Assembly: GCA_036785375.1 (NCBI GenBank) | Contig: JAWMAR010000070.1 | Span: forward strand, 7,006,001-7,070,000 | Direction of reading: 5' to 3' | Length of the DNA stretch: 64,000 bases | From: Leucoraja ocellata | Taxonomy: Eukaryota | Part shown: piece after piece, positions 1 through 64,000 of the stretch | Numbering within the stretch: the stretch's first letter is position 1 | How the letters are laid out: the number at the start of each line of letters is the position of its first letter | Made by a program: the position numbers and the translations under genes | Notes under the pieces: model-generated | Told to the model about the DNA's origin: nothing | What the model saw: the letters and a program-made list of their open reading frames with translations, nothing else | Databases searched by the model: none

Positions 1-279
1 AGGGTAAATGTTGCATTATTCAAGTTAAGTTAGCATCTTCCAGAAGCTTCTCCTGAAACAATGTATGGGATCTATTAGTGGTCTGGGGAACTGTCTATAA
101 TATACTGATGTAATTAATATGTTTGATTGGATTGTAAAGAGACCACCCCTATGTAGTTCGGCCCCTCAAGGTTCGGGGACTTATAAAAGGCAGCCCCCAC
201 GAGGTCCTTTGTCGATCTTCTGGAAGAATCCTTGGGACAGCGTGACCTTTTGGAGTGTTTCTGCTTGCACGAGGCTGAA

Positions 280-2083
280 CATACAAACATAGAAACATAG
301 CTAATAGGTGCAGGAGTAGGCCATTTGGCCCTTCGAGCCTGCACCGCCATTCAATATGATCATGGCAGATCATCCAACTCAGTATCCTGTACCTGCGTTC
401 TCTCCATACCACCTGATCCATTTAGCCACAAGGGCCACATCTAACTCCCTCTTAAATATAGCCAATGAACTGGCTTCAACTACCTTCTGCGGCAGAGAAT
501 TCCAGAGATTCACCACTCTCTGTGTGAAAAAAGTTTTCCTCATCTCGGCCCCAAAAGATTTCCCCCTTATCCTTAAACTGTGACCCCTTGTTCTGGACTT
601 CCCCAACATCGGGACCAATTTTCCTGCATCTAGCCTGTCCAACCCCTTAAGAATTTTGTAAGTTTCTATAAGATCCCCCCTCAATCTTCTAAATTCTAGC
701 GAGTACAAACCGAGTCTATCCAGTCTTTCGTCATATGAAAGTCCTGACATCACAGGAATCAGTCTGGTGAGCCTTCTCTGTACTCCCTCTATGGCAAGAA
801 TGTCTTTCCTCAGATTAAGAGACCAAAATTGTACACAATACTCCAAGTGTGGTCTCACCAAGACCCTGTACAACTGCAGTAGAACCTCCCTGCTCCTATA
901 CTCAAATCCTTTTGCTATGAATCCTAACATACCATTCGCCTTCTTCACTGCCTGCTGCACCTGTATGCCTACTTTTAATGACTGGTGTACCATGACACCC
1001 AGGTCTCGTTGCATCTCCCCCTTTCCTAATCGGCCACCATTCAGATAATAGTCTAATTTCCTGTTTTTGCCACCAAAGTGGATAACCTCACATTTATCCA
1101 CATTATTCTGCATCTGCCATGCATTTGCCCACTCACCCAGCCTATCCAAGTCACCTTGCAGCCTCCTAGCATCCTCCTCACAGCTAACACTGCCCCCAGC
1201 TTTGTGTCATCCGCAAACTTGGAGATGTTGCATTCAATTCCCTCGTCCAAATCATTAATATATACCGTAAATAACTGGGGTCCCAGCACTGAGCCTTGCG
1301 GTACCCCACTAGTCACTGCCTGCCATTGTGAAAAGGACCCGTTCACTCCTACTCTTTGCTTCCTGTCTGCCAGCCAGTTCTCTATCCACATCAATACTGA
1401 ACCCCCAATACCGTGTGCTTTAAGTTTGTATACTAATCTCTTATGTGGGACCTTGTCGAAAGCCTTCTGGAAGTCCAGATACACCACATCCACTGGTTCT
1501 CCCCTATCCACGCTACTAGTTACATCCTCGAAAAATTCTATAAGATTCGTCAGACATGATTTGCCCTTCATAAATCCATGCTGACCTTGTCCAATGATTT
1601 CACCACTTTCCAAATGTGCTACTATCCCATCTTTAATAACTGATTCTAGCAGTTTCCCCACTACCGACGTTAGACTAACTGGTCTGTAATTCCCCATTTT
1701 CTCTCTCCCTCTCTTTATAAAATGTGGTGTTACATTAGCTACCCTCCAATCCTCAGGAACTACCCCCAAATCTAAAGAGTTTTTAAAAATGATCACTAAT
1801 GCATCCACTATTTCTGGGGCTACTTCCTTAAGTACTCTGGGATGCAGCCTATCTGGCCCTGGGGATTTATCGGCTTTTAATTCATTCAATTTACCTACCA
1901 CCACTTCCCGGCTAACCTGGATTTCACTCAGTTCCTCCATCTCATTTGACCCGCGGTCCCCTGCTATTTCCGGCAGATTATTTATGTCTTCCTTAGTGAA
2001 GACAGAACCAAAGTAGTTATTCAATTGGTCTGCCATGTCCTTGTTCCCCATGATCAATTCACTTGTTTCTGACTGCAAGGGAC
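280..2083 (-). mobile_element. CR1-type LINE, 5'-truncated (CR1a)
   Basis: RT motifs [38 protein letters not shown] (frameshifted); (catagaaa)n tail; flanking CTGAA duplication at 275-279 and 2084-2088. Confidence 0.92.
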
Positions 2084-2107
2084 CTGAAGGGCTTGGCCAA
2101 GCAGATA

Positions 2108-5100
2108 GTTATGATATTGTGGCCATTACAGAGACATGGCTGCAAGGGGATCAGGACTGGGAGTTAAATATAGAGGGTACTCGACAATTAGGAAAGATAG
2201 ACAGGAAAGAAAGGGAGGAGGGGTGGCCCTTTTAATAAGGGAGGGAATAACGGCAATAGAGAGGAAGGATATTGCGTTGAAGGATCAGGATAGTGAAACA
2301 GCTTGGGTACAGATAGAGAATAATAAGGGGAAAAAAACACTAGTGGGTGTAATTTATAGACATCCAAATAGCTGTGACGCTGTTAGTCAGGACATAAATC
2401 TGCAAATAGTTGACGCATTAAAAAGGGAACTGCTGTAATCATGGGGGACTTCAATTTTCATATTAATTGGGCAAACCAAACTGGGCAGGGTAGACTAGAG
2501 GAAGAGTTTATAGAATGTATTAGAGACGGGTTCCTAGAACAGTATGTCACAGAACCGACAAGGGGGGAGGCAATCTTGGATCTGGTCCTGTGTAATGAAG
2601 CAGGATTAATTAAAAATGTCATAGTTAGGGACTCGTTGGGAACAAGTGACCACAATATGGTCGAATTCCATATTCAAATAGAAGGGGAGCAGTTGAAACT
2701 CAGGCTAGGGTGCTTAGTCTAAATAAGGGGGATTATGAAGGTATGAGGACTGAGCTGATCAAAGTTGACTGGGATAGCAGACTCAAGAATAAGACGGTAC
2801 ATGAGCAGTGGTGTACGTTTAAGGGTATACTGTATAACCTTCAAGAAAAATTTATTCCTATGAAGAAAAAAAGGGGTAAGGGTAAGAACAGTCAGCCATG
2901 GCTCAGTAAAACTATAAAGGATAGTATTCGGCTGAAGGCAAGGGCATATAAGGTAGCCAGAGATAGTGGGAGGGTAGAGGATTGGGAAGCATTTAAAGGT
3001 CAGCAAAAAATAACTAAGAGATTAATTAAGACGGGGAAAATAGACTATGAAAGGAATTTAGCGAACAACATAAAAACTAATAGTAAGAGTTTTTATAGCT
3101 ATATAAAAAGAAAAAGGGTGGCTAAGGTGAACGTTGGTCCATTGGAGGGTGAGACTGGAGAGTTGTTGGTGGGGAACATGGAAATGGCAAAGGCATTAAA
3201 CGAGTATTTTGTATCAGTCTTCACCATAGAAGACACAAAAAATATTCCAACGCTGGATAAACAGGGGGCGGTAGGAATGGAGGAGCTAAATACTATTAAG
3301 ATCACCAAGGAGGTGGTATTAGGGAAATTAATGAGACTGAAGGAGGATAAATCCCCTGGGCCTGATGGATTACATCCAAGGGTCTTGAGGGAGATAGCGG
3401 TGGGGATTGTGGATGCATTGGTGATAATTTTCCAAAACTCCCTGGAGGCAGGAACAGTCCCAGTGGATTGGAAAATGGCCAATGTAACACCTATATTTAA
3501 AAAAGGAAGTAAACAGAAGGCGGGTAACTATAGACCGGTTAGTCTAACATCGGTGGTGGGTAAAATGTTAGAGACAATTATTAAAGAAACACTAACGGGG
3601 CACTTGGATAAACATGACTTCATCGGACAGAACCAGCATGGTTTTGTGAAGGGGAAGTCCTGTTTAACGAATCTGCTCGAATTCTTTGAGGAAGTAACAA
3701 CCCGGGTGGATAAAGGGGAACCGGTGGATGTGGTATACTTGGACTTCCAAAAGGCTTTTGACAAGGTGCCACATAAGAGACTATTGCTAAAAATAAAAAA
3801 TTATGGGATTGGGGGTAATATATTAGCATGGGTAGAGGATTGGCTAACAAATAGGAAGCAGAGAGTGGGGATAAATGGTTCATACTCGGGATGGCAACCG
3901 GTAACTAGCGGGGTTCCGCAAGGGTCGGTGCTGGGACCCCAGTTGTTCACAATTTATATAAATGATTTGGAGGAGGGAACCAAGTGTAATATATCAAAAT
4001 TTGCGGACGATACAAAAATGGGAGGAAAAGTAGGGGATGAGGAGGATAGGAAGAGTCTGCAAAAGGATATAGATAAGCTAGGTGAGTGGGCAACAACTTG
4101 GCAGATGAAATTTAATACTAATAAATGTGAAGTCATTCACTTTGGGAAAAAAATGATAGGGCAAGTTATTTTCTAAATGAGGAGGAGCTGCGTTGTAATG
4201 CAACGCAAAGGGATCTAGGGGTATTAGTACATGAATCACTGAAAGTTAGTATGCAGGTGCAGCAAGCAATCAGGAAGGCCAATGGAGTTTTGGCCTTTAT
4301 TGCTAGGGGGATTGAGTATAAAAACACGGAGGTCTTGCTGCAGCTGTACACAGTATTAGTGAGACCACATTTGGAATACTGTGTACAGTTCTGGGGTCCA
4401 TACTTAAGAAAGGATGTACTAGCCCTGGAGGCAGTGCAGCGAAGGTTTACAAGATTAATTCCTGCAATGAGGGGATTGACATATGAGGAAAGGTTAAGTA
4501 GGCTGGAACTCTACTCTTTGGAGTTTAGAAGAATGAGAGGCGATCTCATTGAAACATATAAGATCGTGAGGGGCCTTGATCGGGTGGATGCACCGAGGAT
4601 GTTCCCAATGATCGGGGAAACTAGAACTAGGGGACATAGTTGCAGAATAAGGGGGGGCTCTTTTAAAACTGAGATGAGGAAGAACTTCTTCACCCAGAGG
4701 GTGGTTAATTTATGGAATTCACTGCCCCAGGGAGCAGTGGAAGCAGAAACTTTAAATATATTTAAGACTAAAATAGATGGTTTTTTAGCTGCCAAGGGGA
4801 TAAGGGGCTACGGGGAGAGGGCAGGGATATGGACCTAGGTATGGTTAGTATAGTAAGACCTGAGTGATCTCCTGGACAAGTGTCGATCGCCTAGATTGGG
4901 GTCGGAGAGGAATTTCCCGGATTTTTTTCCCGAATTGGACCTGGGTTTTTATCCGGTTTTTTGCCTCCCCCAGGAGATCACGAGGTTCTTGGGGTGGAGA
5001 GGGGTGATAGCGGTATAAAGGGGAGGGTAGTGTCTTGTGTTCTGTGTCTTGTGTCTACTGTTTGTGGGTAAGTGTGTCTGTTTAGTGTTCAGCCATGAGC

Positions 5101-5174
5101 GAATGGCGGTGCGGGCTCGATGGACCTGGTGGTCTACTCTCGCACCTACTTTCTATGTTTCTATCTATGTTTCT
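2108..5174 (+). mobile_element. CR1-type LINE (second family) with APE endonuclease part and RT
   Basis: DIVAITETW, MGDFN, SDHN, 488-aa RT ORF, (tctatgtt)n tail. The empty site gcagata/caagg is seen at about 12073, 20551, 27229 and 33487. Confidence 0.92.
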
Positions 5175-5969
5175 ATACAAGGATTGAACCCGCAGTGGTT
5201 TAGGTATCGTGAGGGGGAATTTGATGTACAGTCCAAAAATAAAGATTAGTTGTTCCAGTGCTTGACTCAGTGGTTTTTGACTGAACTAGACTGGAGGTAA
5301 GCTTGAGAAGAATGTATTTAATCCCACCCCCCCAGTACCACCCTCCTTCTCCCTCTACCCCTTCCCACTCTCTCTCTACCCCCTTTCTCTCTGCCTCTCT
5401 CCTTCTCTCCCCCTCCTCTCTATCTCTCTAGGTATTGAAGAGGGAGGGTGAAGAGTAGGAAGAGGGGATGCGGCGAAATGAGCCGCGCCTGCATAGTTGG
5501 GGGCAATGAGTGAGTGGTGGAACATAGTGTTGGGGAGCGGGTGAGTGGTGGAATATTGTGTTGGGGAATGGGTAAGTGGTGGAATATTGCGTTGGGGAGC
5601 AGACCCAATGGATCTGTACTTGGTCTGCACAGTAACTTTATATCACCAGTGGTGCAGTGTCCATCAGGGTTGTGTAGGGTTGTGGTGAGTGGCGTAGGGT
5701 TGTGGTTGGGGTTGTGCAGGCTGGTTCAACAACCTTGTGCTTGCTGGGAAGAAGCTGCTCTTGAACCTGGAGCTCACGGTTCTCAGGCTCCTTGTACCTT
5801 CCCCTCAGTAGTGGTGATAAGAGAGTGTGGCCAGGGTGGTGTGGGTCTATAGCTGGAAGACCGGGCTCCATACGGAGGTAAGAAAGCTCCTTGACAACCA
5901 CAATTGACACCCAACGAGGGTCAAAACTGGACTCTAATCAGCAGCCCTAACAATGCACGAGGGCAATGC

Positions 5970-6247
5970 AGGGGCGGTACAGTGGCGCAGCGGTAGAGTT
6001 GCTGCCTTACAGCGCTAGAGACCCGCCTTCGATGGTAACTACGGGCACTGTCTGTACAGTGTATGTACATTGTCCCTGTGACCATGTGGGTTTCCTCCGG
6101 GTGCTCTGGTTTCCTTTCAGATTACAAAGACGTGTAGATTTGTAGGTTAATTGGCTTCAGTAAATTGTCCCTAGTGTGTAGGTTAGAACTAGTGTAGGGG
6201 TGATCACTGGTTGGGTTAGACTCGGTGGGCCGAAGAGCCTGTTTCCA
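5970..6247 (+). mobile_element. tRNA-derived V-SINE (HE1-like); similar copies at about 21497, 28134, 34408, 44463, 46470, 47590 and on - at about 42520-42922 and 54090-54320
   Basis: Box A-like tggcgcagcggtag, box B-like ggttcgatcc in several copies, tgtgggtttcctccgggtgctc core, CR1-like tail ggccgaagggcctgtttcc. Confidence 0.7.
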
Positions 6248-6429
6248 TATCCTAACATATTCAGTTTTTCAGAGCCCCGCGCGATGTCGGGACCAGCTCC
6301 ACACAACTCCATACGGCTCCGGCGATCAAAGTGGGACCGGCCCCGCGAGGCCGTACGGCTCAAGTGACCACGTTAGGTCGCGCTTGCCGCATGGAGTCGC
6401 ATGCTCATGGGACAGGCCCTTTAATCCGG

Positions 6430-6542
6430 CGATGTTGCCCGTAGTGAGCAAAAGTTGCACAAAGTTCACACCCAACTCAATGCTGGCGTACAAAGAATCA
6501 CTCACACCGGCTGTCTTCAGGGCAGGCAGAAGAAAGTTTATT
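6430..6542 (-). terminator. Conserved polyadenylation cassette of the Ig family (copy 1)
   Basis: AATAAA on - at 6542-6537 followed by GT-rich gtgtgagtgattctttgt. The homologous cassette recurs downstream of copies 2, 3, 4 and 6 (AATAAA at 12698-12693, 22067-22062, 34854-34849, 61879-61874). Confidence 0.6.
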
Positions 6543-7307
6543 TAAATTAAACGTACATTTACCGGTGCAAGCAAGGTCAGTTCTCCTCACTGCATGCGAT
6601 CCACGCTCACACCTTCCACGCTGCTCATCTTTATACCTTTACTATTCCCTACTTAGTGTCAGAGTCAAACAATATGGAAACAGGCCCTTCCCCCAATACC
6701 ATGTGCTCTAATTTTGCCCATTAATCTCCTATGTGGGACCTTATCAAATACTTCCTGCAAGTCCAGGTACACTACATCCACTGGCTCTCCATTGTCCCCA
6801 GATCGTCTGACCACTAGTACATCAGGGAGATTGTTTGTGTTCTTCTTAGTGAAGACGGATCCAAAGTTTTTAGTCTATAAAGGTCCAATTTTAGTCTGAA
6901 CTAATTTTGCTAGTTATTTTTTAGTTATCTTCTGTTGCTCTTTAAAAGAGTTACCCAATCCCCTGGCTTTCCGCTCATCTTTGCAACGTTATACCTGTTC
7001 TCTTTTATTTTGATAGTGTCCCTGACTTCCCTTGTCAGCCACGGTCGCCCCTAACTCCCCATGGAATCTTCCTTCCTCTTTGGAATCCGGGTGCTCCGGT
7101 TTCGTCCCACACCCCAGAGACGTGCAGGTTTGTAGGTTAATTGGTCAGTGTAAATTGTATCTAGTGTGTGGGATAGAACTAGTATATGGGGTGATCACTG
7201 GTCCCCATTGACTCTGTGGGCCGAAGGGCTTGTTTCCCTGTTGTACCTCTGAACGGAACTAAACTAAACTAGACTTTGTTACTGACCCTGGGACTGGCCC
7301 TGCTGAA

Positions 7308-7844
7308 TCAGTGAGAGATCATCAGCTGCATCAATAATTCACAAACCGGTCTATCACTATAATGGAGCCAAACACAGGAATACGTCCCTGTATCTTCCTC
7401 TTTTACACCTGTCAGGAGCAACGTGGCGTCCTGTTCCCAAAGGACGTTTCGTTCCACGAACTTCCAGTGAACATGAGATCCCGTATAACGCGCATGCACT
7501 CTACTATGGAAATTGGCAATTGCAACACCATCTTTTTTCCATGTAACCATGGGACTATTGTCAACGTTGGATACTTTACATGGCAACATAACAGAACCAC
7601 CCAGAGATGCAACGAGCACCTTCTTGTTAATCGTTGATAGGTGATGACTGATGGCATCAGAATCTGACTTGTCCGTGCATCTTGGAAACCGTTCATCGGT
7701 GACTTGCCGAGGGGCCCGTGCGTTCCGCCCGGCCAAGTTTGCTTCCTCTCCCCATTCTCTGGAGATCGGACCTGTTCCAGTTGCGGAGACTTGCCACACC
7801 ATCTCCACAAGGACCATGAATCCTATCCATCTCTGCAGGCCCAT
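7308..7844 (-). CDS. Secreted single V-set Ig-domain protein, copy 1 (178 aa)
   Basis: ATG at 7844 lies 4 nt after an acceptor-like ttgtttcacccacag; the track's GTG start is intronic. Signal-like MGLQRWIGFMVLVEMVWQVSA, then RNARAPR/QV. V-set marks: GGSVMLPC, VTW 13 aa later, DATLLL, EEDTGTYSC (Cys-Cys spacing 68). Stop right after the G strand, no TM. Confidence 0.85.
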   Translation of the reverse strand: MGLQRWIGFMVLVEMVWQVSATGTGPISREWGEEANLAGRNARAPRQVTDERFPRCTDKSDSDAISHHLSTINKKVLVASLGGSVMLPCKVSNVDNSPMVTWKKDGVAIANFHSRVHARYTGSHVHWKFVERNVLWEQDATLLLTGVKEEDTGTYSCVWLHYSDRPVCELLMQLMISH

Positions 7845-8425
7845 GTTCCTGTGGGTGAAACAATGGGTCACCTTATTGCAACTCAGTAGGATTCATGATG
7901 GCATTCCCTGAACCCGCCCAGAGTTGGGGAATCGAGAACCAGAGGACATCGGTTTAAGGCGAGGGGGGGGGGAGAGATTTAATGTGAAACTGAGGGGTGA
8001 CTTTTTTACATAAAGGGTGGAGGGTGTTTGGAACGAGCTGCCGGAAGAGGTAGTTGGGGCAGGTACTATCACAATGATTAAGAAACAGTTAGACAGGTAC
8101 ATTGATAGGACAGGATTAGAGGGGTAAGGGCCAAACGCAGGCAGGTGGGTCTAGTATTGATGGGGACACGTTGGTGGGCGCGGGCAAGTTGGGCCAAAGG
8201 TCTCGCTGTGACTCTATGACTCCATCACTTGTCCCACCCTGGTCATTCCTCCTTCTCCCTGGTCCTGTCTAGCAGAAGGTACAGAAGCTTGAAAGCGCGC
8301 ACCACCAGACTCAGGAACAGCTTCTTCCCCTCTGCTATCAGGCTTCTGAACTGGGGGAACAGTGAACAGAGACAATCCCACCCCCATCACTCACAGACAC
8401 TTGAAGGATCCACAGGGTTGGTTAC

Positions 8426-8730
8426 CAGCTCCGGAGTCTCCACACAGGGTGACGGGGTCGGTCTTGTTCTCATCTCCTGCCATCGCTCGCTCCTTTTATA
8501 CCGACTCCCGGCTTCTCCTGCCCCTCATTGTCTGCCCTCACGTACATTCAACCAATCACTGCCTCCCACGGAGCATTGGCCGGAGTCAGCCGCGACCTCT
8601 CCACCCTCTGCCAAACGTGTCGTTGCATCAGCCGTTAACGTTTAACAAGAACAACGTCATCCCAGCTGCCAGCGGCCAACCAGGCGCCCCACACATCCTG
8701 CTTGTGTCTCCACCACGTCTCGTTCTGGTC
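8426..8730 (-). promoter_or_regulatory. Promoter and non-coding exon 1 of Ig copy 1
   Basis: TATAAAA on - at 8500-8494; CCAAT motifs at 8552-8556 (+) and 8579-8575 (-); donor CTG/GTAACC after 8426; matching acceptor at 7850-7849. The block is near-identical upstream of all six copies. Confidence 0.65.
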
Positions 8731-9105
8731 AACCCATCGCAGTTGAGGCAGAAACTATCCCAACGTTTAAGAAACAGCTATACAGGAACAGGTATAGGTC
8801 AGATTTGGAGGGAAATGGACCAAACGTGGACAGGTGGGACTAGTGTAGCTGGGACATGTTGTCCAATGTGGGCAAGTTGGGCCGAAGGGCCTGTTTCCAT
8901 GCTGTATCACTCTATAACTGTATTACACTATGACATTAAATCTTCTGCTTATCGAATCCACACACAAGATTAGTTGTTCAGCCAGAGCTGATCACACTTC
9001 TCGGCATCTGCATAAAATGGTGTCTGTCTTGTCGCGTCTTGTGCTGCTTGTTCGTGGTGGTGGAGAGATTGGTGTAAACGTGAAACATTAAATAAATAAT
9101 GATAA

Positions 9106-9460
9106 CTAGACCAAGTGGGACCCGTTGGGTCCCGTTCCCCCAACGTAATATTCCACCACTCACCCATACCCCACAATACTCACCCCACCCTCCCACAAGG
9201 AAAATTCTGGAAATGAAACCTCTCTCTTACTCCACCCCCCCACAATGAAACGGGGAGCCCCCGCCCCCAACCCACCCCTCCCCACAATCGTAATTATTTT
9301 ATAAATAAGGAGTAAATGAAACCTCTCAGCAATTCCACCCCCCACAATGAAAAGCCTCCTCCCAAGAAATCTAAATGAGATTCCTTTGCGATGTACCCGT
9401 CCCCCCAACGCAATTTTCCACCACTCACCCATACCCCACAACTGCGCAGGCGAGTCTCTT
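9106..9460 (-). mobile_element. Helitron-like 3' terminus (copies at 24709 and 30853); 5' extent undefined
   Basis: On -: hairpin GGGACCC-aac-GGGTCCC, 7-nt spacer, CTAG then T. Confidence 0.55.
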
Positions 9461-10602
9461 ACACTCCCTCCCCCTCGTCTTTACCCTCCTCCTTCTCTCC
9501 CCTCTCCTCCTCCACTCCCTCCATCACCTCTCCTTCCCTCTCATTTTTCCCTACCCTCAGTCACTGCCTCCCCTTTCACACTCCCCCACTAAACACAACG
9601 TTTAAATAACATTTCTTCTCCTCCACTCCCTGCCTCTACTTACAACAATGTAAGGAATCTCTCATTGCACTGGCTGGAACTTATCTCAACACTGTTGATT
9701 GGGAGCTGAGATCCCATTCTGATGTCATTGTCGGATCTACCCCCCCCCTTCCTCTCCCTCTATTCCCCCTCCTCTCCCACTCTCCCTCCTCACCTCCCCC
9801 ACTTTCCCCCCTCTTCCTCCCTACTCCCTTCTCTCCCCCAATCCCCCCCCCCCCCCCACCTCCTCACGCTGCCTTGTAACTAACAACCTCCAATCCAGGC
9901 ATCATTCTGGGATTCCTCTCCTGCACCCTCTCCAAACTCTTTGGGAAATTGGCTCCGGTTATCTCCCCTATCTATGCCTCTCATCTCTATATTGTTAAAA
10001 GTCTCATCTTGTGTATATGTATACGTGTGTGTGTTGTCTGTGTCTTTCTACCTTCATCAAAATGCCACGCATTAGCGCATTAGCTTTCACGCATTAGTAA
10101 TCGTATTAACCCCTTTGACAAAATAAACTGCTCCACTTCACATTACATGCTGTAGTTCACAAGTTATAGCGTTTTAAAAATAGTGAAAACCAACTTATTA
10201 AACGGCAAACCTTCACCCCGCTTCGAGTGATGTCACAAAGGGGGAGTGGTCGACCAGCAGCTTCCAGTGATGTCAGGGGGATGACCTCATTGAAATTAAC
10301 ATTCCGCTTTATCCGACCCGGCCTTCTACGCCCCACATGGAGTTTTTCGCGGCCATCAAAGAGGCGTCGAGACTGCAGCGGTGAAGGAGATATCGTGACC
10401 GCCATGGGCAGAAATCCTGGGGGGGGAACAGGGGACACGTCTCCCTATGCTTTGGGAGGTGGGGGACGATTCCCCCCCGCCCATGTTTTGTGTTCCGGAC
10501 TTTATCAGACGCTTTCTATGGGCAGAATCGTCCCGTTCGCGGGGCCTTTCAGCGCCCAAGCGGCTTAAAATCAAACTGCTGCATCGAGGCGATCGAGGCT
10601 CC

Positions 10603-12050
10603 CATAGAAACGTAGAAAATAGGTGCAGGAGTAGGGCATTCGGCCCTTCGAGCCTGCACTGCCATTTAATATGATTATACTGATCATCCAACTCAGTATG
10701 CCATAAAGTCCTGACATCCCAGGAATCAGTCTGGTGAGCCTTCTCTGTACTCCCTCTATGGCAAGAATGTCTTTCCTCAGATTAAGAGACCAAAACTGTA
10801 CGCAATACTCCAGGTGTGGTCTCACCAAGAGCATGTACAACTGCAGTAGAACCTCCCTGCTCCTATACTCAAATCCTTTTGCTATGAATGCTAACATACC
10901 ATTCGCCTTCTTCACTGCCTGCTGCACCTGCATGCCTACTTTTAATGACTGGTGTACCATGACACCCAGGTCTCGTTGCATCTCCCCCTTTCCTAATCGG
11001 CCACCATTCAGATAATAGTCTAATTTCCTGTTTTTGCCACCAAAATGGATAACCTCACATTTATCCACATTATACTGCATCTGCCATGCATTTGCCCACT
11101 CACCCAGCCTATCCAAGTCACCTTGAAGCCTCCTAGCATCCTCCTCACAGCTAACACTGCCCCCAGCTTTGTGTCATCCGCAAACTTGGAAATGTTGCAT
11201 ACAATTCCCTCGTCCAAATCATTAATATATACCGTAAATAGCTGGGGTCCCAGAACTGAGCCTTGCGGTACCCCACTAGTCACTGCCTGCCATTGTGAAA
11301 AGGACCCGTTTACTCCTACTCTTTGCTTCCTGTCTGCCAGCCAGTTCTCTATCCACATCAGTACTGAACCCCCAATACCATGTGCTTTAAGTTTGTATAC
11401 TAATCTCTTATGTGGGACCTTGTCGAAAGCCTTCTGAAAGTCCAGATATAACACATGCACTGGTTCTCCCCTATCCACGCTACTAGTTACATCCTCGAAA
11501 AATTCTATAAGATTCGTCAGACATGATTTACCTTTCGTAAATCCATGTTGACTTTGTCCAATGATTTCACCACTTTCCATATGTGCTGCTATCCCATCTT
11601 TAATAACTGACTCTAGCAGTTTCCCCACTACCGATGTTAGGCTAACTGGTCTGTAATTCCCCGTTTTCTCTCTCCCTCTCTTTTTAAAATGTGGTGTTAC
11701 ATTAGCTACCCTCCAATCCTCAGGAACTACTCCCAAATCTAAAGAGTTTTGAAAAATTATCACTAATGCATCCACTATTTCTGGGGCTACTTCCTTAAGT
11801 ACTCTGGGATACAACCTATCTGGCCCTGGGGATTTATCGGCTTTTAATTCATTCAATTTACCTACCACCACTTCCCGGCTAACCTGGATTTCACTCAGTT
11901 CCTCCATCTCATTTGACCTCCGGTCCCCTGCTATTTCCGGCAGATTATTTATGTCTTCCTTAGTGAAGACAGAACCAAAGTAGTTATTCAATTGGTCTGC
12001 CATGTCCTTGTTCCCCATGATCAATTCACTTGTTTCTGACTGCAAGGGAC
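10603..12050 (-). mobile_element. Chimeric CR1 (3' end of insertion CR1c fused to the CR1a body)
   Basis: Same 5' truncation point as 280-2083. The 3' end and left flank match the insertion at 15221. Junction at about 10700-10705. Confidence 0.85.
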
Positions 12051-13515
12051 CTGAAGGGCTTGGCCAAGCAGATACAAGGATTGAACCCGCAGTGGTTTAG
12101 GTATCGTGTAGGGGAATTTGATGTACAGTCCAAAAATAAAGATTAGTTGTAGAGTTGCTGCCTTACAGCGCTAGAGACCCGCCTTCGATGGTAACTACGG
12201 GCACTGTCTGTACAGTGTATGTACATTGTCCCTGTGACCATGTGGGTTTCCTCCGGGTGCTCTGGTTTCCTTTCAGATTGCAAAGACGTGTAGATTTGTA
12301 GGTTAATTGGCTTCAGTAAATTGTCCCTAGTGTGTAGGTTAGAACTAGTGTAGGGGTGATCACTGGTTGGGTTAGACTCGGTGGGCCGAAGAACCTGTTT
12401 CCATATCCTAACATATTCAGTTTTTCAGAGCTCCGCGCGATGTCGGGACCAGCTCCACACAACTCCATACGGCTCCGGCGATCAAAGTGGGACCGGCCCC
12501 GCGAGGCCGTACGGCTCAAGTGACCACGTTAGGTCGCGCTTGCCGCATGGAGTCGCATGCTCGTGGGACAGGCCCTTTAATCCGGCGATGTTGCCCGTAG
12601 TGAGCAAAAGTTGCACAAAGTTCACACCCAACTCAATGCTGGCGTACAAAGAATCACTCACACCGGCTGTCTTCAGGGCAGGCAGAAGAAAGTTTATTTA
12701 AATTAAACGTACATTTACCGGTGCAAGCAAGGTCAGTTCTCCTCACTGCATGCGATCCACGCTCACACCTTCCACGCTGCTCATCTTTATACCTTTACTA
12801 TTCCCTACTTAGTGTCAGAGTCAAACAATATGGAAACAGGCCCTTCCCCCAATACCATGTGCTCTAATTTTGCCCACTAATCTCCTATGTGGGACCTTAT
12901 CAAATACTTCCTGAAAGTCCAGGTACACTACATCCACTGGCTCTCCATTGTCCCCAGATCCTCTGACCACTAGTACATCAGGGAGATTGTTTGTGTTCTC
13001 CTTAGTGAAGACGGATCCAACGTTTTTAGTCTATAAAGGTCCAATTTTAGTCTGACCTAATTTTTTTCACATATCTAAAGAAGCTTTTACGATCCTCCTT
13101 TCTATTCTTGGCTATCTTACCTTCATACCTCATCTTTTCTCCCCGTATTGCTTTTTTAGTTATCTTCTGTTGCTCTTTAAAAGAGTTACCCAATCCCCTG
13201 GCTTTCCGCTCATCTTTGCAACGTTATACCTGTTCTCTTTTATTTTGATAGTGTCCCTGACTTCCCTTGTCAGCCACGGTCGCCCCTAACTCCCCTTGGA
13301 ATCTTCCTTCCGCTTTCATCCCACACCCCAGAGACGTGCAGGTTTGTAGGTTAATTGGTCAGTGTAAATTGTAGCTAGTGTGTGGGATAGAACTAGTACA
13401 TGGGGTGATCACTGGTCCCCGTTGACTCTGTGGGCCGAATGGCCTGTTTCCCTGAACTAAACTAAACTAAACTAAACTAGACTTTGCTACTAACTCTGGG
13501 ACGGGCCCTGCTGAA

Positions 13516-14052
13516 TCAGTAGATTTCAAAGACTGCCAGCGAGACGCATTCTTCACAAGTCCTATTATCTTGAGTGGTCCAGACACAGGTATATAACCCT
13601 TCATCTTTCTGTTCTACGCCTGCCAGGATCAACGAGGCGTCATGTATCACATGGATATCATTATGCTTGAAACGCCAGCGGCCCTCCGATCGCTTCGCTA
13701 TGTCAGGAGTTTTAAGACCATACCTGGCAATCGTAACATTGTATTTTCTCCAAATGACATTCAAGAGTTGATGGTATTCGCGGGATACTTTACAGGGCAG
13801 CGTAATGATACTACCCAGAGCTGCATCGAGCATATGCTCGCTAAATGATGCACCGTGATCACTGTCAGAATCTGACTCGTCCGTGCATCTTGGAAACCGT
13901 TCATTGGTGACTTGTCGAGGGGCCCGTGCGTTCCGCCCGGCCAAGTTTGCTTCCTCTCCCCATTCTCTGGAGATCGGACCTGTTCCAGTTGCGGAGACTT
14001 GCCACACCATCTCCACAAGGACCATGAATCCTATCCATCTCTGCAGTCCCAT
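13516..14052 (-). CDS. Secreted single V-set Ig-domain protein, copy 2 (178 aa)
   Basis: First 48 aa identical to copy 1. GSIITLPC...VIW...DASLILAGV..KDEGLYTC. Carries a fifth Cys (TCEEC). Confidence 0.85.
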   Translation of the reverse strand: MGLQRWIGFMVLVEMVWQVSATGTGPISREWGEEANLAGRNARAPRQVTNERFPRCTDESDSDSDHGASFSEHMLDAALGSIITLPCKVSREYHQLLNVIWRKYNVTIARYGLKTPDIAKRSEGRWRFKHNDIHVIHDASLILAGVEQKDEGLYTCVWTTQDNRTCEECVSLAVFEIY

Positions 14053-14634
14053 GTTCCTGTGGGTGAAACAATGGGTCACCTTATTGCAACTCAGTAGGAT
14101 TCATGATGGCATTCCCTGAACCCGCACAGAGTTGGGGAATCGAGAACCAGAGGACATCGGTTTAAGGCGAGGGGGGGGGGGAAAGATTTCATGGGAAACT
14201 GAGGGGTGACTTTTTTACACAAAGGGTGGAGGGTGTTTGGAACGAGCTGCCGGAAGAGGTAGTTGGGGCAGGTACTATCACAATGATTAAGAAACAGTTA
14301 GACAGGTACATTGATAGGACAGGATTAGAGGGGTAAGGGCCAAACGCAGGCAGGTGGGTCTAGTATTGATGGGGGCACGTTGGTGGGCGCGGGCAAGTTG
14401 GGCCGAAGGTCTCGCTGTGACTCTATGACTCCATCACTTGTCCCACCCCGGTCATTCCTCCTTCTCCCTGGTCCTGTCTAGCAGAAGGTACAGAAGCTTG
14501 AAAGCGCGCACCACCAGACTCAGGAACAGCTTCTTCCCCTCTGCTATCAGGCTTCTGAACTGGGGGAACAGTGAACAGAGACAATCCCACCCCCATCACT
14601 CACAGACACTTGAAGGATCCACAGGATTGGTTAC

Positions 14635-14940
14635 CAGCTCCGGAGTCTCCACACAGGGTGACGGGGTCGGTCTTGTTCTCATCTCCTGCCATCGCTCGCT
14701 CCTTTTATACCGACTCCCGGCTTCTCCTGCCCCTCATTGTCTGCCCTCACGTACATTCAACCAATCACTGCCTCCCACGGAGCATTGGCCGGAGTCAGCC
14801 GCGACCTCTCCACCCTCTGCCAAACGTGTCGTTGCATCAGCCGTTAACGTTTAACAAGAACAACGTCATCCCAGCTGCCAGCAGCCAACCAGGCGCACCA
14901 CACATCCTGCTTGTGTCTCCACCACGTCTCGTTCTGGTCA
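14635..14940 (-). promoter_or_regulatory. Promoter/exon 1 of Ig copy 2
   Basis: Same conserved block; TATAAAA on - at 14709-14703. Confidence 0.6.
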
Positions 14941-15220
14941 ACCCAGAGATCCGAGTTTTTCGCGGCCATCAAAGAGGCGTCGAGACTGCGGCGGTGAAGG
15001 AGATATCGTGACCGCAATGGGCAGAAATCCTGGGGGGGGGGGGAACAGGGGGCACGTCTCCCTATGCTTTGGGAGGTGGGGGACGATTCCCCCCCCGCCC
15101 ATGTTTTGTGTTCCGGACTTTATCAGACGCTTTCTATGGGCAGAATCGTCCCGTTCGCGGGGCCTTTCAGCGCCCAAGCGGCTTAAAATCAAACTGCTGC
15201 ATTGAGGCGATCGAGGCTCC

Positions 15221-15499
15221 CATAGAAACATAGAAAATAGGTGCAGGAGTAGGCCATTCAGCCTCCTAGCATCCTCCTCACAGCTAACACTGCCCCCCAG
15301 TTTCGTGTCATCCGCAAACTTGGAGATGTTGCATTCAACTCCCTCATCCAGATCATTAATATATATCGTAAATAGCTGGGGTCCCAGCACTGAGCCTTGC
15401 AGTACCCCACTAGTCACTGCCTGCCATTCTGAAAAGGACCCGTTTACTCCTACTCTTTGCTTTCTGTCTGCCAGCCAGTTCTCTATCCACATCAATACC
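15221..15499 (-). mobile_element. Short internally deleted CR1 (CR1c)
   Basis: CR1 tail plus RT fragment, inserted at gaggctccc/gatgttgaa; empty sites at about 26077 and 32333. Confidence 0.8.
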
Positions 15500-16169
15500 A
15501 ATGTTGAAACCCCCGCCGGGCGATGAAAGGCCCCGCGAACGGGCCGATTCAAGCCCCACGATTCCGGGCAGACGAAGCTGCTGTTGCTGGAGTTCGGAGT
15601 CGGTCACCAACCAAGTCAGCTCCCGATGTTACCGTCCACAGGGCCCACGGCCGAATCCTCGCGTGTGTGCCGCATGCACGCGTGTGCATGTGTGCCGCCA
15701 TGGAATTGTGCCCCACCATGTTTTGATACCGATTTCCATGCATGGAGATGACCTCCAATGAAGTGTAAATGCATGGTTGATTAGATTACTGTAACAGCAT
15801 TGTAAATATTGTATATAATGTGCCAGGCAGTTATCCTACTGTTTGTTGATTGGCTAAAGTGTTGAGCCCTGGCGGGTTTGTTTGAATTCCAGGGTAAATG
15901 TTGCATTATTCAAGTTAAGTTAGTATCTTCCAGAAGCTTCTCCTGAAACAATGTATGGGATCTGTTAGTGGTCTGGGGAACTGTCTATAATATACTGATG
16001 TAATTAATATGTTTGATTGGATTGTAAAGAGACCACCCCTATGTAGTTCGGCCCCTCAAGGTTCGGGGACTTATAAAAGGCAGCCCCCACGAGGTCCTTT
16101 GTCGATCTTCTGGAAGAATCCTTGGGACAGCGTGACCTTTTGGAGTGTTTCTGCTTGCACGAGGCTGAA

Positions 16170-19100
16170 CATAGAAACATAGAAACATAGCTAATAGGTG
16201 CAGGAGTAGGCCATTCGGCCCTTCGAGCCTGCACCGCCATTCAATATGATCATGGCAGATCATCCAACTCAGTATCCTGTAACTGCGTTCTCTCCATACC
16301 ACCTGATCCATTTAGCCACAAGGGCCACATCTAACTCCCTCTTAAATATAGCCAATGAACTGGCTTCAACTACCTTCTGCGGCAGAGAATTCCAGAGATT
16401 CACCACTCTCTGTGTGAAAAAAGTTGTCCTCATCTCGGCCCCAAAAGACTTCCTCTTATCCTTAAACTGTGACCCCTTGTTCTGGACTTCCCGAACATCG
16501 GGAACAATTTTCCTGCATCTAGCTGTCCAACCCCTTAAGAATTTGTAAGTTTCTATAAGATCCCCCCTCAATCTTCTAAATTCTAGCGAGTACAAACCGA
16601 GTCTATCCAGTCTTTCGTCATATGAAAGTCCTGACATCGCAGGAATCAGTCTGGTGAGCCTTCTCTGTACTCCCTCTATAGCAAGAATGTCTTTCCTCAG
16701 ATTAAGAGACCAAAACTGTACGCAATACTCCAGGTGTGGTCTCACCAAGAGCATGTACAACTGCAGTAGAACCTCCCTGCTCCTATACTCAAATCCTTTT
16801 GCTATGAATGCTAACATACCATTCGCCTTCTTCACTGCCTGCTGCACCTGCATGCCTACTTTTAATGTTTAAGAGGGAACTGCAGATGCTGGAGAATCGA
16901 AGGTTACACAGAAAAGCTGGAGAAACTCAGCGGGTGCAGCAGCATCTATGGAGCGAAGGAAAAAGGCAACGTTTCGGGCCGAAACCCTTCTTCAGACTGA
17001 TCAGGGTGGGGGTGGGTGGGGACAAGAAAGGGGAAAAGGAGAGTCGCCGGAAGGCTGGAGGGTGGGAGGAGAAGGCTGGAGGGTGGGAGGAGACACCAGG
17101 GAGCTGAGGAAGGGGAGGAGACAGCAAGGACTAACAGAATTGGGAGAAGTCGATGTTCATGCCCCCGGGGTGCAGACTCCCCAAACGGAATATGAGGTGC
17201 TGTTCCTCCAATTTCCGGTGCTGCTCGCTGTGGCCATGGAGGAGACCCAGGACAGAGAGGTCGGAGGCGAGTGGGAGGGGAGTTGAAGTGCTGAGCCACC
17301 GGGAGGTCAGCTAGGTTATTGCGGACCGAGCGGAGGTGTTCGGCGAAACGATCGCCCAACCTCCGCTTGGTCTCACTGATATAGATCTGCTGACATCTAG
17401 AGCAGCGGACGCAATAGATGAGGTTGGAAGAGATGCAGGTAAACCTCTGTCGCACCTGGAACGATTGCTTGGGTCCCTGAACGGAGTTGAGGGGGGAGGT
17501 AAAGGGACAAGTGTTGCATCTCCTGCGGCCGCAAGGGAAAGTGCCCGGGGAGGGGGTGGACCGAGAGGGAAGGGAAGAATTGACAAGGGAGTTATGGAGG
17601 GAGCGGTCTTTGCGGAAGGCAGATATGGGGGGAGATGGGAAGATGTGGCTAGTAGTGGGGTCACGTTGGAGGTGGCGAAACTGACGGAGGATTATTTTTG
17701 TATGTGATGGCTGGTGGGGTGAAAGGTGAGGACTAGGGGGACTCGGCCCTTGTTGCGAGTGCGGGGATGGGGAGAGAGAGCAGTGTTGCGGGGTATGGAA
17801 GAGACCCTGGTGCGAGCCTCATTATGGTGGAGGAGGGGAACCCCCGTTCCCTGAATAGTGAGGACATTTCAGATGTCCTGGTGTGGAACGCCTCATCCGT
17901 GGAGCAGATGCGGCGTAGACGGAGGAATTGGGAGTAGGGGATGGAGTCCTTACAGGAAGCAGGGTGGGAAGAAGTGTAGTCCAGATAGCCATGGGAGTCA
18001 GTGGGTTTATAGTGTATGTCGGTTATAAGTCTATCACCTGCAATGGAGATAGTGAGGTCAAGGAATGGTAGGGAAGTGTCGGAGATGGTCCAGGTGTATT
18101 TCAGTGCCGGGTGGAAATTAGTGGTGAAGTGGATGAAGTCAGTCAGTTGTGTGCGGGTGCAGGAGGTGGCACCAAAGCAGTCGTCGATGTAGCGGAGGTA
18201 GAGGTTGGGGATGGGGCCCTGGTATGTATTGAACAAGGATTGCTCGACGTAACCTACAAATAGGCAGGCATAGCTGGGCCCATGCGTGTGCCCATAGCTA
18301 CGCCTTGTATTTGGAGGAAGTGGGAGGAGTCGAACTCGAAGTTATTGAGGGTAAGGACCAGCTCCGCTAGGCGGAGGAGAGTGTCAGTGGCTGGGTATGG
18401 GTTGCTTCTCTGGTCGAGGAAGAACCGGAGGGCTGTGAGACCATCGTAGTGGGGGATGGAGGTGTATAGTGATTGGACGTCCATGGTGAAGATGAGGGGG
18501 TGAGGGCCTAGAGAATTGAATGCGCGGAGACGACGGAGAGTGTCTGAGGTGTCTTGGACATAGGTAGGAGGGATTTAACCAAGGGTGATAGGATGGAGTC
18601 AAGGTATTTGGAAATGAGTTCGGTGGGGCACGAACAGGCGGAGACAATGGGTCTTCCGGGACAATCAGGTTTGTGGATTTTAGGGAGAAGGTAAAATCGG
18701 GCTGTGCGGGGCTGGGGAACGATGAGGTTGGAGGCTCGGTCGGGTAGGGCATTGGAGTGGATGAAGTTGGTGATGGTGCTGGAGATGGTGGCCTGGTGCT
18801 CGTCAGTGGGGTCATGGTCCAGGGGTAAGTAGGAGGAGGTGTCCGATAGTTGGCGCGTGGCCTCAGCTTTGTAGGTTTACCTGCATCTCTTCCAACCTCA
18901 TCTATTGCGTCCGCTGCTCTAGATGTCAGCAGATCTATATCGGTGAGACCAAGCGGAGGTTGGGCGATCGTTTCGCCGAACACCTCCGCTCGGTCCGCAA
19001 TAACCTAGCTGACCTCCCGGTGGCTCAGCACTTCAACTCCCCCTCCCACTCCGCCTCCGACCTCTCTGTCCTGGGTCTCCTCCATGGCCACAGCGAGCAG

Positions 19101-20528
19101 CACCGGAAATTGGAGGAACAGCACCTCATATTCCGTTTGGGGAGTCTGCACCCCGGGGGCATGAACATCGACTTCTCCCAATTCTGTTAGTCCTTGCTGT
19201 CTCCTCCCCTTCCTCAGCTCCCCTGGTGTCTCCTCCCACCCTCCAGCCTTCTCCTCCCACCCTCCAGCCTTCCGGCTACTCCTCCTTTTCCCTTTCTTGT
19301 CCCCACCCACCCCCACCCCTGATCAGTCTGAAGAAGGGTTTCGGCCCAAAACGTTGCCTATTTCCTTCGCTCCATAGATGCTGCTGCACCCGCTGAGTTT
19401 CTCCAGCTTTTCTGTGTAACCTGCCTACTTTTAATGACTGGTGTACCATGACACCCAGGTCTCGTTGCATCTCCCCCTTTCCTAATCGGCCACCATTCAG
19501 ATAATAGTCTAATTTCCTGTTTTGCCACCAAAGTGGATAACCTCACATTTATCCACATTATACTGCATCTGCCATGCATTTGCCCACTCACCCAGCCTAT
19601 CCAAGTCACCTTGCAGCCTCCTAGCATCCTACTCAGAGCTAACACTGCCCCCAGCTTTGTGTCATCCGCAAACTTGGAGATGTTGCATTCAATTCCCTCG
19701 TCCAAATCATTAATATATACCGTAAATAGCTGGGGTCCCAGAACTGAGCCTCGAGGTACCCCACTAGTCACTGCCTGCCATTGTGAAAAGGACCCGTTTA
19801 CTCCTACTCTTTGCTTCCTGTCTGCCAGCCAGTTCTCTATCCACATCAGTACTGAACCCCCAATACCGTGTGCTTTAAGTTTGTATACTAATCTCTTATG
19901 TGGGACCTTGTCGAAAGCCTTCTGAAAGTCCAGATATAACACATCCACTGGTTCTCCCCTATCCACGCTACTAGTTACATCCTCGAAAAATTCTATAAGA
20001 TTTGTCAGACATGATTTACCCTTCATAAATCCATGCTGACCTTGTCCAATGATTTCACCACTTTCCAAATGTGCTACTATCCCATCTTTAATAACTGATT
20101 CTAGCAGTTTCCCCACTACCGACGTTAGACTAACTGGTCTGTAATTCCCCATTTTCTCTTTTTAAAATGTGGTGTTACATTAGCTACCCTCCAATCCTCA
20201 GGAACTACTCCCAAATCTAAAGAGTTTTGAAAAATTATCACTAATGCATCCACTATTTCTGGGGCTACTTCCTTAAGTACTCTGGGATACAACCTATCTG
20301 GCCCTGGGGATTTATCGGCTTTTAATTCATTCAATTTACCTACCACCACTTCCCGGCTAACCTGGGTTTCACTCAGTTCCTCCATCTCATTTGACCCCCG
20401 GTCCCCTGCTATTTCCGGCAGATTATTTATGTCTTCCTTAGTGAAGACGGAACCAAAGTAGTTATTCAATTGGTCTGCCATGTCCTTGTTCCCCATGATC
20501 AATTCACTTGTTTCTGACTGCAAGGGAC
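16170..20528 (-). mobile_element. CR1a duplicate interrupted by a Penelope-like element
   Basis: Same termini and CTGAA duplication as 280-2083. Confidence 0.9.
16868..19421 (-). mobile_element. Penelope-like retroelement with inverted pseudo-LTR
   Basis: RT motifs MDVQSLYTSIPH, QGVAMGTRMGP, YLRYIDDCF; GIY-YIG NLIYCVRC...YIGETKRRLGDRFAEH; inverted copy of its 3' end at about 18873-19421; 15-bp TSD tgcctacttttaatg at 16853-16867 and 19422-19436. Confidence 0.92.
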
Positions 20529-22910
20529 CTGAAGGGCTTGGCCAAGCAGATACAAGGATTGAACCCGCAGTGGTTTAGGTATCGTGTAGGGGAATTTGGA
20601 ATTTGATGTACAGCACAAAAATAAAGTTTAGTTGTTCCAGTGCTTGACTCAGTGGTTTTTGACTGAACTAGACTGGGGGTAAGCTTGAGAAGAATGTATT
20701 TAATCCCTCCCCCCCCCCCACTACCACCCTCCTTCTCCCTCTACCCCTTCCCACTCTCTCTCTACCTCCTTTCTCTCTGCCTCTCTCCTTCACTCCCCCT
20801 CCTCTCTCCCTCTAAGTATTGAAGAGGGAGGGTGAAGAGTAGGAAGAGGGGATGCGGCGAAATGAGCCGCGCCTCCAGAGTTGGGGGCTATGAGTGAGTG
20901 GTGGAATATTGCGTTGGGGAACGGGGTGAGTGGTGGAATATTGCGTTGGGGAATGGGTGAGTGGTGGAATATTGCGTTGGGTTTGTACTTGGTCTGCACA
21001 GTAACTTTATATAATTCTATCAGGTCTATGGGCGGCTCTGTAGTGGCAGCCCTCCACTGTCTACCCTGGCCTATCATGATTATATACTTACACCATAAGT
21101 ACACAATAAGGTCTCAGTTATTCCAAGTAAACCAGACCATGATAGTACAAGACAACGTACGTGGGGCATCACCAGTGGTGCAGTGTCCATCAGGGTTGTG
21201 TAGGGTTGTGGTGAGTGGCGTAGGGTTGTGGTTGGGGTTGTGCAGGCTGGTTCAACAACCTTGTGCTTGCTGGGAAGAAGCTGCTCTTGAACCTGGAGCT
21301 CACGGTTCTCAGGCTCCTGTACCTTCCCCTCAGTAGTGGTGATAAGAGAGTGTGGCCAGGGTGGTGTGGGTCTATAACTGGAAGACCAGGCTCCATACGG
21401 AGGTAAGAAAGCTCCTTGACAACCACAATTGACACCCAACGAGGGTCAAAACTGGACTCTAATCAGCAGCCCTAACAATGCACGAGGGCAATGCAGGGGC
21501 GGTACAGTGGCGCAGCGGTAGAGTTGCTGCCTTACAGCGCTAGAGACCCGCCTTCGATGGTAACTACGGGCACTGTCTGTACAGTGTATGTACATTGTCC
21601 CTGTGACCATGTGGGTTTCCTCCGGGTGCTCTGGTTTCCTTTCAGATTACAAAGACGTGTAGATTTGTAGGTTAATTGGCTTCAGTAAATTGTCCCTAGT
21701 GTGTAGGTTAGAACTAGTGTAGGGGTGATCACTGGTTGGGTTAGACTCGGTGGGCCGAAGAACCTGTTTCCATATCCTAACATATTCAGTTTTTCAGAGC
21801 CCCGCGCGATGTCGGGACCAGCTCCACACAACTCCATACGGCTCCGGCGATCAAAGTGGGACCGGCCCCGCGAGGCCGTACGGCTCAAGTGACCACGTTA
21901 GGTCGCGCTTGCCGCATGGAGTCGCATGCTCGTGGGACTGGCCCTTTAATCCGGCGATGTTGCCCGTAGTGAGCAAAAGTTGCACAAAGTTCACACCCAA
22001 CTCAATGCTGGCGTACAAAGAATCACTCACACCGGCTGTCTTCAGGGCAGGCAGAAGAAAGTTTATTTAAATTAAACGTACATTTACCGGTGCAAGCAAG
22101 GTCAGTTCTCCTCACTGCATGCGGTCCACGCTCACACCTTCCACGCTGCTCATCTTTATACCTTTACTATTCCCTACTTAGTGTCAGAGTCAAACAATAT
22201 GGAAACAGGCCCTTCCCCCAATACCATGTGCTCTAATTTTGCCCATTAATCTCCTATGTGGGACCTTATCAAATACTTCCTGCAAGTCCAGGTACACTAC
22301 ATCCACTGGCTCTCCGTTGTCCCCAGATCCTCTGACCACTAGTACATCAGGGAGATTGTTTGTGTTCTCCTTAGTGAAGACGGATCCAAAGTTTTTAGTT
22401 TATAAAGGACCAATTTTAGTCTGAACTAATTTTTTTCACATATCTAAAGAAGCTTTTACGATCCTCCTTTCTATTCTTGGCTATCTTACCTTCATACCTC
22501 ATCTTTTCTCCCCGTATTGCTTTTTTAGTTATCTTCTGTTGCTCTTTAAAAGAGTTACCTAATCCCCTGGCTTTCCGCTCATCTTTGCAACGTTATACCT
22601 GTTCTCTTTTATTTTGATAGTGTCCCTGACTTCCCTTGTCAGCCACAGTCGCCCCTAACTCCCCTTGGAATCTTCCTTCCTCTTTGGAATCCGGGTGCTC
22701 CGGTTTCGTCCCACACCCCAGAGACGTGCAGGTTTGTAGGTTAATTGGTCAGTGTAAATTGTATCTAGTGTGTGGGATAGAACTAGTATATGGGGTGATC
22801 ACTGGTCCCCATTGACTCTGTGGCCGAAGGGCTTGTTTCCCTGTTGTACCTCTGAACGGAACTAAACTAAACTAGACTTTGTTACTGACCCTGGGACTGG
22901 CCCTGCTGAA

Positions 22911-23447
22911 TCAGTGAGAGATCATCAGCTGCATCAATAATTCACAAAACGGTCTATATGGATACTTGATCCAAACACAGGAATACGTCCCTTTATCTTC
23001 CTCTTTTACACCTGTCAGGAGCAACGTGGCGTCCTGATTCCTAATGACGTCTCGTTGCACGAACCTCCAGTGAACATCAGATCCGTAATAAAACGCTAAC
23101 GCTCTCTCATGGAAATGGGCAATTTGAACACCATCTTTATTCCATGTAACCGTGGGACTATTGTCAACGTTGGATACATTACATGGCAACGTAACAGAAC
23201 CACCCAGAGATGCAACGAGCACCTTCTTGTTAATCGTTGATAGGTGATGACTGATGGCATCAGAATCTGACTTGTCCGTGCATCTTGGAAGCGTTTCATT
23301 GGTGACCTGTCGAGGGGCCCGTGCGTTCCGCCCGGCCAAGTTTGCTTCCTCTCCCCATTCTCTGGAGGTCGGACCTGTTCCAGTTGCGGAGACTTGCCAC
23401 ACCATCTCCACAAGGACCATGAATCCTATCCATCTCTGCAGTCCCAT
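22911..23447 (-). CDS. Secreted single V-set Ig-domain protein, copy 3 (178 aa), closest to copy 1
   Basis: Collinear with copy 1 without indels, 28 aa differences. GGSVTLPC...VTW...DATLLL..EEDKGTYSC. Confidence 0.85.
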   Translation of the reverse strand: MGLQRWIGFMVLVEMVWQVSATGTGPTSREWGEEANLAGRNARAPRQVTNETLPRCTDKSDSDAISHHLSTINKKVLVASLGGSVTLPCNVSNVDNSPTVTWNKDGVQIAHFHERALAFYYGSDVHWRFVQRDVIRNQDATLLLTGVKEEDKGTYSCVWIKYPYRPFCELLMQLMISH

Positions 23448-24028
23448 GTTCCTGTGGGTGAAACAATGGGTCACCTTATTGCAACTCAGTAGGATTCATG
23501 ATGACATTTCCTGAACCCGCCCAGAGTTGGGGAATCGAGAACCAGAGGACATCGGTTTAAGGCGAGGGGGGGGGGAAAGATTTAATGGAAAACTGAGGGG
23601 TGACTTTTTTACACAAAGGGTGGAGGGTGTTTGGAACGAGCTGCCGGAAGAGGTAGTTGAGGCAGGTACTATCACAATGATTAAGAAACAGTTAGACAGG
23701 TACATTGATAGGACAGGATTAGAGGGGTAAGGGCCAAACGCAGGCAGGTGGGTCTAGTATTGATGGGGACACGTTGGTGGGCGCGGGCAAGTTGGGCCGA
23801 AGGTCTCGCTGTGACTCTATGACTCCATCACTTGTCCCACCCCGGTCATTCCTCCTTCTCCCTGGTCCTGTCTAGCAGAAGGTACAGAAGCTTGAAAGCG
23901 CGCACCACCAGACTCAGGAACAGCTTCTTCCCCTCTGCTATCAGGCTTCTGAACTGGGGGAACAGTGAACAGAGACAATCCCACCCCCATCACTCACAGA
24001 CACTTGAAGGATCCACAGGGTTGGTTAC

Positions 24029-24335
24029 CAGCTCCGGAGTCTCCACACAGGGTGACGGGGTCGGTCTTGTTCTCATCTCCTGCCATCGCTCGCTCCTTTT
24101 ATACCGACTCCCGGCTTCTCCTGCCCCTCATTGTCTGCCCTCACGTACATTCAACCAATCACTGCCTCCCACGGAGCATTGGCCGGAGTCAGCCGCGACC
24201 TCTCCACCCTCTGCCAAACGTGTCGTTGCATCAGCCGTTAACGTTTAACAAGAACAACGTCATCCCAGCTGCCAGCGGCCAACCAGGCGCCCCACACATC
24301 CTGCTTGTGTCTCCACCACGTCTCGTTCTGGTCAA
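24029..24335 (-). promoter_or_regulatory. Promoter/exon 1 of Ig copy 3
   Basis: Same block; TATAAAA on - at 24103-24097. Confidence 0.6.
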
Positions 24336-26596
24336 CTCATCGCAGTTGAGGCAGAAACTATCCCGACGTTTAAGAAACAGTTAGACAGGTACAGGCATAG
24401 GTCAGATTTGGAGGGATATGGACCAAACGTGGACAGGTGGGACTATTGTAGCTGGGACATGTTGTCCAATGTGGGCAAGTTGGGCCAAAGGGCCTGTTTC
24501 CATGCTGTATCACTCTATGACTGTATAACACTATGACATTAAATCTTCTGCTTATCGAATCCACACACAAGATTAGTTGTTCAGCCAGAGCTGATCACAC
24601 TTCTCGGCATCTGCATAAAATGGTGTCTGTCTTGTTGCGTCTTGTGCTGCTTGTTCGTGGTGGTGGAGAGATTGGTGTAAACGTGAAACATTAAATAAAT
24701 AATGATAACTAGACCAAGTGGGACCCGTTGGGTCCCGTTCCCCCAACGTAATATTCCACCACTCACCCATACCCCACAATACTCACCCCATCCCCTAGCA
24801 AGGAAAATTCTGGAAATGAAACCTCTCTCTTACTCCACCCCCCCACAATGAAACGGGGAGCCCCCGCCCCCAACCCACCCCTCCCCACAATCGTAATTAT
24901 TTTATAAATAAGGAGTAAATGAAACCTCTCAGCAATTCCACCCCCCACAATGAAAAGCCTCCTCCCAAGAAATCTAAATGAGATTCCTTTGCGATGTACC
25001 CGTCCCCCCAACGCAATTTTCCACCACTCACCCATACCCCACAACTGCGCAGGCGAGTCTCTTACACTCCCTCCCCCTCGTCTACACCCTCCTCCTTCTC
25101 TCCCCTCTCCTCCTCCACTCCCTCCATCACCTCTCCTTCCCTCTCATTTTTCCCTACCCTCAGTCACTGCCTCCCCTTTGGGAGCTGAGATCCCATTCTG
25201 ATGTCATTGTCGGATCAACCCCCCCTTCCTCTCCCTCTATTCCCCCTCCTCTCCCACTCTCCCTCCTCACCTCCCCCACTTTCCCCCCTCTTCCTCCCTA
25301 CTCCCTTCTCTCCCCCAATCCCCCCCCCCCCCACCTCCTCACACTGCCTTGTAACTAACAACCTCCAATCCAGGCATCATTCTGGGATTCCTCTCCTGCA
25401 CCCTCTCCAAACTCTTTGGGAAATTGGCTCCGGTTATCTCCCCTATCTATGCCTCTCATCTCTATATTGTTAAAAGTCTCATCTTGTGTATATGTATACG
25501 TGTGTGTGTTGTCTGTGCCTTTCTACCTTCATCAAAATGCCACGCATTAGCGCATTAGCTTTCACGCATTAGTAATCGTATTAACCCCTTTGACAAAATA
25601 AACTGCTCCACTTCACATTACATGCTGTAGTTCACAAGTTATAGCGTTTTAAAAATAGTGAAAACCAACTTATTAAACGGCGAACCTTCACCCCGCTTCG
25701 AGTGATGTCACAAAGGGGGAGTGGTCGACCAGCAGCTTCCAGTGATGTCAGGGGGAGGACCTCATTGAAATTAACATTCCGCTTTATCCGATCCGGCCTT
25801 CTACACCCCACATGGGGTTTTTTCGCGGCCATCAAAGAGGCGTTGAGACTGCGGCGGTGAAGGAGATATCGTGACCACCATGGGCGGAAATCCTGGGGGG
25901 GACAGGGGGCACGTCCCCCTATGCTTTGGGAGGTGCGGGACGATTCCCCCGGTTCATGTTTTGTATTTGGCACTTTATCGGACGCTTTCTATGGGCAGAA
26001 TCAGCCCATTCGCGGGGCCTTTCAGTGCCCAGCGTGGCTTAAAATCAAATTGCTGCATCAAGGTGATCGAGGCTCCCGATGTTGAAGCCCCACCGGGCGA
26101 TGAAAGGCCCCACGAACGGGCCGATTCAAGCCACACGATTCGGGGCTGACGAAGCTGCTGTTGCTGGAGTTCGGAGTCGGTCACCAACCAAGTCAGCCCC
26201 CGATGTTACCGTCCACAGGGCCCACGGCCAAAGCCTCGCGTGTGTGCCGCATGCATGTGTGCCGCCAAGGAATTGTTTCCCCCCATGTTTTGATGATGAT
26301 TTCCGTGCATGGAGAAGGCAGCGGTGAGGCATCGCGACGGTGGGTCGGCACGTTGGCGGTGAGGCCTCGCAGATATGGAGCAGCTGCGGCGGCAGGAAAG
26401 GAGAGGGAGAGAGAGAGAAGGAGGGATTGGGGGAGAGGAGAAAGAGACGGGGAAGATCCTGGGGAGGTGAGGAAGGACGGGGGAGATTGAGGGAGAGGAG
26501 GGGGTAGGGAGGGTAGTTGCCACATCTGCACTCCCTCTCTTGCCCCCTTTCTACCCTCCCTCACCCACTCTACCCTCCTCCCTCTCCCTCTCTACC

Positions 26597-27372
26597 TGTA
26601 AATCCTCGCTAAATCAGAGCAGTAATAGCACCAAAATTTAGTAAAGGACATGTATTGTTCGGCCATTTTGGTCAAGTCTGATGTACTGTGCAGAAGTAAG
26701 ACAAGCTTCTGAATGGTGCCGGTAAGTCTGGGCCCCACATCAATGTTGCAGATAAGAAATGTATGAGAATTGACAGAATGAATGCGATTTCTGCAGAAGA
26801 CCTCCAAGGGAGTGTAAAATGCATGAAGTTGATTGGATTACTGCAACAGCATTGTAAATATTGTAAATCATGTTGCCAGTTACCCTGCTGTTTGTTGATT
26901 GGCTAAAGTGTTGAGCCCTGGCAGGTGTTTATTTGAATTCCAGGGTAAATGTTGCATTATTCAAGTTAAGTTAGCTTCTTCCAGCAGCTTCACCTGAAAC
27001 AATGTATGGGAGACTGTTATTGGTCTGGGAACTGTCTATAATGTACTGATGTAATTAATATGTTTGATTGGATTGTAAAGAGACCACCTCTATGTAGTTT
27101 GGCCCCTCAAGGCTCAGGGACCTATAAAAAGCAGGTCCTTTGTCGATCTTCTGGAAGAGCCCTTGGGACTGTGTGACCTTTTGGAGTGTTTCTGCTTGCA
27201 TAAGGCTGAAGGGTTTGTCCAAGCAGATACAAGGATTGAACCCGCAGTGGTTTAGGTATCGTGTAGTTGAATTAGATGTACAATCCAAAAATAAAGATTA
27301 ATTGTTCCAGTGCTTGACTCAGTGGTTTTTGACTGAACTAGACTGGGGGTAAGCTTGAGAAGAATGTATTTA
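26597..27372 (+). mobile_element. LTR-like repeat marking each duplication unit (also about 32854-33631; split by CR1s at 1-5320 and 15750-20700)
   Basis: Starts TGTAAA; ATTGG boxes; TATAAAA at 27123; AATAAA at 27290. No clean CA end or TSD seen. Confidence 0.45.
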
Positions 27373-28468
27373 ATCCCTCCCCCACACTACCCCCCTCCCC
27401 CTCTCCCTTTACCCCTTCCCACTCTCTCTCTACCTCCTTTCTCTCTGCCTCTCTCCTTCTCTCCCCTCCTCTCTCCCTCTAGGTATTGAAGAGGGAGGGT
27501 GAAGAGTAGGAAGAGGTGATGCGGAGTAATGAGCCGCGCCTGCACAGTTAGGGGCTATGAGTGAGTGGTGGAATATATAGTGTTGGGGAATGGGTGAGTG
27601 GTGGAATATTGCGTTGGGTTTGTACTTGGTCTGCACAGTAACTTTATATAATTCTATCAGGTCTATGGGCGGCTCTGTAGTGGCAGCCCTCCACTGTCTA
27701 CCCTGGCCTATCATGATTATATACTTACACCATAAGTACACAATAAGGTCTCAGTTATTCCAAGTAAACCAGACCATGATAGTACAAGACAACGTACGTG
27801 GGGCATCACCAGTGGTGCAGTGTCCATCAGGGTTGTGTAGGGTTGTGGTGAGCGGCGTAGGGTTGTGGTTGGGGTTGTGCAGGCTGGTTCAACAACCTTG
27901 TGCTTGCTGGGAAGAAGCTGCTCTTGAACCTGGAGCTCACGGTTCTCAGGCTCCTGTACCTTCCCCTCAGTAGTGGTGATAAGCGAGTGTGGCCAGGGTG
28001 GTGTGGGTCTATAACTGGAAGACCAGGCTCCATACGGAGGTAAGAAAGCTCCTTGACAACCACAATTGACACCCAACGAGGGTCAAAACTGGACTCTAAT
28101 CAGCAGCCCTAACAATGCACGAGGGCAATGCAGGGGCAGTACAGTGGCGCAGCGGTAGAGTTGCTGCCTTACAGCGCTAGAGACCCGCCTTCGATGGTAA
28201 CTACGGGCACTGTCTGTACAGTGTATGTACATTGTCCCTGTGACCATGTGGGTTTCCTCCGGGTGCTCTGGTTTCCTTTCAGATTGCAAAAATGTGTAGA
28301 TTTATAGGTTAATTGGCTTCAGTAAATTGTCCCTAGTGTGTAGGTTAGAACTAGTGTAGGGGTGATCACTGGTTGGGTTGGACTCGGTGGGCCGAAGAAC
28401 CTGTTTCCACACTGTATCTCTAAGCAAAACTGAACTAAACTAATTTAAAGGCAACTCCATGACACTTA

Positions 28469-28749
28469 AGGGCCTCTCCCACTAGCATGCGACCTGCATG
28501 CGGCAAGCGCTACCAAACCGGAAGCGGAGGACGAGTGAATGATGTGAAGTTCGAGCGAAGTCCGCGGGAAGTTCGCGCGTGACGTACGCCGTCAAGCCGC
28601 TGCGTGCTGCGTCGAGACGCTGCGCACGCCCATCGAGGCGGTGCGTACGGCATCGAGGCGGCTGCGGGCCAGCAGGCCGTTACCGTGCAGAATTTTAGAA
28701 CACGTTCAATTTTTCGGAGCTCTGTGCGATGTCAGGACCAGCTCCACAC
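28469..28749. mobile_element. Left half of a Harbinger-type MITE; right halves at about 6255-6421, 12411-12577 and 21780-21946
   Basis: ttaa-gggcctctcccactagcatgcgac is the inverse of gtcgcatgctcatgggacaggccct-ttaa; empty TTAA site at about 34733. Confidence 0.65.
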
Positions 28750-29113
28750 CGAGATATGTACTCCGAGGAATTTATAGCTGGAGACGCGCTCCACCTCAGT
28801 CCCGTTTATATGGATGGGGGTATGACTGCCTCCTCTGGTCTGCCTGAAGTCAACAATAATCTCCTTCGTCTTTTTGGAGTTGAGGACAAGGTTATTGTTG
28901 GCACACCAGGCTGTCAGGTGCTGGATCTCCTCCCTGTAGGCTGACTCATCGTTGTCGCTGATCAGTCCTACTACCGTGGTATCGTCAGCAAACTTAATAA
29001 TGGCGTTGGATCCGTACTTTGGGATGCAGTCGTGGGTGAAGAGGGAGTAGAGGAGAGGGCTGAGCACACAGCCCTGTGGCACCCCGGTGTTCAGTGTTAT
29101 AGTGGAGGAGGTG
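28750..29113 (-). mobile_element. Rex1/Babar-type LINE RT fragment
   Basis: [18 protein letters not shown]...[24 protein letters not shown]. Confidence 0.8.
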
Positions 29114-29259
29114 ATTCAACCAATCACTGCCTCCCACGGAGCATTGGCCGGAGTCAGCCGCGACCTCTCCACCCTCTGCCAAACGTGTCGTTGCATCAGC
29201 CGTTAACGTTTAACAAGAACAACGTCATCCCAGCTGCCAGCAGCCAACCAGGCGCCCCA
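28750..29259 (-). pseudogene. Relic of a seventh Ig unit: CDS, exon 1 and TATA deleted, only the distal promoter left
   Basis: 29114-29259 matches the promoter block from 8546 onward, and 28700-28749 matches the 3' flank up to 6304. The 2241 bp between are replaced by a 364-bp Rex1-type RT fragment. Confidence 0.75.
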
Positions 29260-30424
29260 TTTCCGACACTTCCCTACCATTCCTTGACCTCACTATCTCC
29301 ATTGCAGGTGATAGACTTCTAACCGACATACACTATAAACCCACTGACTCCCATGGCTATCTGGACTACACTTCTTCCCACCCTGCTTCCTGTAAGGACT
29401 CCATCCCCTACTCCCAATTCCTCCGTCTACGCCGCATCTGCTCCACGGATGAGGCGTTCCACACCAGGACATCTGAAATGTCCTCACTATTCAGGGAACG
29501 GGGGTTCCCCTCCTCCACCATAAATGAGGCTCGCACCAGGGTCTCTTCCATACCCCGCAACACTGCTCTCTCTCCCCATCCCCGCACTCGCAACAAGGGC
29601 CGAGTCCCCCTAGTCCTCACCTTTCACCCCACCAGCCGTCACATACAAAAAATAATCCTCCGTCAGTTTCGCCACCTCCAACGTGACCCCACTACTCGCC
29701 ACATCTTCCCATCTCCCCCCATATCTGCCTTCCGCAAAGACCGCTCCCTCCATAACTCCCTTGTCAATTCTTCCCTTCCCTCTCGGTCCACCCCCTCCCC
29801 GGGCACTTTCCCTTGCGGCCGCAGGAGATGCAACACTTGTCCCTTTGCCTCCCCCCTCGACTCCGTTCAAGGACCCAAGCAGTCGTTCCAGGTGCGACAG
29901 AGGTTTACCTGCATCTCTTCCAACCTCATCTATTGCGTCCGCTGCTCTAGATGCCAGCAGATCTATATCGATGAGACCAAGCGGAGGTTGGGCGATCGTT
30001 TCGCCGAACACCTCCGCTCGGTCCGCAATAACCAAGCTGACCTCCCGGTGGCTCAGCACTTCAACTCCCCCTCCCACTCCGCCTCCGACCTCTCTGTCCT
30101 GGGTCTCCTCCATGGCCACAGCGAGCAGCACCGGAAATTGGAGGAACAGCACCTCATATTCCGTTTGGGGACTCTACACCCCCGGGGCATGAACATCGAA
30201 TTCTCCCAATTCTGTTAGTCCTTGCTGTCTCCTCCCCTTCCTCAGCTCCCCTGCTGTCTCCTCCCACCCTCCAGCCTTCTGGCTACTCCTCCTTTTCCCT
30301 TTCTTGTCCCCACCCACCCCCACCCCCGATCAGTCTGAAGAAGGGTTTCGGCCCGAAACGTTGCCTATTTCCTTCGCTCCATAGATGCTGCTGCACCCGC
30401 TGAGTTTCTCCAGCTTTTCTGTGT
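29260..30424 (+). mobile_element. Penelope-like element, 5'-truncated
   Basis: 246-aa ORF with GIY-YIG; TSD aaccaggcgcccca at 29246-29259 and 30425-30438; inserted in the orphan Ig promoter. Confidence 0.9.
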
Positions 30425-33400
30425 AACCAGGCGCCCCACACATCCTGCTTGTGTCTCCACCACGTCTCGTTCTGGTCAACTCATCGCAGTTGAGGCAGAA
30501 ACTATCCCGACGTTTAAGAAACAGCTAGACAGGAACAGGCATAGGTCAGATTTAGAGGGATATGGACCAAACGTGGACAGGTGGGACTAGTGTAGCTGGG
30601 ACATGTTGTCCAATGTGGGCAAGTTGGGCCGAAGGGCCTGTTTCCATGCTGTATCACTCTATGACTGTATAACACTATGACATTAAATCTTCTGCTTATC
30701 AAATCCACACACAAGATTAGTTGTTCAGCCAGAGCTGATCACACTTCTCGGCATCTGCATAAAATGGTGTCTGTCTTGTTGCGTCTTGTGCTGCTTGTTC
30801 GTGGTGGTGGAGAGATTGGTGTAAACGTGAAACATTAAATAAATAATGATAACTAGACCAAGTGGGACCCGTTGGGTCCCGTTCCCCCAACGTAATATTC
30901 CACCACTCACCCATACCCCACAATACTGACCCCATCCCCTAGCAAGGAAAATTCTGGAAATAAAACCTCTCTCTTACTCCACCCCCCCACAATGAAACGG
31001 GGAGCCCCCGCCCCCAACCCACCCCTCCCCACAATCGTAATTATTTTATAAATAAGGAGTAAATGAAACCTCTCAGCAATTCCACCCCCACAATGAAAAG
31101 CCTCCTCCCAAGAAATCTAAATGAGATTCCTTTGCGATGTACCCGTCCCCCCAACGCAATTTTCCACCACTCACCCATACCCCACAACTGCACAGGCGAG
31201 TCTCTTACACTCCCTCCCCCTCGTCTTTACCCTCCTCCTTCTCTCCCCTCTCCTCCTCCACTCCCTCCATCACCTCTCCTTCCCTCTCCATTTTCCCTAC
31301 CCTCAGTCACTGCCTCCCCTTTCGCACTCCCCCACTAAACACAACGTTTAAATAACATTTCTTCTCCTCCACTCCCTGCCTCTACTTACAACAATGTAAG
31401 GAATCTCTCATTGCACTGGCTGGAACTTATCTCAACACTGTTGATTGGGAGCTGAGATCCCATTCTGATGTCATTGTCGGATCAACCCCCCTTCCTCTCC
31501 CTCTATTCCCCCTCCTCTCCCACTCTCCCTCCTCACCTCCCCCACTTTCCCCCCTCTTCCTCCCTACTCCCTTCTCTCCCCCAATCCCCCCCCCCCCCCC
31601 CCCCCACCTCCTCACACTGCCTTGTAACTAACAACCTCCAATCCAGGCATCATTCTGGGATTCCTCTCCTGCACCCTCTCCAAACTCTTTGGGAAATTGG
31701 CTCCGGTTATCTCCCCTATCTATGCCTCTCATCTCTATATTGTTAAAAGTCTCAACTTGTGTATATTTATACGTGTGTGTGTTGTCTGTGTCTTTCTACC
31801 TTCATCAAAATGCCACGCATTAGCGCAGAAGCTTTCACACATTAGTAATCGTATTAACCCCTTTGACAAAATAAACTGCTCCACTTCACATTACATGCTG
31901 TAGTTCACAAGTTATAGCGTTTTAAAAATAGTGAAAACCAACTTATTAAACGGCAAACCTTCACCCCGCTTCGAGTGATGTCACAAAGGGGGAGTGGTCG
32001 ACCACCAGCTTCCAGTGATGTCAGGGGGATGACCTCATTGAAATTAACATTCTGCTTTATCCGATACGCCCCACATGGGGTTTTTTCGCGGCCATCAAAG
32101 AGGCGTCGAGACTGCGGCGGTGAAGGACACATCGTGACCGCCATGGGCGGAAATCCTGGGGGGGGACAGGGGGCACGTCTCCCTATGCTTTGGGAGGTGG
32201 GGGACGATTCCCCCCCGCCCATGTTTTGTATTCGGCACTTTATCGGACGCTTTCTATGGGCAGAATCGGCCCATTCGCGGGGCCTTTCAGCGGCTTAAAA
32301 TCAAATTGCTGCATCAAGGCGATCGAGGCTCCCGATGTTGAAGCCCCGCCGGGCGATGAAAGGCCCCGCGAACGGGCCGATTCAAGCCACACGATTCGGG
32401 GCTGACGAAGCTGCTGTTGCTGGAGTTCGGAGTCGGTCACCAACCAAGTCAGCCCCCGATGTTACCGTCCACAGGGCCCACGGCCAAAGCCACGCGTGTG
32501 TGCCGCATGCATGTGTGCCGCCAAGGAATTGTTTCCCCCCCATGTTTTGATGACGATTTCCGTGCATGGAGAAGGCAGCGGTGAGGCATCGCGACGGTGG
32601 GTCGGCACGTTGGCGGTGAGGCCTCGCAGATATGGAGCAGCTGCGGCGGCAGGAAAGGAGAGGGAGAGAGAGAGAAGGAGGGATTGGGGGAGAGGAGAAA
32701 GAGAGGGGGAAGATCCTGGGGAGGTGAGGAAGGACGGGGGAGATTGAGGGAGAGGAGGGGGTAGGGAGGGTAGTTGCCAAATCTGCACTCCCTCTCTTGC
32801 ACCCTTTCTACCCTCCCTCACCCACTCTACCCTCCTCCCTCTCCCTCTCTACCTGTAAATCCTCGCTAAATCAGAGCAGTAATAGCACCAAAATTTAGTA
32901 AAGGACATGTATTGTTCGGCCATTTTGGTCAAGTCTGATGTACTGTGCAGAAGTAAGACAAGCTTCTGAATGGTGCCAGTAAGTCTGGGCCCCACATCAA
33001 TGTTGCAGATAAGAAATGTATGAGAATTGACAGAATGAATGCGATTTCTGCAGAAGACCTCCAAGGGAGTGTAAAATGCATGAAGTTGATTGGATTACTG
33101 CAACAGCATTGTAAATATTGTAAATCATGTTGCCAGTTACCCTGCTGTTTGTTGATTGGCTAAAGTGTTGAGCCCTGGCAGGTGTTTATTTGAATTCCAG
33201 GGTAAATGTTGCATTATTCAAGTTAAGTTAGCTTCTTCCAGCAGCTTCACCTGAAACAATGTATGGGAGACTGTTATTGGTCTGGGGAACTGTCTATAAT
33301 GTACTGATGTAATTAATATGTTTGATTGGATTGTAAAGAGACCACCTCTATGTAGTTTGGCCCCTCAAGGCTCAGGGACCTATGAAAAGCAGGTCCTTTG

Positions 33401-36088
33401 TCGATCTTCTGGAAGAGCCCTTGGGACTGTGTGACCTTTTGGAGTGTTTCTGCTTGCATAAGGCTGAAGGGTTTGGCCAAGCAGATACAAGGATCGAACC
33501 CGCAGTGGTTTAGGTATCGTGTAGTTGAATTAGATGTACAATCCAAAAATAAAGATTAATTGTTCCAGTGCTTGACTCAGTGGTTTTTGACTGAACTAGA
33601 CTGGGGGTAAGCTTGAAAAGAATGTATTTAATCCCTCCACCCCACTCTACCCCCCCCCCCCCCCCTCACCCTCTACCCCTTCCCACTCTCTCTCTACCCC
33701 TTCTCTCTGCCTCTCTCCCTCTCTACCCCCTCCCTCTACCCCTCCTCCCTCTCTAAGTATTGAAGAGGGAGGGTGAAGAGTAGGAAGAGGTGATGCGGAG
33801 AAATGAGCCGCGCCTGCACAGTTGGGGGCTATGAGTGAGTGGTGGAATATATAGTGTTGGGGAATGGGTGAGTGGTGGAATATAGCGTTGGGTTTGTACT
33901 TGGTCTGCACAGTAACTTTATATAATTCTATCAGGTCTATGGGCGGCTCTGTAGTGGCAGCCCTCCACTGTCTACCCTGGCCTATCATGATTATATACTT
34001 ACACCATAAGTACACAATAAGGTCTCAGTTATTCCAAGTAAACCAGACCATGATAGTACAAGACAATGTACGTGGGGCATCACCAGTGGTGCAGTGTCCA
34101 TCAGGGTTGTGTAGGGTTGTGGTGAGTGGCGTAGGGTTGTGGTTGGGGTTGTGCAGGCTGGTTCAACAACCTTGTGCTTGCTGGGAAGAAGCTGCTCTTG
34201 AACCTGGAGCTCACGGTTCTCAGGCTCCTGTACCTTCCCCTCAGTAGTGGTGATAAGAGAGTGTGGCCAGGGTGGTGTGGGTCTATAACTGGAAGATCAG
34301 GCTCCATATGGAGGTAAGAAAGCTCCTTGACAACCACAATTGACACCCAACGAGGGTCAAAACTGGACTCTAATCAGCAGCCCTAACAATGCACGAGGGC
34401 AATGCAGGGGCGGTACAGTGGCACAACGCTAGAGTTGCTGCTTTACAGCGCTAGAGACCCGCCTTCGATGGTTGACTACGGGCACCGGTGTATGTACATT
34501 CTCCCTGGGACCATGTGGGTTTCCTCCGGGTGCTCTGGTTTCCTTTCAGATTGCAAAGGCGTGCAGATTTGATGGTTAATTGGCTTCAGTAAATTGTCCC
34601 TAGTGTGTAGGTTAGAACTAGTGTAGGGGTGATCACTGGTTGGGTTGGACTCGGTGGGCCAAAGAGCCTGTTTCCACACTGTATCTATAAGCAAAGCCGA
34701 ACTAAACTAATTTAAAGGCAACTCCATGACACTTAATCTGGCGATGTTGCCCGTAGTGAGCAAGAGTTGCACAAAGTTCACACCCAGCTCAATGCTGGCT
34801 TACAAAGAATCACTCACACCGGCTGTCTTCAGGGCTGGCAGAAGAGAGTTTATTTACATTAAACGTGCATTTACTGGTGCAAGAAGGGTCAGTTCTCCGC
34901 ACTGCATGCGATCCACGCTCACACCTTCCACGCTGCTCATCTTTATACCTTTACTATTCCCTACTTGGTGTCATAGAGTCTTACAGCACGGAAATAGGCC
35001 CTTCAGCCCAACTTGGCCATGCAGACCCATATACCCCATCTAAGCTCATCCCATTTCACTACATTTGGCCCATGTCCCCATAAAACCATGTGGGATAGAA
35101 CTATTGCATGGGGTGATCATTGGTCTCCACTGACCCGGTGGGCTGAAGGGCCTGTTTCCTTGTTGTACCTCTGGACTGAACTAGGCTTTGCTACTGGCAT
35201 TTCACTCCGGCACTTCACTCCGCACTCGACAACAGAGACACTTACATAAGAATACTGTTCATCGATTACAGCTCAGCATTCAACACCATTATACCCTCTA
35301 AACTGATCACCAAATTCGGTAACCTGGGCATTGACCCCTCCCTCTGCAACTGGATACTGGACTTTCTAACCAACAGACCCCAGTCTGTGAGGTTAGACAA
35401 GCACACCTCTTCAACTCTCACCCTGAACACCGGCATTCCACAGGGCTGTGTGCTGAGCCCCCTCCTCTACTCTCTCTTCACCTACGACTGCACACCTGTA
35501 CATGGTACTAACACCATCGTCAAGTATGCAGATGATACAACGGTGATTGGCCTCATCAGCAACAACGATGAGTCGGCCTACAGGGAGGAGGTCCAGCTCC
35601 TAGCAGCATGGTGCGCTGACAACAACCTGGCCCTCAACTCCAAGAAGACCAAGGAGCTCATTGTAGACTTCAGAAAGTCTAGGGGCGGCACGCACACCCC
35701 CATCCACATTAACGGGCCGGAGGTGGAACGTGTTTCCAGCTTCAGGTTTCTGGGGGTCAACATCTCCGATGACCTCTCTTGGACCCACAATACCTCAACT
35801 CTGGTCAACAAGGCTCACCAGCGTCTCTTCTCCTTGAGGAGACTAAAGAGGGTCCATCTGTCTCCTCAGATTCTGGTGAACTTCTACCGCTGCACCATCG
35901 AGAGCATGGTTACCAACTGTATCACAGTATGGTACGGCAACTGCTCTGTCTCCGACCAGAAAGCACTGCAGAGGGTGTTGAAAATTGCCCAACGCATCAC
36001 CGGTTCCTCACTCCCCTCCATTGAGTCTGTCCAGAGCAAGCAATGTCTGCAAAGGGCACTCAGCATCATCAAGGACTGCTCTCACCCC

Positions 36089-38139
36089 TGAGGAAATATT
36101 ATATAAATAGAACCGTTTGGATAGTGATTTTTATATAAGCTAGGTAATTTGCAAAAGAAAATCTTAGGGTTTTCCTGGTGAAATAAAGTGCAGACAGATA
36201 CACACAGGCAAAGATGAATCAAAACATTGAGGCCTGAACCTGAACCTGTTTAGCTTAGGTTTATTGCTGAGGCAATTATAACACTGGAGGAAATTGTATT
36301 TGGTATGATTGTGTTGGAAAATAGATAACTGAATACGGGCTTCTTCTTAGGTCAGATTCACTTTTCTTTGTGGACATTCTTGAGCTGTGGGGTTTGTGCT
36401 GAGTTTGAGATATAGTTCAGGGCTGAGAGATAATAGGCCCTGTAGTTAGCTTTGGCTAGGTTGAATTAGGATGTATGTGAAGGGGAGTCGTTGCTTGGAG
36501 AAGATCATTTGTAATATTTGTAAAAGGCCTTGTAGAGAGATTGGAAATCCAGCTCCCAGAGATAGCAGGAGAAGGGGAGGCTGTAAGTTAAGATGTATGA
36601 AGTATGTAAGTTAAGTGAATGAAGCTGTATCCTGGAACCAAACACTAATTAAGTAAGTTGACAGATTTACGACCCATGTATCCTTGGTTGGGATGGGTAT
36701 AGGTTTTGAACTTAGAAACTGTAATTCAGCAAACTTATACAGGTGCACAACCTTTTATCCGGTGTTCCGGAAACCGAAAAACTCCGAAAACCGGCCATTT
36801 TTTCCAGATGTCGTCTGCACACCAAAGCTCGCGTTTGGCGCCAAACTTGACCCGAAACGACGCACGGTCAACCCAGGTCTGTACTACTGCAGCGGCTGCC
36901 TCCTCCCCGGAGACCGGGAGACGCTTAAACATCTGTAAATCATTGCTTAAATGTTAGTCAGTTAGTTTGGAGGGCTTTTATGTGAAGGGGGGGGGTGAAG
37001 GGGTAAACTTTAATTCTTAGTCCCCTCCCTGGTCGGAGAGGCGGGGAGCGGTCAATGCCTTACCGGGTTGCCGTGCGGCAAGCTCCGCAGCGCTGTGGCT
37101 GGTGAAGCTGCGGGCGTCGCCGGTTGTAGCTCCGACCCCGGCAACTCTACCCCTGGCTGCGAGGCGCTCCAAATCCAGCGCGGCCCGCGGCCGGACGCCC
37201 CAGCTCCGCGAATGTTGGAGCATCGCTGGATTTGGAGCCGCGCAGCCAGGGGTAGAGTTGCCGGGGTCGGAGCTACAACCGGCACCGCCCGCGGCCGGAC
37301 GGAGCCCCCAGCTCCGCGAGGTTGGGAGTCGCCGACCAGGTAGGGGACTAAGAATTAAAGTTTCCCCCTTCACCCCTACTCCACCACCACCACATAAAAT
37401 CCCTCCAAACTAACTGACTAACATTTATGCAATGATTCTCCCGGTCTCCGGGGACGAGGCAGCTGCTCCAGACTTTTCAAGCCGCCCGCGCTACCTACCT
37501 AATCTACGCTAAAAATCTTCCATTCGGAAATCCGAAAATGTCCGAAATCTGACAAGTGTCTGGTCCCAAGGCTTTCGGATAAAAGGTTGTGCACCTGTAT
37601 AATTAATGTTTTAAAGACCTAGGTAAAAGTATTTCAAACTGTGAAATTGTAGTAAAACAAATTATGAAATGTATTGCCTTAGTAGAAATGTACACTTTAG
37701 ACATAGAAATTGTTTAGATTTATAGAAATATCTTTCTTCTTGGTATAGAAAGTGTGTATGACTTGTGTGATCATTGTCTGTATCTTATATTTTGAGGAGT
37801 GGTCCTTGATAAGAGCCTACTGGGGTTTTGCTGTGTTGAAATAAAATAATTCTGAAACAAAGTTATAAAGTTATACCATAGACAAACGAAGATTGTAAAA
37901 AGAAGGACTCAGCTGATTGGTTACTAGCTTGTCATACCCTCTGTATCTGAAATGTCTAATACCTATATAAATGCCATGAGTTTGTATCAAAGTTACTCCT
38001 CTCTGGACCCGCCCCAGAGCATCAGCTCTGTGTTGGAAGGTTCAAGAGACTAGTCTCAGTTGAATAAAGAATTGATTTTAACAGCAACAAGTGTTTGAGT
38101 CAAGTTGACTTTAGATTGGCAGAAGAACTCAGTTTAACA
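36089..38139 (+). mobile_element. Solo LTR containing a MITE
   Basis: TG...CA termini, 4-bp CCCC duplication (36085-36088 and 38140-38143), TATATAA at 37964, AATAAA at 38063. Confidence 0.75.
36740..37597. mobile_element. Tc1/mariner-type MITE with fold-back interior
   Basis: 22-bp TIR caggtgcacaaccttttatccg, TA on both sides, nested internal inverted repeats. Confidence 0.85.
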
Positions 38140-38439
38140 CCCCAACCATAGACTGATTACCCTCCTCCCGTGCGGGAGGCGCTACAGGTCTCTCCGTTGC
38201 TGAACCAGCAGGTCCAGGAACAGCTTCTTCCCTGCGGCTGTTACATTACTCAACACTGTACCTCGGTGATTGCCCCCGGACACTCATCCACCAGATAAAA
38301 ATTGCATTACTACGACTGTATGCACGTATATTTATTTATTGCTCATATTCTATGTCGCTCTTCTAGGGAGATGCTAACTGCATTTTGTTATCTCTGTACT
38401 GTACACTGCACAATGACAATAATGTTTGCATCTGAATCT

Positions 38440-38555
38440 GAATATGAATAAGCTGCCCAAGTGAAATTTGAGTGCTATCCCTCCAATTTGCACTTGGCCT
38501 CACTCTGACAGTGGAGGCGGCCCAGGACAGAAAGGTCAGTGTAGGAATGGGGGGA
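38440..38555 (-). mobile_element. Old Penelope GIY-YIG C-terminal remnant
   Basis: On - reads TDLSVLGRLHCQSEAKCKLE, homologous to SDLSVLGLLHGHSEQHRKLEE of the intact Penelope copies. Confidence 0.6.
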
Positions 38556-39108
38556 GTCCGTGGTGAATCATTGGGAGGTTTCTCTCTATTTTCAGCCATG
38601 TCAATACATGACATTTCCCATGATGAGAAGTGGACCAAATGCAGGTATATGTCCCGGCATCTTTCTCTTGTACCCCCCACAGGACCAACGAGGCGTCCCG
38701 ATTTGTGAATAAATCGTTATTCACGAACTTCCAGTTGGGATACGATCCCTTATATCCCACTGAAAACCAACTGTGATATGTTGCAATGGCAACACCGTCT
38801 TTTTTCCATGTGACGAGGGTAGGTTTACTGTAATTCTTGGATAGTTTACAGGGCAGCGTAATAGAACCACTCGGAGACACAACGGCAACCTGCAGACTAA
38901 TGATTAAAGGGTGATCACCAGCAGAGTCTGGCTTGTCCGTGCATCTGGGAAGCTGTTCATTGTTGACTTGCCAATACGCCCGTGCGTTCCGCCCGGCCAA
39001 GTTTGGTTCCTCTCCCCATTCTCTGGAGATCGGACCTGTTCCAGTTGCGGAGACTTGCCACACCATCTCCACAAGGACCATGAATCCTATCCATCTCTGC
39101 AGTCCCAT
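38536..39108 (-). CDS. Secreted single V-set Ig-domain protein, copy 4 (190 aa, extended C-terminus)
   Basis: Same leader (RNARAYWQV variant). GSITLPC...VTW...DASLVLWGV..KDAGTYTC. The tail and stop run into a Penelope-like remnant. Confidence 0.8.
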   Translation of the reverse strand: MGLQRWIGFMVLVEMVWQVSATGTGPISREWGEEPNLAGRNARAYWQVNNEQLPRCTDKPDSAGDHPLIISLQVAVVSPSGSITLPCKLSKNYSKPTLVTWKKDGVAIATYHSWFSVGYKGSYPNWKFVNNDLFTNRDASLVLWGVQEKDAGTYTCIWSTSHHGKCHVLTWLKIERNLPMIHHGLPPFLH

Positions 39109-39689
39109 GTTCCTGTGGGTGAAACAATGGGTCACCTTATTGCAACTCAGTAGGATTCATGATGACATTCCCTGAACCCGCCCAGAGTTGGGGAATCGAG
39201 AACCAGAGGACATCGGTTTAAGGCGAGGGGGGGGGGAAAGATTTAATGGAAAACTGAGGGGTGACTTTTTTACACAAAGGGTGGAGGGTGTTTGGAACGA
39301 GCTGCCAGAAGAGGTAGTTGAAGCAGGTACTATCACAATGATTAAGAAACAGTTAGACAGGTACATTGATAGGACAGGATTAGAGGGGTAAGGGCCAAAC
39401 GCAGGCAGGTGGGTCTAGTATTGATGGGGACACGTTGGTGGGCGCGGGCAAGTTGGGCCGAAGGTCTCGCTGTGACTTTATGACTCCATCACTTGTCCCA
39501 CCCCGGTCATTCCTCCTTCTCCCTGGTCCTGTCTAGCAGAAGGTACAGAAGCTTGAAAGCGCGCACCACCAGACTCAGGAACAGCTTCTTCCCCTCTGCT
39601 ATCAGGCTTCTGAACTGGGGGAACAGTGAACAGAGACAATCCCACCCCCATCACTCACAGACACTTGAAGGATCCACAGGGTTGGTTAC

Positions 39690-39992
39690 CAGCTCCGGAG
39701 TCTCCACACAGGGTGACGGGGTCGGTCTTGTTCTCATCTCCTGCCATCGCTCGCTCCTTTTATACCGACTCCCGGCTTCTCCTGCCCCTCATTGTCTGCC
39801 CTCACGTACATTCAACCAATCACTGCCTCCCACGGAGCATTGGCCGGAGTCAGCCGCGACCTCTCCACCCTCTGCCAAACGTGTCGTTGCATCAGCCGTT
39901 AACGTTTAACAAGAACAACGTCATCCCAGCTGCCAGCGGCCAACCAGGCGCCCCACACATCCTGCTTGTGTCTCCACCACGTCTCGTTCTGG
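39690..39992 (-). promoter_or_regulatory. Promoter/exon 1 of Ig copy 4, divergent from the chitinase promoter
   Basis: Same block; TATAAAA on - at 39764-39758. Confidence 0.6.
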
Positions 39993-40369
39993 CCACCTAC
40001 CCGCTCCACTGTAATTGAGAAGACGATGTAACATAGAACATGGAATAGTGCAGCACAGGTACAGGCCCTTCGGCCCACAATGTCCGTGTTGAACATGATG
40101 TTGACCATGATGCCAAGAAGTTAAACTAATCTCTTCAGCCTGCATGTAATCCACTAGTGGGGGAGTCTCGGACAAGAGGTCACAGCCTCAGAATTAAAGG
40201 GTGGTCGTTTAAGAAGGAGATGAAGAGGAATTTCTTTAGTAAGAATGTGGTGAATCTGTGGAATTCATTCCCACGGAAGGCTGTCTGTGGAGGCCAAGTC
40301 GACGGATATTTTTAATGCAGAGATGGATAGATTGTTGATTTGTACAGGTGTCAGAGCTTATGGGGAGAA

Positions 40370-41118
40370 TGTAGATTATTATCTGAATGTTGTCAGATTA
40401 GGAAAAGGGAATATGCAATGAGACCTCGGTGTGCTTGTACACCAGTCACTAAAAATAAACATGCAGGTACAGCAGGCAGTGAAGAAAGCAAATGGCATGT
40501 TGGCCTTCATAGTGAGAGGATTTGTGAAGCGGGGCAAGGAGGTCCTACTGCAGTTGTATAGGGCCATGGTAAGACCACACCAGCAGTTTTGGTCTTGTAA
40601 TTTGAGGAAGGGCATTCTTGCTATTGAGGGAATGCAGCGAAGGTTCACCAGGTTAATTCCTGGGATGGCGAGACTGTCATATGATGAAAGAATGGGTCGA
40701 CTGGGCTGATATTCACTGGAATTCAGAAGAATGAGAGGGGATCTTACAGAAACATACAAAATTCTTAAGGGATTGGACAGGCAAGATGCAGAAAAAATGT
40801 CCCCGATGTTGGGGGAATCCAGAACCACGGGTCACAGTTTAAGAATAAAGGGTAGGTCATTTAGGGCTGAAATGAGGAAAAACATTTTCACCCAGAGTTA
40901 TGAATCTGTGGAATTCTATGCCTCAGAAGGCAGTGGAGGCCAATTCACTGGATGTTTTCAAGAGAGAGTTAGCTCATAGGGCTAATGGAATCAAGGGATA
41001 TGGGGAGAAAGCAGGAACAGGGTACTAATTGTGGACAAATAGCTATGATCATAATTGAATGGCGGTGCTGGCTAAATGCCCTACTCCTGCGCCTACTTTC
41101 CATGTTTCTACGTTTCTA
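40370..41118 (+). mobile_element. Degenerate CR1 3' fragment
   Basis: QVQQAVKKANGMLAFI...RGDLTETYKIL, stops and frameshifts, tttcta tail. Confidence 0.8.
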
Positions 41119-41284
41119 AGTCATTTCCAATCAAGCTCAGAAACAGAGAGGTGAAAATGAAGGTGAACAATCTGAATGACATTGAACAGGGGACGAGGTA
41201 TTATTGAAGAGAAAATATTGAAGTCAAGATAAGAACTATTATTTTCCCTTTGTAAATAGCAGGAGGATCATCGTGACTGCCCTT

Positions 41285-41384
41285 TCACTCTGATAAAGGG
41301 AACGACAAACACATTGGATTATTGTTCGTGATAAGCTCATTGTATAAAAGAGGCAGCTCAGGTCTAGTCAGCAACAGTAACAAG
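41285..41384 (+). promoter_or_regulatory. Chitinase core promoter
   Basis: TATAAAA at 41343-41349; two TGATAA (GATA) motifs at 41291 and 41329; ATTGG at 41313. Confidence 0.7.
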
Positions 41385-41409
41385 ATGGCAAAGCTACTTC
41401 TTGGAACAG
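41385..41409 (+). CDS. chia: Chitinase coding exon 1 (signal peptide)
   Basis: ATG GCA AAG CTA CTT CTT GGA ACA G/gtaaga, about 40 nt after TATAAAA. Confidence 0.85.
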
Positions 41410-44400
41410 GTAAGAGCCTTTTGTTGTTTAATTCCTTTTGATATTGGAATGCTTTTTGAAAGAATCAGGTTTAGACATTAAATGATGAGAACAGGTTAAA
41501 TTGTTTCTCAAGTTTTATTATAAAGGTGTCTGAAGGGTCTCGACTCTATCTAACCTTAATCTCCGGAGATGCTGCCTGACCCGCTGTGATACTCCAGCAC
41601 GTTGTGAAATATCACCTATCCATGTTCTCCATAGATGCTGCCTGACCCGCTGAGTTACTCCAGCACTCTGTGAAACGTCACCTATCCATGTTCTCCACAG
41701 ATGCTGCCTGACCCGCTGAGTTACTCCAGCACTCTGTGAAACGTCACCTATCCATGTTCTCCACAGATGCTGCCTGACCCACTGAGTTATGGTGCAGCAG
41801 CATCTATGGAGCTAAGGAAATAGGCAACGTTTTGGGCAGAAACCCTTCTGGAAATAGGCAACGTTTCGGGCCGAAACCCGGAAGGGTTTCGGCCCGAAAT
41901 GTTGCCTATTTCCTTAGCTCCATAAATGCTGCCTGACCCGCTGAGTTACTCCAGCACTCTGTGAAACGTCACCTATCCATGTTCTCCACAGATGCTGCCT
42001 GACCCGCTGTGATACTCCAGCGCTTTGTTTCTATCTTTGGTGTAAATCAACTTCTGCAGTTCGTAGTTTCTTAATATTTTGTATTTTCCAACGGACCCGA
42101 AACGTCACCCATTCCTTCTCTCCGGAGAAGTTGCCTGACCTGCTGAATTACTCCAGCTCTCTGTGAAAATCTTCAGAGACATTTAGAAAATCACGAGGGG
42201 CAGAGATATGAAGGATGGTCTCTGCCTTTCCCCAGGGAAGGGGAGTCTAAAACTACAGGGCATTGACACTGAATGTGAGAGGGCAAAGATTTAAAGGTGA
42301 ATCCAGGGGCAACTGGGACAAGCTTAGATGGGGCATTTGATCAGCATGGACAAATTGGGCCAAAGGGCCTGTTTCTGCGTTGTGTGACTATGACTATGAC
42401 TCTAACCTGTTGCCCAGAGGGTGGTGAGTATATGGAACGATCTGCCAGAGGAGGCAGATGAGGCAAGTATAATAACATTTAAAAGATATTTGGATGAGTA
42501 CATGGATAGGAAAGGTTTAGTTTAGAGATACAGTATGGAAACAAGGCCCTTCGGCCCATCGAGTTCACGCCGACCATTGTTCAGCCTTTCACACTATTTC
42601 CATGTTATCCCACTTATCCAACGACTCCCTACACACGAGGAGCAATTTTACAGAGGGACAATTAACCTTCAACCCCTCACATCTTTGGGATTTGGGAGGA
42701 AACCAGAGCTCCTGGAGAAAACCCACTTGGTCACAGGGGGAGGGAGTTAAGAGTGTTATTCTCATATGTACCAGAAACAGAACAATCAAATTTATACTAG
42801 AATAGCAAGCATAACAGGGTTGATGTACAAATTCCACACACGTTCAACACCCATAGTCAAGATCAAACCTGGGTCTCTGGCGCTGTGAGGCAGCAACTCT
42901 ACCACTGCTCCACCGTGCCGCCCACAAGATAGATCTTCATAGTTTCCCAACCACTTACATAACAGTGTCATTGTGTAGAGGCCGTAATACAGCCAAGGTT
43001 TCATAATTTCATACGTGCTAGGAGCAGAATTAGGCCATTCGGCCCATCAAGTGCACTCTAGCCACACAATCATGGCTGATCTACCTTTCCCTCTCAACCC
43101 CATTCTCCTGTCTTCTCCCCGTAACACCTGATTTATTACGGTTTGACATAATCCTAACACGCTGTTCTCTGTTTTCTGTTCCAGCGGTGGTCTTACTGGC
43201 CTGCCTGCAACTGGGTGAGTCTTTGTGCATTTGCAGCCTTGCTTTGCTTTGCTTTGTGTGAGTGCCACAGAGACATTGTCCTGACCACCCTGTCTCTCCC
43301 TTGCCCAGGCTCTGCCTACAGGCTGGTGTGTTACTTCACCAACTGGGCACAGTACAGACCAGGAGAGGGTAAATACATGCCCCAGAGCGTGGACCCTTGC
43401 CTCTGCACGCACATCATCTACGCCTTCGCTGGAATGAAGAGCAATCAGATCGCCACCTACGAATGGAACGACCCAAAACTCTACCAGGAGATCAACAGCC
43501 TGAAGAACAAGTACAGTTGCTGAATAAGTACTAACGCCTCTGTCCCACTTTCCCGAGTTACTCACGAATTCTCCCGAGTTTTCCCCGTTTATTCAAACTC
43601 AGACAATGTCCGTAGCGAGTCCGTAGAGCCGTAGGTACTCGGGGCATCAGGTAAGTCGGGACGTTTTTTCAGCATGTTGAAAGATGTCCACGAGTAAACA
43701 AAAATATCCCCGAATACCATCGGCTGGCATCTCCGAGTTTGAATCAAGGGGAAAACTCGGGAGAATTCGGGAGTAACTCGGGAAAGTGGGACGGGCTTAA
43801 CCTTGTTTCTCAAATGCCGGGCAATGTTGCGATGTTTACATTGTCCAGTTTAGTTCATTGTCACCTGTACTGATACAGTGAAACGTTTTTGTTGCTTGCT
43901 AACCAGTCACTGTATTGGATATTCCCCAAATCCATATTCCATAACCCATATTCCACAGTTAATTTAGTTTAGTTTATTATTGTCACGTGTACCATGGTAC
44001 AACAAAAAGCTTTTTGTTGCGTGCTAACTAGTCGGCGGAAATACTGTACATGGTTACAATCAGGCCTTCCACACTGTACAGACACAGGGTCAAGGGTATA
44101 ATGTTTAGTGCAAGATAAAGTCCAATGACGTCTGATTAAATATAGTCCGAGGGTCTCCAATGAGGTAGATGGGAGGCCAGGGCTGCTCTCTAGTTGGTGA
44201 GAGGACGGTTCAGTGGGATAAGCCCACCGTATGGGTTAGGTGATGCCTAACTTCTCAGAGACAGCTTGGTGGAGACAAATTGCCCTGCTGATTTGGGTCT
44301 GATTGGGTTAAATTTAACCATGAATATTCCCTGGTGCTTGCTGCAAGCGAAGGGACATCCAGTGTTTAATGAACAGTCCATTTCAAACTCTTCGAAATGG

Positions 44401-47400
44401 TCGATCTAAGTGAACAAGTCGTTTGGAAGCTTATGTGGCAAGAATCCACCTGTTGTATGTACCGGGTGGCACAGTGTCGCAGCGGGTAGAGCCACTGCCT
44501 CACCGCGCCAGAGACCTGGGTTCGTTCCTGACCTCGGGCACTGTTTGTGTGGAGTTTGCACGTTCGCCATAAGACAGTGAGGGTTTTCTCTGGATTACCG
44601 GTTTTCTCCCACATTCCAAAGGGTTTCCAGGTTAATTGGCCTCTACAATTTGCCCCAAGTGCATAGGGAGTGGATGAGAAAGTGGGATGAAATAGCACTG
44701 GTGTGAACGGGTGATCGATGGTCAGCGGGGTCTTTGACATGACCCTGTTACACATCCATTTGTTGAAGGTTTTCTCATCTCATCCACCTCCCCTGTCTGA
44801 AAGGTGACTTGGTTTAGGGGGATATTCAGGAGAAAGCTATTGGACAGGCCAACAGAATCATTGTCATAGATTGAGGAAATAGGCCCTTCAGCCCAGAGTG
44901 AGACTGGCCCATTGCTTATGAAGCCTTCTTGCATAAACTTGCACCTAATTTTCTGTGACGCCCTTGAGATCCAGACTAAGGTAAATCCCCTCAACTAAAC
45001 GTAACACCAAAGGGGCGAAAAAAAACAGAAGATCCAGAAGTTCCTGAGCAGTTCTGAAAATGTTTTGTTGTTCTAAACATCATTCTAAAACCACATTTTG
45101 TCTATTTTTTTAAGGAATTCAAACCTCAAGACTCTGCTGTCCATTGGAGGCTGGAACTTTGGCACCCAGAAGTAAGATGGAAACTTTTACATTAGCATTA
45201 GATTAAAAAAAGTTATTTTCCAATTGACTGTGATATGGAATTAATATTGAAAGACACAAAGTGCTGGAGTAACTCCTCAGTAACTCAGCCTGAAGAAGGG
45301 GCTTGACCCGAATCGTCACCTATCCAAGTTCTCTAGAGATGCTGCCTGACCCTCTGATTTACTCCAGCACTTTGTGTCTTTTCTTTTTGTAAACCAGCAC
45401 CTGCAGTTCGATGTGCCCGACGTAAACAGTGGGTGTGTTTGGTAATTTTGCCATAAATGCCATTTGTGCCGTTTCATGCCTTTTTTGATAATTTTACCAA
45501 GATGCCTTTTTCACGATCGAGCCTTTTTTTGCTGTTTTGCTAAAAGGTCATGCTATTTTGTCTAGTTGTACCATGATTACAATGACATTTTCTATATTAA
45601 CAAGTTAATACTAATGTTATTATTAAAGTGTTAAAATAGTATAAATTACAAGAAGATTTTCACCACCGGGATGAAACTGGGGGCGCCACTGTCATTCGTG
45701 CCGCTGCCTGCTGGTTCAGTCTTCCCCAACATCTATTCATTGCTTCCAATTTTGCAAACTTCCCACAAGCTACCACTTCCCTTGAGAAAGGTGGTGAAAC
45801 GTTAGTGAATAACTTGCAGGTTTTCCACAAAGTAACTGACGATATTCGTAAATGTGGCGATGTAGGTAAAGACATACAAGGAAATTATGAGAGAGTGATT
45901 TTACCTAACAAAGATCATGAAGAAATACAAAACATAGCTAAAGTTCTCAAAGGTAATTGTAATGCACAAGGTATCGACGTGAATATAGAGTCTGTAGCTT
46001 GTTTCTGGTATGCACCAGTGACCTCAGCTGGGGTACAAATAAGTTTTTCACAACTGAAGAATATTCTGTCTGACAGACGGCATAGTTTAACACCAGATAA
46101 TTTGAAAAAATGCTAGTAATTATGTGCAACCAGGCAACTTTGGTCATTTAATGTACTATAACCTTATATTATCATTTTTAACCATATTTTGGTGGTGGAA
46201 ATACATGCCTTTTTATGTCAATAAATGCCTTTTACGTGCCTTCTTTGTAGTTTTATTATGCCTTTTTGCCTGCCTATTTCAGTTTTTTAGTGGCTAAACA
46301 TCCTGTAATGATATACACAGAGATAAATATCGAGGGGATAAGTTTGCAGTGAACTGTTTCAGGAGTATTATTAAACAGAGCAGTTTGCAAATTGTAATTT
46401 GAACAATATAGGATATTGCTTGCCAAAAAGTAAAATAACATAATTTTACGAAAGAATCCTTTCAATAGTGTGTGGCACAGCGGTAGAGTTGCTGCCTTAT
46501 TGCGCTTACAGCACAAGAGACCCAGGTTCGATCCTGACTACGGGTGCTGTCTGTACGGAGTTTGTACGTTCTCCCTGTGACCTCCTGGGTTTTCTCAGAG
46601 ATATTCAGTTTGCTCCCACACTCCAAAGACGTACAAATTTGTAGGTTAATTGGATGTTATAAATGTAAATTGTCCCTTGTGTGTGTAGGATAGTGTTAGT
46701 GAGCGGAGATCGCTGGTCGGTGCAGAGTGGGGGGGGCCGAAGGGCATGTTTCCACGCCGTATCTCTGAACTAAACGTCATTTTCAGAAATAATAATTTCA
46801 CATGAAACTTCGGAGAATAGCAGGAGAAAGGAGTAATTTTTTAACCACGAACATTTAATGAAGGCGAGGGTGAATCTGTACATGATAGGATATAACAGCA
46901 GATTCACTGGGTCACTGAGTACAGCGGCCGTTACTACAGTTCCTTGTGTCTCCGGCACATTTAATTTCTAACTCCTCTCCCCACATCCATCCCTCCTGCA
47001 GATTCACCGCGATGGTCGCCTCATCAGGAACTCGGCAAATCTTCATCAAGTCAGTCATCGCCTTCCTGAGAGGGTACGGCTTTGACGGTCTGGACATCGA
47101 CTGGGAATATCCTGGATCTCGAGGAAGTCCTCCCGTTGACAAGCATCTCTACACTGTCCTGGCTCAGGTGCGGTCAAGTACATCTCACTATGAGTTTCTT
47201 TAAAATAAATGGGCCAAACTCAGGCCAAACCTATCCTTTATCTCCACAGATGCTGCCTGACCCGCTGAGTTCTCCAGCACTCTGTGAAACGTCACCTATC
47301 CATGTTCTCCACAGATGCTGCCTGACCCGCTGAGTTACTCCAGCACTTTGTGGGACTAGTGTAGATGGGACATATTGGTCGGTGTGGGCAGGTTGGGCCA

Positions 47401-50400
47401 AAAAGTCTGTTTCCACGCTGCATAACTCTATGACTTGAAAATGTATCCAATAAATGTAACCTTATTGTCAAGATCACCAAGGACAGATTTTCACAAAAGA
47501 TTTTAAGAATTCAGAAATTAAGAATTTAATAAAGTTTGAACCAAGCACCATTTTGAGTGGGGATTAAAAGGTTTCTTCCCCACTCTTGGTTGACACGGTG
47601 GTGCAGCGGTAGAGTTGCTGCCCCACAGCACCAGAGACGCGGGATCGATCCTGACCATGGATGCTGTCTGTACGGAGTTTATACGTTCTCCCTGTGACCT
47701 CAGGTGCTATTGATTCCTCCCACACTCCAAATATGTGTGGGTTTGTAGGTTAATTGGCTTCAGTAAATTGTCCCAAGTATGTAGGATATAACTACAGTGA
47801 AAGGGTAATCGCTGATCGGCATGGACTCGATGGACTCGATGGGCCTGTTTCCAAGCTGCATCTCTAAACCAAACTGAACTAAAATCGAAATTGACACAAA
47901 GTGTTGGAGTAACTCAGCGGGTCAGGCAGCATCTCTGAGGAAAGAGGATAGGCGATGCTTTGGGTCGGGACCCTTTCTAAGACGAGACTTGACCTCTTGC
48001 TAAAGGAGCCCTCGATCTCTCTGACCCACAGGAGCTGATGGCTGCCTTCGAGGCCGAAGGGAAAAGCGCAGGAAAGCCACGACTGCTGCTCTCGGCTGCC
48101 GTTGCTGGTGGGATGAGCAACATCGATACTGGCTACGAGGTTCCTCAGCTCAGCCAGTGAGTGTCCTTCCACATGCAAAGAAACCCAACTTTTCCTGTGG
48201 GCGTTTAGCGAGTTTGACGTCGTATTTGAACTAGTTTTTCATGGCTCCACAATTTCAATGGTGGGAGCTTCCAGCATGGTGATTGAGATCCATCCACAAC
48301 CCTAATGCATTCAATGCCTTCATCAGTCGGGGCATTGAGTGTGAGATTCAGGAAGCCAACTTGCAGCTCTGTAGGTCTTTAGCCAGGAGGCATTTAGAGC
48401 ATTGCGTGCAGGTCTGGTCGTCTCCATTACAGGAAGCATGTGGAGGCTTTAGAGACGGTTCAGAGGAGAGTTACCAGAGCGCTGCTTGGATTAGAGGGGA
48501 TTAGCTACAGGGAGAGGTTCGACAAATTTACAATGTTTCCTCTGGAACGTCAGAGGTTGAGGAGAGACTTGATAGAAATTTATAAAATCACTAGAGGCAT
48601 AGATAGTGTAGACAGTCAGAACCTGCTGGGGTGGTGGTTGAAACAGATACGTTAATGGCATTTAAAAGACCTTTAGATAGGCACATGATCATGCCAGGCA
48701 TGGAGGGATGTTGGTGATATGCAGGTAGATAAGTGATGGACTTGGCATCATGTTCAAGTTTAAAGGAGATATGCATGTTTTTTTTTTACAGAGATAGTGG
48801 TGGGTGCCTGGAACGCGCTGCCAGGGGTGGTGGTGGAGGCAGATACGATAGTGGTGTTTAAGAGGCTTGTAGATATACAAGGAATGGAGGGATATGGATC
48901 ACGTGTAGACAGAGGAGATGAGTTTATCTTGCCGCCATGTTTGGCACGGACATTGTGGGCAGAAGGGCCTGTTCCTGTGTTGTACTGTTCTGCATTCTGA
49001 TGTTAATTTGGTGCATGGAGTATCAGGGTGACCCGTCTCCTCTCTTGCAGGGTAGTTGACTTCTTCAACGTGATGACCTACGATTTCTATGGTCCCTGGA
49101 GCCACGTTACTGGAGAGAACAGCCCCCTCTATGCCCTGCCTAATGACAAGGATTACACCAACACCCACTTCAATGTGGTAAGTGCTCAAGAAAAATAAAT
49201 CCTGCTCAACTTTTTCAACTCCTCTCTCCGAATTAATAAACCCGTTTTGTCAAGTCCATATAACTGGTCCATACACCATGGGGAGCAGACTGTGGAGTTG
49301 CATCACAACTAGGTTTGGGAACAGCTCTGAGCCCAAGACCACAAGAAATTGCAGAGAGTTGTGGATGGAGCCCAGTCCATCACACAGACCACACTCCCCA
49401 CCATTAACTCCATCTACACTTCACGCTTCCTCAGAAAAGCAGCCAACAGAACAAAGACTTGTCCCACCCCAGTCATTTCTCCTTCACCCTGGTCCTGTCT
49501 AGCAAAGGTACAGAAGCTTGGAAGCACGCACCACACCACCAGACTCAGGAACAGCTCCTTCCGCTCTGCTATCAGGCTTCTGAATGGTCCTTCCATAGGC
49601 TAGGGTACTGTCCGATTCACCTCTACCCCATTGCGGACATTGGACTTTGTCTCTGGAACTGATGCACTACGATGCTGAGAACTATATTCTTCACTCTGTA
49701 TCTTCCCCTTTGTTCTACCTATTGTACCCGAGATTGATTTTACTTCGGAGTCACGTGAGTGATTCCGTGAAGAACCCGTTCAGCACGCATGCGCGGCATT
49801 ACGTCCAGCAGAGCAACAGCGGCAGGCGGGAATCGGGCTCTCCCGCTATGGAGGTGAAAGAACGGACCGTCAGGTAAGCTGACGTCGGTTTCCTTCGCAG
49901 GGAGCCTTCTGCTGTCCGGCAGAGAAGAAAGGCTCTGCAACAAACCTGTCCCCCGCTCGACTCCACGGAGGAGCCTTCCTTCAGGGGGGGCAGCTGGAAG
50001 TAACGCAACGGAGGCGTCCAGCCGGTGGCTCCGACTTATCGGACGGGGACGTCTCTCCACCCAGGCGGGGGAGAGACAGCCGCCTGAGTCGCATGGAGCG
50101 GCTCTTGGAGCAGGAGCTTGGGGGTAATAACAAACCGTCGACACCATGTCAGCATCCCTCTGAACATCCACTAAAAAACAGCACTTGTCCAGCATCAAAA
50201 AATGGGAGAAGTACTGCTTGGATACAGGGACCACCTACTCAACCGCTATAGTGACCAACGTACTGGAATTCCTGGCGAACCTTCACCACGATGAAGGACT
50301 TCAGCTACAGAGCCATCAACACAGCTAGAATTGCCCTGCCTGTCTATTTAAAACCAGCTCCAGGACAACAGGCCATGGGGTCCCACCAGCTGGTGGTCAA

Positions 50401-53400
50401 ACTAATGAAGGGTATTTACAACTCTAACCCCTAGACCAAGGTACACCCATATATGGGATGTCAGTGTGGTCCTGACATACCTCAGGGGATGCCCACCAGC
50501 CAGACCCCTCAACCTGAAACCATCTATGCTCAAAACACTCAGGTTGATGGCACTTGTAGCTGCACAGAGGGTCCTGTCACTACACCTATTGCGATTGGAC
50601 ACCATGCTCACAGCTCCAGACCAGGTCTCTGTCGTTATCCAGGGAATGATCAAACAGAGCAGACCAGGAACACCTAATCCAGTCGTGGAATTCCGGGCTT
50701 ACCCGCCAGAAACACCGTTATGTGCCATGACCCTATTATCCTACATAGACACAACCAAAAATTCGAGGGAGATGAAAAGCCTTGTGGGTCAGTCATAAAA
50801 AACCTTATGGTCGGGTGACGAGCCATTTCGAGATGGCTCAAGCAGGTGCTAAAAGCTGCTGGGATAAAAACTAACATGTACAAAGTTCATTCCATCAGGG
50901 CAGCATCCACGTCAACGGCTAAAAGAATGGACATGCCTATAAACCACATCCTGGCTACAGCAGGATGGTGGGGGGTAAGACCGTTCAGAAATTTTATAAT
51001 AAGCCGTTGGCAAAACCTGTTTTATTTGCAGGAAAGATTTTACAGACTGCAAATATTTAATTTTAGCCCAGGGGAACAATTTAATTTCTTTGTTGTTATT
51101 GTTAAAAAAAAAAAAAAATGCCATTGTGTTTTTCTACAAACAGATTCATTGGTTGATTACGATAACACACTTCCTCCCTCAAAGACTTCGGCAGTGATGT
51201 AGTAATAACTGTTACACGGTTTGAAATCACAAAGCTTTGAAATCTTCATGGAATCACTCACGTGACTCCGAAGTAAAATTGTAAGATTAAACGAGAACTT
51301 ACCAGTTTGAAGTTTGATCTGTATTTTATGAGGAGTTACTATGAGGGATTACGTGCCCTCCGCTCCCACCCTCAATAATATGGGTCAAATTCATAAACTG
51401 ATGTCTCCTTATCTTTACTATGTTTACTTCAATAACTGTGTCTATCTGTGATTCCACACCGCTGCTTTGAAGTATGCCGCGCATGCGTGCTGAACGGGTT
51501 CTTCACGTAATCCCTCATCGTAACGCCTCATAAAATACAGATCAAACTTCAAACTGGTAAGTTCTCGTTTAATCTTACTATTTGATTGTATTCATGTACG
51601 GTATTATCTGATCTGTTTGGAGGCTTTTCACTGTGCCTCGGTACACGTGATAATAATAAACCTAAACGTAAACATGAGCCTTTGATGCCAACTGTGTCCC
51701 TGCAGGAATACGCCATGAACTACTGGAAGAGCAAGGGGGCTCCAGTGGAGAAGTTGAATGTGGGTTTCCCCACCTACGGACACACATTCAAACTGACCTC
51801 GTCCAGCACGGCTGTGGGTGCCCCAGCAGGAGGCCCTGGTCCAGCCGGCAAATTCACCCACCAAGCCGGCTTCCTGGCCTACTATGAGGTACTGTACCTA
51901 CCGACCAATCCAACCGCGTGGCTCTTTACTCAATGTTATCTTCCAATCCAATACTGAATAACCACACACAACATAGATGGACACAAGGTGCTGCAGCCTG
52001 AGGATGGATCTCCACCCGAAACATCGCACACCCATGTTCTCCGTTCCCCTCCTCAAGAGATCCCCATTTCCTTTCTATCCTCCCCTTCCTCTTTGCCCTC
52101 CCCACTATCTCCTTCTCACCACATCCCTCCCTCCGGCTTTATATCTCTCTCCTCCACTTTCTGGACATATCGCTCTTTCCTCTCTTTATATATCTTTCTC
52201 TCCTCTTTCTTTTTTTCTCTTTCATGTATTTCTCCTCAACATCTCTCTCTACTCTTTCTTCCTCTCTCCACATCTCTCTTCCCCTCTCCTCTCAGTATCT
52301 GACACTATTTCGTCTCCTGTTCCCCTCCAGCCTTTGTCACTATCGCCACCCACCACCCTTGGAGTCAAATGGTTACCCCTCAGATTTAATAGACAATAAG
52401 TGCAGGAGTAGGCCATTCGGCCCTTCAAGCCAGCACCATTCCTATTAAATCTTTCTCCCTCACCCATGTCCTCTGGTTCTCGATTCGCCGTCTCTGCGTT
52501 TGCGTTTACCTGATCGGTTCCTCTCATGATTTTTTTCCAACTCGACAAGATTGGTCCCTAACATCTCCGTCTCTGGGCAGATCTGCGGGTTCCTGAACGG
52601 TGCCACCAGCGAATGGAACGCCCCACAAGACACCCCGTACGCCTTCAAGAATGGAATATGGGTCGGCTATGACAACGTCAAGAGCTTCGGAGACAAGGTA
52701 CATCTGACCATTGAAGTTCCACCCTTCCTGCGTGAGCCACCGTAGTCTCGTTTATCTCAATATCTACTGCAGAGTTTCCAACAGTGAACTCCAGAATTAT
52801 GCTTCAAAATCCTTAGAATCTTTTGTCGTTAACATTCTGCATAAAATTTCCAGCTCACCATAAATTCATGGTGTTCGCGTGTCATGGGTTATGGGGAGAA
52901 GGGAGGAGAATGGGGTTAGGATTCACATCGGGGAAACTTGGAGTTTCTGTTTTTATTTCCCAAACCGTGCTGTGATGAATCCCGATAGAAAGCTTTCTAC
53001 AGCGCATTGTAGAAGCCATTATTGACTGAGGGATGTTGGTGTAAAGATGTGAACTGTGTCTTCCAGGTTGAGTGGCTGAAGAAGAACAACTTTGGAGGAG
53101 CTATGGTCTGGGATCTGGCTCTGGATGACTTCTCTGGTGCCTTCTGTCACCAGGGACCCTACCCCCTCATCAACACTCTGCACTCTGGCCTTGGCATCTC
53201 TGGAGGTAATGGAGATGTGCGGGACAAGTCTTTCACACAGAGGGTGATGGGTGCCTGGAACACGCTACCAGGGGGTGGTGGTGGAGGCAGATAGTGGTAG
53301 GACTAGGTATGTAGCTACGTTTTCCACACAGAGGGTGGTGGGTATAGAGAACAAGCAACTGTTACTCCAGCACATTGTGTCTCTTTTTATAGACCAGCAT

Positions 53401-53897
53401 CTAGGGTAGATGGGAGGTCGGGACCCCGCTGGAGTTGGTGAGAGGGAGGTTCAGTGGCATAATCCCATTGACTGGGATATTCACACAGTTCCTTGTTATT
53501 ATGGGGAGAAGGCAGGAGAATGGGGTTGAGAGGGAGGGAACCATGATTGAATAGTGGAGTAAACCCAATGGGTTAAATCGCCTAATTCTCCTATGAATTT
53601 AGGAGAACTTATAACAAACTGTGTTTCTTTGCAGCTTGCGTCCCATCCAAGACAACATTGGCGCCGGCGGTCCCACCTACTGATGCCCCTAGTGGTGGTG
53701 GAGGCGGTGGCAGCAGCGGTGGTGGCAGCAGCGGTGGTGGAGGCAGTGGCTTCTGTAAGGGCAAAGCCAACGGTACCTTCGCTGATCCCAAGAACAACAA
53801 CAAGTTCTACCAGTGCGTCAATGGTCGGACCTACCTGAAGAGCTGTGCCACTGGATTAGTCTTTGATTCATCCTGTAAATGTTGCAACTGGGCTTAA
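41385..53897 (+). CDS. chia: Acidic mammalian chitinase-like GH18 chitinase with CBM14, 477 aa; join(41385-41409,43185-43214,43309-43510,45115-45171,47002-47167,48032-48156,49051-49177,51706-51888,52581-52697,53067-53205,53635-53897)
   Basis: All introns GT-AG and in phase, total 1434 nt. Signal [49 protein letters not shown], catalytic [24 protein letters not shown], Gly/Ser linker, Cys-rich CBM14 ending CKCCNWA. chia versus chit1 orthology needs a phylogeny. Confidence 0.93.
41568..42022 (+). repeat. 66-bp tandem repeat related to the Penelope 3' end, with a central palindrome; short array also at 47249-47350
   Basis: Unit gatgctgcctgacccgctgagttactccagcactctgtgaaacgtcacctatccatgttctccaca at 41568, 41634, 41700, 41766, 41925, 41991. 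Confidence 0.85.
43185..43214 (+). CDS. chia: Chitinase coding exon 2
   Basis: ttctgttccag/...[11 protein letters not shown]/gtgagt, 30 nt. Confidence 0.85.
43309..43510 (+). CDS. chia: Chitinase coding exon 3
   Basis: [17 protein letters not shown]...[13 protein letters not shown]...LKNK. Confidence 0.92.
43535..43797. mobile_element. PIF/Harbinger-type MITE
   Basis: About 70-bp TIRs (gtcccactttcccgagttactc...), TAA on both sides. Confidence 0.75.
45115..45171 (+). CDS. chia: Chitinase coding exon 4
   Basis: [23 protein letters not shown] bounded; too short for the ORF track. Confidence 0.9.
45427..46305 (+). mobile_element. hAT-like DNA transposon remnant
   Basis: [31 protein letters not shown] resembles the hAT C-terminal dimerisation motif (PxTSxxVERSFS); CAG...CTG imperfect ends; no clear TSD. 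Confidence 0.6.
47002..47167 (+). CDS. chia: Chitinase coding exon 5 (catalytic DxxDxDxE)
   Basis: [17 protein letters not shown]. Confidence 0.95.
48032..48156 (+). CDS. chia: Chitinase coding exon 6
   Basis: [42 protein letters not shown]. Confidence 0.9.
49051..49177 (+). CDS. chia: Chitinase coding exon 7
   Basis: [27 protein letters not shown]...FNV/gtaagt. Confidence 0.9.
49738..51583 (+). mobile_element. Internally deleted DIRS1-like tyrosine-recombinase retrotransposon in chitinase intron 7
   Basis: YR motifs AAQRV.SL and HSIRAAS...AGW (frameshifted); inverted termini (about 49768-49800 vs 51474-51506); internal complementary region 51243-51355 matching both extremities; TTT ends. 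Confidence 0.85.
51706..51888 (+). CDS. chia: Chitinase coding exon 8
   Basis: [28 protein letters not shown]...GFLAYYE. Confidence 0.92.
52581..52697 (+). CDS. chia: Chitinase coding exon 9
   Basis: [39 protein letters not shown]. Confidence 0.92.
53067..53205 (+). CDS. chia: Chitinase coding exon 10
   Basis: [38 protein letters not shown]. Confidence 0.92.
53635..53897 (+). CDS. chia: Chitinase coding exon 11 (Gly/Ser linker and CBM14)
   Basis: GGGGSS repeats, then FCKGKANG...[30 protein letters not shown]-stop. Confidence 0.92.
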
Positions 53898-54943
53898 TGG
53901 CAGAAGGTGAGTGCTTGCCGACCTCACACTCTATACTGGGCATCGAGTCATACAGTTCAGAACCAGCCCTTCAGCCCAACAAGTCCATACTGACCCTACT
54001 TGACCCTAATGCTCGTAGGGTAAGAAACACAAGAGTAGTATGTGACTGGCCGTCCTAAACATTCATTGGTCATAGTATTTTCACCTCTAGTCTTTAGAGA
54101 TACAGCGCGAAAACAGGTCCTTCGCCCCATCGAGTCCATGCCGACGAGCGGTCACCCTGTACACTAGCACTATCCTACACACTGGGGAAAGTTTACAATT
54201 TACAGAAGCCAATTAACCGACAAACCTGTACGATTTTGGAATGTGGGAGGAAACCGGAGCACCCGGAGAAAACCCACGCAGTCACAGCGAGAACGTGCAA
54301 ACTCTATACCGACAGCACCTCTGGGGTCAGTATTCTCTGGGGTGGAACCCTCTCCATTTGACCTGTTTTTACAAAATGTTAAATGGTCAGCTCGACATAG
54401 ATCACAAAAGACCTACACCAAACCCAAGCCAATTAGGAGCAGACGAGGGCATTCGATCCAATTTGTGATCCCAGCTACAAAGACAGATGTGTTGGTACAG
54501 CAATTCGTTCTTCCCCCGCACAATTAAATCATGGAATAATCTCCACCCTACTATAGTTACCCAACCAGATGCAACTAAATTTAAAGTAGCTCTTTCTGGC
54601 TTATGTCCTCCCTCCACCACCTCCAGTTTAAATTCCATTTGGACCAAGAAACCAAGAAACCCGAGGTCAGGATGGAACCCGGGTCTTTGGCGCTGTGATG
54701 TAAGCGGTATGTCTACCACCGCACCACCCCGTCTCTGGGTGAAGACTGTGGCGGTGGGGGTGGGCAAAGGAACCAACAGGCCAGGAAACAGGCGACCATC
54801 CCAGTAAATGCTCCAGAGAATGTAGCTGTGCAGCGGGTAGAGCCGCTGCCTCACAGCTCCAGCGTCTCGGGTTCAATCCTGACTGCTGGAGCTGTCGGTG
54901 TGTGGAGTTAGGAAAAATATAGGTGCGGGAGTAGGCTATTCGA

Positions 54944-55061
54944 CCCACACACACACTCATCCTCACCCACTGACACACACCCTCACACACCCACCCACAC
55001 ACCCTCACACACACACCCTCACAGACACACACACCCTCACACACCCACCCACACCCTCACA
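54944..55061. repeat. (CA/CACCCT)n simple repeat running into a gap
   Basis: Direct reading. Confidence 0.9.
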
Positions 55062-56049
55062 NNNNNNNNNNNNNNNNNNNNNNNNNNNNNNNNNNNNNNN
55101 NNNNNNNNNNNNNNNNNNNNNNNNNNNNNNNNNNNNNNNNNNNNNNNNNNNNNNNNNNNNNNNNNNNNNNNNNNNNNNNNNNNNNNNNNNNNNNNNNNNN
55201 NNNNNNNNNNNNNNNNNNNNNNNNNNNNNNNNNNNNNNNNNNNNNNNNNNNNNNNNNNNNNNNNNNNNNNNNNNNNNNNNNNNNNNNNNNNNNNNNNNNN
55301 NNNNNNNNNNNNNNNNNNNNNNNNNNNNNNNNNNNNNNNNNNNNNNNNNNNNNNNNNNNNNNNNNNNNNNNNNNNNNNNNNNNNNNNNNNNNNNNNNNNN
55401 NNNNNNNNNNNNNNNNNNNNNNNNNNNNNNNNNNNNNNNNNNNNNNNNNNNNNNNNNNNNNNNNNNNNNNNNNNNNNNNNNNNNNNNNNNNNNNNNNNNN
55501 NNNNNNNNNNNNNNNNNNNNNNNNNNNNNNNNNNNNNNNNNNNNNNNNNNNNNNNNNNNNNNNNNNNNNNNNNNNNNNNNNNNNNNNNNNNNNNNNNNNN
55601 NNNNNNNNNNNNNNNNNNNNNNNNNNNNNNNNNNNNNNNNNNNNNNNNNNNNNNNNNNNNNNNNNNNNNNNNNNNNNNNNNNNNNNNNNNNNNNNNNNNN
55701 NNNNNNNNNNNNNNNNNNNNNNNNNNNNNNNNNNNNNNNNNNNNNNNNNNNNNNNNNNNNNNNNNNNNNNNNNNNNNNNNNNNNNNNNNNNNNNNNNNNN
55801 NNNNNNNNNNNNNNNNNNNNNNNNNNNNNNNNNNNNNNNNNNNNNNNNNNNNNNNNNNNNNNNNNNNNNNNNNNNNNNNNNNNNNNNNNNNNNNNNNNNN
55901 NNNNNNNNNNNNNNNNNNNNNNNNNNNNNNNNNNNNNNNNNNNNNNNNNNNNNNNNNNNNNNNNNNNNNNNNNNNNNNNNNNNNNNNNNNNNNNNNNNNN
56001 NNNNNNNNNNNNNNNNNNNNNNNNNNNNNNNNNNNNNNNNNNNNNNNNN
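55062..56049. other. Assembly gap
   Basis: N run. Confidence 1.
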
Positions 56050-56489
56050 GGCCGAGATGGCCGCCGCCACCAGGAGCAGCAACAACACCCACCGCCCCCC
56101 CCCCCCCCCCGGCCAAACCCAGGCCCGGAGTCGGACACCGAACCCGACTGTCCCGGGACTAGCGGGCGGGGCCGGGACAGAGTCACTGTCGTCGACCCTC
56201 ACCGACCCCCCTCCCCCCGGTAATCTATGCTGCTGCCGCCGACGCCGGTCTCTATCTACGGGCCTCCGCCGACCCGACCCGACCCGACCCGACCCGACCC
56301 TCCCCCACCGGTCACCGGGGCCGGAGCCGACACTCACCTCACCAGAGGTCCAGGCGCTGCACGAGGCCCGCAACCAACCGCCACGTGGCGGGCAGCACGT
56401 GGTCTGTCTCTGCTGGGTCCTAGTGGGTCCTAGTGCCCCTCCTCCACAGGGAACACCCATCAGTAGTGATGTCTCTGCTGGGTCCTAGT

Positions 56490-56807
56490 NNNNNNNNNNN
56501 NNNNNNNNNNNNNNNNNNNNNNNNNNNNNNNNNNNNNNNNNNNNNNNNNNNNNNNNNNNNNNNNNNNNNNNNNNNNNNNNNNNNNNNNNNNNNNNNNNNN
56601 NNNNNNNNNNNNNNNNNNNNNNNNNNNNNNNNNNNNNNNNNNNNNNNNNNNNNNNNNNNNNNNNNNNNNNNNNNNNNNNNNNNNNNNNNNNNNNNNNNNN
56701 NNNNNNNNNNNNNNNNNNNNNNNNNNNNNNNNNNNNNNNNNNNNNNNNNNNNNNNNNNNNNNNNNNNNNNNNNNNNNNNNNNNNNNNNNNNNNNNNNNNN
56801 NNNNNNN
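56490..56807. other. Assembly gap inside a probable minisatellite
   Basis: N run with ccatcagtagtgatgtctctgctgggtcctagt on both sides. Confidence 1.
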
Positions 56808-57636
56808 TCCATCAGTAGTGATGTCTCTGCTGGGTCCTAGTGCACCCCCCCCATCTCCCCTATAGGGAAGACAACTCAGTAGTGATTGAAAACCCATCAG
56901 TAGTGATGGGTCTTCCCCTTCCCCCTCTTTTAATCAGGTTACCCCGACCACACACCCGCTCGTTAAAATTCCCCATTATTTTGGTGTTTTGTTTACAGGG
57001 GTGCCCTCTGGCAGCACTGCACCCCTGGCTATATCCAACTCTCTCTTGAAGGCATCCGGTGAATTGGCCTCCACTGCCTTCTGTGGCGGAGAATTCCACA
57101 GATTCACAACTCTCTGGGTGACGGAGTTTGCACGTTCTCCCCATGACTGCGTGGGTTTTTCTCCAGGAGCTCCGGTTTCCTCCCACATCCCAAAGTTGCG
57201 CAGGGTTGTAGGTTGACAGACCCTCTGTAAATTGCTCCTCATGTGTAGGTGAGGGTTGGAATCTGGGGAGAACTGATGGGAATGTTGGGGAAAATGAGTG
57301 AGGGTCAGGTCTGCACTGAACGGCCTGTCTCCCTGCTGTATAGCCCCATCACACTTTGGATTATCTCTGATCAGCCTTTGCCTCACACTGAACATTAACC
57401 CCTTCATCCTGTATCTGTACACTGTGGGCGGCTGGACTGTAATCATGTGTAGTCTTTCCACTGACAGGATAGCACGCAAACAAAAATACTTTTCACTGCA
57501 CCTCGGTCCACGTGATAATAAACTAAACTAAACTAGAAACTTTAAAAAAAAAGACGTACTTTAGATATTGTTTTTGATCTGATGTGTAGACATCCTTCCT
57601 GGTTGTGAGAATTCTAAGATGATCTTTCTGTTGCAG

Positions 57637-57745
57637 ACTGCACTCAACAAACAACTGGGAACTTCCACCACCGATCGTTTGTCCATCACAAAGATAATTG
57701 TTGCTGTTAAAACAATAAAATAAAGTCATAATTTCAAGCAGATAA
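57637..57745 (+). terminator. Probable non-coding terminal exon and polyA site of the chitinase
   Basis: Acceptor tctttctgttgcag ending at 57636; overlapping AATAAA at 57714 and 57719; GT-rich tract downstream; pairs with donor AAG/GTGAGT at 53906/53907. Confidence 0.55.
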
Positions 57746-58991
57746 CAGCGTACTTTGTGTCTGTTCATGTGCATCAGTTTCAGGAGCAGAATTAGGCCAT
57801 TTGCCCCATCAAGTCTACTCCGCCGTTCAATCATGGCTGATCTATCTCTCCCTCTCAACGCCATTCTCCTGCCTTCTCCCCATAACCTCTGACACCCGTA
57901 CTAATCAAGAATCTGTCAATCTCCACTTTAAAAATACCCAATGAGTTGGCCTCCACTGCCATCTGTGGCAATGAATTACAAAGATTCACCACCGTCTGAC
58001 TAAGGAAATTCCTCCTCATCTCCTTCCTAATGGTACTTCCTTTTATTCTGAGGCTGTGCCCTCTTGTCCTGGACTCCGTAAATAATGGAAACATCCGCTC
58101 CATATCCACTCTGTCCAGGCCTTTCACTATTCAGTAAGTTTCAATGAGGTCCTCCTCTCATCCTTCAAAATTCCCCTCATCCTGATAAACAGTTTATCAA
58201 TTTATGTCAGCAATTTCAGTTGCTATGAATTGAATTGAATAAATGCTATTAGCCAAGTATGTATACATACAAGAATTTGCCTTGGTGCTTTGCTCACAAG
58301 TTACAACACGATATACAGTTAACAATTAAGAATGAAACGTTACAATTTAACCAGGTGAAGAATGACATAAAATACCAGCACACAAGAAGGCTACAGACTT
58401 CTGGTTGGTTGAGTGGGGCTACTGCTCGTGGAAAAAAAGCTGTTTTTATGTCTGGTTGTGGAGGCTTTGACAGTCCAGAGTCACCTTCCAGAGGGAAGGA
58501 ACACATCAGTATGAATGTCACAATCACGTACAGTTATTACCTTTCAAGCTTTGGATCATCTTGTTTTCAGAGAGACACAAATAGGTGGAAGGGCAGAGTC
58601 TCTACAGGAGGACTTGGGCAGGTTGGGAAAGTGAGCAGAGAGAGGGGGACCTCACTGAAACATACAGAATAGTGAAAGTCTTGGATAGAGTGGATGTGGA
58701 AAGGGTGTATCCACTGGTGGGAAAGTCTAGGACTAGAGGTCGCAGCCTCAGAATTAAAGGGCGTTCTTTTAGGAAGGAGATTATGCTGTGATAGGGTGAA
58801 TGCATGGTCAAGGGACAGTAGCAATAGACAGGTCAGGGGCAGGTCAGCACAAACACCCCATAATGTCTATCATTATAAACGTGACACACTTAGGTCAACA
58901 CCAAATTTAGGAACAGCATTTTATTTTGTAGTCACTGAAGACATCATGCTCCTGTCCCTTGGAAGGGCTTGTGTTGAATCAGTGGGAGGTT

Positions 58992-59507
58992 TCACTGCAC
59001 TGCCAGCTTGGTGTTTAGTTTACACGGCACGTTATTAACCAGCCAAGCGCAGGAATATTTCCCAGCATCTTCCTCTTCCAGCCCCGTCAGGACCAACGAG
59101 GCGTCCCGTGTCTCAACCACGTTTGTTTTCATGAACTTCCTGCGTCCGGGTGACCCTGGATATTGCGCACCGTTCCTGTCAGTAAACACGGCGATCGTAT
59201 CTTTTCCTTTTGTCCACAGCACCACAAATTTATCGGCTGCACCGTCTTCTTTGGGCATTTTGCAGGATAGTTGAGCAGAACCACCCTTACTGGCCGTCAC
59301 CTCTGTCCATCTCATCTTATCCGGAGCGAGGTTAACAGCGCATTGTGGAGTTGGATTTTCGGTGACTTGTCGAGGAGCCCGTGCGTTCCGCCCGGCCAAG
59401 TTTGCTTCCTCTCCCCATTCTCTGGAGATCGGACCTGTTCCAGTTGCGGAGACTTGCCACACCATCTCCACAAGGACCATGAATCCTATCCATTTCTGCA
59501 GTCCCAT
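58992..59507 (-). CDS. Secreted single V-set Ig-domain protein, copy 5 (171 aa)
   Basis: Same leader (1 aa change). GGSAQLSC...VLW...DASLVLTGL..EDAGKYSC..TKLAVQ-stop. AATAAA on - at 58925-58920. Confidence 0.85.
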   Translation of the reverse strand: MGLQKWIGFMVLVEMVWQVSATGTGPISREWGEEANLAGRNARAPRQVTENPTPQCAVNLAPDKMRWTEVTASKGGSAQLSCKMPKEDGAADKFVVLWTKGKDTIAVFTDRNGAQYPGSPGRRKFMKTNVVETRDASLVLTGLEEEDAGKYSCAWLVNNVPCKLNTKLAVQ

Positions 59508-60083
59508 GTTCCTGTGGGTGAAACAATGGGTCACCTTATTGCAACTCAGTAGGATTCATGATGACATTCCCTGAACCCGCCCAGAGTTGGGGAATCGAGA
59601 ACCAGAGGACATCGGTTTAAGGCGAGGGGGGGGAAGATTTAATGGGAAATGAGGGGTGACTTTTTTACACAAAGGGTGGAGGGTGTTTGGAACGAGCTGC
59701 AAGAAGAGGTAGTTGAGGCAGGTACTATCACAATGATTAAGAAACAGTTAGACAGGTACATTGATAGGACAGGATTAGGGGGGTAAGGGCCAAACGCAGG
59801 CAGGTGGGTCTAGTATTGATGGGACACGTTGGTGGGCGCGGGCAAGTTGGGCCGAAGGTCTCGCTGTGACTCTATGACTCCATCACTTGCCCCACCCCAG
59901 TCATTCCTCCTTCTCCCTGGTCCTGTCTAGCAGAAGGTACAGAAGCTTGAAAGCGCGCACCACCAGACTCAGGAACAGCTTCTTCCCCTCTGCTATCAGG
60001 CTTCTGAACTGGGGGAACAGTGAACAGAGACAATCCCACCCCCATCACTCACAGACACTTGAAGGATCCACAGGGTTGGTTAC

Positions 60084-60350
60084 CAGCTCCGGAGTCTCCA
60101 CACAGGGTGACGGGGTCGGTCTTGTTCTCATCTCCTGCCATCGCTCGCTCCTTTTATACCGACTCCCGGCTTCTCCTGCCCCTCATTGTCTGCCCTCACG
60201 TACATTCAACCAATCACTGCCTCCCACGGAGCATTGGCCGGAGTCAGCCGCGACCTCTCCACCCTCTGCCAAACGTGTCGTTGCATCAGCCGTTAACGTT
60301 TAACAAGAACAACGTCATCCCAGCTGCCAGCGGACAACCAGGCGCCCAAC
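60084..60350 (-). promoter_or_regulatory. Promoter/exon 1 of Ig copy 5
   Basis: Same block; TATAAAA on - at 60158-60152. Confidence 0.6.
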
Positions 60351-62272
60351 ACATAGCGCCGTAAGACAACAACACCACCACTGCGCCACTGTGCTGCCCT
60401 TGCATTGGCCTCTTGCACAAGTTATAAAAGTATAAGATTCAGATAGGGTAGACAGTCAGAACCAATGTTCCATGGTGAAAATGCCAAGGACTAGAGGGCA
60501 ACTCGTCAGGGTGAAAAAGGAAAAAAAGGTTACGATGTGCGGGGCATGTCTTCTTGGTGGGTGCTTGGAACACACTTGGTTGAAGCAGATACAATAGTTC
60601 GGAGGCTTTATCTGAAAAATCTCATGGATATACAGAGAATGGAGAATTATGGTTCACATGCAGGCAGAGGAGATTAGCTGAACTAGGCATCATGTTCAGC
60701 ACGGATCTTGTGGGCCGAAGGGCCTGTTCCTGTGCTGTTCCATGTTCTATGTTACATCATCTTCTCAATCACATCTTGAGAAGAACGTTTTCCAGAGGTG
60801 CCCTGGTACCACCAGTGTGACATTCATTGTATCTGCTGCAGTCAATGAGTGTGTTGTGTAGACAGCCAGAGGAGAAGATGGGATTTATGTGGAGTTTCAT
60901 TTTGTAATCATTATTTATTTAATGTCATAGTGTAATAGAGTCATAGAGTGATACAGCGTGGAAACAGGCCCTTCGGCCCAACTTGCCCACACTGGCCAAC
61001 ATGTCCCAGCTACACTAGTCTCACCTGCCTGTGTTTGGTCCATATCCCTCCAAACCTGTCCTCTCCATGTACCTGACTCACTGTTCCTTAAACATTGGGA
61101 TCTAAATGTTGCCTCACCAACACAAGATGACCTCCCAACCTCTATACTCCATACTGTGACTGATGAAGGCCAAAGTACCAAAAGCCTTTTTGACCACCGT
61201 ATCTACCTGCAACTGCATCTTCAAGGAACCATGTACCTTCTCTCATAGATCCCTCTGCTCTACAACATTCCCCAGAGCCGGACTATTCACTGTGTAGGTC
61301 CTGCACATGTTAGACTCCCCAAAACACAACACCTCACATTACTCTGTATTAAATTCCATCAACCGTTCCTCAGCCCAACTGGCCAATATTTCAGGATGCT
61401 GCTGCAATTTTTCACAACCATCTCCACTATCTGCAAAACCGCCTACTTTTGTGTCATAGAAACATAGAAAATAGGTGCAGGAGTTGAGGCCATTCAGCCC
61501 TTCGAGCCTGCACCGCCATTCAATATGATCATGGATGATCATCCAACTCAGTATCCTGTACCTGCCTTCTCTCCATACCCCCTGATCCCTTTAGCCACAA
61601 GGGCCACATCTAACTCCCTCTTAAATATAGTCTTTACTTTTGTCCCTGTTTTGTTCCTGACAACATTCCCCGTTATTTTTGTTCCTGTTCTCAACATCTG
61701 CGGACTCCTGATTTTCCACATGTTGTTCCGTCCCCGTGTGGTCATGGACAATGTTGGACACAGCTCATAGAAGCCGGCGATGTTGCCCGTAGTGAGCAAA
61801 AGTTGCACAAAGTTCACACCCAACTCAATGCTGGCGTACAAAGAATCACTCACACCGGCTGTCTTCAAGAGAGTTTATTTCCATTAATGATACATTTACC
61901 AATGCAAGCACGATCTGTCCCATTGCACTACATTTGCCCCATATCCCCCTAAACCTTTCCCTGTCCCAAGTGTGTATTAAATATTGTTACAATTCCCACC
62001 CCACCAGACAGTTCTATAAACCCACCGCCCCCTGAGTGAAAATGTTGCCCCTCAGGTTCCTATTAAATCTTGCCCCTCTAACCTTAAACTTATGTCCCCC
62101 TGGTTCTTGATTCCCGTACCCCAGGTAAAAGATGTTTTGTGTTCACCCCTCTATTCCCCTCATGATGAATTAAGTGACTACAATATAGAATGCTGTTGTT
62201 GGCCTAAGTGTGTGAAGTTTATAATGATGGATGTTATTGTGTGTTTGTGCTGTCCTGCCACTGCCTGTTGTT

Positions 62273-62788
62273 TCACTTCACTGTCAGCTTGATATTTAGT
62301 CTACATTCCTTTTGGCCAGTGAACCAAGCGCAGGAATATATCCCAATATCAGTCTCGAGTAAACCTATGATGACCAACGAGGCATCCCGTGTCCCATCCA
62401 CGTTTGTATTCATGAACCTCCAGCGGCCGACCCCCCCTGGATAGGTCGCACCATTCCCTTTAGTAAACACGCCCAGTGTCCCGCTCCCTTTACTCCAGGT
62501 GATCACAAAATTCGCGGGTCCAGTCTTCCCTGTGGGTACTTTACAGGGTAGCGTAGCAGAACCACCCCTGCGTGCCGTCACATCCGTGTATTTCATCTTG
62601 TTCGCAGCTGGCTTAGCACCGCATTCTGGAGAACTTTGTTTTTTGACTTGTCGAGGCTCTCGTGCGTTCCACCCGGGCAAGTTTGCTTCCTCTCCCCATT
62701 CTCTGGAGATCGGACCTGTTCCAGTTGCGGAGACTTGCCACACCATCTCCACAAGGACCATGAATCCTATCCATCTCTGCAGTCCCAT
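62273..62788 (-). CDS. Secreted single V-set Ig-domain protein, copy 6 (171 aa), sister of copy 5
   Basis: Same leader (WNAREPRQV variant). GGSATLPC...ITW...DASLVIIGL..TDIGIYSC..IKLTVK-stop. Confidence 0.85.
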   Translation of the reverse strand: MGLQRWIGFMVLVEMVWQVSATGTGPISREWGEEANLPGWNAREPRQVKKQSSPECGAKPAANKMKYTDVTARRGGSATLPCKVPTGKTGPANFVITWSKGSGTLGVFTKGNGATYPGGVGRWRFMNTNVDGTRDASLVIIGLLETDIGIYSCAWFTGQKECRLNIKLTVK

Positions 62789-63409
62789 GTTCCTGTGGGT
62801 GAAACAATGGGTCACCTTATTGCAACTCAGTAGGATTCATGATGACATTCCCTGAAGCTGCTGCCACCACACTGGGCAATGTCGCTGTGCAGCTTCTACA
62901 GCTCCCGCCTGGTTTAGTTTAAGTTGCTTTGACCTGTCGTGGACCAACAACATTGAAGTGGCAGCCAAGGAGGCACACCAATGCATCTACTTCCTCAGAG
63001 ACAGAGGAAATACGACAAGTCTCCAATGTCTCTTAGAAACTTCTACAGATGCACCACAGAGAGCAGACTGTGGGGTTGCATCACAGCTTGGTTTGGGAAC
63101 AGCTCTGAGCCCAAGATCACAAGATATTGCAGAGTTGTGGATGGAGCCCAGTCCATCACACAGACCACACTCCCCACCAGTGACTCCATCTACAACCAAA
63201 AAAATCAAAGACTTGTCCCACCCCGGTCATTCCTCCTTCTCCCTGGTCCTGTCTAGCAGACGGTACAGAAGCTTGAAAGCGCGCACCACCAGACTCAGGA
63301 ACAGCTTCTTCCCCTCTGCTATCAGGCTTCTGAACTGGGGGAACAGTGAACAGAGACAATCCCACCCCCATCACTCACAGACACTTGAAGGATCCACAGG
63401 GTTGGTTAC

Positions 63410-63715
63410 CAGCTCCGGAGTCTCCACACAGGGTGACGGGGTCGGTCTTGTTCTCATCTCCTGCCATCGCTCGCTCCTTTTATACCGACTCCCGGCTTCT
63501 CCTGCCCCTCATTGTCTGCCCTCACGTACATTCAACCAATCACTGCCTCCCACGGAGCATTGGCCGGAGTCAGCCGCGACCTCTCCACCCTCTGCCAAAC
63601 GTGTCGTTGCATCAGCCGTTAACGTTTAACAAGAACAACGTCATCCCAGCTGCCAGCGGCCAACCAGGCGCCCCACACATCCTGCTTGTGTCTCCACCAC
63701 GTCTCGCTTTGGCCA
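63410..63715 (-). promoter_or_regulatory. Promoter/exon 1 of Ig copy 6
   Basis: Same block; TATAAAA on - at 63484-63478. Confidence 0.6.
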
Positions 63716-64000
63716 CCCATCGGACCAGATGTCCCAGCCACGCCACGTCACCACCACAGCCCTTGGCACCTGCGCTGGTTCCACAGTTTATACTCAATCT
63801 GAGCCGGCAGCTGGGATGGCGTTGGATCAATTCTTCCTTCCCAACAACCATCAGGCTGTTGAACACGACACGACACTGAGGTCAACAATGAACATCTATG
63901 GAACATCTTTGGTTGCACTAAGGATGTTGGCTTTTCACACTAGTATTGTGCTCTCTCATTTATTGAATTCTCTTTGAAAATTGAGGGGGGATCTTATAGA

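Follow-up and report, generated by a model that had tools for sequence, protein, structure and literature searches.

A chitinase-linked array of nectin-type single V domains, predicted to be secreted, in the skate Leucoraja ocellata

The genome of Leucoraja ocellata holds an array of genes that each encode a single immunoglobulin V domain, in which a promoter and leader cassette has been kept nearly identical from copy to copy and the mature domains have been driven apart. We lean, with moderate confidence, towards reading this homogenised-cassette array of selected nectin-type V domains as a soluble repertoire of binders or decoys for variable ligands, which would most likely be microbial or parasite. 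That the locus forms a non-rearranging, germline-diversified, single-V repertoire had been proposed in an earlier note, and the sequence supports it; the array has 33 distinct mature domains. The genes are best read as a batoid family, undescribed so far.

Gene architecture and chitinase setting

The window, a stretch of 64,000 nucleotides (contig JAWMAR010000070.1, positions 7,006,001 to 7,070,000), contains six minus-strand open reading frames of 171-190 aa, all of which were found intact where the earlier note had put them. All six lie above the Pfam V-set cut-off (E 8e-11 to 3e-7), and the near-invariance described for the leader was confirmed, with 0, 0, 1, 3, 1 and 3 differences from copy 1 over the first 48 residues. 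Gene 1 (coding exon 7308..7844, 178 aa; signal, pro-segment and V domain) belongs to the largest subfamily, F0. Its 5' cassette (7849..8730), on the minus strand like those of the other genes, comprises an intron (7849-8394), exon 1 (about 8395-8483) and a TATA box at 8500, upstream of which stand CCAAT boxes and an ERSE-type element. Gene 2 (13516..14052, 178 aa) carries five cysteines in its mature part and follows a cassette at 14057..14939 (intron 14057-14603, exon 1 14604-14692, TATA 14709). Gene 3 (22911..23447, 178 aa; cassette 23452..24333, with intron 23452-23997, exon 1 23998-24086 and TATA 24103) is again a member of F0. Copies 1 and 3 are 84% identical, so that the variation is one of subfamilies plus selected sites and not of six unrelated domains. 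At 29113..29258 on the minus strand lies an orphan copy of the promoter's upstream half, interrupted by other sequence before the TATA box and with no gene downstream.

Gene 4 (38536..39108, 190 aa) ends in a short hydrophilic tail, with AATAAA 195 nt past the stop, and its cassette (39113..39994; intron 39113-39658, exon 1 39659-39747, TATA 39764) stands head to head with the promoter of a GH18 chitinase gene. This neighbour on the plus strand (41343..53897) belongs to no V gene; it has a candidate TATA box at 41343, exons near 43310, 47000, 49050 and 51706, the catalytic DxxDxDxE motif at 47081, a Gly/Ser linker and a CBM14 exon ending at 53897. Gene 5 (58992..59507, 171 aa; AATAAA 66 nt past the stop) is preceded by a cassette at 59512..60388 (intron 59512-60052, exon 1 60053-60141, TATA 60158). 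Gene 6 (62273..62788, 171 aa) belongs to subfamily F4, its mature domain being basic (pI 9.9), and its cassette (62793..63714; exon 1 63379-63467, TATA 63484) has an intron of the 586-nt type (62793-63378).

Beyond the window, the array extends to 57 copies over about 525 kb within a chitinase gene cluster, with two further dispersed copies. Fifty of the 57 are intact; the mature domains fall into 8 subfamilies, with identities down to 25%. Part of the array may have been counted twice, as the halves flanking an assembly gap are 99.4-99.7% identical along 43-45 kb; one half by itself holds 32 genes and 22 distinct mature domains. The CBM14 exons within the array lie on the other strand or upstream of a V gene, and a V-to-CBM14 fusion, which was sought, was not found, strand and order making it impossible. 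From the gut-type chitinase neighbourhood, gut mucosa is no more than a guess at the site of expression.

Each gene consists of a CCAAT/TATA promoter, a short and probably non-coding exon 1, one intron and one coding exon. The earlier claim that leader and V share an exon stands, with the correction that each gene has an extra exon and intron upstream. The sole intron sits 4 nt ahead of the ATG; signal peptide and V follow in one open frame, and a stop codon after strand G closes the coding exon (TGA in all 14 distinct gene ends listed). The split leader of Ig, TCR and IgNAR V genes (leader exon, intron, V exon) was not found. Neither was the J motif FGxG, which marks germline-joined VJ genes such as UrIg and NITR V, in strand G of any of the 50 intact genes, and no RSS-like motif occurs at the 3' end of the six window genes, as had been stated, with two loose matches among the 57 genes. 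Two additional cysteines, absent from the earlier note, are kept in 50/50 intact genes, and the four cysteines and the V core are invariant in 28/28 aligned rows, Narcine included. We do not take the 31-residue N-terminal extension given in little-skate RefSeq models as the likely start: with its ATG 17 nt past the TATA box, it would by usual TATA spacing probably begin upstream of the transcription start. In both C16 copies the frame of this extension is disrupted, and the extension given for Narcine bears no relation to it.

Secretion is likely, as predicted from the signal-like leader, found in three genera, and from the lack of a TM segment, on which the earlier note proved right: past residue 30, no 19-mer exceeds KD 1.69 in 50/50 intact genes. 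The predicted signal peptide is only moderately hydrophobic (KD19 1.04-1.3), with a Glu in its core, which speaks against this reading. The sharp divergence past residue 48 was borne out; the R-x-x-R/QV boundary is not present in every copy as had been claimed, since copy 4 reads RAYW/QV, with R-x-x-R three residues earlier. Across the 50 intact genes, R-x-x-R is universal, 40 have R-x-x-R/[QK][VG] and none has R-x-[KR]-R, the motif optimal for furin; Narcine keeps only PR/Q at the boundary. In three RNA runs from unspecified tissues (5, 6 and 25% read), the coding exon of gene 6 received 0, 1 and 0 reads. A fourth run (X4) was rejected as RNA evidence, its contigs across both splice sites being unspliced and genomic-looking. 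These four were taken from 24 runs listed and compared with gene 6 alone; a search for RNA data sets containing the gene 6 stretch listed none, which speaks neither for nor against expression.

Domain type, selection and cassette homogenisation

The V-set assignment of the earlier note held and can be refined, the closest domains being domain 1 of nectin and PVR. The hallmarks of the V-set are present (Cys in strand B, Trp in strand C, D-x-G-x-Y-x-C in strand F and the V-type strand order), and the structure prediction that had been called for, an AlphaFold2 model of gene 6, gave a sandwich with V-type strand order at a pLDDT of 85.6. The best single-domain PDB match is PVR domain 1 (E 4e-14), followed by JAML, CD226 and nectin-2, and the best 60 PDB matches include no CD300, TREM, pIgR or CEACAM. 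Against batoid nectin domain 1 the family is 33% identical (HHalign 96.8%), and motifs around strands C', D, E and F are common to the family and domain 1 of the nectin/PVR clan. A tree of 55 rows joins family and nectins with moderate support (85/91), the nectin rows having come from a nectin-seeded search and no Ig, TCR or CD300 rows having been chosen as such. The ESM Atlas returned generic V-set clusters only, one of them named OX-2-like. These comparisons place the V domain nearest to nectin/PVR domain 1 and not to antibodies, with modest support for the nectin affinity. The V-C2-C2 ectodomain, TM segment and cytoplasmic tail of nectin and PVR are missing here: the frames stop after strand G with neither donor nor TM segment, and no other Ig exon was found in the 664 kb scanned.

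In subfamily F0, site models (M2a vs M1a) gave 2dL 87.9 (p 8e-20) with omega 14 on 26% of codons, and in F4 2dL 23.3 (p 9e-6) with an overall omega of 1.0, tests that gene conversion can inflate. Tree-free counts in F0 yielded 89 non-synonymous against 16 synonymous changes (p 0.006-0.058, depending on the site model); the corresponding test in F4 is weak (p 0.04-0.15). On this codon evidence, the mature domains are under positive (diversifying) selection, with dN>dS. Judged by strand position, the selected sites would lie on the face through which nectins adhere.

The region upstream of these domains behaves differently. Between subfamilies, promoter, exon 1 and intron are 98.4, 100 and 98.3% identical and the leader 95.7% (dS 0.05), against 54.5% for the mature region (dS 0.60) and 40% for the 3' flank, the boundary after residue 48 being sharp and few codons wide. 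A promoter-exon-intron-leader cassette of about 1 kb has thus been homogenised at silent and non-coding sites, from which it follows that both conversion and constraint on the protein account for the invariant leader. Gene 6 shares the 586-nt intron type, at 99% identity, with a subfamily to which its mature domain is 28% identical, and close relatives of gene 6 have a 545-nt type instead; this discordance between intron type and V subfamily points to gene conversion. A simple test for recombination gave no significant result (p 0.24 in F0, 0.055 in F4).

Relatives were found only in skates and one electric ray, all of them uncharacterised or automatically named. The Narcine protein XP_069798310 has the same architecture as the Leucoraja ocellata genes; a single-protein search with it found only itself. 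Among the matches listed, little skate has about ten RefSeq loci. The V domain of a Rhinoraja protein groups with one skate subfamily (100/97), and over its first 34 residues it shows a mean of 4.2 differences from all the copies here, against 0.66 within the Leucoraja ocellata genome. Lungfish, axolotl and teleost multi-domain matches from the profile search were rejected as family members, being sums of weak V domains (best single domain 44 bits vs 132 for Narcine). As the earlier note had supposed, sequence, structure and literature searches turned up no named family, the literature search covering few subscription papers; the main text of a shark skin-mucus proteome contains neither "nectin" nor "V-set" (PMC10707392).

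Proposed mechanism and rival readings

The binder or decoy repertoire could have arisen from an ancestral nectin-clan domain 1 that was stripped, by retroposition or exon fusion, of its leader intron and of the exons for C2, TM and tail. With its CCAAT/TATA/ERSE-type promoter, each gene would be highly expressed in one professional secretory cell type, and gene conversion with unequal crossing-over would hold every copy to a common control. Cleavage would remove the signal peptide after residue 21 and the pro-segment at PR/Q, freeing a domain of 120-145 aa; a predicted second disulfide between the N-terminal Cys and that of strand G would staple it shut. Ligand specificity would be set by selected residues in the loops and on the C, C', C'', F, G face. 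A bolder version, which we put forward as speculative, is a second, non-rearranging "nanobody" system of skates and rays, built of stapled V domains under a stress-responsive promoter and released into chitinase-rich gut mucus; equally speculative is the idea that this system is the jawed-vertebrate counterpart of the protochordate VCBPs, its V and chitin-binding modules being placed in adjacent genes.

Reproductive or signalling secretions also fit this evolutionary pattern. In vertebrate pheromone and gamete-recognition families, as here, conserved non-coding and leader sequence accompanies a fast mature region, and sexual selection or individual recognition could have diversified products of the shell gland, clasper or alkaline gland, egg jelly or seminal fluid. 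The near-absence from the three RNA runs would suit a narrow tissue, and the family is known only from batoids so far. We nevertheless consider this origin unlikely: the nectin/PVR clan supplies viral receptors and ligands of immune receptors, and gene 5 differs from its little-skate orthologue (P0003) at only 2 of 171 residues, so that rapid divergence between species does not hold for all members.

Soluble modulators of the skate's own nectin/CD226/CD96/TIGIT/CD200-type network would explain the nectin-type domain 1 and the placing of selected sites on the nectin adhesion face. However, 33 variants, down to 25% identity, are rarely needed for self receptors, and the strength of the diversifying selection suggests a ligand that changes, which leaves self ligands a quite improbable answer. 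More doubtful still is a defensive gland or mucus effector, toxin-like or antimicrobial, whose prepro precursor frees a directly acting domain. The prepro layout with its PR/Q boundary, the four conserved cysteines and the pI range of 5.0 to 10.0 across subfamilies are compatible with it, and their charge could let basic F4 members (pI 9.2-10) attach to microbial surfaces; yet no toxin or antimicrobial family was matched in Pfam or PDB, and the fold is of the kind that serves recognition.

The open frame of an Ig exon often continues into the following intron before it meets a stop, and CBM14 exons do occur inside the array, so the frames might be first exons spliced to C/TM or CBM14 exons in a VCBP-like fusion, with which the RNA runs are compatible. 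This is very unlikely, since no conserved GT donor was found at the domain end in any phase (best score 0.9, most negative), a profile search of 664 kb revealed no leaderless Ig domain, in line with the absence of a C domain noted earlier, RefSeq models in three species all end after V, and the nearby CBM14 exons have the wrong strand or order. That the array is silent or near-neutral, inflated by segmental duplication or an uncollapsed second haplotype, is barely credible: the near-identity of the halves across the gap, the smaller little-skate count among the matches listed and the scarce RNA reads agree with it, but most copies are intact with intact promoters and splice sites, cysteines and V core are invariant, dN exceeds dS and one half alone retains its many distinct domains.

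If the binder or decoy reading is true, the family would be an undescribed arm of cartilaginous-fish innate immunity, a soluble, RAG-independent germline V repertoire derived from a virus-receptor clan. It also offers a clean case of a conversion-kept identical promoter-leader cassette beside a domain that selection has diversified. Being small, free-standing by nature and easy to express, the domains make ligand and function directly testable, and one scaffold tolerates 25-40% identity.

Comparison with known systems

Domain 1 of the nectin/PVR (CD155)/CD226/CD200 clan provides the best sequence and profile matches. Nectins (P0165-P0173) are V-C2-C2 proteins with TM and tail, whereas the skate family has V only, together with a pro-segment and two cysteines more. 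Carp SITR and skate MDIR, of the CD300/TREM/pIgR type, are described as fish multigene germline V-type receptors, SITR being soluble; SITR, however, has two domains and a likeness to CD300, whose motif is YWCR (PMC3031540). The skate family has YSC/YTC-x-W at that place, and YWCR is absent from the alignment. Elasmobranch UrIg and UrIg2 are likewise non-rearranging V genes, UrIg being secreted, but they are reported to have a VJ domain, a split leader, several C domains and linkage to the MHC or AgR complex (PMC12227049); the skate family lacks the J motif, C domain and split leader. The amphioxus and Ciona VCBPs are also secreted, non-rearranging V-type proteins, in which V is fused to a chitin-binding domain, whereas skate V and CBM14 are separate neighbouring genes (PMC4757023, PMC4008424).

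A further parallel is found in the one-domain PSG-like CEACAMs of bats and horses, a lineage-specific expansion of secreted one-IgV proteins under diversifying selection, those of bats having been proposed as decoys, and with a pathogen-exploited adhesion receptor as parent (PMC5594555). The PSGs are CEACAM-derived, with separate leader, IgV and IgC exons (PMC5594555), whereas the skate family is nectin-type, encodes leader and V in a single exon and has a pro-segment, four cysteines and a promoter cassette that has been homogenised.

The gene array and its chitinase setting

The six minus-strand ORFs described in the earlier note (genes 1-6; 7308-7844 up to 62273-62788, 171-190 aa) were all recovered from the window. 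Alignment bore out their near-invariant first 48 residues (0-3 differences), and an HMM check placed 6/6 above the Pfam V-set cut-off, as had been proposed; this combination of shared leader and V-set match is far beyond chance. The suggested copy count covered 664 kb of a 3.44-Gb assembly, comprising the window and its surroundings, and returned 57 leader occurrences at 6.99-7.52 Mb of contig C70 (26 on the plus and 31 on the minus strand). By the applied test 50 of the 57 are intact, encoding 36 different proteins, among which the mature domain takes 33 different forms. One of the 7 rejected copies, in which an open frame is visible, is probably intact too. At a 78% identity threshold, 40 distinct coding sequences fell into 8 subfamilies, and mature-region identity has a median of 37.5% and a minimum of 25%. 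An additional 100 kb of flank held zero family members. Two more diverged copies (L104/L105, at 1.775 and 1.786 Mb of contig C16), one intact (179 aa) and one frameshifted, were also located; their pro-segment is shorter and they carry a third CCAAT box.

The blocks flanking a 200-N gap (C70 6985005-7312929 and 7313130-7522320) match at 99.4-99.7% over 43-45 kb and differ in gene count. They may represent a recent duplication with copy-number variation or, given this likeness, an uncollapsed haplotype, which would be the second half with its 25 genes. The first half by itself holds 32 genes, 28 of them intact, with 22 distinct mature domains. A ninth V lineage consists only of plus-strand copies truncated at 149 aa, ahead of the second canonical cysteine (C70 7119380, 7207103 and 7446113). 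Young LINE fragments with reverse-transcriptase ORFs, presumably CR1-like, have been duplicated together with the V genes (window 379-4838, 10571-12018 and 14938-20496; PF00078 matched on the two tested). Two plus-strand window ORFs, 29478-30218 and 50526-51202, gave no Pfam match at E 0.01; we take them to resemble a Penelope-type endonuclease and a DIRS-type recombinase fragment, respectively.

The array interrupts a GH18 chitinase cluster at C70 6.93-7.97 Mb, which counts over ten GH18 genes within 1 Mb. The window chitinase (41343-53897, plus strand, exons traced in part) carries the catalytic DxxDxDxE motif, a Gly/Ser linker and a C-terminal CBM14, and faces gene 4 head to head across 1.6 kb. 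The strand and order of the V and CBM14 exons rule out a VCBP-like V-to-CBM14 fusion; that V genes and chitinases share gut expression is a guess. Away from this cluster, a mirror-image gene pair with several CBM14 exons each (contig C18, 5.95-6.07 Mb) provides peritrophin-like candidates.

A common cassette upstream of diverging V domains

In each family gene the promoter carries two CCAAT boxes and a TATA box, the latter roughly 655 nt above the ATG. Exon 1, of around 90 nt, closes with a GTGAGT donor and is followed by an intron of one of two types (about 545 or 586 nt), whose acceptor sits 4 nt ahead of the ATG, and by a single coding exon. The earlier claim that leader and V domain occupy one exon thus holds for the coding part, and has to be amended by the upstream exon and intron of each gene. 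Little-skate (Leucoraja erinacea) RefSeq models have the identical two-exon join, with the start placed at an ATG that lies 17 nt past the TATA box; because the frame from that start is broken on C16, we infer that exon 1 is non-coding. A perfect CCAAT-N9-CCACG element, noticed after the fact and present in 22/20000 random resamples, lies on the reverse strand in 56/57 promoters and is retained on C16 with a change in the spacer only. Its sequence is that of the ERSE consensus, to which NF-Y and ATF6 bind (PMC5890977). Orphan copies of the promoter, or of promoter plus exon 1, which have no coding exon (window 29113-29258, minus strand; C70 near 7260900, 7351400 and 7512300), are signs of cassette turnover.

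Comparisons across subfamilies give a median nucleotide identity of 98.4% for the promoter, 100% for exon 1, 98.3% for the intron and 95.7% for the leader (dS 0.05). The figure drops to 54.5% for the mature region (dS 0.60, dN 0.62) and 40% for the 3' flank. High identity starts about 230 nt above the TATA box and is lost within one or two codons past residue 48. Since silent and intronic sites are homogenised as well, protein constraint alone cannot account for the identity of the cassette. Three signs suggest that gene conversion has acted on the cassette: intron type does not track V subfamily; the V domain of a Rhinoraja protein groups with one subfamily, its leader differing from all copies here by more than those copies differ mutually; and the off-array C16 copy has drifted, to 88-93% identity across the promoter and about 90% across exon 1.

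Members of one subfamily show an excess of replacement changes in the mature domain, with a pooled dN/dS of 2.3 over non-independent pairs. Codon site models, in the author's own implementation, favour positive selection in F0, the largest subfamily (18 sequences, p 8e-20), and in F4, which includes gene 6 (11 sequences, p 9e-6; overall omega 1.0). Tree-free counts gave p 0.006-0.058 and 0.04-0.15, respectively, varying with the site-counting method. Flagged sites, including 98, 99, 101, 108, 111, 114, 117, 119, 121, 135-137, 160, 161, 163, 164 and 167 in gene 1 numbering, are located in the BC loop, strands C, C' and C'', the DE loop and the F-G region, in an alternating pattern that suggests one outward face.

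Fold and relatives

The proteins begin with a signal-like N-terminus, followed by some 25 residues of pro-segment, a boundary of PR/Q or similar type and a four-cysteine V domain, with the stop after strand G. No J motif was found in the 50 intact genes, and the reported absence of a TM segment and, at 6/6 window genes, of an RSS was upheld. The proposed AlphaFold check, run with AlphaFold2 on gene 6 with a 28-row alignment, yielded a confident V-type sandwich (pLDDT 85.6). In this model the first extra cysteine falls within residues 8-9, which form part of a strand or bridge, and strand G contains the second, from which we infer a disulfide joining the two.

The closest proteins come from L. 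erinacea; P0003, the relative of gene 5, differs from it at 2/171 residues. A six-protein profile search found 7 proteins, namely six little-skate 'uncharacterized' LOC1297089xx products and the Rhinoraja one. Scanning 1.84 billion representatives in full with HMMER yielded one further true member, Narcine bancroftii XP_069798310, auto-named nectin-1-like, whose signal and pro-segment match, as do its PRQV, its four cysteines and its early stop; among the matches found, the family therefore spans skates and electric rays. The best single-domain matches among solved structures are PVR domain 1, JAML, CD226, MXRA8 and nectin-2, with antibody chains ranking lower. The nearest non-member exon in the genome is a nectin-1-like V exon (L110:4995-5348, a stretch of contig C1288), and batoid nectins align with the family at 33% identity. 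A tree built from 10 family, 9 nectin and 36 other V domains places the family in one group (96/89), which joins the nectins together with two unnamed rows at 85/91. Taken together, structure matches, nearest exon and tree make derivation from the nectin clan likely, with moderate support.

Possible roles and known systems

From sequence, the best-supported reading, somewhat better than an even bet, is that one secretory cell type would make a germline-encoded set of soluble binders or decoys derived from nectins, with many binding surfaces placed under one common promoter and export leader. That the products are instead reproductive or signalling secretions is possible and distinctly less probable; a role as modulators of self receptors is unlikely, and direct defensive effectors are slightly more so. 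Spliced membrane receptors are very improbable: no conserved splice donor was found in the last 60 coding bases of the family genes and no leaderless Ig exon in the region searched. A silent array is the least credible reading. Three RNA runs of no labelled tissue, partly read with gene 6 as the one target, gave 0, 1 and 0 reads at 88% likeness on its coding exon, the leader of which would catch reads of any member; other RNA reads fell solely on repeats in the gene 6 intron and flank, and a fourth run looked genomic. This shows no broad expression of the family, and is compatible with a tissue-restricted one.

The family is real and, as far as searched, undescribed, the literature search having thin coverage of subscription papers. 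By the features tested it is not a nectin, not a VCBP and not UrIg (PMC12227049), and neither SITR nor MDIR (PMC3031540). It would work like the one-domain PSGs of bats and horse (PMC5594555), although the skate family is not CEACAM.

Follow-up and report, generated by a model that had tools for sequence, protein, structure and literature searches.

In the duplicated human opsin genes, red and green, interlocus gene conversion leaves a peak of divergence: the non-coding sequence is homogenized, the selected coding sequence remains divergent, and in the converted parts paralogues are closer to each other than orthologues, the peak showing the reverse (PMC3924837). A homogenized signal 'export exon' was described for the precursors of frog skin antimicrobial peptides, in which an invariant signal region precedes a hypervariable mature product and for which gene conversion was suggested by the authors (PMC13128954). 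The rodent Esp pheromone genes form a secreted multigene family with a constrained signal peptide and a fast-evolving secreted part, and conversion affects their proximal coding region and intron (PMC3477143). The VCBPs of amphioxus and Ciona are secreted, non-rearranging V-type proteins (PMC4008424).

A comparable arrangement was found in a window of 64,000 nucleotides (the whole stretch of DNA analyzed here, to which all coordinates refer) from the skate Leucoraja ocellata, in which six genes for single V domains flank a chitinase gene. The likeness to the opsins comprises both the distribution of homogenized and divergent parts and the reversed relation of paralogues and orthologues, whereas the skate cluster consists of six loci and not of a pair, its peak takes in an entire domain (protein identity of 40-60%), the putatively converted part extends over the promoter, the 5' exon, the intron and the leader, and the chitinase gene would be spanned by conversion. 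The frog orphan signal exons resemble a relic promoter in the skate cluster. However, in the frog genes the signal region has an exon of its own and a short peptide is the product, while the skate leader and the folded V domain share an exon, so that the break lies inside this exon, and for the skate an incongruence at the DNA level is shown. Compared to the exon tracts of 20-30 bp in the Esp genes, the skate tracts cover about 1 kb at 98-99.5% identity including the promoter, and the folds are unrelated. Like the VCBPs, the skate proteins are V-type, non-rearranging and probably secreted, and their genes flank a chitinase with a chitin-binding domain. They comprise one V domain only and carry no chitin-binding domain themselves, the chitinase being encoded by its own gene on the opposite strand, and the likeness is one of resemblance and not of demonstrated homology. 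In the literature covered (mainly openly accessible articles without their supplements, and passages of the review PMC6795676), no description of the family or the cluster was found. We regard the observation as largely explained by a process already known, the peak of divergence that gene conversion leaves in opsins and other duplicates, of which the skate V-domain genes provide a new, clean example.

Organization of the gene cluster

Six intact open reading frames of 171-190 codons, all beginning with MGLQ(R/K)WIG, were found on the minus strand (c1 to c6, with the ATG at 7844, 14052, 23447, 39108, 59507 and 62788), and the Pfam V-set profile scored above its curated cut-off in all of them. 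The proteins follow one plan: a near-identical leader of 46 residues, a short Cys-bearing extension and a single V-set domain, after whose G strand the stop codon follows in the same exon. Leader and V domain are encoded in one exon. The closest relatives are the uncharacterised Leucoraja erinacea genes LOC129708937-946 and one gene of Rhinoraja longicauda.

In c1 (minus strand), the shared proximal promoter lies at 8470..8731 (CpG observed/expected of 0.96, GC content of 58%) and contains what we take to be a CCAAT box at 8579, a reverse CCAAT box at 8556 and a TATA box (TATAAAA) at 8500. Judged from the TATA spacing, transcription would start at about 8470. Exon 1 (8395..8469, donor GTGAGT at 8394) is probably 5'UTR. 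The NCBI models translate an extension of 31 amino acids from an in-frame ATG at 8483, 17 nt past the TATA box; since this ATG precedes the expected start and the extension in the Narcine model is unrelated, we prefer the reading as 5'UTR. A second ATG on the same strand, at 8473, is out of frame and close to the predicted start; if transcription begins above 8473, it would open a short upstream reading frame ending at the splice junction. The intron (7849..8394) comprises 546 bp, mostly LINE-derived. It is followed by the leader (7707..7844), with a putative signal peptide in codons 1-21 and a predicted propeptide ending with RNARAPR directly before QV, and by the mature part (7308..7706) with the Cys-bearing extension and the V-set domain, without a transmembrane segment. 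TATA box, donor (8394 in c1) and acceptor (7849 in c1) are verbatim the same in all six copies, the CCAAT box is also present, and the splice junction of exon 1 is the same in six of six L. erinacea models.

The other genes lie on the same strand. In c2 (13516..14940), an old V domain is placed between young flanks, and c3 (22911..24334) is a recent duplicate of c1. The leader of c4 (38536..39995), the orthologue of LOC129708937, ends with RNARAYW before QV. The orthologue of LOC129708945, c5 (58992..60354), carries an upstream block of the c1-4 type on a V domain of the c6 type, and c6 (62273..63722), closest to LOC129708942, shows two homogenized tracts around an ancestral mid-intron. The chitinase gene (GH18 with C-terminal CBM14) is located on the plus strand at 43158..53897, based on three exon-bearing frames that were checked, the gene ends being approximate, and separates c1-c4 on the left from c5-c6 on the right. 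It carries a Ser/Gly linker. In mammals, chitinases are also linked with single-V genes. One chitinase intron contains fragments of open reading frames (50409-51202) with an HSIRAAST motif, presumably from a tyrosine-recombinase retroelement; Pfam gave no match for them at an E-value of 0.01. Two N gaps (55062-56049 and 56490-56807) lie between the chitinase gene and c5, where more copies could hide. The L. erinacea V lineages P0004 and P0006 have no counterpart in the window.

Classification of the proteins

In the AlphaFold prediction, residues 70-177 form a V-type sandwich and the leader is disordered; a single-sequence fold of c5 reached a pLDDT of 47. All 14 proteins, that of Narcine among them, carry without exception an extra pair of cysteines, at residue 56 and at residues 162-168 approximately. 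This conservation and pLDDT values of 50 or more near residues 52-56 suggest a disulfide C56-C168, by which the N-terminal extension would be linked with the G strand. A fifth cysteine occurs in c2, and the net charge of the mature parts ranges from -5 to +12 across the proteins. An RxxR motif was found near the junction of leader and mature part in 13 of the 14 proteins, ending at R46 in 11 of them; in just two, c4 and the orthologous P0002, it ends at R43. The Narcine protein lacks RxxR and keeps PRQV. The N-terminal V extension specific to c1 and c3 (7606-7646 in c1) shares two exact 10-mers, permuted and inverted, with its own promoter (8620-8651), which may be a coincidence or the result of templated insertion.

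Antigen-receptor V genes (Ig, IgNAR, TCR) were rejected as a class, as recombination signal sequences with a 12- or 23-bp spacer gave no match at up to three mismatches, the J motif [FW]GxG was absent from the last 30 residues of all 14 proteins, and constant domains are lacking. The proteins are also not VCBPs, since in c1-c6 and the L. erinacea models a single V-set domain is followed by the stop codon without a fused chitin-binding domain. V domains of the CD300/TREM/pIgR/MDIR type have an extra Cys pair in the C-C' region; this class was rejected because cysteines occur here only at residue 56, in the B strand, in the F strand and at the start of G. The best Foldseek match was domain 1 of nectin-1 (E-value of 2e-9, 21% identity) with many near ties, and the matches, to domains of nectin, CD155, 2B4, CAR, TIM and CD2, are at the level of the fold. 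The PDB sequence search and the ESM Atlas returned generic Ig matches only. While the V-set fold is shared with nectins, and the Narcine homologue was automatically named nectin-1-like, members of the nectin/CD155 family have a V-C-C ectodomain and a transmembrane segment. The skate proteins comprise one domain, and the highest 19-residue hydropathy outside the N-terminus is 1.54. They differ from nectin, CD155, CD2 and TIM by the missing C domains, transmembrane segment and tail, and by the propeptide and the extra conserved Cys pair.

Identity of the upstream block and conflicting genealogies

The preliminary description had reported about 1 kb of near-identical sequence upstream of the V domains in copies 1-5. 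This was borne out: in the non-coding block (8696-7849 in c1), all ten pairs of c1-c5 showed 4-15 differences over 843-848 sites (0.47-1.78%). The sharing of leader and promoter with c6 in spite of a different mid-intron was likewise observed. Compared to the other copies, c6 differed at 0-2 of 227 sites in the promoter, 0-1 of 76 in exon 1, 1-3 of 167 in the 5' part of the intron and 0-1 of 64 in its 3' part, while its mid-intron is non-homologous to that of c1-c5. The longest identical runs of 256-476 bp were equalled in none of 2000 permutations for each of the 15 pairs, with the mid-intron columns removed, so that the run of 476 crosses the join by 6 sites. In the four pairs tested, the upstream block was less diverged than the synonymous V sites, with Fisher p values of 7e-21 to 3e-46. 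Identity peaks in promoter, exon 1 and the adjacent 152 bp of LINE-derived sequence, with 2 variable columns of 432 compared to 21 of 341 in the rest (p=3e-6). This peak fits tracts anchored at the CpG-rich promoter, together with purifying selection.

Since recent segmental duplication produced c1, c2, c3 and a relic copy (their distal flanks differ by 0.8-3.3%), the upstream identity among c1, c2 and c3 is trivial. The informative copies for conversion are c4, c5 and c6, whose flanks are mostly non-homologous, and the V domain of c2.

The intron provides an order of events. All six introns share a LINE 3' end (8227..8350 in c1, plus strand), which is 89% identical to an independent copy at 49457-49584. 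In c1-c5 the rest of this first LINE is replaced by the tail of another LINE (7913..8226, plus strand), which is absent from c6; the mid-intron of c6 (62857..63210, plus strand) is the continuation of the LINE of 8227..8350. We take the first element to be Rex1/L2-like and the replacing tail to be CR1-like; reverse transcriptase domains were confirmed in related open reading frames of the window. Since the LINE in c6 runs continuously across the switch point with the independent copy 49271-49584 (83.8% over 315 columns), the c6 intron is ancestral and the replacement in c1-c5 derived. Around this mid-intron, c6 is homogenized in two tracts (63722-63211 and 62856-62644). Thus c5 has the derived intron of c1-c4, yet its V domain is sister to that of c6 with the ancestral intron (UFBoot of 100 in the V tree, 62 for the c5+c6 clade in the protein tree). 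Separate trees for the upstream block and the V domain, a check proposed in the preliminary description, were incongruent. With the V data, the upstream tree was rejected at AU p=7e-5; with the upstream data, the rejection of the V tree was only weak (AU p=0.04, KH and SH p=0.10), which can be attributed to the few informative sites. A further conflict was observed for c3, which groups with c4/c5 at the intron sites 8058, 7986 and 7901, its V domain and flanks being sister to c1.

Comparison with other batoids

Homologue searches for proteins of near length yielded six family members in L. erinacea, one in Rhinoraja and one in Narcine. P0008 and P0009, weak generic teleost Ig matches, were dropped from the family. 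Among the 150 listed matches to the family profile, two were full-length in a single stretch (P0001 and P0081) and the other 148 were partial in several stretches. No shark homologue was among the matches found, at the limited sensitivity of the search.

In the six L. erinacea NCBI models, exon 1 and leader are again nearly identical and the V lineages attached to them are the same divergent ones, the chimera of the c5 type among them, and c5 itself is identical to LOC129708945 at 169 of 171 residues. The V domain of Rhinoraja P0003 nests among the skate V domains as sister to L. erinacea P0004 (UFBoot of 96), while at four sites (Q18, A21, S28 and E30) its leader departs from every one of the 12 other skate leaders. 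This leader test was done at the protein level with one Rhinoraja sequence without DNA; its pattern is the standard signature of concerted evolution as read from the sequences, with paralogues closer than orthologues. Two linked states of the leader, A38/R40 and P38/W40, are dispersed among the V clades in both species of Leucoraja. Since only 16-17 of 46 leader residues are kept in the Narcine homologue, protein constraint does not freeze the leader.

Altogether, old, paralogue-specific V domains stand against young upstream blocks that the copies share, the two parts have conflicting genealogies, and patches resembling conversion are also present 3' of the gene. The recurrent gene conversion proposed in the preliminary description is therefore supported by the position of the c5 intron against the V tree, by the reciprocal AU rejections (strong in one direction, weak in the other) and by the leader test across families. 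Our main reading is recurrent non-allelic gene conversion in an old tandem family of prepro-single-V genes, with selection blocking it in the mature V domain, to which we assign a probability of about 80%.

Limits of the homogenized sequence

Above the predicted start, only about 260 bp of DNA are common to the copies, so that the co-regulated expression implied in the preliminary description is no more than a possibility. At its 5' edge, the block fades over 10-15 bp of residual homology into copy-specific flanks, which are repeat-derived in c1/c3, c4 and c5; the block of c5 begins about 35 bp later, cut by a repeat. In five of six copies and the relic this edge falls within about 10 bp. Such a coincidence would be expected from the cassette-like exchange that the preliminary description had also considered. 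On such a model, transposition or site-specific recombination would carry the promoter-leader block (or the V exon of c2) as one piece between fixed ends, and selection would retain it for co-expression. The appearance of c5, as if a c1-4 block had been joined once to a V domain of the c6 type, and the old V domain of c2 inside a young segmental duplicate could be explained in this way too. However, neither terminal inverted nor direct repeats framing 7700-8731 were found, no site resembling a recombination signal sequence was present at up to three mismatches, copies of the promoter within the 64-kb window occur only with V genes and the relic, and c6 shows two separate tracts instead of one.

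The 3' edges point in the same direction, as they are spread over codons 35-65. A sharp boundary at the cleavage site had been described, and the drop is indeed steep, from about 98% to 54-69% identity. Its position, however, is scattered: change points were determined at codons 43-50 in 10 of 15 pairs, at 35 and 38 in two, at 63 and 65 for c2 compared to c1 and c3, and at 108 for c1-c3, and the cleavage site itself is predicted from a motif. The break is near the putative processing site, varying by copy and not fixed on it.

Homogenized sequence was also found on the other side of the V domain. A 3' block with an AATAAA at about 6540 (6421..6690, minus strand) is common to c1, c2, c3, c4 (34733-35004) and c6 (61771-61918). 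Within it, a patch of 94 bp just downstream of AATAAA is identical in c1, c2, c3 and c6 (6426-6519, 12582-12675, 21951-22044 and 61774-61867) and shows 4 differences in c4, compared to 18 differences between c1 and c6 in the adjoining 67 sites; a counterpart in c5 was not found. It may stem from conversion on the 3' side or be an element of the 3' end that is under constraint. The 3' flank of c2 differs by about 1% from c1/c3 past the first 150 bp approximately, and divergence shoulders occur on both sides of its V domain. Since sequence 3' of the V domain is homogenized too, the V domain appears as an island among convertible homologies and not as cargo behind a mobile cassette. The earlier view of homogenization upstream from which the V domain escapes consequently stood for the divergence of the V domain and not for the restriction to the upstream side, and the exchange of a cassette is considered improbable.

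The relic seventh copy (29114..29259, minus strand) is a promoter fragment of 146 bp with 99.3% identity, whose V exon and intron are gone and whose upstream flank is intact. It adjoins an insertion (29257-30428), which we take to be Penelope-like and for which Pfam gave no match, duplicating about 14 bp (8678-8691 in c1). A presumed Penelope-like element at 16901-19421, inserted in a CR1-like LINE, is 96% identical to the copy at 29257-30428 and has an inverted partial copy (16901-17446 and 18873-19422, 98%). Positions 1-980 of the window match 15891-16867 at 97.8%; the window therefore starts inside another repeat unit, and more copies are probably located to the left.

Divergence and selection in the V domain

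A slightly less probable alternative than the cassette is a recent duplication of all copies, with the V exon evolving fast by positive selection or local hypermutation and without conversion. This holds true for c1 and c3, whose flanks are recent and whose mature parts show 37 nonsynonymous changes in 309 sites and 4 synonymous changes in 87 (dN/dS of 2.8, p=0.03; for the V core 4.1, p=0.016). Positive selection acts on the V domain in these two copies. Of the mature changes between them, 21 of 27 lie in C-C'-C''-D and the FG loop (strands taken from AlphaFold), the usual binding face of V domains. The strong difference of the c1-type V domains from L. erinacea P0001 (97/132 and 105/132) would also agree with fast evolution.

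For the other copies, the synonymous sites tell against it. The dS of the mature region was 0.39-1.01 in 14 of 15 pairs (c1-c3 showed 0.047), and in the same 14 pairs 3 of 21 to 8 of 19 fourfold sites in conserved codons differed; Nei-Gojobori dS is noisy at this divergence, and the fourfold values are lower, still amounting to 14-42%. At synonymous and fourfold V sites, divergence exceeds that of the upstream block by a factor of 10-100. For the c2 V domain, the dS to c1/c3 is 0.39-0.47, inside flanks that differ by about 1-2%. The distant V domains of c5 and c6 across the chitinase gene, as first described, were confirmed, with a mature identity of 48 of 122 for c1-c5 and the GH18+CBM14 gene in between. 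Between species, the V domains of c4 (134 of 144) and c5 (124 of 125) are conserved to their L. erinacea orthologues, so that not all copies are fast-evolving, and the value for c5 indicates that the V region is not simply hypermutable. Furthermore, the V lineages are older than the Rhinoraja split, and the mostly non-homologous flanks of c4, c5 and c6 do not fit a recent duplication.

Selection on the upstream DNA and quality of the assembly

The near-zero variation in promoter and exon 1 and the CpG-rich promoter with its CCAAT and TATA boxes raise the question whether purifying selection on the DNA alone (promoter, RNA structure or intronic enhancer) holds the block among old paralogues. 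For the promoter, its invariance may result from purifying selection as well as from conversion. As an explanation of the whole block it is slightly less credible still than recent duplication, since the block holds LINE remnants, a part of about 330 bp is wholly replaced in c6, the leader changes between families, and selection cannot hand the derived c1-c4 intron to c5.

An artefact of assembly or polishing can practically be dismissed: although the N gaps are present, duplicates at 97-99% are hard to assemble and the junctions of c1, c2, c3 and the relic could be mis-joined, every copy carries private variants in the upstream block, polishing cannot merge sequences truly 55-70% identical, and the six L. 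erinacea models repeat the pattern, the independence of that assembly being assumed since its proteins differ.

Proposed mechanism

Under the main reading of gene conversion limited by selection, conversion would recur wherever the paralogues retain homology. Purifying selection would keep promoter/exon 1 and leader free of transposons and alike enough to serve as anchors of strand exchange. Tracts anchored at both could co-convert the intron in between, presumably in a non-reciprocal manner and even over a heterology of about 330 bp as in c5; on the single haplotype analyzed, conversion is not distinguishable from a double unequal crossover. Tracts extending past about Q47 would overwrite paralogue-specific binding residues and be purged, and after divergence of the V domains mismatches would also halt them. 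The edge would come to lie near the start of the mature protein, variable between copies. As a by-product, one core promoter and one leader for putative secretion and processing would be placed in front of diverse V domains, which probably bind variable foreign or partner ligands via the C-C'-C''-D/FG face. As for the identity peak, PRDM9 was described as partial or weakly complete in two chondrichthyans other than skates, the skates being unmentioned in that source (PMC5519329); recombination that is PRDM9-free and directed to promoters is a lead for its origin.

Implications

Among cases of conversion against selection, the cluster is unusually clean and comprises several loci; an intron rearrangement orders the events, and the break falls within one exon. 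It allows a direct test of whether conversion or selection keeps the signal and pro regions of hypervariable secreted families, a possibility that the frog study does no more than raise (PMC13128954). In practice, probes from promoter, intron or leader and short RNA-seq reads cannot separate c1-c6.

With regard to function, the genes could form a batoid germline repertoire of secreted single-V recognition proteins that are released together as a cocktail, a chitinase-linked analogue of the VCBPs; we consider this improbable. If true, conversion would keep one promoter and prepro module so that the variants leave the same cells together, the chitinase linkage would reflect a shared mucosal expression in gut or skin, c2 would show that whole V exons are swapped into young loci, and V proteins and chitinase would together be a functional analogue in jawed vertebrates of the protochordate VCBPs. 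Independent of this, the cluster brings to light a family in batoids whose single V domains are under positive selection and probably secreted.

Follow-up and report, generated by a model that had tools for sequence, protein, structure and literature searches.

Organization of the locus

The window analyzed here, a 64-kb stretch of Leucoraja ocellata DNA with N runs at 55062–56807 only, contains six intact ORFs (c1 to c6) that lie in tandem on the minus strand and have a leader in common. Judged from their sequences, each gene appears to consist of two exons and to encode a small protein in which a signal peptide and a conserved stretch of 25 residues precede a single V-set Ig domain, and we infer that these proteins are secreted. 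The family seems to be restricted to skates and is without a name, its matches being confined to two skate genera and labeled in the databases just as "uncharacterized protein".

In c1, exon 2 (7308..7848, minus strand; acceptor AG at 7850–7849, ATG at 7844, stop at 7310–7308) encodes a 178-residue precursor that matched the Pfam V-set family at 8.1e-10; it corresponds to the ORF listed at 7308..7871, which from its MGLQRW start at 7844 has 178 codons plus the stop. The precursor begins with a signal-like segment (residues 1–21), followed by a conserved "pro" stretch (22–46) that ends in RAPR and, from Q47, by the mature V-set domain (codons 47–178, 7311..7706). Upstream are an intron of 546 nt (7849..8394, GTGAGT ... 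CCCACAG), mainly composed of a high-copy interspersed repeat, and a segment holding exon 1 and the core promoter (8395..8570), with an inverted ERSE (CGTGG-N9-ATTGG) at 8570–8552, TATAAAA at 8500–8494 and the end of exon 1 at 8395. The NCBI models for the reference skate take the ATG at 8483 as their start, merely 11 nt past this TATA box. Downstream, the 3′ flank (6917..7307) is largely high-copy repeat, is collinear with that of c3 (3 mismatches in 390) and carries the polyA signal AATAAA at 7009–7004, ~298 nt past the stop.

The closest paralogue of c1 within the window is c3, whose exon 2 (22911..23451, minus strand) is in the same register at an offset of 15603 and also encodes a 178-residue precursor (Pfam V-set, 3.4e-11; ORF listed at 22911..23474, with 178 codons plus the stop from the MGLQRW start at 23447). 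Between them lies c2 (13516..14052; 178 codons), whose Ig core (starting near codon 64) forms a divergent island with 34% amino acid identity to c1 and a dS of 0.39, bounded on either side by c1-like flanks (93–100%). The other genes are c4 (38536..39108; 190 codons, with an added C-terminal tail), which is near L. erinacea LOC129708937 (P0002); c5 (58992..59507; 171 codons), near L. erinacea LOC129708945 (P0005), from which it differs at 1 of 125 compared residues of the mature part and by R5K in the leader; and c6 (62273..62788; 171 codons), which is of the same subtype as c5, with a dS of 0.42 between the two.

An ERSE, a TATA box, an exon-1 donor, an acceptor and a polyA signal are each present in all six copies. 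The Pfam V-set profile PF07686 matched all six domains at 31.8–43.8 bits (cutoff 26), and the V-set hallmarks C89, W102, D151, Y155 and C157 were unchanged in 13 of 13 proteins, as were the Cys, Trp, DA-L and D-G-Y-C core and an extra cysteine pair, C56 and C168 (N-terminus to G-strand). The stop codon follows 10–24 codons past the G-strand cysteine in every copy, and no second Pfam domain was found in these proteins. Before the QV that opens the mature domain, RAPR or REPR was present in five of the six window copies and RAYW in c4; the motif is of the minimal RxxR form only, and furin-type cleavage of the pro-peptide is hypothetical. A rearranging Ig or TCR V gene was considered and rejected, as none of the six copies had either a CACAGTG/CACTGTG heptamer or a complete RSS in the 400 nt past the stop, and the J-type FGxG was absent, the G strands reading ...C-E-L-L-M-Q-L... 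and similar.

Homogenized flanks and diverged V domains

The 5′ kilobase of these genes (promoter, exon 1, intron, and leader and pro codons) was 97–100% identical in all 15 pairs of copies, bar an insert in c6, and the intron considered alone gave the same range of identity with the same exception, the insert being unlike the other copies. The 3′ flank was likewise common to c1, c2 and c3. For the mature V domain, dS was 0.39–1.01 in 14 of the 15 pairs, and the tree length was about 6.7 for the mature part versus 0.37 for the leader plus pro region. One part of these paralogues has stayed far more similar than the neutral divergence of their coding DNA would give, which is the mark of concerted evolution. 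The youngest pair is c1 and c3, with 1.2% neutral divergence.

The preliminary description of this DNA had pointed to diversifying selection between c1 and c3 from a comparison of their codons. Both the ORF list and a scripted count bore out the alignment of c1 (7308–7844) with c3 (22911–23447) over 178 codons with no indels. The script found 44 of 537 bases different and 31 codons changed, 28 of them nonsynonymous and three purely synonymous (G2, R46 and Q47), the same as had been counted by hand, and past Q47 all 27 of the 27 changed codons alter the amino acid. The peptide stretches quoted at that time (e.g., ERNVLWE versus QRDVIRN and LHYSDRPV versus IKYPYRPF) were found as written. Codons changed at two or three bases are indeed many, the exact tally being nine (52, 108, 114, 117, 119, 121, 137, 161 and 163) where "about ten" had been given. 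The hypervariable codons are 50, 52, 53, 86, 90, 99, 103, 108, 111, 114, 116, 117, 119, 121, 124, 128, 131, 133, 135–137, 152, 160, 161, 163, 164 and 167. The near-identity of the non-coding DNA was also confirmed, with 42 mismatches in 3388 aligned bases of collinear flank (1.24%) versus 41 in 396 (10.4%) over the coding part of the mature domain (p = 1.3e-19).

None of the 51 fourfold sites differed between c1 and c3, and 18 of the 19 single-hit codons were nonsynonymous. When 41 random changes were placed on the mature exon (20,000 simulations per kappa), the mean was 7.5–9.8 synonymous-only codons versus the one observed, the probability of one or fewer being 0.003 to 0.0003; chance is excluded as the source of the nonsynonymous excess. 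The differences include runs of 2–4 adjacent bases and four codons altered at all three bases, and ts:tv was 13:28 in the exon and 30:12 in the flanks.

Tests for selection

In support of the proposed positive selection between c1 and c3, dN/dS was significantly above 1 in pairwise and branch tests. Pairwise maximum likelihood (GY94) gave an omega of 9.06 (LRT 8.19, p = 0.0042), and the c1 and c3 terminal branches gave 7.1 (p = 0.0018 against 1), or 27 (p = 0.0006) in the ungapped Ig core. The NG86 count was weaker (omega 2.76, Fisher p = 0.047) and weighs against selection, its lower value arising because multi-hit codons get spread over synonymous paths. The M7/M8 site test, which had been put forward as the check, gave an LRT of 45.3 (p ~ 1e-10) for the six window copies, with 44.0 (p ~ 1e-10) for M1a/M2a and 43.8 for M8a/M8, and placed about 27% of sites at an omega of ~4.8; these values derive from six sequences only, and such LRTs are known to become inflated by recombination, which the family clearly undergoes in its flanks. 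The site signal was kept in the ungapped core columns (LRT 32.9) and when either c3 (25.4) or c1 (28.7) was masked, and the leader plus pro region, which served as a control, gave no selection signal. Across the family the M0 omega was 1.34 (lnL in agreement with the −2273.389 of IQ-TREE), and pairwise omega was near 1 (0.63–1.37) for most old pairs in the window.

Fold and location of the variable sites

An AF2 model of the domain (mean pLDDT 75) had the V-type strand order, with strands A′, B, C, C′, C″, D, E, F and G. Mapped onto this model, the changes cluster much as had been described beforehand, in C, C′, the C′-C″ loop, C″, the D-E region and the F-G hairpin. The best PDB folds for the skate V domain were CD155, nectin-1 and nectin-2 D1, TIGIT and CAR, with nectin-4 also among the top Foldseek matches. 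The matches to nectin/PVR/TIGIT/CAR V domains, which were the best sequence matches too among solved single V domains, had E values of 1e-8 to 5e-7, TM of 0.6–0.7 and 18–29% identity, a likeness to the fold of their first domains and not membership of that family. In those first V domains the C, C′, C″ and F-G side is the interface, and from this likeness we infer that the variable face of the skate proteins may bind a ligand.

Evidence from other sequences and reads

The same codons vary in other material. Of the 27 sites that vary between c1 and c3, 13 have a third residue in the reference skate protein P0001, which differs at only 11 of the 105 other sites (p = 4e-5), so that many sites have three different residues in three sequences (c1, c3 and P0001). 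Contigs from an independent run (X1) had 13 listed base differences, spread over 10 codons of the V domain and nonsynonymous throughout, nine of these codons also varying between c1 and c3. Seven of the differences of c3 are in common with P0001, and c1 has others in common with it, which gives a mosaic pattern. Weighing against selection at the sites inferred, the positions at which c4 departs from the reference protein nearly identical to it do not coincide with those sites (1/18 versus 9/126). The exact c1 V exon was absent from all four sequencing runs compared, most of it being missing in X3 and X7, and the c1/c3 sequence is thus without independent confirmation. With sampling at about 1 in 100, a single-cell RNA run had no reads on the V exon or exon 1.

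Origin of the differences

We consider it probable that concerted evolution homogenizes the flanks of these genes but not the V domain, which is subject to diversifying selection. A ~1-kb 5′ module (promoter with TATA and ERSE, exon 1, intron, leader and pro region) would be kept 97–100% identical through gene conversion or unequal crossing-over, and the V domain would escape this homogenization, with diversifying selection acting on roughly a quarter of its codons. The selected codons would focus on the C-C′-C″ strands and loop, the D-E region and the F-G hairpin, equivalent to the nectin/PVR/TIGIT-type binding face. Since c1 and c3 split, or since their last whole-exon conversion, the mature domain would have acquired ~40 base changes, essentially all of them amino-acid altering, and the driver may be an arms race, either host–pathogen or reproductive.

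It is possible, if rather unlikely, that the c1/c3 differences are instead old hypervariable motifs, passed as short conversion tracts among many A-type paralogues or alleles of a larger cluster, with no recent burst. The framework and synonymous sites would then have been homogenized with the flanks, selection would still separate the motifs, and the tenfold rate would be an artefact of homogenization. The mosaic pattern shared with P0001 fits this proposal, as do the runs of adjacent bases, the reversal of ts:tv between exon and flanks, and the demonstrable homogenization of the flanks. The four all-three-base codons within 1.2% neutral time would require an omega of tens at hot sites if there had been a recent burst, and because of this it is easier to explain some motifs as older and imported. 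Conversion tracts had been named in the preliminary description as an alternative; when checked within the 64-kb window, however, no variant-spanning 14-mer of c3 was found elsewhere, so that no paralogue in the window is the donor. The segment VTWKKDGVAIA, seemingly shared by c1 and c4, has four synonymous differences in 11 codons and is therefore not a recent tract. The old V core of c2 has diverged synonymous sites too (dS 0.39–0.47), which indicates that homogenization normally leaves synonymous sites within V uncleaned, and mosaics of two donors cannot explain three residues in three sequences at many sites.

We give a low probability to a further proposal, in which the near-identical arms are working homology arms through which V cores or patches are swapped among the tandem genes, be it in the germline or even in somatic cells. 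Every copy has the 5′ arm, c1, c2 and c3 have both, and the footprints of such swapping would be 2–4-base runs, a reversed ts:tv and three-residue sites. If this were true, skates would have a combinatorial repertoire of secreted single-V proteins, produced by templated exchange instead of RAG, as a system of humoral recognition alongside antibodies.

That c1 and c3 represent the two haplotypes of a single locus, which the assembler placed in tandem, the signal being one of balancing selection between alleles, is very improbable. Their non-coding divergence of merely 1.24% over collinear kilobases would suit this, and the distribution of the c1 V exon among the four runs suggests that the content of the locus varies between samples; however, 15.6 kb separates the two units, a distance that includes another gene (c2) and LINE fragments, the sole N runs (55062–56807) are not nearby, and the annotation of the reference skate also has several distinct linked genes. 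The excess of dN over dS would stand regardless. Even less credence is due to a locally raised mutation rate in the exon (e.g., deaminase-type targeting) or relaxed constraint, without positive selection. The tandem multi-base changes and transversion excess are in its favor, as is the omega near 1 of most old pairs, but a raised rate should reach synonymous sites, at odds with the unchanged fourfold sites and the single synonymous-only codon, and the WRC/GYW hotspots had no clear excess of c1/c3 differences (9/41 versus 50/396 positions). Relaxed constraint, for its part, cannot yield a dN ten times the flank divergence, and against it are the six intact ORFs and the invariant core of all 13 proteins. 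Assembly or consensus errors, the latter raised beforehand as an alternative, can be dismissed for practical purposes: the region is multi-copy and rich in repeats, and none of the four runs had the exact c1 exon, but the 44 substitutions respect codons with no indel or stop, which argues against such errors, and the independent X1 contigs and P0001 vary at these codons with other residues.

Comparison with known systems

The combination of homogenized introns with diversified binding-site exons is known from the MHC. The skate genes would resemble it in that flanks and introns are more alike than coding sequence and the nonsynonymous excess appears restricted to putative contact positions; the MHC, however, concerns alleles of a peptide-presenting receptor, whereas the skate genes are tandem paralogues of a predicted secreted protein. 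The nectin/PVR family consists of membrane proteins with a V-C2-C2 and transmembrane arrangement, whereas the skate genes end right after the G strand of a single domain and, unlike the V domains of nectin/PVR/TIGIT/CAR, carry the C56/C168 pair. Gene families shaped jointly by conversion and selection are the subject of general reviews (PMC3966226, PMC3924837).

VCBPs are described as secreted, germline-encoded, non-rearranging V-type Ig proteins with clustered, highly polymorphic genes (PMC2632668, PMC4757023), and the skate genes are similarly clustered and encode predicted secreted, non-rearranging V-type Ig proteins. VCBPs have two V domains together with a chitin-binding domain, whereas a single V domain is all that the skate proteins contain; no chitin-binding match was found in the window proteins, nor any sequence relationship to VCBPs past the V-set. 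The SITR of teleosts are described as secreted members of the Ig superfamily that form a multigene family, have no transmembrane part and are implicated in the response to a parasite; they have two Ig domains and a CD300-like V domain (PMC3031540). The skate genes likewise form a multigene family of Ig proteins, predicted to be secreted, but no specific similarity between SITR and the skate proteins was found.

Conotoxins are reported to have hypervariable loops with preserved cysteine codons (PMC3823881). The prepro genes of conotoxins and antimicrobial peptides are like the skate genes in having an invariant leader and pro region ahead of a mature region that is hypervariable and has conserved cysteines. 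Unlike the short knotted peptide of conotoxins, the skate mature part is a 130-residue Ig domain, and unlike conotoxin-type genes the skate conservation reaches promoter and intron DNA, and because of this the 5′ conservation reflects DNA homogenization as well as purifying selection. In the skate genes c4 is without the RxPR motif, and cleavage of the pro-peptide is hypothetical. A transversion excess has been reported in conopeptides, which the ts:tv of the skate exon recalls.

Significance

No living lineage that has antibodies is older than the cartilaginous fish, whose non-rearranging Ig-type defense or recognition molecules are poorly known. The comparison of c1 and c3 gives a diversifying-selection signal that is among the strongest a pair of genes can yield: the V domain's exposed face changes about ten times faster than adjacent neutral DNA, and matching codons have been altered repeatedly in other copies. 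The result yields a short list of candidate codons, and the locus is a clean natural case of the boundary between conversion and selection within one exon. The pattern is what a recognition molecule in an arms race would show, and it may point to a specific partner that itself moves fast, for example the surface or an adhesin of a pathogen, a virus whose receptors are of the nectin type, or a gamete or reproductive-tract protein.

Divergence of copies 1 and 3 relative to their flanking DNA

Six intact Ig V genes with one common leader lie on the minus strand of the window: copy 1 (7308–7844), copy 2 (13516–14052), copy 3 (22911–23447), copy 4 (38536–39108), copy 5 (58992–59507) and copy 6 (62273–62788). 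The closest pair, copies 1 and 3, had been reported in the preliminary description to differ by 28 nonsynonymous and three synonymous codons (G2, R46 and Q47), and a recount over the 178 codons, which align without an indel and differ at 44 bases, returned the same figures. The statement that every changed codon after Q47 alters the amino acid was likewise upheld (27 of 27), and the "about ten" codons said to have changed at two or three bases proved to be nine. Adjacent changed bases form seven runs, of which three are two bases long, three are three bases long and one is four, and the ratio of transitions to transversions across all differences in the exon is 15:29.

The flanks of the two copies, previously described as nearly identical, are indeed so: they are collinear duplicated segments in which 42 of 3388 aligned non-coding bases differ (1.24%), versus 41 of 396 bases (10.4%) in the mature coding part (codons 47–178 of the precursor), a disparity with a Fisher p-value of 1.3e-19. 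The substitution spectrum also reverses, from 30:12 transitions to transversions in the flanks (5642–7307 and 7845–9576) to 13:28 in the mature exon (7311–7706). No difference was found at the 51 fourfold sites of the mature part, and 18 of its 19 single-hit codons are nonsynonymous; the synonymous sites behave like the flanks. When 41 hits were placed at random by Monte Carlo simulation, a mean of 7.5–9.8 synonymous-only codons was expected, compared with the one observed, and the probability of one or fewer was 0.003 with the kappa of the exon and 0.0003 with that of the flank. A null restricted to the same codons gave P=0.37 and is uninformative, because hot codons seldom remain synonymous. 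AID-type hotspots showed no clear excess, with 9 of the 41 differences versus 50 of the 396 positions.

Codon-model tests of selection

The NG86 method gave a dN of 0.131 and a dS of 0.047 for copies 1 and 3 (omega 2.76; Fisher test on the counts, p=0.047), a weaker signal than that of the codon models because multi-hit codons are spread over paths that include synonymous steps. Pairwise maximum likelihood (GY94, F3x4) returned an omega of 9.06 (LRT 8.19, p=0.0042), in agreement with the positive selection originally proposed, and equal codon frequencies an omega of 8.2 (p=0.0047). In branch tests on the six-copy tree, the terminal branches of copies 1 and 3 had an omega of 7.1 (p=0.0018 vs 1), rising to 27 in the ungapped Ig core (p=0.0006). 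Most of this change falls on the branch of copy 3, at 0.27–0.32 substitutions per codon versus 0.05–0.07 on that of copy 1.

Our own implementation of the codon models matched the M0 likelihood of IQ-TREE exactly (-2273.389). For the mature domain of the six copies M0 gave an omega of 1.34 (p=0.03 vs 1) and M2a was favored over M1a with an LRT of 44.0 (p=2.8e-10) and 27% of sites at omega 4.7, values that come from six sequences, some on long branches, under recombination-free models, recombination being known to inflate such tests. The comparison of M7 and M8 on all six window copies likewise bore out the proposed selection (LRT 45.3), with one beta parameter at its bound; the M1a/M2a pair is free of that problem and has much the same LRT. 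M8a versus M8 gave 43.8. The M1a/M2a LRT was 32.9 for ungapped core columns only, 25.4 with copy 3 masked and 28.7 with copy 1 masked. The leader and pro codons, used as a control, had an M0 omega of 0.5 and an M1a/M2a LRT of 1.7 (p=0.43), on a tree of length 0.37 versus ~6.7 for the mature part. Eighteen sites had an M2a posterior above 0.8, including codons 111, 114, 116, 117, 119, 124, 136, 152, 161–163, 166 and 167.

Recurrent change at the same codons

Codon analyses covered the six window copies, and comparisons with the relatives in L. erinacea and Rhinoraja were made at the protein level. At 13 of the 27 sites that vary between copies 1 and 3, P0001, the closest L. erinacea protein, has a third residue; among the 105 sites on which the two copies agree, it departs from them at only 11 (odds ratio 7.9, p=4e-5). 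Contigs of an independent sequencing run, X1, contain a V exon like that of copy 1, in which the 13 listed base differences within 7351–7550 (a count that leaves out three further differences in a second contig) change ten codons, namely 99, 103, 108, 111, 152, 160, 161, 163, 164 and 165. All of these changes are nonsynonymous, nine of the ten codons are also variable between copies 1 and 3, and at five there is a third residue. None of the eight substitutions of the X1 contig, which also has one gap, lies in the 130 bases of its 3' UTR. A comparison of copy 3 with P0001 showed weak enrichment at the inferred sites (p=0.1), and one of copy 4 with a near-identical L. erinacea protein showed none (1/18 vs 9/126). 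In two further runs, X3 and X7, the conserved 5' module is present, and contigs for the copy 1 V exon (7348–7667) are absent or patchy at 90% likeness, suggesting that, from one sample or species to another, the exon is either missing in some or represented by strongly diverged alleles.

Rather than a recent burst of change between copies 1 and 3, there could have been a shuffling of old motifs among sequences whose background has been homogenised. Such shuffling might leave behind the observed codons hit at all three bases, the reversed transition to transversion ratio and the mosaic pattern of residues in common with P0001, but synonymous differences should arrive along with any diverged donor sequence, and none are seen between copies 1 and 3. 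Moreover, no variant-spanning 14-mer of copy 3 recurs within the 64-kb window. Eleven 14-mers of copy 1 do recur, all matching copy 2 or copy 4, and these mark ancestral states; a stretch in which copies 1 and 4 have eleven residues in common carries four synonymous differences and so is no recent tract. We therefore regard shuffling as unlikely, and it would still require selection to keep the motifs apart.

Position of the variable codons on the fold

The AlphaFold model of mature copy 1 has a mean pLDDT of 75, with most of the Ig core at 70–90; its first 23 residues are unreliable. Numbered as in the precursor, the strands of the model are A' (74–80), B (84–87), C (99–104), C' (107–113), C'' (117–120), D (127–129), E (142–145), F (153–161) and G (165–177), and the spatial clustering of sites was judged by this strand assignment only. 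Copies 1 and 3 differ in strand B (codon 86), the B–C loop (90), C (99 and 103), C' (108 and 111), the C'–C'' loop (114 and 116), C'' (117 and 119), the segment after C'' (121 and 124), D (128), D–E (131–137), E–F (152), the end of F (160 and 161), the F–G loop (163 and 164) and the start of G (167). By the same assignment there are no differences in A', E, the body of F or G past codon 167. These positions agree with the placement on a face equivalent to CDR2 and CDR3 put forward earlier, to which the D–E segment ("HV4-like") and a few positions of strand C are to be added. The best solved folds for the copy 1 model were the first domains of CD155, nectin-1, -2 and -4, TIGIT, CD96 and CAR. 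First domains of the CD155/nectin/TIGIT type bind via their C–C'–C''–F–G side and, by analogy, the variable face may bind a ligand.

Gene organization and the precursor

The window DNA is of the repeat-rich vertebrate type, with LINE reverse-transcriptase ORFs and very high-copy interspersed repeats. Fragments of such LINE-type ORFs lie between the Ig genes (1053–2078, 2710–4176, 19358–20152 and 35387–36091), flank modules recur at 24–38 kb of the window without an Ig exon, and runs of N occupy 55062–56049 and 56490–56807, where ORFs that span them are meaningless. Around copy 1, the 3' flank (6900–7283), most of the intron (7860–8371) and a segment upstream of the promoter (8692–8800) are interspersed repeats, their word depth in three DNA runs exceeding that of unique sequence by a factor of hundreds to thousands; the low-copy DNA there is confined to exon 2 and the ~320 nt at 8372–8691 that cover promoter and exon 1.

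The order of elements from promoter to ATG is identical in all six copies. Each has a perfect inverted ER-stress element (ERSE; CGTGG-N9-ATTGG, 8552–8570 in copy 1), followed 70 nt downstream by a TATAAAA box, then a short exon 1 whose 3' boundary reads TGTCT/GTGAGT, an intron of ~546 nt (longer in copy 6), and the acceptor CCCACAG/GAAC, with the ATG four bases inside exon 2. This second exon carries the entire protein-coding part; the stop comes soon after the G strand, and a polyA signal follows 66–393 nt past the stop in every copy. Such an element is encountered more typically in ER chaperone genes and is unusual for a secreted effector gene. For the L. erinacea relatives (P0001, P0002 and P0004–P0007), the NCBI models start 31 codons earlier, before the signal peptide, at an exon-1 ATG (8481–8483 in copy 1, and equivalent sites). 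As this ATG is only 11 nt past the TATA box, transcription probably begins downstream of it, so that the models likely carry excess N-terminal residues. The Rhinoraja model begins at MGLQ, the same start as was assumed for the window copies.

Residues 1–21 of the precursor are a signal-like segment, and the conserved stretch after it ends in RAPR or REPR in five of the six copies. Since codons 44–48 of copy 4 (38965–38979) read RAYWQ, versus RAPRQ or REPRQ in the other five, the proposed convertase site would not be universal in the skate Ig family; L. erinacea P0002 has RSYWH at this position. The mature part is 125–144 residues long and scores above the Pfam V-set cutoff in all six copies, and the extra cysteines C56 and C168 are invariant among all 13 family proteins.

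Concerted evolution around the V domain

A 5' module of ~1 kb (promoter, exon 1, intron, and leader and pro codons) is 97–100% identical in all pairs, except for an unlike insert in copy 6. In copies 4, 5 and 6 identity drops steeply only a few codons from Q47, and in copy 2 near codon 64; a 3' flank is common to copies 1, 2 and 3 at 93–100%. The Ig core of copy 2 has 34% protein identity to that of copy 1 and a dS of 0.39–0.47. It forms a sharply bounded island of ~50–70% nucleotide identity amid DNA that on either side is 93–100% identical to that of copy 1 (13152–14945), limited 5' near codon 64 and 3' within ~100 nt after the stop. Fourteen of the 15 pairs have a mature-domain dS of 0.39–1.01 and an omega of 0.63–1.37. 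With such dS values amid near-identical flanks, the V cores are old lineages inside recently homogenised DNA, copies 1 and 3 being the sole young pair. The leader is conserved in Rhinoraja also, so that purifying selection acts on it too.

Relatives and candidate function

A search of 5.8 billion proteins, which covered those of 0.55–1.75 times the query length so that fusions would escape it, found as close relatives only six L. erinacea "uncharacterized protein" models and one from Rhinoraja longicauda. The mature part of copy 5 differs from P0005 (LOC129708945) at one of the 125 residues compared. Remote profile matches were rejected as members of the same family, being mostly giant multi-Ig proteins whose scores are summed over many domains; the five inspected contain multiple V domains, in some cases alongside sushi domains, and belong to another family. 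The strongest of the profile matches (P0008, P0010 and P0012) have 1500–2070 residues and 8–15 tandem V domains with the motif …LLPCYF…GNASL…DxGDYxC…; sushi domains are also found in P0008 and P0012, and a long simple repeat in P0010. A search of the ESM Atlas gave generic V-set clusters only. The run search listed no RNA run that contains the gene, and ~1/100 of the reads of a single-cell RNA run, as sampled, contained none on exon 1 or 2, all falling on interspersed repeats.

The family is unnamed, a search of the open-access literature finding nothing on it, and this mode of evolution is already well known. The MHC is one example. Others are toxin prepro genes (PMC3823881) and VCBPs (PMC2632668 and PMC4757023); the reviews PMC3966226 and PMC3924837 deal with conversion plus selection in gene families.

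The signal between copies 1 and 3 is genuine, is of unusual strength and yields a testable list of codons. The reading we favor is that of an arms race in which the product would serve as a secreted protein for recognition or as a decoy. Its nectin/PVR-like fold, together with the parallels to VCBPs and SITR, makes a host–pathogen driver seem likelier than a reproductive one.
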